Shown here in pieces: positions 1 through 64,000 of a stretch of 64,000 bases of DNA. The DNA lies in the NCBI GenBank assembly GCA_965178125.1, contig OZ237750.1, positions 682,001 through 746,000 of the forward strand. Reading direction: 5' to 3'. The translations under genes and the position numbers were made by a program. Every line of letters starts with the position of its first letter. Position 1 is the first letter of the stretch. The notes beneath the pieces are model-generated. The model did not search any database. It was not told where the DNA came from and saw only the letters and a list, made by a program, of their open reading frames with translations. The DNA comes from Bilabrum cf. latius. Taxonomy: Eukaryota.

Positions 1-2
1 GT

Positions 3-353
3 GTCGGCAGTCCTGCCGATGTGACAAGGTAGCAAGCGGGTCGGTCCGGGTCTGTGGAGGATGGACCATCTTCGTCGTACCTATATATGCCTAACTCGAT
101 CGATGGTATAGACTTTGCAGAATAGCCCGCCGCCCCTCTCCCTAGGGACAGCGCCGTGAAGACAACTAGGTCTGAAGCGCCGCCACGAGCAGCAGCTGGC
201 GGGTCGGGTGCATCAGCTCAAGCCAGCCATGGGCTCACCTTCAGAGACTTGGCCGATCGGGGCTCCGATGGATACGTCGGCAGTCCGTACATGCGTAACC
301 TGTACACATCTGCGATCGAAGGGGCGGGAGACGAGATGGACCCGCCGCCTTGA
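3..353 (+). CDS. 3' end of a hypothetical protein (5'-truncated by window edge)
   Basis: Frame is open from position 3 to TGA at 351-353 if TAG at 30 and 123 are read through. No recognisable domain. Confidence 0.5.
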
Positions 354-652
354 GGCTCGGTGATGAGAGTCAAGGGATGTGATCGAATAGAATAGTATAT
401 TCAGTTTGGCGAATTTCGCTTTAGAGGCACAGTCGGGCCCAAAGGCAGGTGAGCGCGTCACACAAGAAAATCACCCAGTCTCCGCCCCCCTCTCCCGAAC
501 ACAGAAAGGGTATGCGCGTCATCGCAAGCAATCCGTAGGCTCGGTCGCACCTTCCCGGTTGCGACCGCCAGCGGAACCGAACCCCGTACGGCGTTGGGGT
601 TAATAAGGTGTAGCCTCAGCCGCCAGTCGTCCGCACCGTCTTTATCGGGGCC

Positions 653-3325
653 TCATTCGCTGTCATCCCGATCTGAGGACTCACCAGAGCTCTCACTCGA
701 TTCCTGTAAAGCTGCTCGAGTGCGTCGCAGCCTGCCACCTCGAGCAGTCCCGCCCTCCAATGCAGCCGCAGCCTCTCGCTCTGCCGCCAGTCCCAGACCA
801 TCCTCAAGAACCTGCACTGCCACTCGCGCGGCCTCCACGGCCTGCTGATCCTCGGCTCCCACCATTTCCTACCAGCCCAATACCACAGCCACTGCCCGGC
901 CTCCGATGTCCTCGGCATCGTGGTGTGGGAGAGCGGCGAGAGCGTACAGGCCCGCGCATCGGCCAGCAAACGCTGGTCCTTCCATCAGTGTGAGAGTTCC
1001 TTGTGCACCGCCAGGTGCACCAGGTACTGTTCTGTTTGGCTCAGTAACACGATTGCCGTAATCGTGGTCAACGGAAGGTCCCCGGTCCCGTGCCGAGGCA
1101 GTCGCAATGGCGGCAGCAGCTGCACCTGTGGCAGGCAACTCATCTAACGTGCTAGTTGCACCTGTGATCGGCGCAGCATTGCTGCCTTTACTACGCCCCT
1201 GCATGCCGTCGTTTTTATGCACGCGCAACTGTCCCAGCAGGACGCCTTTCATGAGTGACTGTGAACCGTCCGCTTCGGCAACCCGCAGCAGTGCGTCGCC
1301 ATCCGGACCCCAGCGAGCTGTAGCGCTGGCCTGACGCCTGCCTGCAATCGAATCACCCACCAGGTCCGTGCCAGTACTACCACTACCACTACCACTGCTG
1401 CTGAGCGCGGCAGGCTCCGCCGCGCCCATCAGCAGATCGCATCGCACAGCGGATGACGAAGGTCGCAAAAGCCACGGCACGTGCCTCGTTCGCAGCCACG
1501 AAAAGTGACCGAACGCCCACTGCAGGGGAGCATCCAAGGCAGCTTGCAGAGGAACTGCGACCAGCATGGATCCCGCGCAGGTCGCAGCCCACATGGTAAG
1601 CATGTGAAGCGATTGGAGCTGGAAGCTACCTGTGTCCGGCCTGGGAAGCATTCCCTGGTCGTCCTGCTCTGGCATGAGCACTCCCGGCGTTGCGGGCCAG
1701 GGGGGACCCATAAGCTGCAACATTAAGCAAGCTACGAGCGGTGAAGCTATGCAAGCAGCCTGTGAGTGCCTGGCCAGGGCTCGCAGGGTCCCATCGACGG
1801 ACAGGCCATTGCCCGCATCTGTAATATCCTTCCTCCCTGCAGCAGCACCCGCGCCAGTAGCAAATTCCACCCTTGATGAGCAGCCAAAGAGCGTCATGGC
1901 TCTGTGAAATCCCCAACTCCACGCATCGAGTCGCGATAAGTGCGACAGCCGCAAGCCCCTTACCCACTCGGCGCCGCCCACCACCACCCACGCATGCAGC
2001 AGCGCAGCACACGCAGCTACCAATAAAGGCCGCTGCATGGCAATCACCAATCCCATCCAGTAGAATCGCATGCCGCGCTACCTGTCCGCTCCGGTGCCGG
2101 GCGAAGGCGCCAGCATCCCGAGCTCGTGCCAATCCGCCTGCACCAGCAGCACCAAGCAGGGCAAGGCCGCTGCAGCTGCAATGCGACCGAGGACTCCGAG
2201 CCGCACGCCACGAGTGCTCGTGCCTCGGCTCAGGGCGGCCAGACCACCCGCCGCAGCACCGAGGAATGGAGCCCCCCAGGCAGACACGGGCTGCAGTGTG
2301 AACCGAGACAGGACCGGGTTGTCCCCGGCTGCGGCTGCTCGCACGCTCAGCAGCGGCCTGCCTATCGGCAGCGGCCCGGGCAAGAAGACGAGCCTCGCAA
2401 TTGGCCACGCAGCCGCAAGGCAGCAGAATGCCGCGATCACCGCCCACTTTGCTCCGGTACGGCCGCGCCCCACATGGCACGGGGCCATGCGACGATCCCC
2501 GAGCACCTGCTCCGCGCTCGCCTCTCGTTCGTGCGGGACACCAGACCCTGAAGTGCCTCTTCCATCCATACCGCCAGCTGCTGACCCGTCAAGATCTTGC
2601 GCGGGCACGTGCGCGGGCACTACGGCCAAGGGGCCGCAACCCATGCGCCGGAGGCCAGCCCTGCACTGCCGCCCCACGCCAAGCCTCGAGCCAGCCCAGA
2701 TGCATGCGTCGCGCGAGAGCTCGTACAGTGCAGCAGTAGCATCGACAGTTACGGCTCCAAAACGGGCCGTAGCTGCCGCGACGAGCACAAGTGCCGACAC
2801 GCTGAGCAGGCTTGTCCCGGCGAACGCAGCCCACGGGGCGCACTGCCGCTGTACTGGCTTCCACAAGAAACCAAGGGTCAACAGGTCGGTAGCGGCAGCT
2901 AGGGTGGAGCAATTGAGAGGCTACAATTCGCTGCCTTGCGCGAGGACAGGAAACAGGACCGCTGCAAAAGCCCACGCCGCAAGCAGCGCGGGGCCTCTCT
3001 GGAGGAGTTGCCTCGCAAGGACCTTGCCGATCTCTGCCACGCCAACAAGTTCGATGGAAGCCTACTCAGACAAAAGTTTTAATCCGAACATGAAGCTAAG
3101 CAGTGCGACCGACGCATCGCCAGCTAGGTGGCCGGTGCAAAACCACCCGAGCGGCGCATCCACCTGTGACCTGTGCTGCCAAACCAGCGCAGGCGTTTGC
3201 CATCTCAACCAATCCGCTGCAACTACCGAGCAAACACATGCCACCCACCAAAGAAATACCAGGCAAACTGCTGCATCGATACCTGGATCTGCTCGATGAT
3301 TCCGTGGCGTTGGATTTAAATGCAT
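653..3325 (-). CDS. Uncharacterised multipass membrane protein (~890 aa)
   Basis: ORFs 3062-3352, 2078-2881, 869-2071 and 653-865 share one frame. They are separated only by TAG (3062, 2921, 2078, 869). ATG at 3323-3325, TGA at 653-655. Many hydrophobic segments and an acidic Ser-rich tail. Confidence 0.7.
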
Positions 3326-3397
3326 CCCCTGCTTCTCAAAGACCGGTATCAAGGGAGCACGGGCACAGCGAGCCAGTATTGATGAATCAGAATCGCA

Positions 3398-3934
3398 TCA
3401 TGCATAAAAAGGCTGTGAATGTGCAATTTTTTTTGAAAAAACTGTGTGCAACACAATCGCGAAGAAGAAGATCCGAATCGAACCTGGAATCCTGGATCGG
3501 TGGTGCGCACTCCGGATCATCAGCGATCCAGCCCGTTGTGGCAGCCCACAACCACGCGCAATGCAGCCCCACTCTTCATCCTCCGGTACCTTCCCATAGT
3601 CTTCATGGCCCCGTCGTCTTGCCGCCTCGCGAGCAGCCACGATGTTGAGCTCGTCCTCCTCAAGCCACCCTCGGGTCGCTCTCTCGCCAACCAGGCGACC
3701 CAACTTTAGCCGCTTACCCAGCTCCATGAGCCTCCCTCTCCTGTCTCTCCCGGCCTTGAACGCCATCACCGCGTCACTCTTCACCTCCACCGCTCGGTCG
3801 TGACCAAGACTTGGCGCCGAACAGAACCGTCCCACCTGCACATCAGCAACAGTTATGGTGAGCCGAATCGGCAAGTATCTGTCCGTTCCATCACCCTGGA
3901 TAGGCTCTAGCATTACAGAATTTGAAACGTGCAC
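3398..3934 (-). CDS. Possible coding exon(s) of unknown gene, or extra 3' exons of the FIG4-like gene
   Basis: Protein-like ORF ending in TGA, with an intron-like GTAAG/GTAGG...TAG segment at about 3908-3986. I could not resolve the exon structure. Confidence 0.3.
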   Translation of the reverse strand: MHVSNSVMLEPIQGDGTDRYLPIRLTITVADVQVGRFCSAPSLGHDRAVEVKSDAVMAFKAGRDRRGRLMELGKRLKLGRLVGERATRGWLEEDELNIVAAREAARRRGHEDYGKVPEDEEWGCIARGCGLPQRAGSLMIRSAHHRSRIPGSIRIFFFAIVLHTVFSKKIAHSQPFYA

Positions 3935-4220
3935 ACGTCGACTCGGAGCAGCCCGCGCCGCAGGTACAGCCCAAGACCTACCTTACCACCGCTCCGTTGG
4001 CTTCAATCTCAGTCTCCCGTCGATGGAAACATCCCCGATGAAAGTGCTAGGTATCATCACATCTGAAGCTAGCAACCGATTGAGTCCGAACTCTGAGGAA
4101 GATGCCAGAACTGCCACACGACAACAAACAACTGGCTGCACCAGTACTGCAGGTCCTGCAGCAGCTCATTCAAGCTGGCCTCGCATATCGGCCAAATCGG
4201 ATCATCCCTCGGCTCTAAAG

Positions 4221-7200
4221 TCAGGCAACCAGCCTGGAGCTCGACTCTATCTGGGCCTGAAACGCCCTGGCCCTCTCTGCTGCCCGCTACCGCACCGTCA
4301 CTTCAAGAAGGTCAGCGACTAGAGTGTCTCTGTCGTGCCCGCGGAAGCTGCCGGCGGCCTGCACACCGACCAGCCCACTGTTGGCTTGCCACGCGTGAAG
4401 AGAAGCAGACCTCGCCCCACCCGCAAAGGACGGCGTGTTGCTGGACTCAACGTACTGGCCGAATTCCTGCGACTGCGTGCCGGTCACCTCGGGCTGCAAC
4501 CGGGTGGGCAGTGTCCTGCACCTGAGCCAGCCGTGGACGTCCCTCCTTCTCCTGCCTGCCCCCGATCGCCCGTGCGCCTGCTTCCACTGGCCGCCCGTGC
4601 CACCCTCGCGGGCCCCGCCACTGGCTGGGTGCTGCACTGCCAGTGCCTGGGCCGCGCAGTACGCGACGTAGACCTCCGGCACTCCCCTAAGCTGACCGGC
4701 GCTCACCCTCCCGTCCGCACCGCCAGAGTCAGCACCGGATTCATTTTCGGGCCCGTGCCCGTGTGATAGGCCAGGTGTCTCCCTGCCTGGCCCAAGGGTA
4801 TGCGCGTCATCGTGCGAGACGATGTTCCAGCCAACTAAACTGTCGCCCATCGCGCCACCGCCTTGGAGCGCTGCTCCGCCCGCTCCCACATCACCTCTGG
4901 ACAACCCAGGCTCCTAAACAAGGCTGCCGCTCGACGCATCCGAGTCCTGCTCGACATCGTCGTCCAGCCTGGAAGAGGCCGCGCTCGAACCTGTCGACCT
5001 CGCCCGCAGCCGACGGCTCCACCGGATCCCGTCCTTGCGGATGCCTTTGAGCTCCAGCTTGGACCGATCCCGAGCCTCCACGAACCGAGACTGCAGAGAA
5101 CGGCGCTGCGAGCGGGGCATCGACTTGTCACCAGCCGCATCCAGAAGCTGGTGCAAAGCCAGCGAGGGGAGGAGTGTGGCCACCAAGACGCTCTCTCTGC
5201 GCGTGAGGCCGCTCCTCCTCTCCACTGCATCCAGGAGGGCCTGGCCAGTGGTTGACGAGGCACCGCCCACGAGCACCCACCCTTCCTGCATCTCCTCCGG
5301 AGTAAGCTCGTGACCATTCACCGCCTCCCGCACGCCGTGGGTAGGGTGCCAGAGGCAGGCCCGTGGATTGTTCATCAGCCAAGCAGGTGGCACCGCAGCA
5401 GATGCCCTCGCTGGCACAACGAGCACTCGGCGGGATGGCTGTGCCTGTGCACCGGCCAGCCCTTGCTGCTGGTCGTGCTCAGTCGCACCAGATTCGGACT
5501 TGCCACCTTGCGGCAGCCTGCGGGCCTTTCCCGCCGATGCACCTGCTCGTTGCCCAGCCTTTCCAGCGCTACTGCGACGCCGAGGACTTGCAATTCCTTT
5601 GGCAGCAAACTGCTTCAATGCCTTTGACCAGTGCACTGGCTTTGACAGCGGGTCGATGGGGGGCGGTGCGATTCGCCTTGGGATGTGCACAATGTCCACG
5701 GGTGCAACGAACGGCTAGGTCATTGCCACCGTATCAAAGGCAGTCCTCGCTGACCGCAGCACCACAGGCACCCAGGTTCCGGGAGCGACGGCACCTTCGG
5801 ACACAACGGCACCGCCAGACTGTAGCAGCAGCCCGCGCATCGCAGCCGAGGCCCACGTGAAAGACCAGGGCTACAGCATGGCATCATCACGAGTCGGAAT
5901 CGACGCACAATCGATTTCTTGCAGGCGCAGGGACCGCTCATAGAATGCCTTCACAGGCTCAGACCAGAAGTTCCCCAGGCCGGTGGGTGGCACCCATTGA
6001 GTGGGAATGAGTCGATCGAAGCGAGAGGTGGACTCGGCATCCCCTTGGCGGACACGCCTGCCGCTGCGCGTCAAAGTAGTCGCAAACTCAAGCAGCGCGC
6101 TCCCAAGGGTCCTCTCCCCGGCAGCACGGCTAGCCTGCCCGCCAGACTCGCCGTGATGGGGACTTGCCAGCAAGAGCTCGGCACCAAGCAGCGAGCTGTC
6201 GTTGTTGTGCAAGACCCGGTCCGACGATAGCTCCCACAGGTGCTTGGCACCATTGCCGGGCCGGTACTTCCCAAGGAACACGTTGATGCTGTCTTGCTTG
6301 AAGGCGTCTGTGAACGAGTTGCTGTAGTAGCGCTGGATGGAGGTCAGCACGGAGATCCTGGAGCGAGAGCCCAGCGCCAGCTCCTCTTCTGCACTTGTGG
6401 CCGCCGCCGCAGAATTGCTGTCCTCCTGAATCTGCCGGGCAGTTGTGCTCTCCACCAATTCAAGGGATTCTTTGGCCCCGCTGGAGACCCTGCCTGCCTT
6501 CAGACCCAGCCTATCCCGCCGGGAGATCTTGTGGTGGGCCTCGGATCCACCGTACTGCAGTGCGATTCGATCGCCCATTTCTTCGTACATGATCGCAAGG
6601 TTGAGCGCAACCTCGGTTTGCTGCAGCCGCTCTGCCCACAGTCCCTTTCTGAGCCTGGTTTGCTCTTCGCTTAGATACCCGTCCACCGACCTTGCGGCGG
6701 GGGCGCTGCCTTGCTCAGGAACGGTCGGCCGCTTGCGCTGCGTGCTGCTTGGCCCATAGTCGAGCGCCTTCAGCATCACGGAGAGGGCGTACATGCCCAG
6801 CTGCTCCTGTCCGCTGTTGGTCCTATCCAGGCAGTCCACGCAGTTTGTTCGAGTGACGCCGCACTGCCGCAGCCCCCACCACCGCTGGTATGCACCAGTG
6901 GTTGATGCCGCCGCGGCCGCAGCATCTCTAGCCATGCTATCATTCATCGCGTAGCCATCTGTTCCTGGCGCTGTCGGCTCGCCGGGCCACTCCGCAGCCA
7001 CAGAGAGCTCAACTGCTTTGGTCGTGGGACGGACCTCGAAGCCCCTCAGCTTGTTTGCGACATTCTGCACGACCCTCGAGTCCATCCGGCGGATGGCTTC
7101 AAGATGCAGCAGCCTATGCCTCTGGAGATATCCGGCTGCTGGAGGCGCGTAGACAGGCCGAGGGATCCACGGGACCCTTGCCCTGCCGACTAGATCCACG

Positions 7201-10200
7201 AACAGGTATCCAGGGAGCACCTCTTTCCGAATAAGCTGGCTGATTTCCGCCTAGCGTACCACCACTGAGCTGCAAGAGGCCCCCGCAGTCTCCCACGCTT
7301 GCATGCGATCTGCGAAGACTCTCTGAGCCCTGGCGCTCGGCACGACCATGGCGCGCCCCTGCTCCTCGGCACCCATCGCTGCAGTGGCGTCGAACCCAGC
7401 TTCTGCATCGCGCAGACCCGTGGCGATCACGTACTTGCCTTCTGCTGCGATCGCATGGGCCGATTCCGGTCGAATAATCGAAGCGTGCCTCTTCTTGGAT
7501 ACCTGCCTGTGCCGGAACTGCGACCGGGCCGACTCTTCCATGGCGCGAGCTGCAAAGTCCTTGGGCATCAGGGCCTTCAGCGGGCGAGAGCTGTTCCCTT
7601 CGATAGAAGGTTCGGCCTCCTGGCTGATGTTTGATGGCAAGCGCTGTACGACAAGCGCGCTTGCACCTTCGGAGACACCCGGCGAGGAAGACTCGGACCG
7701 GGCGCTGTCCGCAGACGGCAGCATGAGAGAGCCTTGCGCCGCCAGCTTGGTGTCTGATACGGGCGAGGTCGAGCGTGAGGACAGCTTCATGGCAGAGGCA
7801 TCGAACGCAAACTCATGCGGACCTCTTGATCCCGCGCCGTGGTGCAAAGAGTCTGGCGTGTCAGTGTCGCCCCTGTCACGTGGAGTCGTGGATCTTCCTT
7901 CGCGGGGAGGCACCTCGCCCTCGCCATCCGCAGACTGCCCAAGCAGCATCCGCAGTGCGGCCGACGACGACAGCTGTTGCTTCCGAATGCCTCTCATCGA
8001 TGATTTGTGCCTGCCGGATCCATGCGATCGTCGTCCGTTCGACAGATGCGCCGGAGAAGGGATGGGCTGGAACGGCGACGCCTACCCTCCTGCTCGATCG
8101 AGTTGCCCAAGATGCAGCTGAGGCACCTTACGTCGCATCGGACTCACAGAGCGCACGGCAGCGGCAACTTGCCCGTGCTCAAAAGCAGGCGGCAGGCGAG
8201 GTGCAAACTTGTCGTCCCAGTCCACCAGACGCAGGCCCTCGGGGCGGGGGTTCTTGAGCGACGACGCGTGGGCGGCATCGATCGCTGCTTGACGGGCTGC
8301 TCTCACTGCGGTACGAGCCCCCCGGCTAGAGTTGGCTCCAAATCGCACGCTACCGCCTCGCTAACGCCTCTTCGTGTCGTATGCCTGCAGCCTGCCGCCG
8401 CCATACAGCATGGCCGAGCCACCGTGAGCCGGGTCAAGAGGCCCCTGCGATCCACTGGTGCCGGCACCGCATCGCTGCCACGCCACAGAGGGTGCGGCTA
8501 GTGCGCCACCAAAGTGCCCCCTGCTGCCAGTTGCCGAGCTTCCCGAGCGAGCTCGTGCTGCCGAGCTGGACGGAACGACCATTGGGTTCTCGTCAAGGTG
8601 CCTCGCGAACACCTGCGTCTCTGGAGTCTTGTCGTCTCGCTCAAGAATCAAGGACAGGTTCTGGCGCCAGTTATGGGCCAGTGGATTCAGCTCCCGCTGC
8701 TTCTGTCCGGTGACCCTAGACTCTGAAGGCAGCGTAGCTGGGTCGGTCTGGTGAGGAGCGGCATCTGGCGGGAAGCCTAGCGCCATGGCGAGCTGCGATC
8801 CAGAAGGTGGCTGAGACTTTCGCTGCTGCCTCCGACTGCCATGCAAGCAGTTGAGGGGGGACAGTCCTGGAATGGGTCCTTCCCTCGATGCAGCACGAGA
8901 CACTGCTTCCCCCCAACGCTCGAGGCGAGAGCTGGCCACACCCACCTCGGTGCTGTTTGAAGCCGATGCTGCTGCGCTAGCACTGTCGCCGCCTGCGCCA
9001 CCGTCATTGGGCTGGTCAGCTCCTTCCCTCGGCAGTCGGACCGGCATCTTTCCCTGCTTCGCGACAAAGCATCCAGTGTTGACCAGGCTCCAGCGAGCTG
9101 CGTCATGCAGCGCATCCACGACGTTTCCGCCTTCCGACTTCTGCAACCGATCGAAGTCCAGGGCAGCAAACTGCACCCGAAAGGCGGCCGGCAGGGATGC
9201 ATTCAGCTCGCGCACAACCGTTGCAAACTTGGACCCGATGCGTACCTCTCGCGGAGACGACTCCTTCTTCTTGAGCAGGTTCAAGACGCACACAGGGGCG
9301 CCGTACCGCTCCATGAGGTGAGCGAAGTGGCGCCTGGTCGCTACGATGTCGGAGGGTCCGCTGTCTAGCTCAATCTTCGGCTTCGCGGTCGCAAATGATG
9401 TTTTTTGCGACCAGGAGACGGGCACGGACCCGCGGACTTGAACGAACGAAGCCATCTGGCCCGCGCCGTCCTCGAGGATCTGCTCCACCTCCACGTCGTT
9501 CGCAACGAAACCGAAGGAGGAAATGCCGCGCTTGAGGTACCTAGTCCCGGCGAATTCAGTCAATCGTCTGCCCAGCAGGGTGAGCCTCGCCAGCTTGCCC
9601 ATGACTCGAAAGATCCTCTGGTCCAGGTATCCGTAAACCACAGGCGTGATCCATGAAGAATGCACAATCTGGCTCATCTCCTCAGCAAGGTAGGAATTCC
9701 ACATGTGTTCGGCCCTTGGGCGGCGTCGAAGCGGAGATGCAGTCGTGGGAGCGGAGGTGGCACGCTCTGGAGCTTCAGGCTCAGGTGTGGCAGCACACTG
9801 GCTGCCACTGGCTCGCGGCAGTTCGGTGCCACTTGGCGCGCTGCATGCCACCACGTGTTCACGATTTCCATGTCGTCGGAAGGTTTGGACGGTCTGCTCC
9901 TGCAGCGTGCGGGTGAGATCATACGTCGGCGAGAAATATGACTCGTTCTCGAGCTGCACCGCCTCGAAGAGCAGCCTGTACCGGTCCTCGGCCACAGCGC
10001 CGGGGTCCGGCTGGAACCACTCGGACATTCTCTGCAGCATTGGCTTTGCTGGCTCCACTGTGAGCGGCAGCATGGACACCTTGCTGATCGAATGCAGCTC
10101 GTGGGAGCCAATGGTACCTACAGTGACGCTTTCCTCCACGAAGACAATCGTGTAGGACTGAAGCAACTTGATGCACCCTAGGATGCACACCGCATTGGCC

Positions 10201-10985
10201 TTGAAAAGACCACCTGTCATTGCTGGCGAGCTTCTCGCGGACGACCCGCCCGATTTGCCACCAGATCCACCGCCGGAAGCGCCCTCCTTGCGTTCCTCGT
10301 CGCCACGTCCCGCCACGCCATACCTCCTCTCCATGTCTCGCATCAGGGCCTGGGCCCGGGAGTGCGACACGAGCGACCCGTCCTCCTCCAGGATCTTAGA
10401 CAGCCGCTCCGGCCGCTGCAGCGTGCGGTCCACGCGGATGATCCGGTAGTAAGGGTCGACAGAGTCGGGAGGGGACGGGCCCGGGCCACTGGAAGCTTGA
10501 GGCTTCTTCAGGGGCTCGTGGCTGTGGCTCTCAGCCGCGGATTTCGCGAGCGGCACAGCACGCCTAGCAGCAGCGTGCTGCCCCGGGTCTACGGATCGGG
10601 ATCTCGTTTCGCGGAACAGGCGCGCGTCTTCCAGCCTCTGTTTCTTCACGTCTGGGTCGCCCTGTGGACACTTCCCGATGAGGTACACTGTCTGCGACAT
10701 CATAAAGGTCCTCCAAACAACAGGCTGACGCATGCTATGGCACGAATAGTTTGGGATCATTTGCAAATGCATCTTCGTTCTCACCGTTGCAGATGCCATG
10801 ATGGTGATCTCAGTCATGCAGGCGAGACGTGCAGGAATGCTCGTGGCAGCGCATGCGAAATCGTCTCGAAGTCCAGATGAGCTTGCGGTTGATGCTGGAA
10901 GTCTTGCCGGGGGAATCGCCGATAAGTGACGCCAGGTAGCTTCGAGGTTCCTCCGTCGCCGACTCGAGCCGAAGTGGGAGGCCAT
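4221..10985 (-). CDS. FIG4: FIG4/Sac3-like polyphosphoinositide 5-phosphatase (SAC domain), ~2200 aa
   Basis: SAC motifs YFSPTYDLTRTLQ, FAGTRYLKRG, VANDVEVEQI, SFVQVRGSVP, catalytic RTNCVDCLDRTN, IALQYGGSEAH and SIQRYYSNSFTDAFKQDSINVFLG. Six ORF pieces lie in one frame, joined across TAG at 8361, 8082, 7251, 5871, 5715, 4914 and 4287. Probable in-frame 93-nt intron at 10692-10784. Both ends are uncertain. Confidence 0.88.
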
Positions 10986-11542
10986 TGCAGCCCTCGTGCC
11001 TCGGCTCCACAGGGCCTCCTGGAAAGAGAAGGTCGCAACACGGATCGCACGCAACCAATGTAACAGATTAATAGGGTCATCACACGAAAGAAAACGCCAC
11101 TACTTGTCCGGGCACTTGATGCGAATACACAGCATACCGAAAGCCTGCACTGGGACGGCTGAGGCTCCCTGCAGATGAGCATACACTATTGATCGAGGCG
11201 CAAACCCTACAGGAACGGGTGTTGAACTGCTGTACGCTTCCTACTCCGCACCGGGGGAGGCATACTCTAGAAGCCTCTGCGATTTAGGGTCCAATACGAA
11301 CCACCTCTCCTCGGTCCGGAACTAGGAAACCGCTGTCAGAAAACCAGCTGCACCGCGGAAATCCGCGGGACAGTCTCTAGCAGTGGGGGATTCCATCAGC
11401 TCATGCTAAATAAGTTCGGCATGTCTGGCGATAAGAGCGATTGAAACGCAGTTGCTGCACAGCTCCCAATTGTAGCGTGAGGTTTTGTCGGAATCGACGG
11501 CTCGCTTATTTGGGCTGCCAGTGCACTTGCTCGTGCTCTGTA

Positions 11543-13874
11543 ATGACTTTAGTTATTGTATACGGTGCATTATTATCCTATTCGCTGCTTTCGTTGACTG
11601 CAGCTGTGCAACGGTTGCCTTGGGCTTCTGACGGAGTTACCTCGAATTGTGAGCTCCCTATCCACGGCGCTTCTGCAAGCTCCTGTGCTCTTACGCGTTC
11701 AGCTTTCTATATGTACGGTTTCTTCGACAAAATTCACGCAGCAACTTGGCGAGGTGGTGTTCCAGCTCCATTCGGAGGCCGTGCCGCCTCCCACATAGTA
11801 TCATTTCGAGGACAGGCAGTTCTGATTGGCGGGGCGAACTCAACTGGAGCATTTGATGACGTTTGGGCGTCAGCCAACGGAAGGGAATGGAACAGGTTGT
11901 TGGCATCCGCTCCATTTGGTGCGCGCACCGGGCATTCAGTTTTTGTGGACGAAACAAACTCGCGCATCTACATTGCCGGCGGGCGACAGCACATCGCTGG
12001 GCCAGCTGGATCATACATTGAAATCCGCAATGACGTATGGTCAAGCGCAGATGGAGGTAAGAAATAATAAATGACTAGTACCGCATATGCAGCGCAACTG
12101 CCCGTGCTACTGCCGCCATGCGGAGCTCAGCCCAACATCTATCGCAGTGCATTGGCAAAATGTGTCGCTCTCTGCAACTTGGAGCCCTCGGTACGGTCAT
12201 TCGGCGTGCGAGTTGAATGGTAAGCTGTTCTTGATGGCTGGTCTGACACCAGCCGCAACCAATGAGATCTGGGTATCGCCCGACCACGGCCACACGTGGA
12301 CCAAGTCGGGCAGCGGCACGGCAGGCTGGGCGCCCAGGGCCTTCGCCTCCCTGGCTTCCTGGCAGGGATCCATGTATATCTTCGGAGGCACCAACCTGCA
12401 GGGTCCCATGAACGACTTCTACATGTCGGGGGACGGGATTTCGTGGAAGCAGCTGCAGAGGGGGCACGTCAGCCTCACCCCGAGGTCGCTCGCCCCCATG
12501 GTTCCCTTCGGGGGCCGCATGTGGCTGTTCCCTGGGATCGAGGGGCCGGAGGGCGGTATCTGGTGGACGACTCCGAGCGGTGAGACCTGGTCGGATGCGT
12601 CCTCTGGGATCGTCTTCGGCAATCTGCGGCAGTACGGCGTGGCTGCTCTGGGCGGCAGCCTGCTCGCCACGGGCGGGTACGAAATAGACTCCCAAGGGGT
12701 CGCGGTGTACGAGAGCAAAGTGTTCAACAGCACCATCAACCTCTTCTGCGAGACGGACGGCAGGGTGTGCGGATCCCACGGCTATTGCACGGGGTCGGCG
12801 CACGGCGAGTTCCACGCCACCCAGTGCCACTGCGAGAACAACTACAAAGAGTCCACCAACTGCACCGTAAAGGACTGCCAGGAATAGGTCAACTGCATCC
12901 ATGGAAAATGCGTGAATGACAAGCTCGTGGACCCGGCAGGGACTGGCCCTACAGGCGTGACGCCGTGGAATCCAGTGCACCATGGTGCGGCTGGTGAGTA
13001 CGCCAGAGCTCTTGCTGGACTGGCCCTGGCTGCCCCGACGCCCGCTCCTCCGCAGCACTGCGAGTGCGACAACGGATGGAAGGGATCTCGGTGCAACAAG
13101 GCCATATGCAGGGACAACTGCAAGCACGGGTCCTGCAAGAACGAGCCGTACGCGTGCATATGCAAGCCCAAGTGGCGAGGCAGGCTTTGTGACATTAGGG
13201 AGACGCCTTTCGAGCAGCTTGGGCACGACATCATGGAGAACGGCTCGATCGTGTTCGGAACTGCCACGACTTTGTTCTTTGGAGTCGCCGTGGCGCTGGC
13301 AGTGTACGAGAACTACTGGCTGAGGCGATCTTCGCTGGCTCGGATGGGTCCTAGGAGGCGGGGCAGGGCGAAGCGATCGCTGGGATACGACGCGCTTGGC
13401 GGCTCCATGAGGCTGCTCTCCACTGACAGTGGTGACGGAGACCATGGCGGGCCCGCGGGGGCGCTTGGACGGGAGGCCGATGCTGACGGCGTGTATCGAG
13501 GTGAGTTCGCGGGGTCTGGGGCTGGAGCACTGCTCACGAGGCCGCCGCAGGGTGTGGCGGGCGCGGGTGCGATGGATGCGCTGGAGCAGGAGCAGATGCA
13601 GGAGGATGTGGTTGCTGCCGATGGTAGGTTTGGGCTCCTGGATGGTGGGGGTGGCGGTGGCAGGGCAAGGGAGGGCTCGCTGGGTAGGCGGCTCGAGTTC
13701 GATGAGGGGCAGGAAGGCAGGGATGGGTATCCGTCTGATGAGGAAGATGTTCGGGGCGTTCCACCGGCCGGCCAGGAGGGCGCTGGGTACATTGACGGCG
13801 AAATGTCAGACGGTAGTTCCAGCGTGGACGACATGGGTGGCAGGGCAGACAACGGTGACGAGCAGTGGTGGTGA
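11543..13874 (+). CDS. Type I membrane protein: signal peptide, kelch-like beta-propeller, EGF-like domains, TM helix, acidic tail (746 aa)
   Basis: Exons 11543-12056 and 12148-13874. The GTAAG...GCAG intron restores NDVWSSADGVHW. Repeats of GG...NDVWxSxDGxxW, Cys-rich EGF motifs and TM IVFGTATTLFFGVAVALAVY. One TAG at 12885 lies within the EGF region. Ends at TGA. Confidence 0.85.
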
Positions 13875-14049
13875 GGGACTCGGTCGCAAATGTGCATGCA
13901 GTTTCTCTTAAATGACCGCATTGTTTATTCTATCATCCAGCTTGGAGCAGTGAGCGGCGCATTGACCATGGCAGTGGAAGTCGTGGTTCGGCTGCTATTC
14001 GGAGTCCGAATCAGATTCTCCTCTCTTCAGCCCATCATTGGTTCCAGCA

Positions 14050-16326
14050 ATGGCAGGTTCTAAGAGGTCACTTGACTCTGCAGAAGCTAGTTCAATTGCT
14101 ACGTCACTATCACCCGACGATGTTCGTGCAGCCTGTATTTAGAGACAATTGCTGTGCGAAGCTTGTGGCCTGCCCAGCTTTTCGAAACTTGTGCGATTTT
14201 GCTTTGTTCGTGTGGTCGTAAACCCCAAAGAAGGACCAGTATTGCTTCCTATTATTGGGTTGGGAAGGCCGCTGCTAAAGCCGTACGCATTGCCTGGCTT
14301 GAGCGCATCTACTCGAAACACTCTTCGGTTGGCGCTTGGACGCGCATCAAAGCGACCACACGTCGATATCAAGGTTGCACAAGCGTCTAACTCATTACCA
14401 TCATTACATGAATTACAGGCTGCGGCTCAAAGCAGCGTACTGGCTGAGATGCGTTGGGAGAAGGACGCAGTGCGTCGGGCTGCCATTGAGCGAGAGAGGA
14501 TTGTGCGGGACGCCCGCAGTGGGCGATCTTCAGAAGTTGATGGCACAGTGTGGGGAAGCTCTACATTGCATAAAAGTGCTGTACTCTTTCGGAGCTGGGT
14601 TGCAGAGCCTGGTCTAGTCTAGGGATCGGCAAAGCGATGGCAAGCCCAGCTGGATGGCGGAGACGCGGTAGGACCAGCCAAGGAATCCTCCGCGGAGGCT
14701 GACTACTTCAAGGTTTGTCTGGCAGAAATGGCGCCCTCCGGATTCAACTTTGGTACTGGTCCGTCCAGATGGCGAGAAAAATGGCGTGGAGAGTTCAGTT
14801 TTCTCATGTAGTAGCGAGCCCACGGGCCCGGGGCTGGTGGCGATGCACGGGTTGTGCTGGAGACGCCCTGTCTGCCCGCCCACAATGTATATGACGAGGC
14901 CCAGCCAGAAATTACTGCTTGGAGAGTTGTGCGTAAGGTAGTGGGCGACCACGTCTCCCTGGCTGCGTTCCGCAACTCCATCGTGTGCCACTATGACTGC
15001 CAGCTTGGATCTAACGGCACAGCGGTGGACGGGAGTGCGGCTGCCTCGTCTGCGTCCGCTGCTGGTGCGATTCGCCCTGCATAGACCGTGCATGAGCCGC
15101 CGTCTACTAAAGCCGGCTCAACACGGAGCTTTCGGGGATGCTACTAGTTATTCGTTGTCGATGCGGACACGATGGCGAGGCAGACGGCATCTACCATGGT
15201 ACCAGGCTCGACAACCGAGAGTCGCACTGCCCACCAGCAAGCGCTCGACCGCCTTTGTCCTAACAGCTCGTCTCCCGGCGTGCTTGGGCTGGGGGCCTTG
15301 CATAGCATGGCAAGTGGAGAGGGAGCGGGCCCGCGGTCGGCCTCGTCTTCGCAACGCGAGCCAGCGGCAAAGCACAGGCGAGTTGAACCGTCTAGCGCTG
15401 TACTGGAGTGGGTCTCCGAGTCGGACCTCAGGAGACTTGTGCCACCCGATACCTTGGATATCCTCGGCTCGAGAGGGAAGATTCTTGCGGCGTAGGGAAC
15501 AGACCCCACCGGCTCAAAGTCATCGTCCTCGGCCTCAGCAGGGAGTGCCGAAACCTCTGAATCCAAGGGCACAGGTTCTGGATCCGGCTCGGCAGCAGCA
15601 GATGCGCCTTCTCGCATCGGCGGGGATTTCTCACGCGCTCTGCAGCTCCTTCGAGGCGACCACGCAGACAGCGTCGGCAAGTTTCTCCCCTGCCGACGAG
15701 GCTGCGTTGTGCGGCTTTACCATGGCACCAAGCTATCTTTAGCGAGGCAGCTGCACAAGGAGGGATTCCGCAGGCCCATGTGCAGGAACCTGCCGGCTTG
15801 CAGAGGTGAAATACCCCCGCGAGATGCAGGAGGGCCTTGTCGCTGCCAGATGGAAGGCTTCGGCGTGTATTTTGGCAGGAAAGACAAGGCGATGAAGTTT
15901 GCCACGAGGAGGGCAGAGTTCGACAAGGAACGCGGGTGCAACGTGGGGGCCGTCATTGTCGCCGACGTGGATTTGGGCTACTGCAAACCCGCGCTGCCCG
16001 AGCCTTGTCCATGCGGTTGCGGGCTCAAATACGTGGACCACCTAGGATCGTGGTACTCGCGCGATGGGTACGACGCACTGTACGTTTCCGATGATTCGAT
16101 GCCCGCGTCTGCCACTGCTGAGTGGTGCGTCGCAGATCCGGCTCGAATCAATATTGTCCGCGTTGAGGAGGTGGTGACAGCCGAGGCCGCTTCGGGAGAT
16201 AGCGGCATCGCCCAGACGACTGCATCAGAGGCACGAACGGGAGGTACCGATGGTGGGCCTAGCAGCTCGCCATCGCTAGACTACGATGCGGTGATGCGCG
16301 GTGGCGCAGTGAGTTCGGTTTCTTGA
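14050..16326 (+). CDS. 758-aa protein with C-terminal PARP-fold (Gig2-like) ADP-ribosyltransferase domain
   Basis: Single frame from ATG 14050 to TGA 16324, with TAG at 14140, 14620, 14809, 14812, 15082, 15145 and 15493. C-terminal motifs LYHGT..EGF..GFGVYF..W..DGYDALY..EWCVADPARI. Confidence 0.8.
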
Positions 16327-16500
16327 GAGTGTGTTTACAGGTATTCGTATCGGTCCACGAGCATTAGAATCCTGCTTGTCGAAGCACATGTTCGATGCGG
16401 CCAGCTACCTCTGCCCATGCCACTCCTGGACACATCCGGATTCCGGATCAGTTTGACTCCAGCTCCGGTCGGTCTCTGAAATTAGCTGGTCTCAATCTCC

Positions 16501-19500
16501 TTAATCAGATTCGCTGCTTCCATCTGAATCCAGCCCGCCGTGCAGCCACACGTCTTGAGGTGCCTGCCACAAGCCGTTGGCGTCCATCACTGAGGCCGTT
16601 GACCCTACAATAGAGCTCTGAGAGGCCTCGCTCCAAGAGCTCCTGCCACGCAAACACCGCCCCGGTTCTTTTTGCGCGTCACGTGTTCCACGCATGGGCG
16701 GGGCTTCAGCACCGCTGCTACCAAATGGCATGTTGTGGAGCACCACAGCTCTAGCGCCATCATCCAGCAGGGGCTCGCCGCCACTGTGCATCGACCCGAT
16801 GCTGTTCTGCCGCACCAGCTCGCCCCACGCGAACGACTCATCACCAAGCTCACCTCCAGCCCCAGTTGTCCAAGGTGAGGCGGGCGACTGGCTCCCGTCT
16901 CCGGCTTGCAACATGGCACTGGCTCGGGGTGTAAGTCGCCGGATGGACATGCGCGGCCCGCCCATCGCCCTCCGTTGCGGATTTGCTTGCGCTGCGAACG
17001 GCTTTCTGGCATCCTCCACCCGCTCATCCTCCTCCGAGTCATCCGTGGGGGCGGCTCTGTCATCTTGCGTATTCGCACCTTGACCATCGTGCACCTCTGG
17101 CGTTGGCGAAGGTCGACTTGGAGCAGCTGGCTTGATCGGCGGTGGTGGTGCCATACTCTGTCGGCTGGTTGCTGCTGTGGACTTCACTCCTCCAGACGCA
17201 AGCTACTTCTGCTCTGGCGCTTCTTCCATCCACAACTGCAGTGGAGAGGGCACATCTGCGGTAGATGACGGCGATGTCTGGGCCGGGGTGGCCCGTCCAT
17301 CCGCGTGTCGGAGTGTCCGCGTCAGTGTTGCAGGAGAGGCCGGAAGAACATGCTGCATCTGGGTCGCTACGCTCTCTTCCGCTGCAATCTAAAGCTATCC
17401 CGGTGGTGCAGTGGGTTTCCGCTTCAAAGCCGGGGGCGCTAGAGGATGGCCGTCGCGCTCCTGTGGTTCGTCCAGTACGATGGGCATCGATGGCTTGCGC
17501 TTCAGCTTAGGAGGAGGCGGCACTTCAGCCCCGCTTGGAGGCAGTGATGGCTTTCGCTTGGCCTTTGGTGGCGGTGGAGCACTACCCTAGGTGGTCGACG
17601 GCGGCGAAGGTCGTGACGATAGACGGGTTTGCGACACGGGCGGAGACAGGGGCAGCAGTGTTGCTGAGCAAAGCGCAGCTGTAGTGGGAGCGGTGTCTGA
17701 AGCAACTTGAGCAAGCCTGCTTGGCCTGCGCTTCCCGTCGGGGGGAGGCCTTGGCCTGTGGTGCAAGTCCCGCCTATCCCTCCGATCTAGTATCTCCTTG
17801 GCAGCTGACCTGCTGCTTGGTGTCTCCTTGGCAGCCGACCTGCTGCTTGGTGTCTCCTTGGCAGCCGACCTGCTGCTTGGTGGAACAGGCTGTCGCTGCT
17901 GCTAAGGCACCGTTGCAGCCGATCCGATTGGCGAAAGATCTGCCGTCCGGGGCGCTCCCAGCGAATGAATAAGCCCCTTTGAAGCGCCTTTCGTTGCAGT
18001 GCTACTCCTGCTTGGGATAGTAGTGACTGCATTGGGCGGACTGGCTGCCTGCAGCTGCAATGGCTGCCTCACTGCAGTAGGGACACGCGGGCGACTCACA
18101 GCCTGAGTCCTCTCGAGATCTGCTGAATCACTGCCCATAGGCCTCAAGGAAACGCCGCCAATCTGTGACTCAGACAAGAGCGTGCGAGCCCGCGGTGGAG
18201 CGGGACCCGGGCTATTTTCGCGGTGATGGCTGGCGTCCGGGCCCACCATGGCTGGACCAGGGCCCATGCCTGCAGCAAGCTCCTCGTCCTGCTCCACAAC
18301 CCGGATGCGTTTGATTGCGGGGCGGACCGAACTCGGGTGATTGTAGCTGGGGAACTTCTGGCCGGCAATCAAGGGCAGCAGTGGCACGAGTCCCATGGCT
18401 GCCAGGTCGCTCATGCTTCCGGTGCATGCTTCCGGTGCACCGTGCGGCTGTGGCCGAGCCATTAGCTGACTTGCTGCATCCGTATGCGCTGCGTGATTTT
18501 TCTCCGGTATGTCAGATACAATGCCATGATCGCCGTGATGCCTGCGCTGCGGTGCCTTCTGCCAGCCTAGACGGGTGCTTCGCTGGGAGCCTGGTCGAGC
18601 AGTCGTCGATAGGCCCTTTCTAACGTGAGAGAATTCCCACTGAGAGCTACCGTCAGCCCTGAATCGCTGTTGCCTGGCCGCCTTCCAGAGTGTACTGGAC
18701 AGGGCTCGGACAACAGCGTCTCTTGCGGTGCGGCTGTTCACCTGCAGGTCAGACGCGCTCCATGACCGCTGCACAGCGCCTGCTTCGGCCTCTTGGACAA
18801 TCGCAGCATCGGAACTTCCATTCGGAGAGCCACTCTAGAAATACTGCTGGCCGCTGGTACGGCTGTCTGCAGTGCCGGGAACGCTGAGCCTTGTGCCTGC
18901 TGAAGAGTGCGCAAATTGCGCCTGTGTCTGGCTGCTACCTGCACCTGCATCAGGTGTAGGCTGCAAGGTGGTGTGATCCCGTGTGCCGAACTCACGGATG
19001 CTTGTTAAATCCTACAGGACGGGTTTCCAGCCCGAGGTTTCAACTTCCTCTGCAGCAGCAGCAGCAGCAGCACTCATCACGATGCCGGGGTGGGACGAGG
19101 AGGAAGGCCTCCGGGAGGCGCCCGAGCGATCGGGCATCACCGGCATGCGTCGCTTCCCTCGAGTCGTGCTCGTCGCTTGGGCTGAACGGACAGGTGGCAT
19201 GTGGTGCGACTAATCCGCGACCTTCTCATCCCTGCCGCACATCTCGGCCAACAAAACATACACGTCAGTCGGCTTGCCCCCTGGCCGAGATCCCTTAGGC
19301 TTGGGGTAGGCCTGGGCAAGTGCATGCGAGGGTTGCCTGGGTTGTGGTGCAACTGTCTCAACTGGCGTATATCCATAAGAACTGTCACCATTTGCTTGCT
19401 ACCACTTGCGATTCTCGCTAAATTCACGCTGCAATTGCTGTGACAACTCGCGAGGCGTACCGCCGATTCGACCGGCCAACGCATACGGAAGTGGCTGCCA

Positions 19501-19668
19501 TCGTTGGTCGGACTGCTTTGTAGAAACGGATACTTGCTGCAATCCTGGGCTTGGATCTAGCGTTCGTTTGACGAATTTCTTGCTCTCAAATAGTTCATCA
19601 TTGGCTGAATTCGGACGTCTCGCGCCAGTTGGTCGCTGAATTTGCTGTGGGGTAGGCGCTATTGCCAT
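16501..19668 (-). CDS. Pro/Ser-rich low-complexity hypothetical protein (~1055 aa)
   Basis: One frame from ATG 19666-19668 to TAA 16501-16503, interrupted only by 9 TAG (19399, 19210, 19012, 18835, 17902, 17587, 17395, 17389, 17203). Confidence 0.75.
17791..17880. repeat. 30-bp tandem repeat x3 (coding, PSSRSAAKET)
   Basis: Three near-identical copies of tgtctccttggcagccgacctgctgcttgg, in frame within the minus-strand gene. Confidence 0.9.
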
Positions 19669-20002
19669 CGAGCCGAATCTGGATTCAATCGGATGATGGT
19701 TTTGCGGTTCAGCCAGCACCCGAGATTCTAGACAATATCGAGATGGTTTCGATTGCGAAACCAAGGAGATTGCTGACTCATATCGCTTTCTCCCCGCTCT
19801 CAATCCAGCCTCAATAGAAGTTAGCTAATCGTTCAATGAAACCATTGCACACAATCGCTTCAATTCCGCAAGATTCTGCCTTGGCAGAAATCTGAAACGG
19901 ACAGACAGTCGGAATGCACAAGAGTGCAGTGCACTTTCCGAACAAGGCCGCGGTGCTGCGGTGCTCGCTGCAGGAGCTGCGTGCTGGGTGTTCTTTGCGT
20001 TG

Positions 20003-20096
20003 CAACTCCCTTCGGATGCACCTTTGGGGGCGATGTATTCTGTCGACATCCATCACTTCGTCCGACCAACCCTCCGGATGCACCTCTGGGGGCGAT
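20003..20096. repeat. Intergenic ~30-bp imperfect direct repeat, two copies
   Basis: caactcccttcggatgcacctttgggggcgat (20003-20034) and caaccctccggatgcacctctgggggcgat (20067-20096). Confidence 0.75.
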
Positions 20097-20220
20097 TAGA
20101 TCTAGTGGGCCTGAGTAGCCTACCCCTTGAGTCTACCCCTTGGACTGCCTGCAGCCTGATAGCTTCGTTTCGAGCAATTTACAGCCATCGATTTGCACCA
20201 AATTACCGGGCAGTTGCAAG

Positions 20221-21370
20221 TCAAGTCGTAGCTGCGCTGCTATCGGCTAGATTTACCTACGCACCACCAGGGGAATCCGAGCATCGGCTGGTCGCGCCGC
20301 TGTCTTCGGGCGCTGCAGTCACGTCCAAGCCAAGCACACACTTCAGTTTAGCCATGTGCACAGCAGGAAGCTCTCTATCCAACGCACCGACCAAATCCTT
20401 CAGAGTCTCGAGCTCCTTGGAGACGGCCCCGGACAGGCGTGCCTCCGAGTCCTCGTTCTCAGACTGAATGTGGAGGCATACCACCGCCCTAGGACTAGGC
20501 TCACCGCCTGATTCCGACGCAGCATGCCCTTCGGAGCTGTTTTTCATGCACAGGCCTCCCCCTCGCTGGCCCTCCACTGGGGCTTGGTGCAAGCCAACCG
20601 AGAAGAAGGACACAAATCCGTCACCGTCATGACAGGTCTGAAACATGGCATTTGCCGGAGAGAAACGGCCGCCATGCATAACTACCGATAGCTCCCTAAG
20701 TTTATTTGGCTCGGGATCGAAAGGAACCCCGCCATCCTTCAGGTCTAGCCAGACAGGCTTGCACCCATGCGCCTCATACACGCCCATTGCCGCCACTGTC
20801 TTTAGCTCCGGCATCTCCATGAAAGGCACATCTGGTCCAAAGCACCAGCAATGATACATCAAGTTGACTTCATCATCATTGGTTGAGATGAACTTCGAGC
20901 TTGGTTGCCGAGGGGCTGTGGGATGGACAGCGACTACAATATCCAGAGCATCGTCCGGGACGTGAGCAACAGCCGCACAGACTTTCTCCGGCATGTTTCC
21001 CCTCAAGGCGCCTGCATTCAACTTAAGCAAAACATACGGCAGACAAGGGGAGTAGTCCTCCCCATATACTCCTAAATGTGGAACCTGCGAAGAGCTTGGT
21101 GTGGTTTGCAGATCTACGGGTCAGCCTGGTGCACTACTCGAAGCCACCAGGACAACTACCCAAGTGTGGAGGTGCTCTCACGCATGGGTAGCCCAGCGTA
21201 TCGAAGCAATCGATTCGATCCTTTGTGCCGTACAGATGAAATGCAGAATCGTGAAACGTGCCAACTGGTGACTTGGACTTCTTCCAAGAAAGCAATTCTG
21301 AAGCGCTCTCTGCATCTGAATGCATTGATTCTGACTTATCAGCTGTGTCATCGCCAGCAACCGCTGCCAT
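20221..21370 (-). CDS. Hypothetical protein, intron-containing
   Basis: Main exon 20221 to about 21010, reading through TAG 20257 to TGA 20221. Upstream exon from ATG 21368-21370 with a GTGAGA donor and a CTGAC..TAG acceptor near 21114. Exact splicing is uncertain. Confidence 0.55.
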
Positions 21371-21484
21371 GACGCAATATGGACAATAGATCTACGTGAG
21401 TTGCCGAAACGCAACAGCCTGAGGTGTGACTAGTGCATCGGATCGGAGTGATCCGATCACGCTACCTAATCTGATCAGTTCATT

Positions 21485-24400
21485 TTACACGCCACCGGTG
21501 CGCACGAGGCCCCTCCTGCGCTGCCCTGCCGCCCCGCTAGTAGGCACACGCACGCCGTGATCTCCAGCGATCACCCGCTCCACCCTGTCGTGCTCGCTCT
21601 AAAGGGCAGCTCGCAAACCCCCAAAGGTGCCAGACCTCGCAGAAGTACCGCCCCGCCCACCCACCCCTTCCCCACGGCGTAACGACCTGCTTCCCAGTAG
21701 CGCGGGCTGCGAGGCGGATCCATGAAGCCGCCGCCCCCCACTTGCACTTGCAGCCCCGTTGGCACCGCCACCGCCACCGCCGCGATTCAACGAGCCAAAC
21801 CCGCTGGACCTGCTACCCCGCCCCAAACCCCCACTCACACCTGCCCCTTCGTCCGCTGCAGGGTGGAACGCACCCTTAGAGCCTACAGCGCCCGTCGCCC
21901 CGAAGCCCCCGCTGCTGGCACTCAGCTGGGCCAGGGCAGAGCCAGGCCTGGCGCCAGGCCCCAGCATACTCTGGGGCGACGCCACCGGCCGCACCACCGG
22001 AGCAGGGGCCCTCGAGGGAACAAGCTCTTCCACAGAGCTGCGCCGACCCGCGCGCCCACCAGCTGCGCTCCCTCTCGAGCCCCGACCCTGTCCCCTGGAG
22101 GATGCAGCCCGCGGTTTGAGCAGCAGCTCAGGGACCTGTCTGCCCCTGGAAGCCAGGGCTTCTCTAAGCTCGGCTTGTTCCTCGGTTTCCGGGGGACGGA
22201 GCCGGACGGGGGAGGCACCCCCGTCTGCCACCGCAGACTATGACCCTCCCTGGCGCTCGGCAGCAGCGGCAGCGGCCGCCTCCTGACTCGGAAGGAGGAC
22301 TGGTGTCCCGTGCACGCTGCCTCGCCGCTTCATTGCCCCGGGCCACGCAGGTGCAGAGTTGAAGGCGGCCGATCCGAACGTTCCGTCGTAGGCCCGTCTC
22401 TCGTACGAATCTCGCCTGGAAACAACCACAGGTGGAGGGGCCTGACGGCTACCACCAAGGTTGGACACGGTCGATCCCACGGGAGACGAGCGGGATCCTC
22501 GCAGGGAAGAGTCAAGCCGGCTGCCACGTGTGCGGAGGTAGGACGCCGAGTGGGACGGACGCAAGGCCTGGCTGCCGGGACCTACCGGCTTTGCCCTGAA
22601 GGAGGGTTTCCTAGTATTCCACTCGTCCCTGAAGACTCGATCGGCTGCAAAGGACGAATACATGGGCGCCCAGTCCTTGGGTTGCGTGTACAGCTCTTTG
22701 CCTTCGTCGTCCAGGTGGTGGTCGTCTTCGTCCTGCTCGGCCAGCGCCCGGTGCTCAAGCAGCGTATCGGTCCACCGCCGTGTGGAGAACCGCTTCGTTG
22801 CGCCCACAGTGGCACCACCGCTTGACGCATTTGGCGGGAGGATATGAACTGCCGACCGTGTGTGGCCGCTCCCGCGCAGGATGGTGTCGCCTGGCCGCCC
22901 GCTGGCAGCAGCAGCCCTTGCATTCGCCCAGTGATCCACCTTGTTTGGCTTCTCTGCGAAGTCTAGGTGCTTTTTCTTGCGATAGGACTCCATGTCCAGC
23001 AGCCGCACGGTCCTCTCTTTAAACTTGAACTCCTTGTCGTCAGGATCTCCCTCCCGCAGTTGCCCGCTGCGCACAACTGGCCGCCCAGTAGTTTCGTCCA
23101 GCCTAGCTCCGCGACGAGCAACAACTCCGGGTCCCGTGGACTTGTCCAGATCGTCTTTTCGATGGCCATCCAGCTCGCTGCCAGCCTACCACGGCCGATC
23201 CACCGCGCTCCGCGGTCGCTGCTGCCTCTGCCTCTCAAACCAAGGCACATCGCCCGCATCTTGCTCCATCGACGGGAGCGGTTTGCCGTGAATGCCCACA
23301 CCAACGGGCCGGCTGTCCTTCTCATTTGCCTCCTTCAGCGTCTATTCCTTCTTTCGCTGCAACAGCTAGGACCTCGACCTAGACAGGTCCCGCAGGCCTG
23401 GCAGCGGTCCCGTCTTCCTCAACGCGTCCTCGTTGTCAGATGCAGGCGAAGGGGCCCTCTCCACCTTCTCGGCCTCGGCACGGTCTCCCGCCGCGCGCAA
23501 CGAGTCCGCGAGTTGCTGTTTCCGTCTTAAACGCAGGAGCTCGGCCCTGCTCTTGGCAGCCCTGGAGCCCTGCAGCCGCTCCACGGGCTGCGAGAACGGC
23601 TTGACGTCGCCGTCCACCATGGGGACATCCGTGAACGTGGGGCTGCCGCGCGCTGCGTCTGCCAAGCCTGCCCCTGCAGGACTCATTGTTGATATAGCCC
23701 GCTGGCGGTCTCCAGCAGTTGTGCGGGAGGCTCCACCGGTGAGTGCCTCGAGGCCATACCTCCTGGCGTACGTGCGGTCCAGTTGCTGGGCCTCCTCCAC
23801 GCGACGAGCGTGTCTAAGCTGGGACCTCGACTTGAGGCCGTGCTTTGCAGCCGTTGCTTTCAGCAGGCCGAACTCGGCGTTTTCGCGCATGGCCTGCTGC
23901 GCCCCCCCGGCGCCCTGGTTGGCATACGGCAGCTTGGCAAGAATCCTGCGGTCCCTGTCCTCCTTGGATTCGTGCTCTCCCCTGTCTCCTCCCGCGCCTG
24001 GCCTCGTGTTCGCGAGGTTGGCCCAGCCGCCCTCTCTGTCATCCGCGAGGACCTCCCCTCTGCGCTGCAGTACCCTATGGTGGGCCGACTGCGCCGAGCC
24101 CGGCTGCACCTTGACAAAGTTGTCGGCGTACCCTGCAGCCATGGCTTCGCACGCTTTTTTCTTCTCGTCGGCGCTGAGCACGCCGGACTAGTCCGTGTCA
24201 AATTGCGACGCAAAGAAGAAGTCCATCTGGCTGACCATGCCGTCGCCGTCCAGGTCGTAAGAGATGTGCGGCCTCATGCGGGCCTTGCGAGCCTGCTTGA
24301 GCTCGGTGTGCGTGCGCAAGGGGGGCTTCTTGCGCCACTGTGCAGGTACTAACGGCGCGTTCGACTTCGTGGAATATAGCCTCGGCTGGCTGTTGCCATG

Positions 24401-24988
24401 GCTCTGCTGTCCAGTTGCGCCCATGCTGCGCGCGACGCCCGCGGTCCGCATGCTCGGGCTGGAGGTGGCCTATCCGTCAGCACCGGCATCCAGCATCGCT
24501 GTGCCGGTGGCACGAAACGTGGCATCGTCTAAGCCCCGTGAGTTGCGCATAGAAGAAGATGTCTTGATCCGGTCGGCAAGCGATGCCGCCTTTGTGCCTG
24601 TCCGGCGCATGGGCGAACCCAGCAGCGGCTGGCTTTGAGTCGCGACCAGGGAGGAGTTTGCCAGCTGCATGCTGGCGCTCAGATCAGGCTCCGGGTGCCA
24701 CATTCCTGGCATTCCTTTCCGTACGCGAATCCCAGACCCCGACTTGTGTTTTGGTAACTGCCTGCCCATCGTGTCAAACTTGGGCGGCAAGTGGCCCTCG
24801 ATGCTGCCGCCAGCACGAACTTCAGGCGGCTCAGCTGCTGACATAGGACGAGCATCATCATCCGCCACATATGCACTCGGAGCTTGAAACGATGATACGG
24901 TAGCTTTAAGCGTATCAAAGTCACGAACGGGATCAACTCGATGCCCAACCGAGTGCTTCGGCTCTTTATGTCTTGGGGCTCCCTCCAT
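21485..24988 (-). CDS. EF-hand-containing protein (~1167 aa)
   Basis: One frame from ATG 24986-24988 to TAA 21485, with TAG at 24470, 24188, 23366, 23342, 23186, 22238 and 21599. Paired EF-hand loops DLDGDGMVSQMD and DTD[TAG]SGVLSADE. Confidence 0.8.
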
Positions 24989-25515
24989 CACAATTGATAC
25001 GCAATGATTTGCAGTTTCGGCGCCAAATAATGCAGATTGGGGTTATTGATATTGGGAAATGAGATTGCAAATACCGCGATAAAGGCCGTTGTTGCAAGAA
25101 TCCGTTCGCGAAAGCGGTTGTAACCATTTAGTTGGGTTACAACCGCTTTCTCGAACGAAACGGATCGATCCAATTTCTGCCGGCCGAGGCCGCAGCAACA
25201 ACACTATCGCCTAAATTAATCAAAATACCATGGACTTTTATGGTGGCGGCAGCCAAAGTGTGAGTTGCTATATCGAGGCACCGATGCATACCACAGGCAT
25301 TGGCGCGCAATCGAAACTGCAGCATTAGACCGATTTGATGACAATTTTACGGCGATAAATCTTTACGACATGCGTTCTTTCTCGTTTTTGTTCCGTCGCA
25401 GTATGATGTGGAAAACTCCGGATCGAGACTTCCGTCCGCGGCACGCCCTAGGGCCGCTGCGGTTGGCAGAGCGACTGGGACGGTCTCTCGTTTCGAGTCT
25501 GGCCTCGGGACCACA
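24989..25515. promoter_or_regulatory. Probable bidirectional promoter region
   Basis: AT-richer 527-bp gap between the divergently oriented EF-hand and dynein genes. No specific motif identified. Confidence 0.4.
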
Positions 25516-28500
25516 ATGGCCGATGGAACCTCAAAATTGGGTCGGAAAGGACGCGGCCCATCTCTTCCGAGCTCCGGCCGACCAGCTGATGCTGGTGCCC
25601 CAAGAGGAGGTCGCAGGATAGCCGCGGGAGGTGGAATGGGGCAGGGGTTGTCGCAGGGCTCGAGCGTTTTCGGATCGCTGGCAGTGTCTGGTGATGTCAG
25701 CTAGACTAAGAGGGCCCCAGCTTCCAAAGGGTTGTACAGCTTTGACACGACAGAGCTTGGCCAGTTCGATTTGAAGCCCTCCAAGGGCGGCCGGCGGCCG
25801 GGAGCGCCCGACTGGACCAAGGCAGCCGACGAGCTGAAGCGCTCAAGGGCGGCGCAAGACCGCCAGCGCGACCGCAGACTCGTAGCATTGCGCGAGTCCT
25901 AGCGGCTGAAGCTCGCCGAGCGCAAGGAGGCTAGAGATAAGGCGGCAAGAACACTCCCGGGGATGCCTGGCGCTGCGGCCCGAGGCCACGGTGCGTACGA
26001 GTCCAAGGAGGCCGGGGGGGGCACCTCACCCATGTCAACGGCGGCGTCCATCCGTCTGCACGCCAGGCAGGATGCCGCGTCTTCCGCTACCGGTGCGTCA
26101 TTGTTCCCTGGAGCGAGCTCAGGGGCGGGAGGGGCCAGCCGCTCGGGCGTTGGCTCCTCTGCAGAGACAAGGACCAAGGGGGGTTACAACGTGGTGGGCG
26201 GCGTGCGCATGGGACCGGGCCCAGCAGAGATCGAGGCGGTTCGGAAAGCGGCAGATGCCGTGGGTGGGGACGACACGGGCGGCAAGGTGTTCCAGGCATT
26301 TGAGACGCTGCGCACCGGGGAGGATGCGGTGACCTTCTTCGCTCACTACGGGCCCCAGTGCCCCGTGAAGTTCGTTTACCTCAACAGGGCGAAGACGGGC
26401 AAGGCGTTCCGCCCTTATGACCTGGTGGTGGTCCCCGAGGAGGACGTGGACCTGGAGCACTTCACGATCAGCGCCAAGGGCGTCGTGCACGTGTGCCCCG
26501 GCGAGCCCTCAGAGTTCCTCACCCTGTCCGAGTGGATGAGGCAGAGCTCCGCCTTTAACGTGGTGCGCAACCTGCGTTTCTTCCGGCAGTTTGTGCCCCG
26601 CAAGATGTTCGACATGTGGAGGACCTTCTCCAACTACAGCAAGTTCAGGCGCAGGCGGCGCGACATCGAGCGGAAGCTATTCATGGCAAGCAAGGTCTTC
26701 TGCAAGCCCATGATGACCATCCGGTAGGCGGTTTCGCACCTGCAGGAGCTGCAGCTGGTGCGTCTGGACGGCGTGCGGATGACGGCAGCGACGTTCGCCG
26801 ACACTCAAGCGCAGGCCCGAGCCATGGCGCAGAAAGAGATCGACAGGCGGCTCGTGCGCATCGTCCGGGTGCTCAAGAGCGTCTGCAAGGACGTCACCGA
26901 TCGTGCCGCCGCAGGGGGTGATGATGATGCCGACGCAGCAGGGGCGATGGGTGGGGGCCGTACGAAGGGGATCCGTGAGGCCAAGGAAGAGGAGATGCGC
27001 AAGGCCAGGGCGCTGCGGCAGGCAGCCATGGAGCAGTCGCGGCTGGGAGCTTTGATTCGCCTGGTGGACTACATGGTGGTGGAGGCCTTCGCGGGCCGGT
27101 GCAAGCAGGACGTGGAGGCCCTCCGCGACGCGATGCACAGCGGCCAGGGCCAGCGAAGCCGCGTGGGTCTCTTCATGACCGAGCTGCGATTCGACGACGA
27201 GGGCACAGTGTTCGCCCCGAACGAGCAGGACTTCTCCTCTGCAATTGAAGAGGTGGTCAGCGAGACGGTGGACATGGTCACCAAGGAGCCCAGGATGCTG
27301 TCAGTGAGGGCGTTCGAGCCCTTCCTGCGCGAGCTGCCCGTGGCCTACGATGCGGCAGCAGCGGGCGGCGTGGCTCCCCTGGGGCTGGACCTCAGGGATG
27401 CGCACAGCTTAGGGGAGGACCCGCGCGTGCTGGCTGCGCTGCCCGAGGGATTCCTGAGCCAGGCCGACGAGGCGCTCATGAAGTCGGTAGAGCCACAAAC
27501 GCGGCTCCTCGGGTTGGGATCGCCCACCGTCGCCGAGCTGTGCTACTCGCTCCCTGAGCTGAGGGCGGGCATGGTGCAGGTGCTTCGCAAGCTGACGGAA
27601 GACTTTGACGGCGCCAGGGCCTTCAGTGAGATGGAGAGCTTCAAGCAGGTGAGGCCTGCCTACGACTACTAGCGGACCCAGGGTCTCTTCGACGAGGACG
27701 GACACTCGCAGCCGTAGCAGATCGCCTCGTCTGATGACGCGTCTTCGGCGGTGCAGGCGGTGTCCGAGCTTCGCCGCGAGATGCAGAAGATCGCGGGCTG
27801 GGACGCGGCTGTGCGCAGCCTGACAAGCACAACCACCCGCGGATGCCTGCACGTGGATGCCAAGGAGCTCAAGGCAGAGCTTGAGCCTCTTACCGAGAGG
27901 GCACTCGGTCGCGTCAAGGAGCAGCTCCTGCACCGCTCGTCGGGCATCTGCAGACGGCTGGCGGACGTGTTCCAGCAGCGAGTCAGCGTGTTTGAGCGTC
28001 GGCCGCAGAGCCTGGACGAGTTTGCTCGACACAAGGAGGATATGGCACGCCTGCAGGAAGAAGACAATCGCCTCATGGAGGACGCCCAGGTTGTCGAGGA
28101 GATGCACAAGCTGGTGACCACGTACCGCGGCAGGATACCCCGCGAGGACGAGTTCCTTGCGGCGGAGATGAAGAGCCTGTTAGGCCGATACCAGGACGCC
28201 ATGATCCAGGGCAAGGGCTTCGTGGAGAGCAGGATGAGGGACATGCGGCACCAGCTGGACATGCGCGTGTTCAAGCTCAAGGAGACTATGGCGCAGCTCA
28301 AGGACCAGGTGAACGAAGGCGAGTTTGTGGACGCGAGCCAACACACCGGCGATATGATCTCCAAGATTGAGTCGGTGGAGGAGCGCGTCGCCACGATGGA
28401 GAACAGAGCTCAGCAGTTCTAGGCGTGGCAGAGGCTCTTTGGTGTGGAAGAGGACACGTTTACCGCGCTAGAGGTTTCTAAGAGCTCCATTCAGAAGCGT

Positions 28501-31500
28501 GCCACCCTGTGGCGCAGCCTTGACGAGTTCATCACCAAGCATGACCACTGGGTGGTTGAACCCTTCCACACTGTCAGCGTGGAACAGCTCGTGGCAGACT
28601 CGAACGCGCTCATGAAGGCCAGCTACGTCGCTGACAGGCAGCTGGGAGATGATGTTTCTGCCATGTTCAAGGAGAAAACGCAGGCCTGGCGGTCCGCGCT
28701 GCCCGTCATCGAGGAGCTCGGGAACCCGTACATGCTCGACCGGCACTGGTCCAAGCTCTATAAGGAGCTCAAGCAGCCCTTCAAGCCCGCAGATAAGAGC
28801 CGGACGCTCGGCGAGCTGATTGACTACGGCGTGCTAGAGATGCGCGACCTAGTGTCCGAGGTCAGCGGCACTGCCTCTGGAGAGCACCAGCTGGAAGAGT
28901 CCCTGCAGGCGATCGCTTCCGAGTGGACAGAGATGAAGTTCCTCACCAGGAACTACCGGGAGCTCAAGCACGTGTACGTGCTGTCAGGGCTGGACGACAT
29001 CTTTGTGCTGCTCGAGGACCACTAGGTGACCCTGCAGACCATGATGGGCTCCCGCTTCATCCAGGGGGTGAGGGATGAGGTGGAGTCGTGGGACCGCCGA
29101 CTGGCGCTCTTGTCAGACACGCTTGACGAGTGGGTACAGTGCATGAAGCAGTGGCAGTACCTGGAGAATATCTTCAGTGCTGAAGACATTCAGCGGCAGC
29201 TCCCCGCTGAAGCCAGCAAGTTCATGACGGTGGACAAGCGCTGGAAGGAGGTGATGCTTCGCACCCACACGAACCCGTCGGTGCTGGCCAGCATCGAGAA
29301 CGGCGACGAGCTCCTGAAGACGTTTCAGCACTGCAACATGCTCCTGGAGGAGATTCAGAAATCGCTCGACGATTACCTCGAGACAAAGCGGTCGGCCTTC
29401 CCCCGCTTCTACTTCCTGTCTGACGAGGACCTACTTGCGATTCTGTCCCAGACGAGGGACCCGCAAGCCGTGCAGCCGCACCTGCAGGGCTGCTTCGACG
29501 CGATGAAGAGCCTCAGGTTTGGCAAGGAGGACCAGGCCGCCGAGATGTTTGGCATGGTCTCATCCGAGAACGAGGAGGTGGAGTTCACGGCGCCGCTAAC
29601 GGCGGCCGGCAACGTGGAGAATTGGCTGGGCGATGTGGAGCGCATGATGCGGCGAACGCTGTACGACGTCACCAAGCAGGCCATGACCGAGTACCCGGCA
29701 GAGCCGCAGGACCAGATCGACCGCAAGGAATGGCTCTTTGGGTATGCGGCACAGCCAGTGCTGACCGTGGACCAGATTTTCTGGGCGGCCAACGTTGAGA
29801 AGGCCATCCGGGAGATGGCCCAGGACCCAGGTGCGCTGACCCGTCTGCTGGAGTTTGTCCGCACGCAGATCAACGCCATGGTTGCTCTCGTGCGCACGGA
29901 CCTCACGAAGCTGCAGCGGCGCATGCTAGGCGCACTGGTGGTGCTCGACGTGCACGGCCGTGACGTCGTGGCTGCGCTGGAGAAGAAGCAGGTGAGTGCT
30001 ATGGAGGACTTCGAGTGGACGCGGCAGCTGCGGTACTACTGGGAGGAAGATGTCGACAACTGCGTGGTTCGTCAGACCAATACGCGCTTCATCTTTGGGT
30101 ACGAGTACATCGGCAACCAGCCGAGGCTCGTGATTACCCCGCTGACAGACAAGTGCTACATGACTCTGACCGGGGCGCTGCACCTTAAGTTCGGAGGCGC
30201 TCCCGCCGGGCCTGCCGGCACGGGAAAGACAGAGACCACCAAGGACCTGGCCAAGGCTTTGGCAGTGCAATGCGTCGTGTTCAACTGCTCTGATGGGCTG
30301 AACTTCCAGATGATGGGTCGGTTCTTCTCTGGGCTGGCTCAGGCCGGTGCCTGGGCATGCTTCGACGAGTTTAACCGGATTAATATTGAGGTCCTATCCG
30401 TGATCGCGCAGCAGATCCTAGTCATTCAGGAGGGTCTTAAAGGCGGCGAGACCCACATCGAGTTCGAGGGCAAGGAGATCCCACTGTCGTCGAGCTTCGG
30501 TGTTTTCATCACCATGAACCCGGGGTACGCAGGCCGAACCGAGCTGCCCGACAACCTGAAATCCCTCTTCCGACCTGTGGCCATGATGGTGCCGGACTAC
30601 AGGCTCATTGCGGAGATCATCCTCTTCTCGCAGGGCTTCGGCGAGGCCTTTGCCCTTTCCAACAAGATGGCACAGCTGTACAAGCTTGCGTCCGAGCAGC
30701 TGTCCAAGCAGAGCCATTACGACTACGGCATGAGGGCGGTGAAGAGCGTGCTGGTTGCGGCTGGCCAGCTCAAGCGGAAGGAGCCCGATGTGGATGAGAC
30801 CATCCTCCTCATCCGGTCGATGCGTGACTCGAATGTCCCCAAGTTCCTTCAGCAGGATTTGCCACTCTTCCAAGGCATCATTAAGGACCTCTTCCCCAAG
30901 GCAGAGGTACCCTTTGTCGACTACGGCAAGCTGCAAGAGGCGATCGAGTTCTAGCTCAAGCTGCGGGGTCTGGCACTGGTGCCCGGTCTCATCACCAAGA
31001 TCATCCAGACGCACGAGACCCAGCTTGTGCGCCACGGGATGATGCTGGTTGGCGAGGCAGGGAGCGGCAAGTCGGTGAACTGGCAGGTGCTTGCGGATGC
31101 GCTGACGCAGCTCAAGAAGGAGGGCATCGTAGACAAGGATGGCTTTTTCCAGAAAGTCACGTCCTACGTGCTCAACCCAAAGAGCGTGCGGATGGGAGAG
31201 CTGTACGGTGAGACGAGCGCTACCACCGGCGAGTGGACGGATGGAATCATCAGCGCGTTGGCTCGCGTGGCGGTGCGTGACACCAGCAAGGACCGCAAGT
31301 GGATCGTCTTCGATGGCCCGGTGGACGCCATCTGGATCGAGAATATGAACACCGTGCTGGATGATAACAAGACGCTTTGCCTGCCCAACGGCCAGCGCAT
31401 CAAGCTCCCCCCCACGCTGCACATGATGTTCGAGGTGGCCGATCTTGCCGTGGCGAGTCCCGCCACCGTGTCGCGGTGCGGCATGGTGTACATGGAGTTC

Positions 31501-34500
31501 GTGCATGTGGGCCTTGACGCCATCATCGAGACGTGGAGCCATGGCCCCATCGAGGACCTCATACCCGAGGAAAGGGACCGGCTCACCGACATGGTAAAGC
31601 AGATCGCTCCCAAGGCCATCGCCTACATTCGGGAGAATTGCAGGCAGGTTGTGCCGGCCACCGATGGGAACATTCTGCAGTCGTTCCTGGCCATGCTCGA
31701 TGCGCTTCTCACGCCCGAAAACGGCGTTATGGGATCTGGCTTCCGCCGGTAGCCCCAGTCGGCCGCTCAGAAGGCGAGAGAGAGGCTTCTGGGCGGCATC
31801 GGAGTGGGTAAGCCGGCCGCAGACAAGGCACCGGCCAGTGGAGCTGGGGCTGGCGAGTCTAAAGAGGCAGATGCTGAGGCAGCTGCCGCACCTTTGGATG
31901 ATGTAGACGCTGCGGCTGCCCTGGTAGCCGACATTGAGGAGGCGATGGATGGTGGGATGCCCGCTGGCGGCGATTCTGGCGGTGAGCGTCCCGACGGCGC
32001 CATGGGTGACGAAGAGCTCGCCACAGTCGTGAACTAGATCTTCACCTTTGCGTTCGTGTGGAGTTTCGGCTGCAACATCCACGATAAGAGCCGCGGAAAG
32101 TTCCAGACGTTTGCCAAGGCTTTGCTCGGCCAGGCACTACCTGCCAGCTTGAAAGACGACGAGGCCGACCTCTACGATTTCTACGTTGACGTGCCCACTC
32201 GCACCATCCGGCCGTGGCACAGTCGGATGGATGCATTCGAGTACACGCCGGGAACCGAGTACTTTGACCTGGTGGTTCCCACTGTGGATACGACAAGGTA
32301 TGCCTACCTCTTTAAGACTCTGGTGGAGCATGGCCGCGGCGTCTACTTTACCGGTGAGACAGGCGTGGGCAAGAGCGTGATTGTGAGCGACACGGTGGCG
32401 CGCATGTGCGCGGGAGATGAGGCCAAGTTCGTCACCAAGACGATCAACTTGTCGGCGCAGACGCAGGCCAGTAATATCGTGGATGCGCTCGAGGACGCCC
32501 TGGACAAGAAGCGCAAGACGCTGCTCGGCCCGCCCGCAGGCAAGCGCATGGTCGTGTTTGTTGACGATCTCAACATGCCAGCCAAAGAGGAGTACGGAGC
32601 CATGCCTCCAGTCGAGCTGCTGCGGCAAGGAATCGACCAGAAGGGCTTCTACGACACGACCAAGTTGTTCTTCAAGAACATCGCGGACTGCATCTTCTGC
32701 GCCGCGTGCGCTCCACCAGGCGGAGGCCGCAGCGAAGTCACTCCCCGTCTGGAGAGGCACTTCCACGCTATCTGGATCGAGAGTTTGAGCCGGCAGAGCA
32801 TGATGACCATCTTTGAGTCCATCCTGGGAGGATTCCTCGCCCACACTGCCGCGAGCATTGCGGATTGCTCCAAGCCGCTCGTATCCGCCGCCGTGAATGT
32901 GTACAAGCACGTCGAGCAGGAGATGCTGCCCACGCCTAGCAAGTCACACTACACGTTCAACCTGCGAGACCTGTCGAAGGTGTTCCAGGGCGTGCTCATG
33001 GTGGACCCTGCGTATCTGCAGGACGAGGGCGCCTTGCTGCGACTGTGGATCCACGAGGAGCTCCGCGTGTTCCGGGACCGTCTTGTGGACGACGACGACC
33101 GCAAGCAGTTCAACGTGCTCATCGAGGAGCAGCTGCAGACCGGCCCCCTGCACGAGGTGGTCAAGGCCTGCCAGGAGGCGGCGGAGAAGGCCGCCGAAGC
33201 GAAGGCGGCGGAGGAGGGGGACGGCGCCGGCGCGGAGGCCTCGCGCATCCTGTCGCACTCGGGCCCCGCTGCGTGGCGCAAGGAGGGGTTCAGAGACCTG
33301 CTGTTCGGGGACTACTTGAGCCGGGACGAGAAGAAATACTCGGAGATTATGGAACCCGAGAAGTTGCCCGAAGTCTTCGCCGAGAATCTCGACGAGTACA
33401 ACATTAGCTTTCCCACGTAGATGCACCTGGTCTTCTTCCGAGACGCAGTGGCGCACATCAGCAGAGTCGCTCGCATCCTTCGGCAGCCGCGAGGCAATGC
33501 TATGCTTGTGGGTGTCGGAGGAAGCGGCCGTCAGAGCCTGACGAGGCTGTCTGCTTTTATTGCCGAGTTCCAGTGCATGGGCATCGAGATCACAAGGACG
33601 TACAATAAGGAGGCCTGGCGAGAGGACCTGAAGCGTGTCCTCATGCAGGCAGGTGCAAAGGCCAAAGACGTGGTCTTCTTGTTTTCCGACACGCAGATCA
33701 AGGAGGAATCTTTCCTGGAGGACATCAACAACATTCTCAACAGTGGTGATGTGCCCAACCTGTACGCGCCTGACGAGTTCGAGGCAATTATCGGCGACGT
33801 GAGGCCATTGTGCAAGGCGGCTGGCAAGATTGACACCAGAGACAACATCTGGCAGCACTACATCTCGCTGGTCCGCAGCCACCTGCACGTCGTCCTTGCC
33901 TTTTCGCCTATCGGCGGGTCGTTCCGGAACAGATGCCGCATGTTCCCCTCGCTTGTGAACTGCTGCACGATCGATTGGTTCAGCGCGTGGCCCGAGGATG
34001 CGCTCTACTCTGTCGCGGAGAGCTTCCTCGGCAAGGAGGGCGGTCGGCCCCTGGGCATCGAGGGCATGGTGGACCCCCTCTGCAACATGTGCGTGAAGAT
34101 CCACAGGTCGGTCGAGGTGTCCTCTGGAAGGTTCCTGCGAGAGAAGCGAAGGTACAATTACACGACGCCCACGTCGTACTTGGAGCTCCTGCGGCTCTAC
34201 ACAGAGATGCTCACCACCTAGCGGGGCATCGTGGATGGCAAGATCTCTCGGTACGAGGGCGGGCTCACCAAGCTGGCTGAGGCCGAGAAGGTCGTGGCTG
34301 AGCTGCAAGTCGAGCTGACCAAGCTGCAGCCCACGCTGAAGAAGGCGGCAGAGGACACCGAGGCGCTGCTGAAACAGCTCGCGGTAGACCAGAAAGATGC
34401 GGACGAGGCCGCTGCACAGGCGCAGAAGGATGAGGAGGCCACCACCAAGCAGGCCGCCGAGGTCAAGGTCATCAAGGACGACTGCCAGAAGGACCTGGAC

Positions 34501-37500
34501 GAGGCGCTGCCGGCGTACTACGGGGCATTAAAGGCGCTTGATAGCCTAGACAAGGCGCAGATCAACGAGGTGAAAGGGTTTAAGAAGCCGCCAGACCTCG
34601 TCGTGACCGTGCTCGAGGCCGTGTGCATCCTTCTGCAGGAAAAGCCCGACTGGAGCACGGCCAAGCGCGTGATGGGCGACATGAAGTTTATCGATCGGCT
34701 GAAGGGCTACGACAAGGACAGCATCGATCCCAAGGTCATCAAGAAGGTGGGCAAGTACATCAAGATGGAGAAGTTCCAGCCCTCCGAGGTCAAGTCGGTC
34801 TCTCTCGCCGCCACCTCCCTGTGCATGTGGGTCCGCGCCATCTTCAAGTACGACGCTGTGGCCAAGAACATCGAACCCAAGCGGAAGGCCCTCAATGAGG
34901 CCATGGCAAGCCTGGAGAAGGCACAGGCCATCCTTGAGCAAAAGAGGGCGGCTCTCCGCGAGATTCAAGCCAAGGTAGCCGACCTTCAGCGGCAGTACGA
35001 GAACTCTGTCAACGAGAAGGAGCGGCTCGAGCGGCAGCAGAAGCAGACCGAAATCAAGCTGGGGCGGGCGCACAAGCTTATCGACGGACTCGGTGCCGAG
35101 GCGGGCCGCTGGAGGGAGGCGCAGGTGCAGCTGACGGAGGACAAGAAGAACCTCACCGGAAATATGATCCTGTCTGCCGGCTGCATCGCGTACACTGGGC
35201 CGTTCACCGCCGACTTTAGGCGGACAATGTCCGCCGGTTGGGTCCAGACTTGCCAGGCGAAGCGGATCCCCGTGGACCCTCGCTTCGAGCTGAGCCGCAT
35301 CCTTGCGGATCCTGTGGAGGTGCGCGAGTGGAACATCCAGGGACTCCCCGCGGACGACTTCAGCACCGAGAACGGCCTCTTTGCGACTCGGGGTCGCCGC
35401 TGGCCTCTGATGATCGACCCGCAGGGCCAAGCCAACCGGTGGGTCAAGCAGATGCAGAAGGACAACGGCCTCCGCGTGATCAAGCTTTCCGAGGCGGATT
35501 TCTTGCGGACGCTGGAGCACGGCATCCGCTTCGGGCAGCCTATTTTGCTCGAGAACGTGGAGGAGGAGCTGGACCCTGCCCTGGAGCCGGTCCTTCTCAA
35601 GCAGGTCTTCAAGAAGCAGGGGCTCGCCACTCTGCGGCTGGGCGACAGCGACGTGCCGTACAGCGATGACTTCAGGTTCTACATCACCACGAAGCTGGCG
35701 AACCCGCACTACATGCCTGAGGTGTGCGTGAAGGTGACGGTGATCAACTTCACGGTGACCATGTCTGGCCTGGAGGACCAGCTCCTCGTAGACGTGGTGG
35801 CGCACGAGCGACCCGACCTCGAGGAGCGCAAGAACAAGCTGATCGTGTCGATCGCCTCGGACAAGCGACAGCTCAAGGGCATTGAGGACAGCATCCTCAA
35901 GATGCTAGCAGAGGCGCAGGGCGACATCCTCGAGGACGAGTCGCTGATTGACTCCCTCGGGCAGTCCAAGAAAACCTCGGCCGCGATCAATGAGCGCATG
36001 CACGAGGCAGAGAGGACCACGAAAGAGATCAATGAGGCGCGAGAGGGGTACAGGACCGTGGCCACGCGAGGCTCTGTTCTGTACTTTGTGATTGCTGACC
36101 TTGCGAACGTCAATGCCATGTACCAGTTCTCGCTGCAGGCGTTTCAACGCCTGTACAACATGCGCATCGAGAAGAGCGAGGCCTCAGAGGACCTCGACAA
36201 GCGCCTGGACATTCTGACCAACGACATCACTAAGTCGTTCTACGAAAACCTCTGCAGAGGCCTCTTCGAGCGCGATAAGATGCTGTATTCGTTCCAGATC
36301 GCCGTTTCCATCGCCAAGCAGGCCGGACGCATCACGGACGAGGAGTGGCAGTTCTTCCTCGTAGGATCTGCGGCCAAGGACGACGGTGGTAAGGCCCAGC
36401 ACCCTCCCACGCAGGAATGGCTTTCGGCCAAGGGCTGGATCCAGGTGCTCGGACTAGAGAAGGCAGTGGGCGGCGGGTCCCCGCTGGTCGGCATTGCCGA
36501 CGATTTGGGTACGCAGCTGGCTGGCTGGAAGTCGTTTGCTACGGACGAGAACCCTCACTTGGCCAAAATGCCCGAGCCGTGGGAATCGCGTCTGTCCGAC
36601 TTCCAAAGGCTGCTGGTGCTGCGCTGCATCCGCGAGGAAAAGACGAATTTCGGTGTGCGCGAGTTCGTGCGGAGGCAGCTGGGCGAGAAGTTCTGCGAGC
36701 CTCCGCCCTTTGACCTGGACGGGGTGTTCGAGGACAGCTCGAGCACCATGCCCATCGTGTTTGTCCTGAGCGCGGGAGCCGACCCCGTGCAGTACCTGCT
36801 GAAGCTCGCTGAGGAGAAGGGCAAGCGCGACAGCTTGCGGATCATCTCGCTGGGCCAAGGGCAGGGACCCCTCGCGGAGAGGCACATGGAGGAGGCAAGG
36901 AGGTCTGGCGACTGGGTCTGCCTGCAGAACTGCCACCTCGCCGAGTCGTGGCTCCCACGTCTGGAGGCAATCCTGGAGCAGACCATGGGCGCGGGGGCCA
37001 GCGGCTCCTCCGAGATCCACTAGGACTTCCGGCTGTGGCTCACCTCCATGCCGAACCCCAAGTTCCCCGTGCCGATCCTGCAGAACAGCATCAAGCTGAC
37101 CCAGGAGCCGCCGCGAGGGCTCAAGGCGAACCTGAGGCGGACATTCCTGGACCTCTCCGATCGCGAGTACGAGGGCTGCACCAAGCCGAGGCCGTTCAAG
37201 AAGCTGCTGTTCGGCCTGGCCTTCTACCACGCCCTCATCCTCGAGAGGCGCAAGTTCGGCGCGATCGGGTGGAACATCCCTTACGAGTGGATGAACAGCG
37301 ACCTGCAGACGGGCATCATGCAGCTGCGCATGTACCTCGAGGAGCAGCCTAATATCCCTTACGAGACGCTCAACGCAGTGATCGGAGACATCACGTACGG
37401 CGGACGCGCCACGGACGCGTGGGACAAGCGCACGAACCTCTCCATCCTGCGCCGGTTCTTCTGCCCCGAGGTGCTGGAGGACGGGTACCGCTTCAGCGAG

Positions 37501-38580
37501 AGCGGCATGTACTTCGCCCCAGCGGAGGGTGACCTCGCCGGGGTCCGCGAGTACATCGAGCAGCTACCTCTGGACGATCCCCCGGACACGTTCGGCCTGC
37601 ATCCGAACGCCGCCATCACGCTTCAGCAGAAGGAGAGCAACTAGCTGATGTCGACGCTGGTGAGCATGCAGAAGGGAGACGGTGGAGGCGGAGGAGGAGG
37701 GTCCGGTGGCCAATCACCTGACGAGGTGGTGAGTGTCATCGTGGAGGACGTGCTGAAGCGCCTGCCCGAGCCCTTTGACAGCAGCAAGGCGCACCCGGAC
37801 ACGTTCGCGACGATCGAGGACGGCAGCATCAACTCTCTCGGAGTGTTTGCGGAGCAAGAGATGGTGCGCTTCAACGGCCTGACGCAGGTGGTGCGAGCCA
37901 GCCTGCTGGAGATGAGGAAGGCCATCAAGGGTCTGGTGGTGATGTCCCCGGAGCTGGAGGCCATGTACAGCGACTTTTAGTTCCAGCGTGTGCCGGTCCC
38001 GTGGGAGGACGCAGCCTACCCCTCGCTCAAGCCGCTGGGCAGCTGGATCGAGGACCTGATGGAGCGGCTGCAGACGCTGCAGCTGTGGCTGACAGACGGC
38101 CCGCCCAAGTGCTTCTGGCTCAGTGGGTTCTTCTTCCCGCAAGGTTTCATGACCGGCGCGCTGCAGACGTACGCTCGCAAGACTCGGATCGCGATCGACA
38201 CGTTGACGTTCAAGACCAACATCCTCTCTCTGAACCAGGAGGACGTGACGGTCGCGCCCGAGGACGGGGTCTACGTGTATGGGCTGTACTTGGAAGGGGC
38301 TCGCTGGGACAAGGAGAACGGCAGGCTGGCAGAGATGACGCCGGGCGTTCTGTTCGACTACATGCCGTGCATCTGGCTCGAGCCGGTGGAGCAGTCGGCG
38401 TTCAGCAAGAAGGAGCTGGACTACGATTGCCCCGTGTACAAGACCTCGCGGAGGGCGGGGACTCTGAGCACCACGGGCCATTCGACGAATTTCATCGTGA
38501 CGCTGCAGCTCGACAGCGCCAAGCCGCAGGACCACTGGATCAGGAGGGGGGTTGCGCTCCTCTCGCAGCTGGACGATTGA
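25516..38580 (+). CDS. DNAH6: Axonemal inner-arm dynein heavy chain, DNAH6-like (4354 aa)
   Basis: Single 13,065-nt frame ending at TGA. P-loops GPAGTGKT, GEAGSGKS, GETGVGKS and GVGGSGRQ, plus FPRFYFLS, CFDEFNRI, RWPLMIDPQGQA, LQNCHLA and C-terminal HWIRRGVALL. 15 in-frame TAG (25702, 25900, 26725, 27670, 27715, 28420, 29023, 30952, 31750, 32035, 33418, 34219, 37021, 37642, 37978). The subfamily call rests on remembered motifs and is less certain than the family call. Confidence 0.95.
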
Positions 38581-38785
38581 TGCATTCACCTGAAGTTTTC
38601 ATTCACGATTCGCGCAACAAATGTGACCGGTATGTATATTCCCATGCTCGTGCCGCGGAAGGCACGCGGGGCCTCGCCCGTCGGCCGACGGCAATTTTCA
38701 AGTTCTGTCGAACGTTCCTTGGCCGGGTTCGCTCGGCGAAAGGTCCACGCATGCGACTCCCTCAGAGCACAAGAAAAGAATAGGC

Positions 38786-40281
38786 ATGCCTGTCGCAGGT
38801 GTCGAAAGCTGGCAGGAAGATGAGGATTATTCCAAGGAGGAGGTTGTAGATGCCGTCGAGATGCACGACAAGCTGGAGGGCGACGCGCTTCCCGGCTACG
38901 CAGAGTTTCAGTGGAGCAAGTCCGAGGAACCGCATCAAATCCGCCGCCGGGCACTCATCAAGGCACATCCTGAGGTTAGATAGATACATTGATGGCATAT
39001 ACTCTGTTTCTTTAGCCATGAGCGCGCCTATCCCGTGCCATTCGCTTCCGTTCGACTGCACATCAACCGCGCATCTCAACGTCTCGGCAAATGCATCGCA
39101 GGTGCTGAAGCTTGTTGGCCCCGACATTGCAACTGCGTACTGGACAGCTGGGTTTGTTTCAATCCAGCTCTTCCTTGCGTACCAAGTCAGGAACATCGAT
39201 TGGGCATACATTGTCCTGGTGGCTGCGACAATCGGAGGACTGCTCGCCCAGAGCTTGACCCTCGCAATGCACGAGATTTCGCACAACCTGGCATTCCGAA
39301 CACAGTTCCCCAACCTTGTGCTCGGGATCTTTGCCAATCTTCCAATGGGCCTCCCAGCATTCGGGTGAGATCCGCAGGGCGTCGCCTCGTGCTATCCGGT
39401 GCAAGTGTTTGCAGAACTCCGCCTGCCCTGGAGTCGCCCAGCAGCCCTGTATTCGAACTTGTCACAACCACAACAATTCTTAAACTATTCGCAGAACCTT
39501 CCGGCGGTACCACCTGGAGCACCACAAGTACCAGGGCGAGCACGGCGTGGACGTGGACGTCCCGACCAAGATGGAGGCGCAGATCTTCCGCTCCCGCCCC
39601 ATGAAGTTCCTGTGGATGTTCCTGTAGCCCGCATTCTACTCTTTGCGCCCGCTGGTGGTGAGCCCGAGGGCCCCCGGCGCCGTGGAGATCGCCACCGTGA
39701 TCAGCCAGGTCACCTTTGACGCTGCCGTGTACTTTTTCTGGGGCCCCAAGGCCCTGACCTACCTGATCATCTCCACGCTGCTGGGCATGGGACTTCACGT
39801 GATGGCGGGGCACTTCGTGGCCGAGCACGCGGCCATGGTGCGCGGGCAGGAGACGTACTCATACTACGGCCCCCTCAACATCTTCGCCTTCAACGTGGGA
39901 TACCACAACGAGCACCATGACCTCGCGGGGGTGCCGTGGACCAGGCTGCCCCAGCTGCGCGCCATGGCTCCCGAGTTCTACGAGCTGCCGCAGCACCATT
40001 CTTGGGCCAAGGTGGTGTACATGTGGATCATGGGCAGCGAGGCGCAGCAGGAGGCGGAGCAGGACAAGGAGGACCGCGTGGAGAGGACGAGGAGGGCGCG
40101 CTCGGGCTCCCGCGGGGGCAGCGACAGCGGCTCCGAGGTGAGCGATGCATTTGAGGAGCAGCTCGAGCAGGACCGCCGCGCCAGCGCGGCCGAGTATGGG
40201 CCCTTTTCTCGCGTGAAGCGGAACACGCTCAGCGACAAGCAGCGCCGCATCATCGAAAAGATGGACAAGCGGAGGGCGTGA
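38786..40281 (+). CDS. DEGS1: Sphingolipid delta-4 desaturase (DES1 family), 412 aa
   Basis: Exons 38786-38974, 39102-39364 and 39495-40281. N-terminal EEPHQIRRRALIKAHPE, His boxes HEISH, HLEHH and HNEHH, and ETYSYYGPLN. TAG at 39625 in FLWMFL[TAG]PAFYSLRPL. Ends at TGA. Confidence 0.95.
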
Positions 40282-40456
40282 GCGGTAGCTCTGCTATGCT
40301 TACATTCAATACGCGCATGCCTTATGATCGGATGCCGTCTGCCAGCTGTGTACTTCGCGCCACAAGACAATTCTCAATCAGCAGGATGTGTGACGACTGG
40401 TGGTGCACTGCACGTCAGACGTAGCGCGTGCACACGTTTCGGCGCACATATCGACG

Positions 40457-43400
40457 ATGCGATTACGCATGCTCCCATTGGTAGTTGCAATAGCTGTTCC
40501 CACGGTGTTTGCTTACAGTAGTGGGTACAATGGCGGCTTTGGCTGCGTGTCGAATCCACAGGGACCCCACGGAGGCGGCTCGAGCTCCTCGACGTTCGAC
40601 CTCAAGCTGTACTCTGATTCGACATGCTCAACTGAACTAACTAGCGGATACGATGGAGAATCATCGTCCGATGTGTATCTCTGCCTGTCTAATACAGATG
40701 GTTCATCGACAATGCGGGGCGTGTGGATGTTTGCATACCCCGATGGCTCATCCCCAACGACTACAAACGTAGGCACCAGCTTTGTAGGGTCACTTCTAGC
40801 CGGAACAGGCAGCAGCAATATGTGAGGCTGCCTTAATTTCCCCACTGGCTTGCCTTGACCCTCATCGTGACTGTCGATTCGGCCCGAGTACTGACTATGA
40901 TATCGCAGCAAGACCGTGAGTGGATGCAACGGAGTTACACACCTGAACGCCAACAGCAAGACCGACATGGTAATTCGATGGCAGCCACCTGATGTTGGAA
41001 CGGGCGATATTATGTTTAGGATGCACATCGTGTATTCTGGAACAAGCTACTATACGATAGAGAAGAAAATCGTGGAGAAGTTCGTGGTGTCTACTACAAC
41101 GCTGAGCGGAGTTACAATAGATGCCGGGACCAACTAGATCACCGCTACGTTTAGCGGCATTGTCAAGAGTGCGGCGAATGGAAATTTGGATGCGACCGCC
41201 TTCTCGCTGTCCTCCACCGGTGGCACCGCAACCGTGACTGGAATATCCTCCGTTACGCGAGGTGCCAGCAGCAGGATTTGGGTCATAGTCCCGACCATTA
41301 CAGGGACTATCGACGGCACTGAAAGCGTGCAGATTACCCTGGCGAGCCGCGCCTCGGTGAGGGACAATTTCAGTCGCTGGGTGCCCCTGCCGGACCCCGT
41401 GCCCACTGTCACCTTGGCAGCACCAGCTGCCAGCCCCACCCCATCCACCACGGCCTCGGCGACACCGACCCCGTCAACGACCACAGCAGCGTCATCCAGC
41501 GTGACCCCGAGCATCTCCAGCTCACCATCGACGACGAGCTCCGCCACCCCCACCCCTAGCACAACGAGCACGCCGTCGGCAACGGCGACCAGCAGCCCAT
41601 CCACTGGCGCGTCGGCCAGCGCAACGCCAACTTCATCCACGACGGCATCCGCATCAGCTTCTCCGTCGACGACAGCATCAGCATCGCCAACGTCGTCCAC
41701 ATCTCCGAGCCCCAGCCCGAGCACGTCCGTCTCGGCCTCGTCCAGCCCCTCTGCCTCGGCCAGCGTGACGGCCTCCCCCTCTGCGTCCAGTTCGGCCTCG
41801 CCCAGCACTAGCACCAGCCCTACGCCGTCCAACCTGCCACAGGGCAGCGCGGTGCAGTTCCCCGCTGACAATGTGGTGCCCATCGGGGGCGACACCAGCG
41901 ACCCGGTCATGAAGCTCAGGTGGAGGCTGGAGGATGCCCAGGGCAGCGAGTTCGTGGCCGGCACCAGCACCGAGCAGCCCACGCACGTGCGCATGTCGCT
42001 GGAGCTGCAGCAAGCGGCCCCCGCGGACACGGAGTGGGTGGGGCTGGCCCAGTCGTCCAGCGGACTGATGCTGGGTGGGGGCACCGGCCGGGCCGTGGTG
42101 GGGCTGCTGGGGCAGAACCCGCCGCGGGTGCTCCCGTTCGACATGGTGAGCACGAGCGGTGGCAAGACCGCCGTGCTGTCGAGCGAGGCCTCTGGCAATC
42201 TGTTCGAGGCCGGTGATTCTGCCTTCGCGGGCTCTCCTCCCGTGGGATCGCAGGCGCTCGAGGATGGCGCCAGGGCCGTGGTGGTCGTGCGCCGACCGCT
42301 GGGGGATGCCGAGGGTGCCATTGCGGGGAGTGCTATCGATGGTGCGTGGTCTGCAGAGGAACAAGCCAGCACCGGCTTCATCTGGGCCATGGGACGCATG
42401 GATGCGCAAGGCGGCAGCTCTGGTGATGCCATCGGATACCACACGTCGCGTGGGACCGGCAGCGTGGTGCTTCGGCCGGCTGTGGTCTGCGACAATACCG
42501 TGGTGTGCTCTGGGCGTGGCAGGTGCGACGTGGTGCAGTCTGCCAGCGGGGGCTTGCAGTGCGTGTGCGACCCAGGCCACGCCGGCTCCAGCTGTAGCGA
42601 GTGCGCGGCTGGGTTCGCCCTGGATGCCGCAAGCGGGCGGTGCCGACTGCCCCCTCAGGGGGCTGATCCTGGTGCCAAGGGGCCTGGTGCAGTGTCTCGC
42701 GTGGTGCTCGGGCTGCGACTAGCCGTTGACTTCGACCAGGACTACGAGTCGGACCCGGATGCCTTTGAGATGCAATTCGCCGCCGATGTGTCGGGGGCTC
42801 TGGGCATCGAGTCGTCTCGCGTGCTGGTGGAGTCCGTGGAGCGCGGCAGCGTGGTGGTGCGCTTCAGCATCTAGCCAGGCGCCAACGACACCGCTGCGAG
42901 CTACAACGACCTGGTGGTCGATCTGAGCGCTCAAGTCAACAACGCGAGCAGCCCCCTGCAGTCCCAGGGCACGCTGACGTCGAGCGTCGCGGCAGGCAGC
43001 CTGAATGTGTTGGGCTTTGTGCTGCCCGAGGCCCCTCGCACTGGGTTCGCCGACATGGCAGACAGCTCGTTCGCCTCCCAGCAAGAGCTGCTGGACGGCC
43101 TGCAGATGATGTGGAGCCTGACCGACAGTGAGGTGCCCGGCGGCGGTTCTGCCGTTGTGTCTGGGTCGGGCAGTGACCCCGCCGGGCAGTACCTGCACGC
43201 TCGGCTTGTGCACGACCGATCGTCAGGTTGGTTCGCCCTGGGCTTCAACCCCAGCGATGCCGCCATGCCGGGGGCCCATTCCGTGGTGGCCACGCTCGGG
43301 GCGGCATCGAGCGAGGAGGCAGTGCGAGAGTACGACCTGACGGCGAGGTCTGGCTTCGGGTCTGGGATCCGGCGGGATGCGGAGAGCAGCGTGAGCAATA

Positions 43401-44524
43401 CGAGGCTGTACGAGCGGAACGGCAGCTGGGTGATGGAGTTCACGCGGGCCCTGGACACGGGCGACTCGGGCGACCACGTGCTGCCCGCGGGCGGATCTGA
43501 AGGGGAGCTGTTCATGCTGGTGGCCAGGCACGGGTCAGCCGACAGCATCGAGTCGAGCGGGGCGCACAGCCTGGCCGGCCGCTCCGTGGTGAGTGTGGAC
43601 CTGAGCACAGGTGCGGTGGAGGCTGTGGCATTGGCAGGGCTGATCGTGGCGCACGGCGTGATGATGGGCCTGGCTTGGGCCGTGTTGGTGCCCACTGGAA
43701 TCCTGGCTGCCCGGTTTTGCAAACGCGTCGGCGCAAGCCCGCCCAACATTGAGCGGATCAAGAGCGCACACGTGCAGTCCGTGAGAGGAAGAGGGGGAGC
43801 CGTACCTGCTGCTGACATACCTACGGGCCCACGTGTGAGCCTGTAGCATGTCGCGCAGGCAAACCCTGGTCCCGCGTCAGGGTTGCAGAAGAGCCACCCC
43901 GCAGACGTTCCGAGTGGAGCTAGCGCACCTTCCAACGATGCCAAGGTCGCAGATGCGAACAAGGCGGCAAGGCGCGCCGCGCCAGCGTCGGTTCCGTGCT
44001 GGTTCCGCACCCACCAGGTGGCACAGGGCCTCGCCGTTGTGCTGACCCTGATTGGCTTCGCGGTGATCCTCGCTCACGTGGGCTCCGGTGAGCACTTCAC
44101 GAGCGGGCACTCTGTGATTGGGCTCGTGGTGGTGCTGATGGCGCTGTGCCAGGGGGTACTGGGGGCCGTGCGACCGCACAAGGGAGACGACTGGAGGGAG
44201 GCTTGGGAGTGGGCGCACAAGGGGCTCGGCTACGCGGCATGCGTGCTTGGCCTGGTGGCGGTGGTCCTCGGCGCAGGCCTGGCATCCGACAAGGCCGGCA
44301 TTCCTCGCGGAGGGTGGGTAGGCGTGACGGCGGCAGCGGCGGCCGTGTGGGCTGTGGCTTACATTACGCTGGCTGTCGTGTACGCCGTGTGCATCCCGAC
44401 TGGGTCGAACGGGTGCGACCCCAAGCCAGTGAACGGGGAGACTGTCGTGCAGGTCCCCTCGCACCAGCAGGCTGTGCAGGTGAACGCTGCCGGTGATGGC
44501 GCGAATCCTGCCGAGCAGGCGTGA
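40457..44524 (+). CDS. Reeler + Ser/Thr mucin stalk + DOMON/EGF + cytochrome b561 protein (ferric-chelate reductase FRRS1/SDR2-like), copy 1
   Basis: Signal peptide. Intron 40822-40908. Reeler motif GVTH..W.PP..G.I.FR, DOMON motifs WVGL and GWFALGFN, and b561 His motifs AHGVMMGLAW, WFRTHQ, HSVIGL and WAHKGLG. TAG at 41135, 42872 and 43844. Ends at TGA. Confidence 0.85.
41702..44359. repeat. Large inverted repeat, arm 1 (near-identical to ~55368-57838)
   Basis: About 41702-43732 and 43976-44359 match the reverse complement of about 55820-57838 and 55368-55752 with only scattered substitutions. Confidence 0.9.
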
Positions 44525-44653
44525 TACTGAACTGTGTTCCTACTATTTGCGTTTCGCTTGCCTCATCAATTTCAAAATCAGATACAATACCTTGTCAGCA
44601 GAACACCAAAAGAGAATCATGAACCACAGCCCTAGGGGCGTAGGCGGCGAGTA

Positions 44654-47600
44654 TCACCGGTCAAAGAGTGGGCACTCGTGCCAGCTGCCTTTGCCTTTGA
44701 AGTCTCCATGGCCGTTTGGCAGCAGCTTCCCGCAGCGGTAGCAGAACTAGGTTTTGCCCTTGCACGCGGGAGACTTGCACTTCATGCAGTTGCACCCCGC
44801 AGTCCTCTCGACCACCACTTCACACTTGGGACACTTCTTCGTCTTGTGCTGCTCCTGCCACCGCTTGAAGCTCTCATCCACCGTGCCGTTTTCTCGCTTC
44901 CACTCCTGGTACTAATCGCAAGTAGAGCCTTCGTGCCAGGGCACATCGCAGGACAGGCAAAATGCCTACTTGCAGTAGAGACAGTCCACCCGGGAAGCAC
45001 CTTCCTCCGACACGATGGGCGCGCCACACTTTTTGTTGGGGCAGTAGACCAGCTTGCCCATCGAAGACATCGCCGCCTCCGTCAGCAGCTGCTCGTACAG
45101 TTCCAACGTCTTCTTGCCATCCTCGGCATCTTCCAGGATGGCGTGCACGTCTCCGCCACCAATGGCGGCCTCGCATTCGGCGGAAAAGCACGTCACATTC
45201 GCGGAGTTGTCCTTGATGCTGCGTGTCACGTGATCCCTCACGCACCCGATGCAGGCCGTGTGCCCACATCCACCCACGTACACGTGGTCGAGCGAGTAGC
45301 CGCCCTCTGACCCGTCTGCCCCGGCCCCAAAGCAAATGTCACACATTGCCAGGAAAGGCTTTGATGCGGCCTACTTCCTCGTTACGCGAAGGTAGTTCCG
45401 GTTCCTTACCGCGACCTTGTTGCCTGACCGAATCATCTGCTCGATTTCACGCTGCTGGGCACGGAATATGGCACCATCTCTGCTTTCCTTGAGCCAGTGC
45501 ATCACCTTGGGCTTGCAGCGATGCATGGCTCGCCATCGCCGAATCGTCACAGTTTGTGCCCACACCTGTGAGACTCTGTAGAGAAGAATCCCGTGTTGCA
45601 GGGACTGCAAGGCTTGCCGCGCTGTTTGCTTGACTACTGAGCCAGGCCCGCCGTCACTCCCTCGCGAATCTGCTTTCTCGCCGTCCACTGCCTCGCGAAT
45701 CGTTTCAGAGTCCTCTCGACTCACTCGGAGGGACATGCTTGCAAGAGATCGAGCTCCCACATCAACGACATCGTCCAGTGTGCTGCCAGGCACCTGCGAC
45801 AAAGAGGCTCCGATGCTGCCGGCGGCTGGCGCGACAGACGTGACGCTATGAACTGGAATAGCCGCAGGTTCCGTTGCTGACGCACTTGGCGTTCTACCAT
45901 CGGCTGGCGTGCCGGCAGCTGCACCATACACGCCGGCAGTCCCACTTGACATTGGCATTACACCATGCACCGAGCCGAAACCGGGATTTGCGATCGCAGT
46001 GTAGGCGGGCGGTGGAGCGCACGCTCCAGGGGTGCCCACAGAAGCAGGCACAGCTGATCTCTCTGCTGATCCCGCTACAGATGGTCCGAACCCAGGAATA
46101 GCGACAGGTGCCACAGGCTTGCGCGTACCAGCTGCCGCGGCGGCCAGAGTGGAGCCCGATGAGGCTGCCATGGCGTCTTCGCTCTGTTCAGGCTCATGCT
46201 GCTCTGTTCCTTTGAGCGCTGCTATTTCCTTCGCCTGTTCGGCAGCCGTTGCGGACGCGTTCTCGCCCAGCGGGCCAATGGCTGTTCTCAGAGCTGGACA
46301 TGAAGCCTTGACAGCGCGAAGTACCACCCCGCACTGGTGCAGGAGGGCTCCAGTATGGGCCGCGTGGGACTCTCGTTCGTCCTGCAGCGTTTGTGCCAGG
46401 GCCTGGGACCGCATCCTCTCGCGAGCGAGGCAAGCGTACATCTACCTGGTGATATCATCCCTCTGTTCCCGCCTCTAACGGATCGCTTCGTCCGCCTGGT
46501 CGTGCGTCCGGAGCACCAGCGCGACCAGGTCGTCCTTGCTGGCAGCCTGCAGCACCGCCATGTCAGGCCGCTGCATGGGTTCAGCGATCGAGGTCTCCCT
46601 CGCCAGGGCAGCTGGGCGGTCGAGCGCAGCCGCCCCTGAAAAGGCACCAGCCCCCGACGCAGGACCAGGGATCGACAGTGTCCCTGCAGCGGTCGCGGAT
46701 GCTGCCGAGTCATCATGGTGGCCGCTGGACCCGCCCCGGGCTGCTGCCTCCTCTGCCTGGAACTGCGCTTGCAAGCGGGCTGCCATGGCCGCGTCAGAGT
46801 CAGCGCTGCTTTCGCTCGTTCCCGAAGGTACCCCTTCGTTTGGCCCAGCACCTAATCTTTGCCCATTCCCGCTTGGTCTGTCCTGCGCCGAGGCAGTCTC
46901 AACTGCGCCGGCAGCTTCCAGCGCGGTAGCACGCTCCTCTGCTTCTGCTCGCCGAAGCAGAGCAGGGGCTCTGATGTCGCGAACGGCTTGCATGCTCTCA
47001 TAAAGTGATTCATCACCAACCAGCAGTGCAAGTCGCTGAATTTCGAGAGGCTCCACGACTCTGGTGCACCGCTCATGGGCAAGCATTCGTCGGAGTTGCC
47101 GTTCCCACGGCACTTGCTGCGGTTTGTTGCCATCCAATTTCCCCGAGTCACCACTCCCATGCCCAAACGAGGATCTTGAAGTCTGCCCTTCTTCTCCATT
47201 GCCTACCGTTTCGTGACTCGTGTGCTCTGCTTCGCGCTCATCACTCGCAGACAAATGTGCAGCAGGGTCAGATCCAGCTGACAGCACGCCCCCAAGCCCA
47301 GACACCCAATCTACAATACCGGCTATTGCGGTTGAAGGCTCATTTTGACCGCGGGGATCAGCGCGGCGATCAGCCGCCGCAGGGTCGCTAGCACCACTGG
47401 CGGTCCTCGCAGAACCCGACGACCGGACGGCCGGCGTTCCTATTGAGCAATCTTGAAGCTGCGACGGTACAGGCAGGTCATTCTACTTTAAAAATTGCAC
47501 GAGATCAGTCGCCGATGGAGAGCTACCGTACACGCTCTTGGCAATGTCCCTGAATTCTGCCTGCATTGAACCGGATCGAGAACGAATCGCCAACATGCAT

Positions 47601-47831
47601 GCGTATGACTGTCGTTTCGTCATCGAGGATTACAGATTCATTTGTTTTACTGACTGGAATATATTCAATCGGGGCTCTCGACGCCGTCGCCGGCGGAACA
47701 GCTTGTTGAGGGGCTGGAACGGCAGCGCTGCTACCACGAGCCGGTCTTTGCGCCTGGCACATCTCGCACTGTACATGCGCAGCTGCGTTCTAGTATGTGC
47801 ATTGAGTGCAATTCCACTGATCGGTATTCAT
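44654..47831 (-). CDS. RBR (RING-IBR-RING) E3 ubiquitin ligase with N-terminal NZF/RanBP2 zinc finger (~1034 aa)
   Basis: WNCTQCTY[TAG]NAAAHVQCEMC at the N-terminus. Intron 47459-47531. RING1 CDIC..CGHTACIGC..C, IBR CPNKKC..CLYCK[TAG]AFCLSC..WHEGSTC, RING2 CPKC..GCNCMKC..T[TAG]FCYRC. 7 TAG in total. TGA at 44654. Confidence 0.88.
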
Positions 47832-48595
47832 ATTTACTGTACGAAGGCACTTGTAAGTAATCCAAGGTGCAATCCAGGCAAAGGGTGGCAGAACCGGAAC
47901 AGGAAAGTTGCTCGACCGCGCCAGTGCAACAAAACAAGCCGCACATTTTTGCAATCTTGCTGCATGTGTCAGAACTTTGAACGCGGGGGCAAATCCAGTG
48001 ATCAGGGAGGCGACAGGCGCCGCCATCGAGCCCGCAGCACTGTCGCCACAGTCGGATACCATGCCTCGCTGCCCTCAGCCAGATGGCATCCACCAGCAGC
48101 TGAGACTGCAGTCCCTCATCTGGTTTCTTAATCCACGCGAGATAGAACGCGTTGGGTGCTCGCGGACCCACCCGATGTACACGCGCCCAGACACTCGACA
48201 CCCCTCTTGGGGGCCAACCCTCCTGAGACCAGCCCTTTCACCTGATCCACCAGTAGATAAGCATCGTGCATGGTGCCATCATATGGAATGGGGCCAATAC
48301 TTGGCACCAATTGTCACCTCATACCTCATCTCCCAAGCCCTTTCCATAATGGACTCATCACAGTGCCTTAAAGCAGACGCTACTAGTGCCACTGTGGCAC
48401 TTGTAGTATGCCCAGCTGGTGGCGCTCAACGTCGCGACCCCGCACCTCGACAGATATAAAGCGGCCACCCCCCGGGGCGCGCGGCAGCGCCTGCCCTTGG
48501 TGGGAACTGCTTTTTGACGGAATGGTTGCCGTTTTTGAGCCTGGTGAATGCACCCATGTGCCTTCTGTAGCACACAAATCCGGAAAAGGCTAACT

Positions 48596-49087
48596 TCAGG
48601 CCGACTTCGATTTCGACCCGAGAAGAGCGTGGCCCAACACCCACAGAGCAACAATGACGTCAAATCCGATGCAGACGCCAGGATACCACTCCGGGACATG
48701 AGTTGCGTCTGGCATGGCCATGTGCCAAATGTCCCAGGCGGGGTGCGCAGCCCAGCCTGCGGCGGTCCAAACCCCACTGTATGTGATTCCCAACAACGCT
48801 ACGACACCATAAACCAAAACACCAACAGCCTCTGTAGCGTGCCACCGGGTGCTTTGATCTTCGTCGTCAAAAACCGAAGCAAACACAAATGCATTGTACA
48901 CAAGCGCCACTAGAACCAATGACAGCGACCAAAATACGACGGGCCGTTTGGGTAACATGAGGTATTGCAACAGTATTGCCCCAAACGCGAGTACAACGCC
49001 ACATATTATTTGCTCCGGCAAGCCTAGCGAAGCAGCGAATTTCGACAGCGCATTGAGTTCGAATCTGGAGAATTCTGAAACATCCAT
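48596..49087 (-). CDS. Small multipass membrane protein, DUF6010-like (163 aa)
   Basis: Motifs EAVGV..GWAAHPAWD..VPEWYPGVCIGFD resemble the mostly bacterial DUF6010 family (from memory). Intronless, ends at TGA. Confidence 0.65.
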   Translation of the reverse strand: MDVSEFSRFELNALSKFAASLGLPEQIICGVVLAFGAILLQYLMLPKRPVVFWSLSLVLVALVYNAFVFASVFDDEDQSTRWHATEAVGVLVYGVVALLGITYSGVWTAAGWAAHPAWDIWHMAMPDATHVPEWYPGVCIGFDVIVALWVLGHALLGSKSKSA

Positions 49088-49426
49088 CGGGGTAACCGCG
49101 AATATATTTACAAAGAAGTTCAAATGCAGATTGATTGGCCGCTTTTGCCGCTGAGGAGGGTTGCAGGAATCGTGGAAGGTTTGCTGGTATATTTGGTTAG
49201 TAAGGTACTATTTTGAAGGATCCCCTCGAGCGGCCTGGAACGCATTCAAACACGCTGGAATGCTCGGTCTTCGTGGATCAGTGTTGAGAAAGGCTGTTCG
49301 TAAGAGTGTTTGCTACTCTGTGTTTCCAGATTGCTGTCGTACATACCCGCGAATATCCTACTAAAGCTCTAGTTTGTCGTTCGCACCTTGCAACAATCAC
49401 GGGTCGCAGATGGAGCGAGAAGTTCC

Positions 49427-51044
49427 ATGCTGGCCCGCGCAATGAGCACTCGTGCTGCAGCTGGATTGGACGCGAAGGTGACTGCGGTGCTTGGTTCTCA
49501 GTGGGGGGATGAAGGCAAGGGAAAGCTTGCCGATGTGCTCGCGGAAGGCTACGATATCGTCGGTAGGTTCAATGGCGGTGCTAACGCAGGACACACAGTG
49601 GTGGTGGGCGACAAGAAGTTTGCTTTCCATTTGTTGCCTTGCGGGCTTGTTTATCCCCACACCAAGAATATCCTGGGGAACGGAACCGTAGTTAGCTTGT
49701 CCGGCCTCTACGAGGAGCTTGCCCCACTCGACCAGGAAGGAATCTCTTGGGAAGGAAGGCTCTTCTTGTCGGACCGCGCGCATGTGCTGTTTGACTTCCA
49801 CCAAGAGGTGGACGGCGTTCTCGAGGCTCGCCGCGTGGGAGCGGGCGGCAAGATGATCGGCACGACCAAGAAGGGCATCGGCCCTTGCTACACCTCCAAG
49901 ATGCAGAGGAATGGTGTTCGTATGGGCCAGCTGAGAGACTGGGACACGTTCGCCAATGTGTACAGGCAGCTGGCCACGGACACGGCCGCCCAGTACGACG
50001 TGGACATCGACGTGGAGGGCGGGCTGGAGCAGTTCAAAGAGCTCAGGGACCGGGCCCTCCCTATGATCGTTGATGGGGTGCAATTCGTCAACCAGGCCTA
50101 CAACGACGGCAAGCGGATCATCACCGAGGGCGCCAACGCCGCCATGCTGGACGTGGACTACGGGACCTATCCATTCGTGACCTCCAGCTCCACCACGGCC
50201 GGGGGGGTCAGCACCGGGCTGGGGCTCGCGCCCAGGAAACTAGAGTGCGTGATCGGGGTCATGAAGGCGTACACCACGCGCGTGGGCGCGGGACCGTTCC
50301 CCACTGAGCTGACGGACGAGCGCGGCGGCGGTGACCGGGAGCTGAACAGCGCCGAGACCGACATTGGCCTGCACATGCAGAACGTGGGGTTCGAGTACGG
50401 CGTGACGACTGGTCGCAAGCGCCGGTGCGGCTGGTTCGATGCGGTGGTGGGTCAGTACTCGCACATGATCAACGACTACAGCTCCATCAACCTCACGAAG
50501 CTCGACGTGCTGGACGACTTGGAGGAACTCAAGATCGGTGAGCAAGTGCTTGCTCGCTCGCTCGCTGGCGAGCTGGTTGCATAGATTTTGTACCCCCGGC
50601 CTAATTTTTGCCCGTCCTGTGCTCCGTATCTACCCCTTTTCGTGCTTGCTGTCGACTTTTGTCGATCACCGCAGCAACCGCTTATCACATCAACGGGGAG
50701 CGCCTGCCAGTCGGCTCGATGCCATCCACGCTGGAAGACCTTGCCAAGGTGGAGGTCGAATACGAGAGTGAGATTTCGTGTCTTTGTTTGGTCTTTGTTT
50801 CTACGTCTTGGTGCGCATTGGTCATGCGTCTGCTCAACCAACGCACAGTGGCAGCTTTATTATTGGCCTCGTTATCGCAGCTGTACCGGGCTGGAAGCAG
50901 AACACGGTGGGCACAACCGAATGGGACGAGTTGCCCGAGAACGCGCGCAAGTATGTAGAGCGTATCGAGCACCACGTCGGGGCCCCAGTATCTTGGATCG
51001 GAACAGGGCCTGGTAGAGATGAGATGGTTCGCAAGGGATTCTGA
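49427..51044 (+). CDS. ADSS: Adenylosuccinate synthetase (455 aa)
   Basis: QWGDEGKGK, GGANAGHT, IGTTKKGIGP, GTYPFVTSS, KAYTTRVG, GVTTGRKRRCGW and LTKLDVLD. Exons 49427-50537, 50675-50767 and 50881-51044. No in-frame TAG. Ends at TGA. Confidence 0.97.
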
Positions 51045-51226
51045 TCCGCACTCGCATTTGATACTCCCCAGTGGAGCTATACCGCGAAAGTAGCCAAATT
51101 GCAGTGACCTCAACTATGTGTTGTAATCTTAGGCAATGCATTGGAATGCATCATCGGCGACAATTCGGAGTGCCCACACTCCCATCGCCGCATGGGCCTA
51201 TAATAAATTGTCTGAGGCCATACTCG

Positions 51227-54200
51227 ATGTAGAATGCATTCCGAATAGAAGAAATGCCCTCAAGTGAGCTTGCAACCCGCGAATGCTTGCTCTAGTAGAG
51301 AGTGACAGAATCCCAAGAACAGGAATTGAATTCCGTTTTATCTCGCAGGGTGCCTCAAATGTGTCTCGGGGTTCCTTGATATAGCAAGCATTGTTCATCT
51401 GTCAGTTGTTAACAAGTCGATGTTGCTTGAATCGTCAGGAAACAAGTCTGACATAGCTTGGATACGAGCTGCGGCTGACTGGGCAAGATAGAATCCTCTC
51501 GCATTCAGTCAAGAAGCTGACGCTAGCGGCATCGGGCGATTCGAACCTGTAATTGTTTTTGGGAGTCAGGAACAATTAGTTAGTCAATTGCATCGGGTGC
51601 GGCTGATGCAGCTGGCCGCGAGTGGAGTGCATAGCAACAGCGCATCGGGTTTGCTGAACCCAGACCTGCAAGCTTTGGTACAATCAGTTGCACGCTGGTG
51701 TCTTCGACGTCCTTTTGCCCTTGATCCAGCTGAAAACGGACCCTCGTAGCCCTGCTTGACCAGTAAGGACGGCAAGCTTGCTACCGCTACTGCTGGTATT
51801 CTGCTGGGTGTGAGCGGGCTGGTGCAGTCGAATTAGACGGTGCCAAACGCCGCCAAAAGCCAAATACATTCAATCAGGGCATTGTACAGGCAACAATTCG
51901 TCCAGCGTTGCGACGACTAGGACCATGCAATCCGTGCTGACTCGCCAACCGCGAGCGGCCGTGACGCATCTGCTGCCGGCGCTCCCGCCCCCACTCGCAA
52001 AGGCCCCCTATTCCACAGCAATTTTGTGGGATTCGGAACCAGAATGGCTCTCGCAGGCCAGAACGAGTACTTTTGCACAGGCCTTGCTGGGTTCTTCGAC
52101 GATGCCGCCGCGTGCGCTCGCAGCTCGCAGGCGCAGGCGGTCACGCGAACTAGAACTAGATCTATACACAGTAGCGCGCACGGTGACGGTGGCCCTGTAT
52201 CCGGAGCATGGGCCAAGGCCAAACCTGATGCCCAAAATAGCCTTGCAGATGCTGGAAGTAGCTCGAGGGTATTCTTGGAGATGACCCATGGTCAGGCTGG
52301 CATTCAGCTGCGGGAACAAGCCCGCTAGGGCCTGTCTCACAGTGCAGACCCGACTCCTCAGCCCGAGGTTCGCCACTTATTCTAGTCATCGAGCCCCGCT
52401 AGCAGGAAATACGACGGGGATAGCGCTTCCGTTTCGCTGCTACCGCATGGTCCTGCGTCCGAACCGTTCCAGCACTCCGACTTTGACAGACACGCTAGTG
52501 ACCAAAAGCACACAGAGTCCAGCTATGGCCAGCAGTCAGCCTACCACGTGGCTCGGTGGATGAAGGAAGTATACCACGCGAATTCTATCCTCTCTCACGT
52601 AGACCAGTACCTAATTGATGATGAGCAGAACATAATTGAGCTTCGTCTGCACGAGAGAGGGGTTGGGTGGTGCCCTGATGCATACAATGCGGCCTGTCCA
52701 TGCGTCCATGATGTCCCCTCGAGGGACGACTTTTGCCTGTGCCTCTCAGACTGCACACGTGTTGTGGTGCCTGTATTGGTCTGGTTCTTCATTGCATGCG
52801 CTGTTTTGCTGCACGACATTCCGAAGTCATGTGTCCAGTCAGGTGCCAGGCACTTTGCAGCTCGCTCCGGCCATCCAAGCATACGGATTGCGTATGAGCA
52901 CAATCAATCAGAGGCACTCGAGTCATTGCAAGCTTCGCTTGGGTATTGCGGCCTTAATCGAAATGAAATTGGCTGGAATGGAAGCCTCGCAAGACTTGCC
53001 ACTATTGGCGAAGACTTGGATCGTCACCGGGTTGCGCCGCGGTTGTGGCTAAATATGATTTCTGTGGCGTTTTACTACATAGGAATATTTGGAGCAGGCC
53101 TTTACTTCAATTCGAATGCTTGTAATCGCGGCACTAGGCAGACAACTTCCATGAGTGTGCTGGAACGCGCCCAGCGAGACAACCTGGTCGCAGACTTGGC
53201 AATTCACGCTGACCGAGTCGAAAAGATCCAATCGAAAGGGGGGCAGTCTGCGTGTGCATCGCAGCTTGCTGTAGAGTACTCGTGCTTTGCCACTGTGGTG
53301 CACCATACATCTTTTTGGGCAGCGGTGGCTGGGAGTGTTTGGGACAGAGCCGCGAGGAATGCGGTCACTGGTGGTGACATCGTGGGCGACTAGCCCACGC
53401 TACAAGAGATCAAGCAAACTAGCGCATTTGCAAACATCCTATTAGTGGCTTCAGTTTTCATATTTTTTGTTGCGCTTGGAATCGTGGCTGCCCAGTTCGT
53501 CTTTGGAGTAATGGGGCGGCGCGAGGGGCCTGGCCTGCAGCACGTCAGCCCGTTCGGCGCTGTCACATCTGTCAGCAAGTACGCCGTGCTCGGCATGCTC
53601 CTCTACTTCTTAGTCGTCGGCTTTGTATTGAAAATATAGGGCAACTAGGACACCTTTGGTACCGCTGACAACGGGAAAATCAGAGTGGCAACAATTATTG
53701 TGGTGTGCCTCGTGATTGCCTCGCAGCTTTGGTGGGTAGTTCGACGCGTGCTGTGGTGCACCCGCTTGATGCAAATTGCGGAATGGCCCGCACTACCATC
53801 GGTCTTTGCCTTAGCGAGTACGAAGACGAGCGCCTGGTTTGCGTCTCTGCATGTGGTGATTCTGCTAGCATGGGTAGGGGTGCTCCGTGGCGTATCGATG
53901 GCCCCGATTGGGTCCTTTATTGCAAAGCCGGCGTTCATAACGCCCCTTCTCTGCCTTTTGGGGATCTATGTAGGCGTGCAAGTAATCGCAGTTCCACATT
54001 TGTGGACATTTGCAGTTTCTTGTCTGTTGCGGTGCATACCCATGGCGTCACAACAACAGGTAGTCACGGCGTGCCCTTGTCTTCGAAGCAAGAGGCACGT
54101 GCTGCTGGATCAGCTCAATGCACGGAGAGCCACTATGGTTGTACTTCTAGCTGGATCTGTAGATCGTGCCAGACAGGCAATTATTGGGCATCAAGGCGGT

Positions 54201-55097
54201 TCGGACCGCCCGATGCTTCGGGGATTCTCACATGAGCACCGTCTCAGGGTCGCCACTCTTGTTTGGAGCGCTGATCACGGCAGGTTGGCACCAGAATAGT
54301 GTATCCGTAAGTATATTGGCCATGACGAACAGATTATTCGTTCTCATGCTTGCACATACCGGATAATTAGTAGAAGTCCGCGGCGAAGAAGGTATGGATC
54401 GGATCGTCTGGTTCTCGCGTACGAGGCTGCGTTCTTCGGGTTGTTCCAATCGAGTCGGATTGCCCTCTGCCATGAGCTAGGATCCATTGAGGATGTTATA
54501 GAGTGGCTCAAGTCTATGTTCCTTCGCATTGAAAGAATCGCTGCAGCTGCTGACGCTAGCGCGTGCTCTGGGAAGTTTAGGCCCGGTTCTTCGTCCTTGG
54601 AGCATGGCAGATCAGGCCCCAGCCTGGGCTCGCATGCCACCAAGCAGCGTTCACTGTGTTTGGTGGGTAGCGTTGCTTCTGAAAGTTTGCAAGGATCGTC
54701 TTGTTCGAGACCAGAGTAGTGCTTGGAAGGGGCAGTCAATCGCGACATCAGCCTGCTGAGTGGATACATTATCATGACCCTGTTGGTTCTTGGGTGCAAA
54801 CCCGCCAAGATCGAGGCTTGGCTGGAGCAGAACGCTGAATGTTTCTCGCCACGCTTAACGTAGCGCGATCATGCCCTGGACGTGCAGGCTTACCCGATGG
54901 CTGTGCAGGCATCAGCCGGTGCTGCGGCTGCGGCCGGTGATCAGGGGTAGCATATATCCGTCGACGCAGGCAGCCTGACAGGCCCATCTGCTTTTGTGCT
55001 ATCGGATGCAGCTATTGGTATCGACGAAGCGGTCATTGAAAAGATGACAAAGCAACATCTGGAAGCCAGAGTGCAACTGAAGGGTGGACTGCTCTGA
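51227..55097 (+). CDS. F-box-like, multipass transmembrane protein (~1261 aa)
   Basis: Exon 51227-51263, intron 51264-51348 (GTGAG..GCAG), then a 3749-nt frame with no TAA or TGA until 55095. 14 TAG in total. The spliced N-terminus IEEMPSRCLKCVSGFLDIASIVHLSVVNKSM is F-box-like. Several hydrophobic helices at 52750-54050. Confidence 0.75.
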
Positions 55098-55163
55098 GCG
55101 ATGGAGATTTAGAATCAGTTCTAACAACCGACTGTGACGCAATGATCATCTCGATGTCAAAAT

Positions 55164-58100
55164 TCAGTGCACTGGCATTAGGCCCTGTCTGTCCGACATC
55201 CCCTACATGGGGTTGTGGACTGCCAAAGTACCCGCTGATCCGCTCGTCAAGTTTGCGACAGGGGCGGAAGCACCCGGCGTCGATCCCTGGATAGGGGCTG
55301 ACTTCTATGCTGCGCCAGCGTGTGGCCCAGCATGAAATAGCATTTGCATCATCCATAGAAAACAGAAGGCCACAGCCCACACGCCCGCCGCTGCCGCCGT
55401 CACGCCTACCCACCCTCCGCGAGGAATGCCGGCCTTGTCGGATGCCAGGCCTGCGCCGAGCACCACCGCCACCAGGCCAAGCACGCATGCCGCGTAGCCG
55501 AGCCCCTTGTGCGCCCACTCCCAAGCCTCCCTCCAGTCGTCTCCCTTGTGCGGTCGCACGGCCCCCAGCACCCCCTGGCACAGCGCCATCAGCACCACCA
55601 CGAGCCCAATCACAGAGTGCCCGCTCGTGAAGTGCTCACCGGAGCCCACGTGAGCGAGGATCACCGCGAAGCCAATCAGGGTCAGCACAACGGCGAGGCC
55701 CTGTGCCACCTGGTGGGTGCGGAACCAGCACGGAACCGACGCTGGCGCGGCGTGTGCTGCTTGATCGTCGGGCTGCGTATTGCCACGCTGCGCGGAAGGT
55801 GGAGAGACAACACACTGCTTGCAGAACCGGGCAGCCAGGATTCCAGTGGGCACCAACACGGCCCAAGCCAGGCCCATCATCACGCCGTGCGCCACGATCA
55901 GCCCTGCCAATGCCACAGCCTCCACCGCACCTGTGCTCAGGTCCACACTCACCACGGAGCGGCCGGCCAGGCTGTGCGCCCCGCTCGACTCGATGCTGTC
56001 GGCCGACCCGTGCCTGGCCACCAGCATGAACAGCTCCCCTTCAGATCCGCCCGCGGGCAGCACGTGGTCGCCCGAGTCGCCCGTATCCAGGGCCCGCGTG
56101 AACTCCATCACCCAGCTGCCGTTCCGCTCGTACAGCCTCGTATTACTCACGCTGCGCTCCGCATCCCGCCGGATCCCAGACCCGAAGCCAGACCTCGCCG
56201 TCAGGTCGTACTCTCGCACTGCCTCCTCGCTCGATGCCGCCCCGAGCGTGGCCACCACGGAATGGGCCCCCGGCATGGCGGCATCGCTGGGGTTGAAGCC
56301 CAGGGCGAACCAACCTGACGATCGGTCGTGCACAAGCCGGGCGTGCAGGTACTGCCCGGTGGGGTCACTGCCCGACCCAGACACAACGGCAGAACCGCCG
56401 CCGGGCACCTCACTGTCGGTCAGGCTCCACATCATCTGCAGGCCGTCCAGCAGCTCTTGCTGGGAGGCGAACGAGCTGTCTGCCATGTCGGCGAACCCAG
56501 TGCGAGGGGCCTCGGGCAGCACAAAGCCCAACACGTTCAGGCTGCCTGCCGCGACGCTCGACGTCAGCGTGCCCTGGGACTGCAGGGGGCTGCTCGCGTT
56601 GTTGACTTGAGCGCTCAGATCGACCACCAGGTCGTTGTAGCTCGCAGCGGTGTCGTTGGTGCCTGGCTAGATGCTGAAGCGCACCACCACGCTGCCGCGC
56701 TCCACAGACTCCACCAGCACGCGAGACGCCTCGATGCCCAGAGCCCCCGACACATCGGCGGCGAATTGCATCTCAAAGGCATCCGGGTCCGACTCGTAGT
56801 CCTGGTCGAAGTCAACGGCTAGTCGCAGCCCGAGCACCACGCGAGACACTGCACCAGGCCCCTTGGCACCAGGATCAGCCCCCTGAGGGGGCAGTCGGCA
56901 CCGCCCGCTTGCGGCATCCAGGGCGAACCCAGCCGCGCACTCGCTACAGCTGGAGCCGGCGTGGCCTGGGTCGCACACGCACTGCAAGCCCCCGCTGGCA
57001 GACTGCACCACGTCGCACCTGCCCCGCCCAGAGCACACCACGGTATTGTCGCAGACCACAGCCGGCCGAAGCACCACGCTGCCGGTCCCACGCGACGTGT
57101 GGTATCCGATGGCATCACCAGAGCTGCCGCCTTGCGCATCCATGCGTCCCATGGCCCAGATGAAGCCGGTGCTGGCTTGTTCCTCTGCAGACCACGCACC
57201 ATCGATAGCACTCCCCGCAATGGCACCCTCGGCATCCCCCAGCGGTCGGCGCACGACCACCACGGCCCTGGCGCCATCCTCGAGCGCCTGCGATCCCACG
57301 GGAGGAGAGCCCGCGAAGGCAGAATCACCGGCCTCGAACAGATTGCCAGAGGCCTCGCTCGACAGCACGGCGGTCTTGCCACCGCTCGTGCTCACCATGT
57401 CGAACGGGAGCACCCGCGGCGGGTTCTGCCCCAGCAGCCCCACCACGGCCCGGCCGGTGCCCCCACCCAGCATCAGTCCGCTGGACGACTGGGCCAGCCC
57501 CACCCACTCCGTGTCCGCGGGGGCCGCTTGCTGCAGCTCCAGCGACATGCGCACGTGCGTGGGCTGCTCGGTGCTGGTGCCGGCCACGAACTCGCTGCCC
57601 TGGGCATCCTCCAGCCTCCACCTGAGCTTCATGACCGGGTCGCTGGTGTCGCTCCCGATGGGCACCACATTGTCAGCGGGGAACTGCACCGCGCTGCCCT
57701 GTGGCAGGTTGGACGGCGTAGGGCTGGTGCTGGTGCTGGGCGAGGCCGAACTGGACGCAGAGGGGGAGGCCGTCACGCTGGCCGAGGCAGAGGGGCTGGA
57801 CGAGGCCGAGACGGACGTGCTCGGGCTGGGGCTCGGAGACGGTGAAATGGAGCTGCTGCTCGTCACACTCGGGCTCGCTGAGATTGATGGTGCCACAGAT
57901 GGCGTAGGCGACGAAGTGCCGCTTGGGGTTGTGGATGCTGTGGCGCTTGGGGTTGGGGTTGGTGACATGCTCGCCGATACGCTAGGGGTGACCGAGACGC
58001 TCGCAGTCGTGCTCGGGGTCGGCGTAGCAGTTGCGGTAGTTGAAGAGGAGGCCCCCAGTGTCACCGAAGAAGTCTGCGATATAAAGCAGGTATTGGTGGG

Positions 58101-59802
58101 GACGAGTATATCACCAATGCTGGTGCTCGATGCTAGCCTCTCTCAGGTGTGGACACACTGTAAGCACTTTGACCAGACTCACTGGAGTTGCACTCGTTGT
58201 TGCAGTGGTCGAGGCAGTCTGCGAGACAGTCATACTATATGAAATATATGGAGAATAGCGCTGTTTGTGTCGAGTGATTGCCTAGCGAATTATGTCCTGG
58301 TGGGGAAGCGAGCGCGAGAGCTAAGCCGCTGGCCTTACCGGAGATTCCGTTGGAGTGGGTGTCGTCGAGCTGGTGGGGGATGCAGTTGAGGTACTTGTCA
58401 TAGACGGAGTCTGCGCGGGGAAATTGTCATAAACGGAAGCTTATGTGTGGTCAATCTGGTCAGGCTGTGCCGAAGCAACGATCATCGCGGGTGACTCACT
58501 GGGGTAGCAGTTGTTGTGCCCGTGGTTGACGGCGTCTGCGCGGGAAGATGAATGACCGCGCGCACGTGCAAACGGTTTGAGTCAAGATCAAATAAAAAAT
58601 GAATGACAAACATGACTATAGTCATGTGTCTCACCGGCGAAGCGGACGGCGAGCTAGTTGTGGACGGAGTTGACGTCGCGGTCGTGGTGCTTGTGGTCGA
58701 AGACGTCGGGGTCGCAGTAGCGGTCGCGGACGATGTGGGAGTTGCAGACGGCGTCGAGGTGGTCGATGGAGAGGGCGATGAGGATGGCATGGGCACTGCC
58801 ACGGTGAGTGCCTGGGAGCGCTTGGCCACGAAATGCCCGCTGCCGTCGCGTACCACGAAGCTCGACTTGAGGTTGACTGACAGCACGTCGCTCGAAGACC
58901 GCTGTCCTGTCGTGGCCGTCAATAGCAGCCACGTGGCATTTGTTGCACCTTGTCGCACCTGCACGATCTGACTCAGGGTGGCCGTGCCACCAGAGATGCT
59001 CGCCTCGAAGTCGGCTGGTTGCAGACCGGCACCAGTGCCTCGTCCGACTGGGCCCGAGAATGTGACCAGGAACTCGCCCCCGTCGTGACTGCCCGCACTC
59101 GCAACACTCTGCAAGGTCACAGAGGAAACGGTGATGTCCTCGTCAAATGTGGTTTCTACCGTGTGGAACCGAGCTCCAGTGTACACCACGTGGGCACGAA
59201 ACGTCACCCGACCAGTCCCGGGGGAGGGCGGATCCCACTCGAATGATCCTTGGCTGTGGGTACCCTTTGCTCTATGGGTTACGCCGTTGCAGCCCTGAGA
59301 GGTACGACTGCGAGAATGAATACAGGGCAAGCGATGAAATCTTGTCACTTCTATCCGACTGCGAGCTGTTCATCGCAAAAAGCTGTGTCCTGGCATCAAC
59401 TTACAAGGAACTACCACTGGGAACATCTAATTCACCGATACTAGACGAACTTGTCGTCGTTGACGAAGGCGTATCCCCAACTTTGAACCCATACATATAC
59501 AATCCGCTAAACGTGCCGGAGGAGCCTGTTCGCACTACGCAGATGTACGACGTATCGCCTGCTGCGCTGTCATACCCGCTTGTCAGTTCTGTGGTACAGC
59601 TAGAATCAGCATACAGCTTGAGCTAAAATGTCGGGGATGTGGATAGGATGCTATGTGTGGGGAATCCAGGAGTCCCATTGCATTCCGTGCCGCCATCAAA
59701 CCCGCTTATGTAAGCATTTGACTCGATAGCAAGCAGCAGTGCTTGCACAAAAATATACTATAATAAATGATTTCTTGCTCGAAAGTCGCAAAACCCCAGC
59801 AT
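55164..59802 (-). CDS. Reeler-mucin-DOMON-cytochrome b561 protein, copy 2 (1362 aa)
   Basis: Exons 59405-59802, 58635-59307, 58500-58535, 58339-58410 and 55164-58073 sum to 4089 nt, in frame. First intron is at the same position and phase as in copy 1. TAG at 59758, 59623, 56667, 55305 and 55203. TGA at 55164. Confidence 0.82.
55368..57838. repeat. Large inverted repeat, arm 2
   Basis: Reverse complement of about 41702-44359, minus a divergent loop-coding segment. Confidence 0.9.
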
Positions 59803-60420
59803 ATCGTGAGATTAATCGCCACGTCGCCTTTTTGGGAAGAGCAACTGCAATCGTCCGGAATAAGAACGGTGTCGGCAGCACCGTGATGACGTCGGCGAGC
59901 GTGGTCGCACCAACTCAGCGTGCCAGTGGAGTATAGGTCGGAAAGCTGCCATTCGACGCGAACACGGTAGTGTCTCACGCTTAATTCTTTGCGAAAAGTC
60001 CTGACTCTATATATAATCTACTTGTCATTGAGTTTGAAGTCTGCAACCAGGTTCTTAGTGCAACTCTGGTTAGGCTTGAGGGAGTACGACTATCGCGCTT
60101 CAGGTGCGGTGGGTGCGCAGCAATCCCCGTGACTGTGAAGCCGACCTCCTTCCGGCTGGTAGAACAACTCCAGCAGAAATCCCGCCCGACACCTCTGCTC
60201 CTTGCGCTTCGTTCACTCCACGCCGCTCGGCCTCCTCCAGCCGCTCGGCATTTTTGAGCCGCCATACCCTCTTCCCCAGAACCGACCGGCCGCAGGCGAT
60301 GCGCTCGCGCAGCTCCCAGCGCTGGCTCACGCCTGCCGGCTGAAGCTGGAGCAGCGGCTGCTGATGCAGGACCGTTGGTTCCGTGGTCGTCTGCCTAAGC
60401 ACCCTGCGAGGGCCGCACCA

Positions 60421-60486
60421 GCCCCTTGGCCCTCCCGCATCACTCCCTTGGCCCTCCCGCATCAGCCCCTTGGCCCTCCCGCATCA
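60421..60486. repeat. 22-bp tandem repeat x3
   Basis: gccccttggccctcccgcatca three times, the middle copy with two substitutions. Confidence 0.9.
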
Positions 60487-60513
60487 GTACCTAATTCTAT
60501 GCCGCACCCCTCT

Positions 60514-61257
60514 TTAGAGTGCACCCAAGCTTGATCTTACTCTCTTGATGCGTTGCTAGCCGCCATGGATTGCTCGACACGGTGCTGACGGTGGAGGGTC
60601 CTTCCGACCCTATGTGCCCCGACCCCAACGACATACCATGCCCGAGCAGTACCTAGACTATGCAGTCTCCGAGGAGGCCTCCCTGGCGCTGCTGCCGGGG
60701 TTCGACCTCGATCTGCTACTGTCACCGCTGTGACCCTTTGCCATACCGTTTCCTGTACTTGACGACAGCCCGCCTCGCCTCATAGCCACCAGGCTGAAGA
60801 TCACCGGAGCCGCCAGGCCCGTGGAGATCAGGGCGATGGCAAGAGTAGACATACCGTTGTAAGTGTCCTCGGATTGAGGACAAGGACGCAAGCCAATCTC
60901 AGAGAGCTTGGAATTCACTGATGAGATTTCCGTTTCAACCGTATCAGGTCGCGAGAATTCAACTGACTGTACCACCCTCACCATGACTTGGTACAGCTGG
61001 ACCCCCTATTGAGAAGAGTTCAGGGCTACGGTGAAGTCGATACTGATGCCAGGCGAGCTGCTATTCCAACTGGTGGCCTCCGAGCTGCAGTTCGTTGGTA
61101 CACTCAAGAACATCGCACTGGTTGTTAGCTCGCCGGGTGGGTTGGCCAGCTCAAGCATCTGGTCCGCGATGCCAATGGCAACAGTGCAGTCAAGAGTAGT
61201 GCCATTACGAAGATTCAGACGGGCTACAAACACCAGCTGGGTTGGAGGTGCGTCCAG
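60514..61257 (-). CDS. Coding exon of a single-pass membrane protein (start unresolved)
   Basis: ORFs 61006-61233 and 60658-60984 share a frame across TAG 61006. TM segment LAIALISTGLAAPVIFSLVAM followed by RR. No in-frame ATG upstream of 61233, so it probably splices to an upstream exon. Confidence 0.5.
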
Positions 61258-61322
61258 CTACGGATGCCCATTGCAAGTCTCGCGCCGTGGTCAGGGTACA
61301 CGCCGTCCTTGACAACGGACCG

Positions 61323-64000
61323 TTAAACGGAGTCTATAATATCCGGCCGAAGCCTATGCTTTGCCTTCACCAGTGCAGCCTCAAGCATCTGGAGCAGGTA
61401 ATTCACTGCCCCGGCCCTTGACCCGCGCTGCTCTTCTGTAGGACCGTTATCACGGTACAGCGACGACCAAGTCCCCTGCCTTCCGAGCGGAGGGATGTCG
61501 ATGAATTCGCTCGTCGAAGGCATGACGTTGTGCGAACTGTGACGATGGGTGTCCTAGCCATATGGCCCACTCGCCCGACCGCTTCCCCTAGAAACAGCGC
61601 GGGCCGCGCCAGACTAGGCCGCTGCCCCGCCAGCGCTGACCGTGTTACTGGGCATGGTTGAACCCACCACATCAGAGGCCACAGTCCTAGGCGAGTCAAT
61701 CTCACTCAATAGCTGTGGAAAATCCTCCATGCCCCCCATGGCCTTTCCTTGCCGCCTCCAACGAGTTTTGACTGCTTCAGCCAACTCCCGCATCCGTCGG
61801 GCCGCAGAACCGAACCGAAACCGAGCGAATTCTCGAGCGAGGCAATCCATGACTCTGTGCTGACGACCCAAGACCCCCTATTCGCCTATTGCTGCCGAAG
61901 TAGCGGGCTGAAGTGGATCAGACACGGCTGAGGCTCGCGCTTGGGCTCCGTCGGTGCCTCCCAGCCGGGCATGACTCTCACCTGCCGATGCCTCAGTCTA
62001 TCGCTGATTCATGCCAGCATGGAGAGCCCTCGATATATCTTCTGGGTTCAAAAACACCAGCAGGCTATCCTACTCCCCGAGGCCAGCCGTAGCACCCGCG
62101 GCGTGCAGGAGCGCGACTTTGTTCAGGCGGCCGGACAGCAAAGATGACTGTGCAATGGCGGTGGCCTCGTCAAGCGTTCCGCAGCAGGGAATCCATGAAA
62201 CGAGCCCGGAGACGGCGGGTGCAAACACTAGATCGTACATCAGCATCGCAAGAAGCATCAGCGGTGCGGTGAAGAGGAACGAGAAACCCTACGATATCCA
62301 GAACGTCCACATGACCGAGGAGATCACATCAGGACCATTTCTTGCTCCGAAATCGACAACAATGAAAAGGGCGCCAGCCGCAACCGTAGCGAGCACAAAT
62401 AACGTGCAGCCGGCAAAATAACTGAAATGCAAACAGCTTTTCTCCTATCCTTGCAGTGTCCCCAAGACGGCGGCATGCATGGCCTTGTCCTCAAAGATCT
62501 CTTCTAGAATCTCGTCCACCTCATCGACACTAGGAGCACCGGCTTCAGTGGCCCTGCGAATGCGTGTTGATCGCACTGCTTGGCTTGCTGAGCTGTCACT
62601 AGATGAATAAGCCGGGGGGGAGCCCGCTTCAGACTGGGCCTCGCTCTCAGACCTTGACCGGATCTCGGGGGCGAGTGCTGCCTCCAATTGCAGCCGGGGC
62701 ATATTACATACTGCCGCATACTACTGCGTGGATAGTGAACCGAGCCCCGCGCCGCTAACAGCTTTACCCTGGTCTTGGCCTGTCGCTGTGCCGCCACCAA
62801 CAGGCGTCTCGCCGGAGGTGCGAGGGAGAGAAGCATCGGTGGTTTCATAGCTGCCGGCATTGCCAAGGTGCTTACCCTCAGTAGCCCCCCCCGACGGGTC
62901 ACAGGTCTACCCGTCGGGGGGGGTAGATGTAGCCGGCGCTGCTGCCCCGGAGCTGCTTGGTGCGTCCATTCCTTTGCCAGATTCTGGGGTCGATTTGGAG
63001 TCCCCGGTTTCGGGGCTTGCAGGATCAGATCCTGACCCTGACTTGGCAATTGCGCCACCCTCAGTGGAACTTGTATCGTGGGCTGTCATGCTGCCGCCAC
63101 GTGCTGAACCTTTTCCGAGGTCAGGAAAACTCGCCCTGGTAACTCTGTCACCATCATCGCCATCGCCTGGCACACCTTCGTGGCTTCTATCAGACCCAAA
63201 CACATCAGCAGCAGGAGCCCTGGGACTCTCGATTGCAATGTCTTCTACGGCCGCGATGAGCCCGTCCTCGTCTGAGCTAGATGCAGAACCAGCGGCTGAG
63301 TTGTCGCGACCAGGTTGCCTCGCGCCAAGCCTACTTTTGTTCGGGAATCGATTAGCCAGTTTTGGTGTTGAATGTTCCCAGTCACTTAGTTTAGTCTTTG
63401 TCCTCCGTGCACTTCTTCCAGAGCGGCCAAATGCAGCCTACGGGTCTTCATCTTCGCTGCTTTGGGCGGAAGGCAGCATTATTCCACTTTCTTGCCAAGG
63501 GCCGGACATCCCAGCAGCTCCTCTAGTCACTTGTACCTCAGTAAGCTCCGAGTCAGGATCATCGCCGAGCTCCTCCTGTTCTCTGGCGAGATCCCTGGTG
63601 CCAAGCAGTTCGGGCTGCCTGATGGCGCACACGCACCTCAAGTCGTCCATGAGGCCCCAATCCCAGCAGTCACAAAGCAAGCACGATTCATGCCCCTAGA
63701 CTGCGTCTCTAGCAGGCACACGCGGTGCAATTGGTCTGTCATGTAGCACACTTCGAGGGGCTGGAGCTGGCCCAACTCTGCCAGAACCATGTTCCGAGTG
63801 CAATGGGACTTCATGGCTACTACTGCTCACACCCGTACCTGCAGGACCCAAATTATCAGTACAGGCCTGCATTCGAATAGAAGCAGCTCGAGTATCGCGT
63901 CGAATGTGACAGCATCCGTAAGGCCGTCCGTGCGCAGCAAACTGTTGCATCAAAAACAGATTGCGCTGACTTGGGAGCCGGTTACAGCAGCAAACCAGGC
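61323..64000 (-). CDS. 3' part of a large membrane protein (possibly polycystin-like TM region), 5'-truncated
   Basis: Frame is open from the window end to TAA 61323 with 11 TAG (63696, 63438, 62907, 62721, 62445, 62289, 62070, 61998, 61878, 61614, 61554). TM helices at about 62170-62430. The family call is weak. Confidence 0.7.

What the first reader, a model, noticed from the sequence alone, without database searches (positions are those of the whole stretch)
1..64000. Non-standard nuclear genetic code: UAG is a sense codon across the whole window
Seen: about 16 unrelated genes on both strands are broken into same-frame pieces, and every internal break not explained by an intron is TAG (about 90 counted). 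There are no frameshifts and no internal TAA or TGA. Examples: 15 TAG in a 13-kb dynein frame, 13 in a 3.7-kb exon at 51349-55097, and 7 each in FIG4, the RBR ligase and the ART gene. Conserved catalytic motifs downstream of the TAGs are intact. Known: reassignment of UAG alone is rare in nuclear genomes (reported to Gln in Iotanema and some ciliates, and to Leu in a rhizarian and some ciliates). Inference: this GC-rich flagellate looks unlike those lineages, so it may be an independent and possibly undescribed code change.
Basis: partly seen in the sequence, partly recalled or inferred. Interest (0 to 1): 0.97.

Follow-up and report, generated by a model that had tools for sequence, protein, structure and literature searches.

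The report
UAG read as glutamine in stramenopile
This stretch of nuclear DNA comes from a relative of the marine flagellate Cafeteria that reads the stop codon UAG as the amino acid glutamine, a rare change to the genetic code that does not seem to have been reported for this large branch of life.

Summary
With TAG read as sense, TAA/TGA-free frames of 4412, 2443, 1255, 1207, 1185 and 1183 codons appear. Reading TAA or TGA as sense instead gives nothing above 933. Sixteen frames (18,289 codons) hold 97 in-frame TAG and end in TGA (13) or TAA (3). All 15 TAGs of an intact axonemal dynein heavy chain stand unchanged in a DNA run and in an RNA-bearing run from another study. Homologue columns opposite the dynein TAGs favour Gln: log-odds +9.3, next best Lys at -5.8. 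Close environmental relatives have the same genes cut into fragments. Of 7 resolved breaks, 3 fall on window TAG codons, 3 on CAG and 1 on GAG. The dynein is sister to Cafeteria roenbergensis. This is the known code variant UAG=Gln with UAA/UGA as stops (NCBI table 15). Ten literature searches found no report of it in a stramenopile. The tRNA-Gln(CUA) and eRF1 could not be examined, because no whole genome was held.

The parts
25516..38580 (+). Axonemal (inner-arm, DNAH6-like) dynein heavy chain. It is intronless and runs from the first Met (residue 59 of the 25342-38580 frame) to TGA. There are 15 in-frame TAGs, at 25702, 25900, 26725, 27670, 27715, 28420, 29023, 30952, 31750, 32035, 33418, 34219, 37021, 37642 and 37978.
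   Evidence: PDB hits have E=0. The frame ends at the conserved C-terminus with TGA. DNA run X4 and RNA-bearing run X5 cover all 15 TAGs with 0 differences.
4221..11552 (-). The frame ends in TGA.
   Evidence: Syja_N, E=2.8e-62; CX5R(T) motif at residue 1571, downstream of 7 TAGs.
12075..13874 (+). Kelch/EGF-repeat protein with 1 in-frame TAG. Ends in TGA.
13966..16326 (+). Ends in TGA.
   Evidence: (Plus-3, E=3e-5, below Pfam's cut-off).
16501..20052 (-). Long low-complexity frame with no known family and 10 in-frame TAGs. Ends in TAA.
21485..25042 (-). Long frame with no known family and 7 in-frame TAGs. Ends in TAA.
39484..40281 (+). Last exon of a fatty-acid/sphingolipid-type desaturase, with an in-frame TAG at 39625. 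Ends in TGA.
   Evidence: FA_desaturase, E=5.5e-20; spliced contigs of X5 and X7 cover it with 0 other letters.
38973..39099 (+). GT..AG intron (127 nt), removed in contigs of runs X5 and X7. A second intron lies at 39364-39493 (130 nt) and a third at 40822-40908 (87 nt).
   Evidence: table 5. These joints are absent from DNA run X4.
40901..44524 (+). Reeler-DOMON-cytochrome b561 protein, copy 1, with 3 in-frame TAGs. The one at 42872 is shared with copy 2.
44654..47629 (-). RBR (RING-between-RING) E3 ligase with 7 in-frame TAGs, 4 of them in the C-terminal RBR part. Ends in TGA.
   Evidence: (IBR, E=2e-16).
49304..51044 (+). Adenylosuccinate synthetase in several exons. There is no TAG inside the Pfam-matched coding part. 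The C-terminal exon ends in TGA at 51042-51044.
   Evidence: (E=1.7e-134).
51330..55097 (+). Multi-pass membrane protein with no known family and 13 in-frame TAGs. Ends in TGA.
55164..58142 (-). DOMON-cytochrome b561 protein, copy 2 (99.3% identical to copy 1 over 2021 nt), with 3 in-frame TAGs.
61323..63998 (-). Frame with no known family that runs off the window and has 11 in-frame TAGs. Ends in TAA.
653..3397 (-). Frame with no known family and 4 in-frame TAGs. Ends in TGA.

Best explanation
The window is nuclear DNA of a GC-rich (about 60%), flagellated, Cafeteria-related stramenopile whose cytosolic translation reads UAG as glutamine. UGA is the main terminator, and UAA is also kept as a stop. 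This is the code of NCBI table 15.

Shown here:
- UAG is a sense codon in many unrelated genes.
- UAG is present in the mature mRNA.
- Glutamine is the best-fitting amino acid.
- UAA and UGA never occur in frame.
- At least one close environmental relative has the same genes broken at stops that coincide with the window's TAG or CAG codons.

Inferred, not shown: decoding by a tRNA-Gln with anticodon CUA, which pairs with UAG but not UAA, most simply derived from tRNA-Gln(CUG) by one anticodon change; and an eRF1 that has lost recognition of UAG while keeping UAA and UGA. The change arose after the split from the Cafeteria roenbergensis line, whose orthologue is a full-length standard-code gene model.
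For: (1) Frames. Only TAG-as-sense opens frames of 4412, 2443, 1255 aa and so on. The TAA and TGA controls stay at 933 aa. There are 97 TAG, 0 TAA and 0 TGA in 18,289 in-frame codons. P(4412 codons without TAA/TGA) is about exp(-97).

(2) The genes are real. The dynein heavy chain matches solved axonemal dyneins at E=0 over its length. SacI, IBR, DOMON/cytochrome b561, Kelch/EGF and desaturase domains are found by Pfam. Catalytic motifs lie downstream of TAGs.

(3) Not an error, edit or intron. Of the four runs laid, DNA run X4 and run X5 (another study) cover 15 of 15 dynein TAGs with 0 other letters. X7 (a third study) covers 10 of 15. X5 and X7 contain RNA: their contigs skip three GT..AG introns (127, 130 and 87 nt) that X4 keeps. 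One spliced contig carries the desaturase TAG at 39625. X5's dynein contig ends 64 nt after the TGA, where the DNA contig runs on.

(4) The amino acid. Among 120 homologues, the columns opposite TAG show Q in 99 of 113, 95 of 120, 56 of 120 and 45 of 120. Summed log-odds over the 12 of 15 usable columns: Q +9.27, K -5.78, S -8.16, A -8.88, T -9.67, E -9.89; Leu is below -15.4. The method called the right residue in 198-200 of 200 resamplings of known positions. Q is the commonest residue in 4 of 12 TAG columns, against 82 of 190 for genuine CAG/CAA positions.

(5) Relatives. The dynein tail has only 4 short hits among 8000 candidates (78-96% identity, contigs of 5-16 kb). They tile residues 285-400, 407-627, 652-1026 and 1035-1227. 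They end just before window codons CAG, GAG, TAG and TAG, and the relative has Q at window TAG 777. The 13-TAG protein has only 4 hits, all fragments listed with the same longest-contig length of 4979 nt (taken as one contig). Two of them end just before window CAG codons, and the relative has Q at window TAG 632. Two RBR relatives both end exactly before window TAG X268. In total 6 of 7 resolved breaks fall on TAG, CAG or CAA codons, which make up 4.6% of codons (P=6e-8). Three of 7 fall on TAG (P=5e-6).

(6) Terminators. The dynein, RBR, desaturase and adenylosuccinate-synthetase genes, whose C-termini are fixed by homology, all end in TGA. If TAA were used like TAG, about 28 in-frame TAA would be expected; 0 are seen.

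(7) TAG looks like an ordinary codon. The base after sense TAG (G32, C29, A18, T15) mirrors the base after CAG (G184, C183, A105, T78).

(8) Lineage. The window's dynein is sister to Cafeteria roenbergensis plus one metagenome protein: FastTree support 100 and IQ-TREE LG+C20 SH-aLRT 98.
Against: - Not every column says Gln. Dynein column 4213 has L in 64 of 111 homologues (Q in 4), column 2232 has L/M/A/I, and column 3894 has P in 45 of 120.
- In close relatives, the 11 window TAG positions that are covered by a residue read Q, Q, L, L, K, K, E, E, S, T and C. Only 2 of 11 are Q. Nine of the 11 are single-base neighbours of TAG, as expected at fast-evolving sites, but this does not by itself prove Gln.
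- The codons at the relatives' breaks were never seen, because the DNA could not be fetched. That they are TAG is inferred. One break lies on GAG, and two further fragment ends (P0127, P0129) could not be placed.
- No tRNA gene lies in the window and no genome is held. The decoding tRNA and eRF1 are therefore untested.
- The read evidence is from assembled contigs, not raw reads, and contigs drop rare variants. In one search, 61 further difference rows were not shown.
- TAA as a true terminator rests on its absence in frame and on 3 frames of unknown proteins ending in TAA. No homology-fixed C-terminus ends in TAA.
- The placement rests on one gene, with a single named taxon in the nearest clade.
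Confidence: 0.9

Rival explanations
1. UAG is a sense codon but encodes another amino acid (Leu, Lys or Glu), or is decoded ambiguously by more than one tRNA.
For: Dynein column 4213 prefers Leu (64 of 111) and column 2232 prefers L/M. Close relatives carry L, L, K, K, E and E at six window TAG positions. UAG=Leu exists in a rhizarian and some ciliates, and UAG=Glu in one ciliate (passages of PMC11687900).
Against: Four deeply conserved Gln columns (Q in 99/113, 95/120, 56/120 and 45/120) would all have to be replaced. Summed log-odds are Q +9.27 against K -5.78 and E -9.89, with Leu below -15.4; calibration gave 198-200 of 200 correct. Three of the relatives' breaks lie on window CAG codons, and none lies on a Leu or Lys codon.
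Confidence: 0.04
2. [quoted passage not shown] It is Gln inside genes but also terminates some genes, as in codes without a dedicated stop.
For: This cannot be excluded from 64 kb. Only four C-termini are fixed by homology. Several frames have a TAG within about 20-50 codons of their end, for example residue 2422 of the 2443-aa SacI frame. Such a TAG could be the true stop.
Against: All 4 homology-fixed C-termini end in TGA. The base after in-frame TAG shows no special context compared with CAG. In-frame TAG density equals the off-frame density.
Confidence: 0.05
3. The TAGs are not translated. They would be assembly or sequencing errors, RNA-edited sites, unrecognised introns, or the genes would be decaying pseudogenes.
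For: None was found. In principle, contigs can hide rare variants.
Against: The TAGs are identical in runs of three studies, two of them RNA-bearing, with no joint that removes them. Decay would also produce TAA, TGA and frameshifts; there are 0 in 18,289 codons. Domains and motifs downstream of the TAGs are intact. The relatives share break positions.
Confidence: 0.01

Closest known systems
UAG-only reassignment to Gln (NCBI table 15) in Iotanema spirale (Fornicata), Protocruzia tuzeti, Hartmannula sinica and Trochilia petrani (ciliates)
   Same: UAG is read as Gln while UAA stays a stop. The inference uses the same kind of evidence, in-frame UAG at conserved Gln positions (passages of PMC11687900; PMC5304391).
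   Different: The supergroup differs: a stramenopile, sister to Cafeteria. The genome is GC-rich (about 60%). TGA is the terminator in 4 of 4 verified genes, whereas UAA is described as the primary terminator in Iotanema and accounts for 93.5-100% of C-terminal alignments in the two phyllopharyngeans. The tRNA and eRF1 were not examined here.
UAR (UAA+UAG) = Gln, NCBI table 6 (many ciliates, Hexamita, Ulvophyceae, Streblomastix, Amoeboaphelidium)
   Same: A stop codon is captured for glutamine, presumably through a mutated tRNA-Gln (passages).
   Different: Here TAA is never in frame: 0 in 18,289 codons, against about 28 expected if it were used like TAG. Reading TAA as Gln extends only one ORF of 500 aa or more (527 to 533 aa) and merges none.
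UAG = Leu in the rhizarian exLh and some phyllopharyngean ciliates; UAG = Ser in Scotinosphaera
   Same: UAG is uncoupled from UAA in a nuclear code.
   Different: The amino acid differs. Leu and Ser score far below Gln in the dynein columns.
Cafeteria roenbergensis (nearest named relative)
   Same: It is a heterotrophic stramenopile flagellate. Its dynein orthologue is 63-67% identical and sister in the trees.
   Different: Its orthologue is a 4208-aa NCBI gene model made under the standard code, so it is not interrupted by UAG. The recoding therefore post-dates the split.

Membership tests
NCBI translation table 15 type code (UAG=Gln; UAA and UGA stops) | In-frame UAG inside conserved, expressed protein-coding genes | tested here: met
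   There are 97 in-frame TAG in 16 frames. The dynein has 15, and all of them are present in DNA contigs and in contigs of an RNA-bearing run.
NCBI translation table 15 type code (UAG=Gln; UAA and UGA stops) | UAG positions align with glutamine in homologues | tested here: met
   Log-odds are Q +9.27 against a next best of -5.78 over 12 columns. The relative has Q at window TAGs 777 and 632, and the relatives' breaks lie on 3 CAG codons. Not all columns are Q; see the Against line.
NCBI translation table 15 type code (UAG=Gln; UAA and UGA stops) | UAA is not a sense codon | tested here: met
   There are 0 in-frame TAA in 18,289 codons, against about 28 expected. The TAA=Q control merges no frames. 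This covers the window only, not the whole genome.
NCBI translation table 15 type code (UAG=Gln; UAA and UGA stops) | UGA terminates genes | tested here: met
   All 4 homology-fixed C-termini end in TGA, and 13 of 16 frames end in TGA.
NCBI translation table 15 type code (UAG=Gln; UAA and UGA stops) | A tRNA-Gln with anticodon CUA is encoded in the genome | not testable with these tools
   There are 0 tRNA genes in the window and no genome is held.
NCBI translation table 15 type code (UAG=Gln; UAA and UGA stops) | eRF1 is altered in its stop-codon-recognition motifs (GTS, NIKS, YxCxxxF) | not testable with these tools
   eRF1 is not in the window and no genome is held. The motifs are named in PMC5304391.
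Table 6 type code (UAA and UAG = Gln) | UAA also occurs in frame | tested here: not met
UAG = Leu codes (rhizarian exLh type) | UAG aligns with conserved leucine | tested here: not met
   Only 1 of 12 usable columns prefers Leu. The summed Leu score is below -15.4, against +9.27 for Gln.
Ambiguous stop/sense codes (Condylostoma / karyorelict type) | The same codon also terminates genes, depending on context | tested here: inconclusive
   None of the 4 verified C-termini uses TAG. Four genes are too few to decide.
Stramenopiles, Cafeteria-related (bicosoecid-like) lineage | Orthologues branch with Cafeteria to the exclusion of oomycetes, ochrophytes and labyrinthulomycetes | tested here: met
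   Dynein trees give support of 100 (FastTree, 31 rows, 3861 columns) and SH-aLRT 98 (IQ-TREE, 20 rows, 1851 columns). This is one gene only, with no 18S. Membership of Bicosoecida proper was not tested.

The most novel reading that the evidence does not exclude
This is the first nuclear stop-codon reassignment in Stramenopiles. A clade of at least two Cafeteria-related, free-living, GC-rich flagellates reads UAG as glutamine while terminating almost always at UGA. It would be an independent origin of the uncoupling of UAG from UAA, in a lineage whose close relatives are easy to culture. The shared TAG positions between the window organism and its environmental relative would mean the change is old and fixed in that clade.
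Probability: 0.6. Interest if true: 0.85.

Novelty: new member of a known kind. Interest (0 to 1): 0.8.

Why it matters
Nuclear code changes are few. Changes that separate UAG from UAA are fewer still: the passages read in PMC11687900 list about a handful of lineages. They bear on how one eukaryotic release factor can lose a single stop codon. A further independent case has three uses.

- It lies in a different supergroup, in a GC-rich genome that terminates at UGA. This tests ideas that tie stop-codon capture to AT-rich genomes and to the rarity of the captured codon.
- It gives a natural eRF1 variant and a tRNA-Gln(CUA) to compare with those of Iotanema and the ciliates.
- It has a practical side. 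Standard-code gene callers shatter this organism's genes: the dynein becomes pieces of 933 aa or less, and its relatives sit in the big protein databases only as fragments. Any annotation, orthology or phylogenomic use of this assembly and its relatives needs table 15.

Tried and rejected
- Whole genome: none is held. No genome-wide code inference, tRNA scan or eRF1 search was possible.
- tRNA and Rfam scans of the window found nothing.
- Paralogue comparison: the two DOMON-cytochrome b561 copies are 99.3% identical. They have 14 codon differences, none of which involves TAG, so the comparison says nothing about the amino acid.
- A PDB search with the desaturase exon gave only chance hits (E of 0.2 or more). 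NCBIfam found nothing useful for five proteins. The desaturase TAG column therefore stays unscored.
- The RBR ligase had only 1 hit among 322 candidates in the near-length search. PDB relatives (ARIH1) show R, W and E opposite three TAGs in poorly conserved positions, which is not informative.
- The look-up of sequencing runs: no listed holder is on record as RNA. The RNA nature of X5 and X7 is inferred from their spliced contigs.
- Parts of the stretch without cover in X7 and X8 were not interpreted.
- Considered and rejected: pyrrolysine at UAG (the conserved columns are Gln, and Pyl is not known from eukaryotes; the latter is recalled) and programmed readthrough under a standard code (15 sites in one gene, and 97 in 16 frames).
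- Supplementary files of papers were not opened. The eRF1 alignment of PMC5304391 (its Additional file 6) could bear on which eRF1 changes to look for.


Full report
**What is in the window.** The 64-kb window is 56-64% G+C throughout. Under the standard code its longest stop-to-stop ORF is 933 aa. If TAG alone is read as sense, frames of 4412, 2443, 1255, 1207, 1185, 1183, 1127, 992, 991, 914 and 891 codons appear on both strands. The two controls do not do this: with TGA or TAA read as sense, the longest frame stays at 933 aa.

In 16 long frames (18,289 codons) there are 97 in-frame TAG. By construction there is no TAA or TGA in frame. Thirteen frames end in TGA and three in TAA. Off-frame TAA+TGA density is 0.022 per codon, so a 4412-codon frame free of both has probability about exp(-97). 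TAG is about as common in frame (5.3 per 1000 codons) as out of frame (6.1-6.2), whereas TAA and TGA are excluded from the coding frame.

The figure of 97 is an upper bound, because stop-to-stop frames include some UTR and intron sequence. The three TAGs of the adenylosuccinate-synthetase frame, for instance, lie outside its Pfam-matched coding part. For the SacI gene I count 11 in the full frame, 7 of them after residue 1000.

**The genes are real and intact.**
- The 25342-38580 frame is an axonemal dynein heavy chain. It matches solved inner-arm dyneins (DNAH6 type) at E=0 and ends with TGA at the conserved C-terminus.
- Pfam finds a SacI phosphatase, a Kelch/EGF protein, a weak Plus-3 match, an IBR/RBR ligase, adenylosuccinate synthetase, a fatty-acid-type desaturase and two DOMON-cytochrome b561 proteins.
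- Catalytic motifs lie downstream of many TAGs: the dynein Walker A motifs at residues 1623, 1904 and 2338, and the SacI CX5R(T) motif at residue 1571. The motif definitions are recalled, not from a call.

**The TAGs are in DNA and in mRNA.**
- Of 20 listed runs, 17 hold the stretch or a part of it, and 8 hold half or more of its sampled words. Organism names are coded.
- I laid four runs from four studies on 25342-45341.
- Run X4 gives continuous, unspliced contigs. X5 and X7 give contigs that skip three GT..AG introns (38973-39099, 39364-39493 and 40822-40908), so they contain RNA.
- X4 and X5 cover all 15 dynein TAGs in pieces with 0 other letters. X7 covers 10 of 15.
- None of the 19 listed difference rows in the dynein span touches a TAG codon. 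A further 61 rows were not shown.
- A spliced X5 contig carries the desaturase TAG at 39625.
- X5's dynein contig stops 64 nt after the TGA, where the DNA contig goes on.
- No joint removes a TAG. Errors, editing and hidden introns are therefore excluded as far as contigs can show.

**Which amino acid.** The dynein was translated with X at each TAG and compared with the 120 best of 1727 homologues.
- Opposite the TAGs, the well-conserved columns read Q in 99 of 113, 95 of 120, 56 of 120 and 45 of 120. One column prefers L (64 of 111, with Q in 4), one prefers L/M, one prefers P, and the rest are variable.
- Summing log-odds over the 12 columns with at least 20 homologues gives Q +9.27, K -5.78, S -8.16, A -8.88, T -9.67 and E -9.89. 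Leu is below -15.4.
- The same procedure on random sets of 13 known positions called the true residue in 198-200 of 200 trials.
- Q is the commonest residue in 4 of 12 TAG columns, in line with 82 of 190 for genuine CAG/CAA glutamines.
- TAG makes up at most 97 of 834 glutamine codons (CAG 571, CAA 166).
- The base following TAG has the same distribution as after CAG.

**Relatives appear to share the change.** Three searches for close relatives returned only fragments.
- The dynein's fast-evolving tail has 4 hits among 8000 candidates (78-96% identity, contigs of 5-16 kb). They tile residues 285-400, 407-627, 652-1026 and 1035-1227. They end just before window codons CAG, GAG, TAG (residue 1027) and TAG (residue 1228, the column where 99 of 113 homologues have Gln). 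The relative has Q at window TAG 777, T at 462 and S at 792.
- The 13-TAG membrane protein has exactly 4 hits in 1.84 billion representatives. All are fragments of 118-329 aa listed with the same longest-contig length of 4979 nt, which I take to be one contig. Two end just before window CAG codons, and two ends could not be placed. At window TAGs the relative has Q, L, L, K and C.
- Two RBR relatives on different contigs both end exactly before window TAG X268. That would cut off the last zinc ligands of RING2 (the role of these residues is recalled). They have E, E and K at three other TAGs.
- Six of 7 resolved breaks therefore fall on TAG, CAG or CAA codons, which are 4.6% of codons (P=6e-8). 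Three of 7 fall on TAG (P=5e-6).
- The caveat is that I never saw the relatives' DNA.
- Of the 11 relative residues at window TAGs, only 2 are Q. Nine are single-base neighbours of TAG (Q, L, K, E, S), which fits turnover at unconstrained sites but does not itself fix the meaning.

**Terminators.** The four genes whose C-termini are fixed by homology (dynein, RBR, desaturase and adenylosuccinate synthetase) all end in TGA. TAA never occurs in frame, although about 28 would be expected if it were used like TAG in the CAA:CAG ratio. Reading TAA as Gln merges no frames. So UAA remains a stop, or at least is not a sense codon, and UGA is the main terminator. Whether UAG also terminates some genes cannot be decided from four C-termini.

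**Who it is.**
- The best named dynein hit is Cafeteria roenbergensis (63% identity by BLAST, 67% over aligned columns), followed by oomycetes at about 56%.
- In a FastTree tree (31 rows, 3861 columns) and in an IQ-TREE LG+C20 tree (20 rows, 1851 columns), the window is sister to Cafeteria plus one metagenome protein (support 100 and 98). It sits inside a clade of unnamed metagenome sequences, apart from oomycetes, ochrophytes and Hondaea.
- For both trees I chose rows by hand from the 120 listed: all clearly named ones, the nearest metagenome hits and some EukProt rows.
- This is one gene with one named neighbour, so 'Cafeteria-related stramenopile' is as far as it goes.
- Cafeteria's orthologue and the nearest metagenome proteins are full-length (about 4000-4370 aa) gene models, so they do not carry in-frame stops. 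The recoding is younger than that split.

**Mechanism.** Shown: UAG is translated, most probably as Gln. Inferred from established knowledge, as set out in PMC5304391 (passages read):
- Only a tRNA with anticodon CUA can read UAG while ignoring UAA.
- A tRNA-Gln(CUA) is one anticodon change away from tRNA-Gln(CUG).
- eRF1 must lose affinity for UAG. In Iotanema a T32G change in the GTS motif was proposed.

None of this could be tested here: there is no tRNA in the window and no genome is held.

**Comparison with what is known, and novelty.**
- The passages read in PMC11687900 list UAG-only to Gln in Iotanema spirale, Protocruzia tuzeti, Hartmannula sinica and Trochilia petrani. They list UAG to Leu in a rhizarian and in ciliates, and UAG to Ser in Scotinosphaera. 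No stramenopile is listed.
- Ten full-text searches found no report of a nuclear UAG reassignment in a stramenopile. They combined UAG, genetic code, stop codon and table 15 with stramenopile, bicosoecid, Bigyra and Opalozoa.
- Passages checked in PMC11412368, PMC10767852 and PMC8345874 were irrelevant.
- The library lacks most subscription journals, and I opened no supplements, so prior description cannot be excluded.
- The kind of code is known (table 15). The lineage, the GC-rich setting and the near-exclusive use of UGA as terminator are new. I rate it a new member of a known kind, with high interest for people who study code evolution and for anyone annotating this assembly.

**Verdict.** Confidence that UAG is a sense codon is about 0.97. 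Confidence that UAG is Gln with UAA and UGA as stops is about 0.9. Confidence that this is an undescribed, independent origin in stramenopiles is about 0.6.

Noticed in passing
41702-44358 (+) and 55369-57839 (-): There is an inverted, near-identical duplication of a Reeler-DOMON-cytochrome b561 gene (99.3% over 2021 nt and 99.2% over 384 nt). The copies have 14 codon differences, 9 of them synonymous, and share an in-frame TAG at 42872. They differ by an unmatched stretch, 43723-43974 in copy 1 against 55753-55818 in copy 2.
   Followed up: partly
4221-11552 (-): In the SacI-domain protein the phosphatase domain appears to be split. Pfam Syja_N covers residues 456-802, but the catalytic CX5R(T) motif is at residue 1571. 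That implies an insertion of about 750 aa of low-complexity sequence inside the domain.
   Followed up: no
25342-25402 (+): In the RNA-bearing run X5, the first dynein contig begins at 25402 with 59 letters that do not lie on the window. This could be an upstream 5' exon or a leader sequence. The contig ends at 38644, 64 nt after the stop.
   Followed up: no
38973-39099, 39364-39493, 40822-40908 (+): Three short GT..AG introns of 87-130 nt are confirmed by spliced contigs. One X5 contig runs from the desaturase's last exon across the third intron into the start of the DOMON gene's frame, so the two transcripts overlap or are read through.
   Followed up: no
51330-55097 (+): This is a 1255-codon multi-pass membrane protein with the highest TAG density in the window (13) and lower G+C (0.56). 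It has no Pfam or NCBIfam family. Its only relatives in 1.84 billion representatives are fragments from one close relative.
   Followed up: partly
window 28600-38580 (runs): Runs of four studies that hold all or most of the stretch (word share 0.56-1.00) carry four different coded organism names (A-D). In one of them (X8) the depth is only about 2-3. The names may be synonyms, or this flagellate may travel as a minor member of other organisms' cultures. I did not pursue this, in keeping with the rule against tracing samples.
   Followed up: no

Follow-up and report, generated by a model that had tools for sequence, protein, structure and literature searches.

The window, by which we mean the whole 64,000-nucleotide (64-kb) stretch of DNA analysed here, is nuclear DNA of a stramenopile. 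In a quick, single-gene tree of its dynein, the window and the metagenomic sequence L001 are sister to Cafeteria and one metagenomic sequence (SH-aLRT 99); no rRNA was found within the 64 kb. The host would be a heterotrophic, Cafeteria-like flagellate among the stramenopiles that adjoins Cafeteria in the tree and has a GC-rich genome. The relative referred to below is the metagenomic L001/L005, which shows 88% amino acid identity to the window, carries in-frame TAG as well and could be compared in its dynein over 2,347 codons. The features on which the argument depends are the following.

16501..16503, minus strand: TAA closing the open reading frame (ORF) g16501; the next codons are GGA, GAT and TGA, the last at 16492-16494
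16504..20052, minus strand: g16501, an orphan disordered ORF in a 1183-codon frame, with 10 in-frame TAG and no TAA
20221..21370, minus strand: separate two-exon gene, with exons at 21370-21182 and 21084-20224, an intron at 21181-21085 (GT..AG) and TGA at 20221-20223
21371..21484, minus strand: spacer of 114 bases that separates TAA 21485 from the start codon (ATG) of the following gene; its GC content is 0.48, versus 0.70 over the final 60 codons of g21485
21485..21487, minus strand: TAA closing g21485, the best-supported TAA terminator
21488..24988, minus strand: g21485, an orphan ORF with seven in-frame TAG and no TAA
25516..38580, plus strand: axonemal dynein heavy chain; counted from the first ATG, it has 4354 codons, of which 15 are in-frame TAG and none is TAA, and its conserved C-terminus is closed by TGA
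44654..47629, minus strand: RBR/IBR ubiquitin-ligase-like gene with a TAG 31 codons ahead of its TGA
49484..51044, plus strand: adenylosuccinate synthetase (ADSS), with predicted introns at 50538-50674 and 50768-50880, the phases of which were checked by arithmetic, and TGA at 51042-51044
61323..61325, minus strand: TAA closing g61323, with the next in-frame TGA at 61215, 35-36 codons on
61326..63998, minus strand: g61323, a membrane-protein ORF running off the window end, with 11 in-frame TAG and no TAA

The gene at 20221-21370 is newly recognised, its splice joint being given by an RNA-type contig. It belongs to no Pfam family, contains a single TAG, 12 codons ahead of its TGA, and lies by chance in the same reading frame as g21485. 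The dynein gene has a 5' intron at 25260-25401.

In-frame TAG is common throughout the window, with 90 occurrences in the 16,996 codons of 14 ORFs, along which its positions are evenly spread (KS p = 0.57). When TAG is read through, the number of ORFs of at least 400 aa rises from 17 (9,228 aa) to 32 (27,946 aa); when TAA is read through instead, it stays at 17 (9,234 aa). Furthermore, an RNA-type contig spliced at 25259/25402 matches the DNA over 25402-29000 with 0 differences, and this region includes six of the dynein TAG. Spliced transcripts thus retain UAG, and UAG is a sense codon.

The alignments point to glutamine as the encoded residue. At conserved TAG columns of the dynein, Q is the residue in 100 of 113 and in 98 of 120 homologous sequences. 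Across the 11 of 15 columns that were usable, the log-likelihood is -37.7 for Q and -54.0 for the runner-up K, which places Q ahead by 16 bits, and the mean share of L at the dynein TAG columns is 8%, compared to 24% for Q. In the dynein of the relative, 16 of 21 TAG stand opposite CAG or CAA in the window, as do, in the opposite direction, six of the seven TAG in the aligned part of the window dynein, giving 22 of 28 sites when both directions are pooled. None of the 28 TAG sites is common to the two species, suggesting that TAG and CAG exchange freely; TAG accounts for 7% of the dynein glutamine codons in the window and for 19% in the relative. The assignment of TAG to glutamine is, on these comparisons, well supported.

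Sixteen gene ends were counted in the window, including 13 at TGA, three at TAA and none at TAG. The genes ending at TGA are g653, SacI, kelch-EGF, Plus3, the 20221-21370 gene, dynein, desaturase, DOMON1, RBR, DUF6010-like, ADSS, g51330 and DOMON2. Profile matches anchor two of the 13 ends: the Dynein_C profile is reached to 308/309, five residues ahead of the TGA, and the adenylosuccinate synthetase profile to 416/416, four residues ahead of it. The dynein of the relative also ends at TGA. UGA terminates at homology-anchored C-termini. A previous sequence-only reading of this DNA had counted about 14 TGA ends, which is corrected here to 13, and had included among them the conserved termini of dynein and ADSS. 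Its further statements, that two or three frames end at TAA and that TAG is required as a stop by none of the genes, agree with our count: all three TAA ends were found, on the minus strand (16501, 21485 and 61323), and the number of TAG ends is 0 of 16. A fourth apparent TAA end, that of the ORF at 60517-61290 on the minus strand, falls inside a predicted intron (60404-60540) and was not counted. In standard-code relatives, the same dynein ends at TAG (L002), TAA (L003) or TGA (L004 and L007), and sister lineages at similar GC keep TAG as a stop.

The TAA-ended genes are poorly conserved, as had been noted before, and none of the three belongs to a Pfam family. The tail of g16501 has no homologue, nor does g21485 have any, and g61323 is matched by fragments from a relative at 71-83% identity, with no homologue covering its last 95 residues. 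RNA-type contigs cover g16501, none of them showing a joint close to its 3' end, and a 3232-base contig spans 21847-25078 in the case of g21485; poly(A) is absent from the contigs, and neither homology nor an RNA 3' end anchors any of the three TAA ends. Among the three, a clear loss of coding signal is seen only past TAA 21485, where the following 38 codons have a GC3 of 0.45 and a per-codon score of -0.256, a score that low being reached by only 0.1% of windows of this size within the gene. Past TAA 61323 the codon score is non-discriminating (fraction 0.32). Because a TGA follows TAA 16501 by two codons, the end of g16501 is ambiguous and fits either stop. The frame past TAA 21485 is open and continues across the RNA-supported intron through the next gene, and a fusion of g21485 with the 20221-21370 gene, read through this TAA, is a formal possibility. 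Nevertheless, TAA is confined to the 3' ends of these three long frames, which suggests that UAA probably still terminates.

Several other explanations of the TAG and TAA patterns have to be weighed. That the in-frame TAG are artefactual, produced by pseudogenes, misassembly or RNA editing back to CAG, has a negligible probability: no support for it was found, two frames, of 4412 and 2443 codons, show no other disruption, six dynein TAG are matched to the DNA by spliced RNA-type contigs, and the independent metagenomic relative displays the same pattern at different sites. We also consider it unlikely that UAG is context-dependent as in Condylostoma and Blastocrithidia, that is, read as Gln inside genes and as a stop near some 3' ends, with UAA and UGA being stops as well. 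Within 50 codons of their 3' ends, the 14 ORFs do contain seven TAG versus 3.7 expected, and TAG is present 12-13 codons ahead of TGA in the unconserved tails of the 20221 gene and DOMON2. However, the excess is not significant, there is no depletion of TAG toward the 3' ends, TAG is required at none of the 16 gene ends, and both profile-anchored ends are TGA. Moreover, the near-terminal TAG of the RBR gene is located past the IBR match, in a C-terminal stretch rich in Cys, and must be read, indicating that TAG near a 3' end is still translated. Considering that only 16 ends in one 64-kb window were available, the seven TAG against 3.7 may leave room for occasional UAG termination.

The remaining alternatives concern UAA. 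Under a table 6 code, both UAA and UAG would be Gln, UGA would be the sole stop, and TAA would be rare through GC-richness. Of the three stop trinucleotides, TAA has the lowest count (182 on the plus strand versus 388 TAG), the GC3 of dynein reaches 0.83, and the TGA two codons past TAA 16501 and the open frame past TAA 21485 are both in line with such a code. Yet there is no in-frame TAA in the 16,996 codons of the 14 ORFs, and the eight Pfam-anchored genes (11,413 codons) contain 0 TAA and 43 TAG in frame, compared to 118 TAA and 303 TAG in their other five frames (Fisher p = 3.2e-6). Given the CAA share of 0.17 among CAR codons, the chance of finding no TAA in these eight genes is 3.3e-4. 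The zero count is not circular, because seven ORFs (g653, kelch-EGF, Plus3, dynein, DOMON1, g51330 and DOMON2) are bounded by TGA alone and are free of TAA. The dynein of the relative contains 0 TAA against 21 TAG, along with 19 CAA and 73 CAG, so that 0 TAA and 64 TAG are in frame when window and relative are pooled, whereas in a calibration set of eight other dynein loci, with a GC3 of 0.66 or more, five or more in-frame UAR codons each and both codons used, 11 of 56 UAR codons (about 20%) are TAA. The deficit of in-frame TAA is statistically real and far exceeds the expectation from GC bias; UAA is not a sense codon. Both counts are in keeping with the previous claim of no internal TAA. In addition, TAA occurs in gene frames just three times, each time at a 3' end, in contrast to the evenly spread TAG, and the 38 codons past TAA 21485 are unlike coding sequence. 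Taken together, a table 6 code appears very unlikely. An effectively unassigned UAA, neither decoded nor terminating, with every gene ending at UGA, would agree with the 13 of 16 ends at TGA and draws on the lack of positive proof of TAA termination, but we regard it as extremely unlikely: such a codon is expected to be purged from all translated frames, and yet three long ORFs would hold TAA shortly ahead of TGA. Within TGA-bounded gene frames, TAA is found only 3, 36 and 203 codons ahead of the next TGA, or in 5' flanks.

Overall, it is likely that this organism uses UAG for Gln and both UAA and UGA as terminators, the pattern of NCBI table 15, with UGA as the common stop and UAA as a minor one. 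Of the decoupling of UAA from UAG put forward from the sequence, the reassignment of UAG and the exclusion of UAA from sense use hold within the reach of a single window; termination at UAA is deduced from the positions of TAA at unanchored ends. As anticipated, the window contains neither tRNA genes (ARAGORN and Rfam searches) nor an eRF1 gene. A tRNA-Gln(CUA), separated from tRNA-Gln(CUG) by a single change in the anticodon, would read UAG and could not pair with UAA, and a UUA suppressor tRNA is predicted to be missing; eRF1 would have lost recognition of UAG and kept that of UAA and UGA. The code change would postdate the split from the Cafeteria lineage and would be common to at least one other environmental relative.

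The decoupling of UAG from UAA is itself not new, having been published for Iotanema and some ciliates. In Iotanema spirale (Fornicata), the nuclear code has UAG as Gln and UAA and UGA as stops (PMC5304391). As in the window, UAG is located there at conserved Gln positions, with no in-frame UAA or UGA, and is not needed as a terminator, which in the window applies to 16 ends. However, Iotanema belongs to an unrelated supergroup, its predominant stop is UAA, compared to TGA at 13 of 16 ends here, and its termini are anchored on hundreds of transcripts and its eRF1 was inspected, whereas here 16 ends were available, in a window that contains no eRF1 gene. Among ciliates, Protocruzia tuzeti and the phyllopharyngeans Hartmannula sinica and Trochilia petrani are assigned to translation table 15, with UAG as Gln, in PMC11687900; there, too, UAG alone passed to Gln, is even along genes and is unused at C-termini, as at the 16 ends here, but 93.5-100% of the aligned C-termini are UAA, in contrast to the mostly UGA stops of this GC-rich stramenopile. 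The same source lists UAR as Gln (table 6) for many ciliates, Hexamita, ulvophyte algae, Streblomastix and Amoeboaphelidium. In these lineages, as here, a stop codon was captured by glutamine, one transition from CAG; they also read UAA as Gln, whereas in-frame TAA was searched for here and none was found. Codes in which UAG is Leu and UAA and UGA are stops, described for the rhizarian exLh (PMC5304391) and for some phyllopharyngean MAGs (PMC11687900), likewise split UAG from UAA but differ in the amino acid, which here is Q by at least 16 bits over every other residue. Finally, the context-dependent codes of Condylostoma and Blastocrithidia, as described in PMC5304391, share the presence of stop codons inside genes, but in them a codon read inside genes also serves as a stop at 3' ends, while none of the 16 ends here, a small sample, needs a TAG terminus.

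Literature searches for a stramenopile case of UAG-only reassignment to Gln yielded none. With slightly better than even confidence, we propose that this is the first nuclear code change in stramenopiles, a young UAG-only capture by Gln in a free-living lineage beside Cafeteria that includes at least two environmental species. One practical consequence is that standard-code gene callers shatter the proteins of this organism, the orthologue of g61323 from the relative being represented in the protein collection by pieces of 111-395 aa; table 15 is advised for annotating genomes and metagenome bins of the clade. Reassignments nearly always affect UAA and UAG jointly, and each independent lineage that splits them tests eRF1 and wobble decoding as the tie between both codons. 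A GC-rich stramenopile set against close standard-code relatives (Cafeteria, L002-L004 and L007) would provide a sharp comparison, as the two states should differ by few eRF1 substitutions and one tRNA anticodon change. If the proposal is correct, the clade would be a natural, possibly culturable system in which to study how UAG escapes eRF1 while UAA stays behind.

UAG is a glutamine codon in the window organism, a conclusion that we regard as solid. With all three stops active, ORFs of 400 aa or more number 17 in the window and sum to 9,228 aa; reading through TAG yields 32 such ORFs (27,946 aa), and reading through TAA instead leaves 17 (9,234 aa). The frame of the dynein gene, 4,354 codons long, includes 15 TAG codons but neither TAA nor TGA. 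The residue fit was based on the 11 of these 15 TAG columns that are covered by at least 50 homologues: glutamine gives the highest log-likelihood (-37.7, compared to -54.0 for lysine, the runner-up) and, on average, accounts for 24% of the residues versus 8% for leucine. In the two best-conserved columns, glutamine is found in 100 of 113 and 98 of 120 homologues. No sequencing run listed for this DNA is catalogued as RNA, but contigs from three runs presumed to be RNA carry GT..AG joints, which marks them as products of spliced transcripts. One such contig, with its joint at 25259/25402, spans positions 25402-29000 and six of the dynein TAG codons without a single difference from the DNA, indicating that TAG is not edited away. 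The dynein gene, and the introns supported by such contigs, are as follows:

25342-38580, plus strand: axonemal dynein heavy chain, with matches to 17 Pfam families
10692-10784, minus strand: RNA-supported intron
11649-11741, plus strand: RNA-supported intron
12057-12147, plus strand: RNA-supported intron
21085-21181, minus strand: RNA-supported intron
25260-25401, plus strand: RNA-supported intron

All five introns are short (91-142 bases), beginning with GTGAG or GTAAG and ending with CGCAG, and a scan with the intron pattern produced plausible in-phase predicted introns in the genes for adenylosuccinate synthetase (ADSS), the desaturase and both DOMON proteins.

The glutamine assignment was further assessed by comparison with a close relative, represented by two dynein loci (L001 and L005) from the second metagenome scan, which show 88% amino acid identity to the window dynein. 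The dynein of the relative contains 21 in-frame TAG and no TAA. Opposite these TAG codons, the window has CAG or CAA in 16 cases, GAG in two, GCN in two and CCG in one; reciprocally, six of the seven window TAG codons in the aligned part face CAG or CAA, and one faces GAG. The two genes have no TAG site in common among the 28. Thus, both the dynein columns and this pairing bear out the proposal of the sequence-only reading that UAG is a sense codon for glutamine. TAG makes up 21 of 113 dynein glutamine codons in the relative (19%) and 15 of 213 (7%) in the window.

The window has a GC content of 60%, and its compact eukaryotic genes occupy both strands. Apart from dynein, Pfam identifies SacI-domain, kelch-EGF, Plus-3 and RBR/IBR proteins, ADSS, a fatty-acid desaturase and two DOMON-cytochrome b561 genes; no tRNA or other RNA gene was detected in the 64 kb with ARAGORN or Rfam. 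The DOMON genes (40901-44524, plus strand, and 55164-58142, minus strand) represent a recent inverted duplication, with two stretches of 2,021 and 384 bases that are 99.3% and 99.2% identical, and differ in their C-terminal tails. Given that the single aligned TAG is common to both copies, which are 99.3% identical, the pair is uninformative on exchange between TAG and CAG. Of the dynein homologues, 1736 were scored; the highest-ranking one with a named source belongs to Cafeteria roenbergensis (63% identity). In a quick single-gene tree of 18 dynein sequences, the window and its metagenomic relative form the sister group of Cafeteria and one metagenomic sequence, within stramenopiles (SH-aLRT 99).

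Sense UAA is absent from the coding frames, and GC bias is not the cause. Eight Pfam-anchored genes, comprising 11,413 codons, contain 43 TAG in frame and no TAA or TGA, in agreement with the earlier claim that no gene model has an internal TAA, whereas the other five frames of the same genes contain 303 TAG and 118 TAA (Fisher p = 3.2e-6). If TAA simply tracked CAA, which constitutes 17% of the CAA and CAG codons, its complete absence would have a probability of 3.3e-4. The test is not circular because seven of the gene frames are bounded by TGA on both sides and hold no TAA; in the other frames, TAA is confined to the 5' flank or the 3' end. The metagenome scan that yielded L001 and L005 also served as an unplanned calibration: it contributed 47 dynein loci, each with five or more UAR codons in frame and presumably belonging to ciliates or organisms like them, and in these the proportion of TAA tracks that of CAA. 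In the eight loci with GC at third codon positions of at least 0.66 (L001 left out), TAA accounts for 11 of 56 UAR codons, compared to none of 19 in L001. The window and the relative together have 36 UAR codons in dynein, and at a TAA share of 20% the probability that none of these is TAA is about 4e-4. Most of the metagenome dynein loci with about 50% identity (L008-L079) carry both TAA and TAG in frame. In five of these (L061, L065, L069, L075 and L077), TAA is mostly opposite glutamate or aspartate of the window; they look like lineages reading UAR as glutamate.

The 16 gene ends in the window include 13 TGA, three TAA and no TAG, so that, as had been claimed, no modelled gene needs TAG as a stop. 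The previous estimate had been about 14 TGA ends, and its placement of the dynein and ADSS C-termini at TGA stands: the Dynein_C profile is matched to position 308 of 309, five residues short of TGA, and the ADSS profile to position 416 of 416, four residues short. TAG is evenly distributed along the ORFs (90 in 16,996 codons; KS p = 0.57) and is not depleted toward the 3' end, where the final 50 codons contain seven TAG and 3.7 would be expected. The RBR gene, encoding a ubiquitin-ligase-like protein, has one TAG 31 codons ahead of its stop, in a Cys-rich C-terminal stretch. Among standard-code relatives, the dynein gene ends with TAG (L002), TAA (L003) or TGA (L004 and L007), which makes TAG stops the ancestral state nearby. 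No common motif was seen in the 3' flanks of the window genes. The 3' ends of convergent gene pairs are 66-175 bases apart (16326-16501, 44524-44654 and 55097-55164); their 3' UTRs must therefore be very short or overlapping.

Three frames end with TAA, matching the earlier count, which had included the third as a possibility; all are on the minus strand and are denoted by the positions of their TAA (g16501, g21485 and g61323). They were described as poorly conserved, and the searches concur: all three lack a Pfam match; proteins of 641-2043 aa include no homologue of g21485, and a search with the C-terminal 233 residues of g16501 against proteins of 128-408 aa likewise gave none; g61323 has 22 matches, none of which reaches across its last 95 residues, and a metagenome scan with its C-terminus gave 51 pattern matches and no relatives. 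In g16501, short tandem peptide repeats of the SSRSAAKE type (around 17800-17900 and at 19039-19082) coincide with breaks in both assembly and RNA contigs. An ORF at 60517-61290 was rejected as a fourth case, its TAA being inside a predicted intron (60404-60540, minus strand). Should that intron be real, the ORF would gain 140 codons and reach a TAA (59981-59983) with a TGA one codon behind it, as a second TAA-TGA tandem like that at 16501.

The TAA at 16501 cannot decide the question of termination because TGA follows directly after GGA GAT. Downstream of 61323, 35 unremarkable codons precede TGA, and the codon score does not discriminate. At 21485, the same frame remains open through an RNA-supported intron (21181-21085) into an ORF ending with TGA at 20221, which corresponds to the following gene:

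20221-21370, minus strand: two-exon gene, splice joint present in RNA contigs, no Pfam family (searched with exon 2)

This gene lies in a 1.4-kb stretch between g16501 and g21485 that is a gap in the coordinates of the sequence-only reading. From the TAA to the ATG at 21370 lie 38 codons with a GC content of 0.48 versus 0.70 just upstream of the TAA, and only 0.1% of same-size g21485 segments match their codon score, which suggests that translation stops at the TAA and that, after a spacer of 114 bases, a distinct two-exon gene follows, sharing the frame by chance. None of the pieces listed for the RNA contigs covers 21371-21846, so that RNA neither joins nor separates the two genes, and the loose ends listed for the contigs of the three runs include no poly(A) end. 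The stronger argument is the placement of TAA. TAG is even across about 17,000 codons, and gene frames contain just three TAA, which lie 3, 36 and 203 codons ahead of the next TGA, as expected if TAA stops translation and the next TGA falls at random. For a rare sense codon, such clustering at 3' ends would be very unlikely, and for an unassigned codon it would not arise at all. Hence, the proposed decoupling of UAA from UAG holds with respect to glutamine UAG and the lack of sense UAA; that UAA terminates is, jointly with the rest of the model, likely, as judged from three ends that are not anchored by homology.

Under the mechanism proposed in the sequence-only reading, UAG would be decoded by a tRNA-Gln(CUA), no UUA suppressor tRNA would be present, and eRF1 would have lost recognition of UAG. 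The window contains neither a tRNA nor an eRF1 gene. The proposed mechanism is the standard expectation and agrees with the discussion of Iotanema (PMC5304391). According to that paper, Iotanema spirale uses UAG for glutamine and UAA and UGA as stops, and another paper describes the same code, analysed with translation table 15, for Protocruzia tuzeti and two phyllopharyngean ciliates (PMC11687900). The decoupling of UAG from UAA is thus already published and is not new as such. In the full texts covered, mostly from non-subscription journals, no stramenopile with a variant nuclear code came to light, and the searched passages of a 2024 stramenopile review mention none. In the window organism, this code probably arose anew, by an independent and recent event, in a clade that has close relatives with the standard code.

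What the first reader, a model, noticed from the sequence alone, without database searches (positions are those of the whole stretch)
39601..39654. The amino acid encoded by UAG is most likely glutamine
Seen: DES1 reads MKFLWMFL[TAG]PAFYSLRPL. Known: DES1/DEGS1 proteins have a conserved W..LQP.FY..RP motif here. Supporting sites: dynein LEDH[TAG]VTLQTM (29023), AIEF[TAG]LK (30952) and SFPT[TAG]MHLVFF (33418), and RBR RING2 T[TAG]FCYRC (44747), all positions where I recall Gln being common. TAG is one transition away from CAG, the dominant Gln codon here. Some sites (37021, 37978) are variable in homologues and uninformative.
Basis: partly seen in the sequence, partly recalled or inferred. Interest (0 to 1): 0.9.

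Follow-up and report, generated by a model that had tools for sequence, protein, structure and literature searches.

The report
UAG read as glutamine in a stramenopile
In this Cafeteria-related flagellate the stop codon TAG is used inside genes and almost certainly encodes glutamine, a known kind of genetic-code change that I could not find reported for this group of eukaryotes.

Summary
The DES1 gene carries an in-frame TAG at 39625-39627, and 95 of 147 homologues have Gln in that column. TAG is clearly a sense codon. A 4412-codon axonemal dynein frame (25342-38577) has 15 TAG, 0 TAA and 0 TGA, and ends at a TGA where 98 of 106 homologues also end.

Gln is strongly supported in two ways:
- **Deep homologues.** 4 of 11 usable dynein TAG columns are Gln-rich. 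That matches the gene's own CAG/CAA positions (36.6%) and is improbable for each of the other 19 residues (P<5e-5).
- **A relative's DNA.** A metagenome contig (L001, 84% identical dynein) also carries only TAG in frame. In dynein, 12 of 18 unshared TAG sites pair with CAG or CAA. In a neighbouring gene, 7 of 19 do. Gln beats the next residue by 57.7 log-likelihood units.

A spliced contig keeps the DES1 TAG, which argues against RNA editing. The dynein tree places the organism beside Cafeteria. Eight literature searches found no stramenopile nuclear case.

The tRNA and release factor could not be examined, and TAA's role as a stop is not verified.

The parts
39625..39627 (+). In-frame TAG of DES1 (codon 195 of the 412-codon CDS), the flagged site
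   Evidence: Homologue column Q 95/147. The TAG is kept unchanged in a spliced contig of run X5 (record 11).
38786..40281 (+). DES1 (sphingolipid delta-4 desaturase-like) gene. Exons 38786-38974, 39102-39364 and 39495-40281; GT..AG introns of 127 and 130 nt; stop TGA at 40279-40281.
   Evidence: Joints in the X5 contig. The spliced frame is open apart from the one TAG. Pfam FA_desaturase E=5.5e-20. 1580 homologues.
25342..38580 (+). Intronless axonemal (inner-arm type) dynein heavy chain frame of 4412 codons. First ATG at 25516, stop TGA at 38578-38580. 15 in-frame TAG at 25702, 25900, 26725, 27670, 27715, 28420, 29023, 30952, 31750, 32035, 33418, 34219, 37021, 37642 and 37978.
   Evidence: 98 of 106 homologues whose alignment reaches the end stop at the same residue.
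29023..29025 (+). Dynein TAG in a nearly invariant Gln column
   Evidence: Q 100/114 homologues. CAG in relative L001.
34219..34221 (+). Dynein TAG in a strongly conserved Gln column
   Evidence: Q 95/120 homologues.
30952..30954 (+). Dynein TAG in a column where Gln is the commonest residue
   Evidence: Q 54/120. CAA in L001.
27670..27672 (+). Dynein TAG in the variable tail
   Evidence: CAG in L001 with conserved flanks. Deep homologues are mixed.
37978..37980 (+). Dynein TAG in a hydrophobic column, the site that fits Gln least well
   Evidence: L 60, V 22, I 12, M 8, Q 5 of 111. L in 11 of the 14 close homologues that align there (15 printed).
21488..25042 (-). Fast-evolving neighbouring gene of unknown family (1185-codon frame ending in TAA) with 7 in-frame TAG
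   Evidence: The codon alignment with L001 shows TAG paired with CAG or CAA at 7 of 19 unshared sites.
44657..45652 (-). C-terminal RBR (RING-IBR-RING2) part of an E3 ligase gene with 4 in-frame TAG at 45371-45373, 44966-44968, 44912-44914 and 44747-44749
   Evidence: The relative P0124/P0275 has E, E and K at the first three and ends just before the fourth.

Best explanation
The organism is a stramenopile whose dynein is sister to that of Cafeteria roenbergensis. Its nuclear code reads UAG as glutamine, while UGA (shown) and probably UAA (not verified) still terminate. This is the pattern I recall as NCBI table 15.

Shown here:
- TAG is the only 'stop' found inside long, conserved gene frames, and the one in DES1 lies in a spliced contig.
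- TAG sites behave like Gln codons in deep alignments.
- TAG exchanges with CAG or CAA between two related genomes, as a synonymous change would. New TAG codons therefore arise and revert mostly by C<->T transitions at the first position of CAG.

Inferred, not shown:
- Decoding is by a tRNA-Gln with anticodon CUA, one anticodon change away from tRNA-Gln(CUG). Such a tRNA pairs with UAG but not UAA.
- eRF1 no longer competes effectively at UAG.
For: - **TAG is sense.** The dynein frame has 15 TAG, 0 TAA and 0 TGA in 4412 codons. Reading TAG through raises the longest ORF from 933 to 4412 codons, while reading TAA through changes nothing at the top. The TGA end coincides with the end of 98 of 106 homologues.
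- **DES1 column.** Q 95/147.
- **Dynein columns.** Q 100/114, 95/120, 54/120 and 47/120. 4 of 11 usable columns are Gln-rich, which equals the rate for the gene's own Gln codons (36.6% of 183). P<5e-5 for each other residue. Q has the best log-likelihood.
- **Relative L001.** Its dynein frame has 14 TAG, 0 TAA and 0 TGA in 2135 codons.
- **TAG pairs with Gln codons between the two genomes.** In dynein the 18 unshared TAG sites pair with CAG 10 times and CAA twice, and with I, K, H, T, E and S once each; 2 sites share TAG. In the neighbouring gene the 19 unshared sites pair with Q 7, A 3, S 2, E 2, G 2, R 1, D 1 and P 1. Combined, Q is 57.7 log units above His and 60.6 above Glu.
- **No editing seen.** A contig of run X5 that skips three GT..AG intervals carries the DES1 TAG with 0 differences.
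- **Mechanism by analogy.** Passages of PMC5304391 argue that CUA is the only anticodon that reads UAG but not UAA, and report eRF1 changes in other UAG-reassigned lineages.
Against: - No tRNA gene lies in the window or in L001. No whole genome is held. So the tRNA-Gln(CUA) and eRF1 parts are untested.
- There are no peptide data.
- Some TAG sites sit in columns where Gln is rare. Site 37978 has L 60/111 and Q 5/111. At 37021 close homologues have P, and at 37642 they have E.
- In the RBR gene the one close relative has E, E and K at three TAG sites, and ARIH1 has R, W and E at the three TAG sites it aligns to.
- In dynein, 12 of 18 unshared TAG sites are Gln in the relative, against 88% conservation for ordinary Gln codons. 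I attribute this to several TAGs lying in the poorly aligned tail, but I did not test that.
- TAA as a terminator rests only on its absence from coding frames and on three unverified ORF ends.
- Whether TAG also terminates some genes cannot be judged from one window.
Confidence: 0.93

Rival explanations
1. TAG is a sense codon for another residue (Glu, Lys, His, Leu, Tyr, or a non-standard amino acid), not Gln.
For: Close homologues have E at 37642, L at 37978 and P at 37021. The RBR relative has E, E and K at three TAG sites. UAG is Leu, Ser or Glu in other lineages, according to passages of PMC11687900.
Against: Log-likelihood against the relative's codons: His -57.7, Glu -60.6, Lys -81.2, Leu -123.5, Tyr -99.4 relative to Gln. 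Deep columns: K -4.8, E -5.4, L -16.2, Y -24.7. The probability of 4 or more Gln-rich columns of 11 is below 5e-5 for every other residue. A non-standard residue would not swap freely with CAG or CAA in otherwise identical contexts.
Confidence: 0.02
2. The code is ambiguous. UAG is Gln inside genes but also terminates some genes depending on context, as in ciliates with no dedicated stop codon.
For: This cannot be excluded from one window. Only the dynein terminus is verified by homologues (TGA). Such codes exist (PMC4967479, abstract seen in the listing).
Against: No gene here needs a TAG terminator. The dynein end is TGA. All 15 dynein TAGs must be read through to make the conserved C-terminus.
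Confidence: 0.07
3. There is no dedicated suppressor tRNA. UAG is read by near-cognate tRNA-Gln(CUG) because eRF1 has lost UAG recognition.
For: Near-cognate tRNA-Gln reads stop codons in standard-code organisms (PMC13192750 and PMC4150775, abstracts seen in the listing). No tRNA could be examined here.
Against: Fifteen sites in one 4412-codon message demand near-complete decoding at each site. This is an inference, not a test.
Confidence: 0.05
4. The genomic TAG is edited to CAG in the mRNA, or the TAGs are pseudogene or assembly errors.
For: None found.
Against: The spliced X5 contig keeps the DES1 TAG with 0 differences, and X5 contigs match all 15 dynein TAG sites, although contigs drop rare variants. 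The other two stops are absent from the frame. A relative 16% diverged in protein shows the same TAG-only pattern and shares 2 TAG sites. Runs from several studies hold identical sequence.
Confidence: 0.01

Closest known systems
UAG-only reassignment to Gln in the fornicate Iotanema spirale (PMC5304391) and in Protocruzia tuzeti and two phyllopharyngean ciliate lineages (PMC11687900, Discussion passages). I recall this pattern as NCBI table 15; that label comes from no call.
   Same: UAG is a sense codon matching Gln columns, and UAA is not used as sense. The same tRNA-Gln(CUA) plus altered eRF1 mechanism is expected.
   Different: The host lineage differs: a stramenopile sister to Cafeteria in the dynein tree. 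The genome is GC-rich (about 60%) and TGA is the verified terminator. At least two diverged relatives share the code.
UAA+UAG = Gln codes of many ciliates, ulvophycean green algae, hexamitid diplomonads, Streblomastix and Amoeboaphelidium (listed in PMC11687900)
   Same: The same amino acid is used, with the same one-step link between the CAG codon and UAG.
   Different: Here TAA never appears in frame. There are 0 TAA against 49 TAG in about 9270 codons of the frames examined. Part of this count is circular, because ORFs were delimited by TAA/TGA.
UAG = Leu in the rhizarian exLh and some ciliates; UAG = Ser in Scotinosphaera (PMC11687900 passages)
   Same: Only UAG is reassigned, and UAA is kept.
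   Different: The residue differs. Leu and Ser are rejected here by 123 and 58 log units.

Membership tests
Nuclear code with UAG = Gln and UAA, UGA = stop (table 15 type) | UAG occurs in frame in conserved genes | tested here: met
   15 TAG in the dynein frame, which is aligned end to end with homologues. One TAG in DES1, present in a spliced contig.
Nuclear code with UAG = Gln and UAA, UGA = stop (table 15 type) | UAG positions correspond to Gln in homologues | tested here: met
   DES1 Q 95/147. Dynein 4 of 11 Gln-rich columns, P<5e-5 for other residues. TAG pairs with CAG/CAA at 19 of 37 unshared sites against relative L001, with Q +57.7 log units.
Nuclear code with UAG = Gln and UAA, UGA = stop (table 15 type) | UGA still terminates | tested here: met
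   The dynein frame ends at TGA 38578-38580, exactly where 98 of 106 homologues end.
Nuclear code with UAG = Gln and UAA, UGA = stop (table 15 type) | UAA still terminates and is not sense | tested here: inconclusive
   0 in-frame TAA in dynein (4412 codons) and in L001 dynein (2135 codons). Three long ORFs end in TAA, but no homologue verifies those ends.
Nuclear code with UAG = Gln and UAA, UGA = stop (table 15 type) | A tRNA-Gln with anticodon CUA | not testable with these tools
   No tRNA gene in the window or L001. No genome is held.
Nuclear code with UAG = Gln and UAA, UGA = stop (table 15 type) | eRF1 N-domain changes that weaken UAG recognition | not testable with these tools
   eRF1 is not in the window and no genome is held.
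UAR = Gln codes (table 6 type) | Both UAA and UAG used as sense codons | tested here: not met
   No in-frame TAA in any frame examined. Reading TAA through does not lengthen the longest ORFs.
Ambiguous stop/sense codes | The reassigned codon also serves as terminator at gene ends | tested here: inconclusive
   Only one gene end is verified, and it is TGA. One window has too few ends to judge.

The most novel reading that the evidence does not exclude
A clade of Cafeteria-related heterotrophic stramenopiles, with at least two well-diverged members (the window's organism and that of L001), independently evolved a UAG = Gln nuclear code while keeping UAA and UGA as stops. It would be the first nuclear genetic-code variant in stramenopiles. 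It would also give a GC-rich, intron-poor system, possibly already in culture, for studying how UAA and UAG become uncoupled.
Probability: 0.55. Interest if true: 0.75.

Novelty: new member of a known kind. Interest (0 to 1): 0.65.

Why it matters
- **Annotation.** Any annotation of this genome or its relatives with the standard code will cut genes at every TAG. The public protein collections already hold such fragments: P0125, P0276, P0277 and P0124/P0275 begin or end at TAG columns.
- **Evolution of the code.** UAG-only reassignments are rare, because UAA and UAG usually change together (PMC11687900 and PMC5304391 passages). A further independent case in a new supergroup-level lineage adds a data point. 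Its sister Cafeteria gave a full-length 4208-residue dynein prediction with no internal break, which helps date the change.
- **Mechanism.** It offers a test of whether eRF1 changes are convergent.

Tried and rejected
- **Whole genome.** None is held, so there was no genome-wide tRNA, eRF1 or stop-codon census.
- **tRNA scans.** The window and L001 gave 0 genes.
- **PDB sequence search with DES1.** 0 hits.
- **Homologue search with the RBR part.** Only 1 protein passed E<=1e-5 among 215 candidates, so no family column could be built. PDB alignments that I could see were all ARIH1.
- **Run search.** No RNA holder is listed.
- **Read laying.** The table of differences showed 40 of 1967 rows. The letters at TAG sites in the about 6% diverged relatives X9 and X11 were therefore not visible.
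- **Parts without cover in X8.** Nothing is concluded from them.
- **L001.** It does not reach the end of the neighbouring gene, so its TAA stop could not be compared.
- **Dynein TAG columns dropped.** Four had fewer than 60 aligned homologue residues and were left out: 25702 (n=2), 25900 (n=6), 27715 (n=43) and 31750 (n=13).
- **Literature.** Eight searches found no report of a nuclear UAG reassignment in stramenopiles or bicosoecids. The library lacks most subscription journals, and supplements were not consulted.
- **Pseudogene, editing and assembly-error readings.** Rejected (see the rival explanations).

Full report
**What is in the sequence.** The window is GC-rich (0.56-0.64 in 4-kb windows) eukaryotic nuclear DNA. 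The TAG (39625-39627) lies in the third exon of a DES1-like desaturase gene. A contig of run X5 skips three GT..AG intervals: 38975-39101, 39365-39494 and 40822-40908 (boundaries checked). Joining the exons gives an open 412-codon frame from the ATG at 38786 to the TGA at 40279-40281, with this single TAG. Pfam finds FA_desaturase (E=5.5e-20).

**TAG is a sense codon.**
- With the standard stops, the longest frame in the window is 933 codons. With TAG read through it is 4412.
- The 4412-codon frame (25342-38577) is an intronless axonemal dynein heavy chain with 15 TAG, 0 TAA and 0 TGA. The two other frames of the same stretch carry 3+115 and 24+72 TAA+TGA.
- Its TGA end is the true end. Of 106 homologues whose alignment reaches the last 17 residues, 98 end at exactly the same residue.
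- TAG also interrupts other recognisable genes, including an RBR E3 ligase, two DOMON/cytochrome b561 paralogues and a SacI-domain protein.

**Which residue: deep homologues.** For DES1 I used the best 150 of 1580 representatives. The TAG column is Q 95, Y 15, F 11, M 7, N 6 and L 5 of 147.

For dynein I used the 120 listed proteins out of 1734 hits. Four TAG columns with fewer than 60 aligned residues were dropped (25702, 25900, 27715, 31750). The 11 usable columns, commonest residues first:

| Site | Homologue residues |
|---|---|
| 29023 | Q 100/114 |
| 34219 | Q 95/120 |
| 30952 | Q 54/120 |
| 33418 | Q 47/120 (R 33) |
| 28420 | T 29, S 19, A 12, Q 12 of 112 |
| 37642 | E 21, A 18, S 11, Y 10, Q 9 of 112 |
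| 26725 | K 38, R 22 of 102 (Q 3) |
| 27670 | N 23, G 21, D 16 of 105 |
| 32035 | M 26, L 24, A 16 of 110 |
| 37021 | P 44, D 20, E 17 of 120 (Q 4) |
| 37978 | L 60, V 22, I 12, M 8, Q 5 of 111 |

I built an empirical substitution table from the same alignments. Gln has the best summed log-likelihood: K -4.8, A -5.0, E -5.4, L -16.2, Y -24.7.

A simpler test gives the same answer. 4 of 11 TAG columns have at least 39% Q. The same is true of 36.6% of the protein's own 183 Gln positions, but of only 2.3% of all 3850 other columns and at most 1.9% of the positions of any other residue. The probability of 4 or more of 11 is 0.62 under Gln and below 5e-5 under each other residue.

**Which residue: a relative's DNA.** A search for short fragments found two predicted proteins from JGI metagenomes, 86-88% identical to the dynein tail. 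Their ends fall at TAG-like breaks. The contig behind one of them, L001 (10,086 nt), was fetched.
- Its dynein frame has 14 TAG, 0 TAA and 0 TGA in 2135 codons. The relative therefore shares the code.
- The two dyneins are 84% identical in protein and differ at 51% of third codon positions.
- Of 20 aligned TAG sites, 2 are shared (25900, 28420). The 18 unshared ones pair with CAG 10 times and CAA twice, and once each with I, K, H, T, E and S.
- All 12 Gln pairs sit in conserved contexts. One example is window LEDH[TAG]VTL[CAG]TM against L001 LEDH[CAG]VTL[TAG]TM.
- In the fast-evolving neighbouring gene (21488-25042, minus strand, 60% identity), 19 unshared TAG sites pair with Q 7, A 3, S 2, E 2, G 2, R 1, D 1 and P 1.
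- Using substitution frequencies from the same two alignments, Gln exceeds the next candidate (His) by 57.7 log units, Glu by 60.6 and Leu by 123.5.

**Results that do not fit Gln neatly.**
- Site 37978 is Leu in 11 of the 14 close homologues that align there, 37642 is Glu in 10 of 15, and 37021 is Pro in 10 of 15 (15 close homologues printed).
- In the RBR gene, the one close relative (P0124/P0275, 61% identical) has E, E and K at three TAG sites, and ARIH1 has R, W and E at the three TAG sites it aligns to.
What can be said is that both predicted proteins of the relative end exactly before it, as they would if that relative also had a TAG there. This is an inference, because I did not see that DNA.
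- In dynein, 12 of 18 unshared TAG sites are Gln in the relative, against 88% conservation of ordinary Gln codons. Four of the six exceptions (aa 121, 145, 240, 792) lie in the tail, where the printed flanking residues also differ.

**Editing, errors, expression.**
- X5's contigs match the window with 0 differences over all 15 dynein TAG sites and over the DES1 TAG. The DES1 contig is spliced. The run's kind is not on record, and the tool guesses it is probably DNA. The three missing GT..AG intervals are my reason to read that contig as RNA-derived.
- Contigs drop rare variants, so partial editing is not excluded.
- Identical sequence stands in runs of several studies, and relatives about 6% diverged stand in X9 and X11.

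**Who it is.** The best named dynein match is Cafeteria roenbergensis at 63% identity, followed by oomycetes at about 56%. I built a FastTree of 22 of the 121 rows: the window, 13 rows chosen to span the named organisms, and the 8 best unnamed rows other than P0004. The other 99 rows were left out. The window is sister to Cafeteria plus P0003 with SH-like support of 100, inside a stramenopile group. This is a single-gene tree rooted at the midpoint. Cafeteria and P0003 gave full-length predictions under standard gene calling. I take this to mean they lack in-frame TAG in this gene.

**How it most likely works.** Decoding by a tRNA-Gln(CUA), derived from tRNA-Gln(CUG) by one anticodon change, together with an eRF1 that no longer competes at UAG, is the established model for such codes (passages of PMC5304391). 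Neither component could be examined here. UGA termination is shown. UAA termination is only suggested.

**Comparison and novelty.** According to the Discussion passages of PMC11687900, UAG-only reassignment to Gln is reported for Iotanema spirale, Protocruzia tuzeti and two phyllopharyngean ciliate lineages. Eight full-text searches found no nuclear case in stramenopiles. The library lacks most subscription journals, and I read no supplements. I therefore file this as a new member of a known kind.

**Verdict.** The mechanism is inferred by analogy.

Noticed in passing
window 40901-44521 (+) and 55167-58142 (-): Two near-identical paralogues encode Ser/Thr/Pro-rich DOMON plus cytochrome b561 proteins in opposite orientation. 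Both carry a TAG at the same place (RFSI[TAG]PG).
   Followed up: no
window 40282-41731: One X5 contig runs from the DES1 3' end across a spliced 87-nt GT..AG intron (40822-40908) into the next gene's frame. The two transcripts therefore abut or overlap, or the next gene's first exon lies in the DES1 3' region.
   Followed up: no
window 25342-38580 versus 38786-40281: The 13.2-kb dynein gene has no intron, while the 1.5-kb DES1 gene next to it has two short ones of 127 and 130 nt.
   Followed up: partly
L001 3680-10086 versus window 25342-31600: TAG sites turn over fast. Only 2 of 20 aligned dynein TAG sites are shared between the two relatives, and 0 of 19 in the neighbouring gene.
   Followed up: yes
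proteins P0125, P0276, P0277, P0124, P0275: Public protein collections hold fragments of these organisms' genes whose starts or ends fall at TAG columns. They are products of standard-code gene calling on a TAG-sense genome.
   Followed up: partly
window 49304-51019 (+): An adenylosuccinate synthetase gene (Pfam E=1.7e-134) loses similarity after profile position 339 of 416 in this frame. This suggests an intron near 50540.
   Followed up: no
runs X9 and X11 on window 25342-45341: DNA about 6% diverged from the window covers the whole laid stretch in two runs of different studies. Close relatives of this organism therefore recur in public data.
   Followed up: partly
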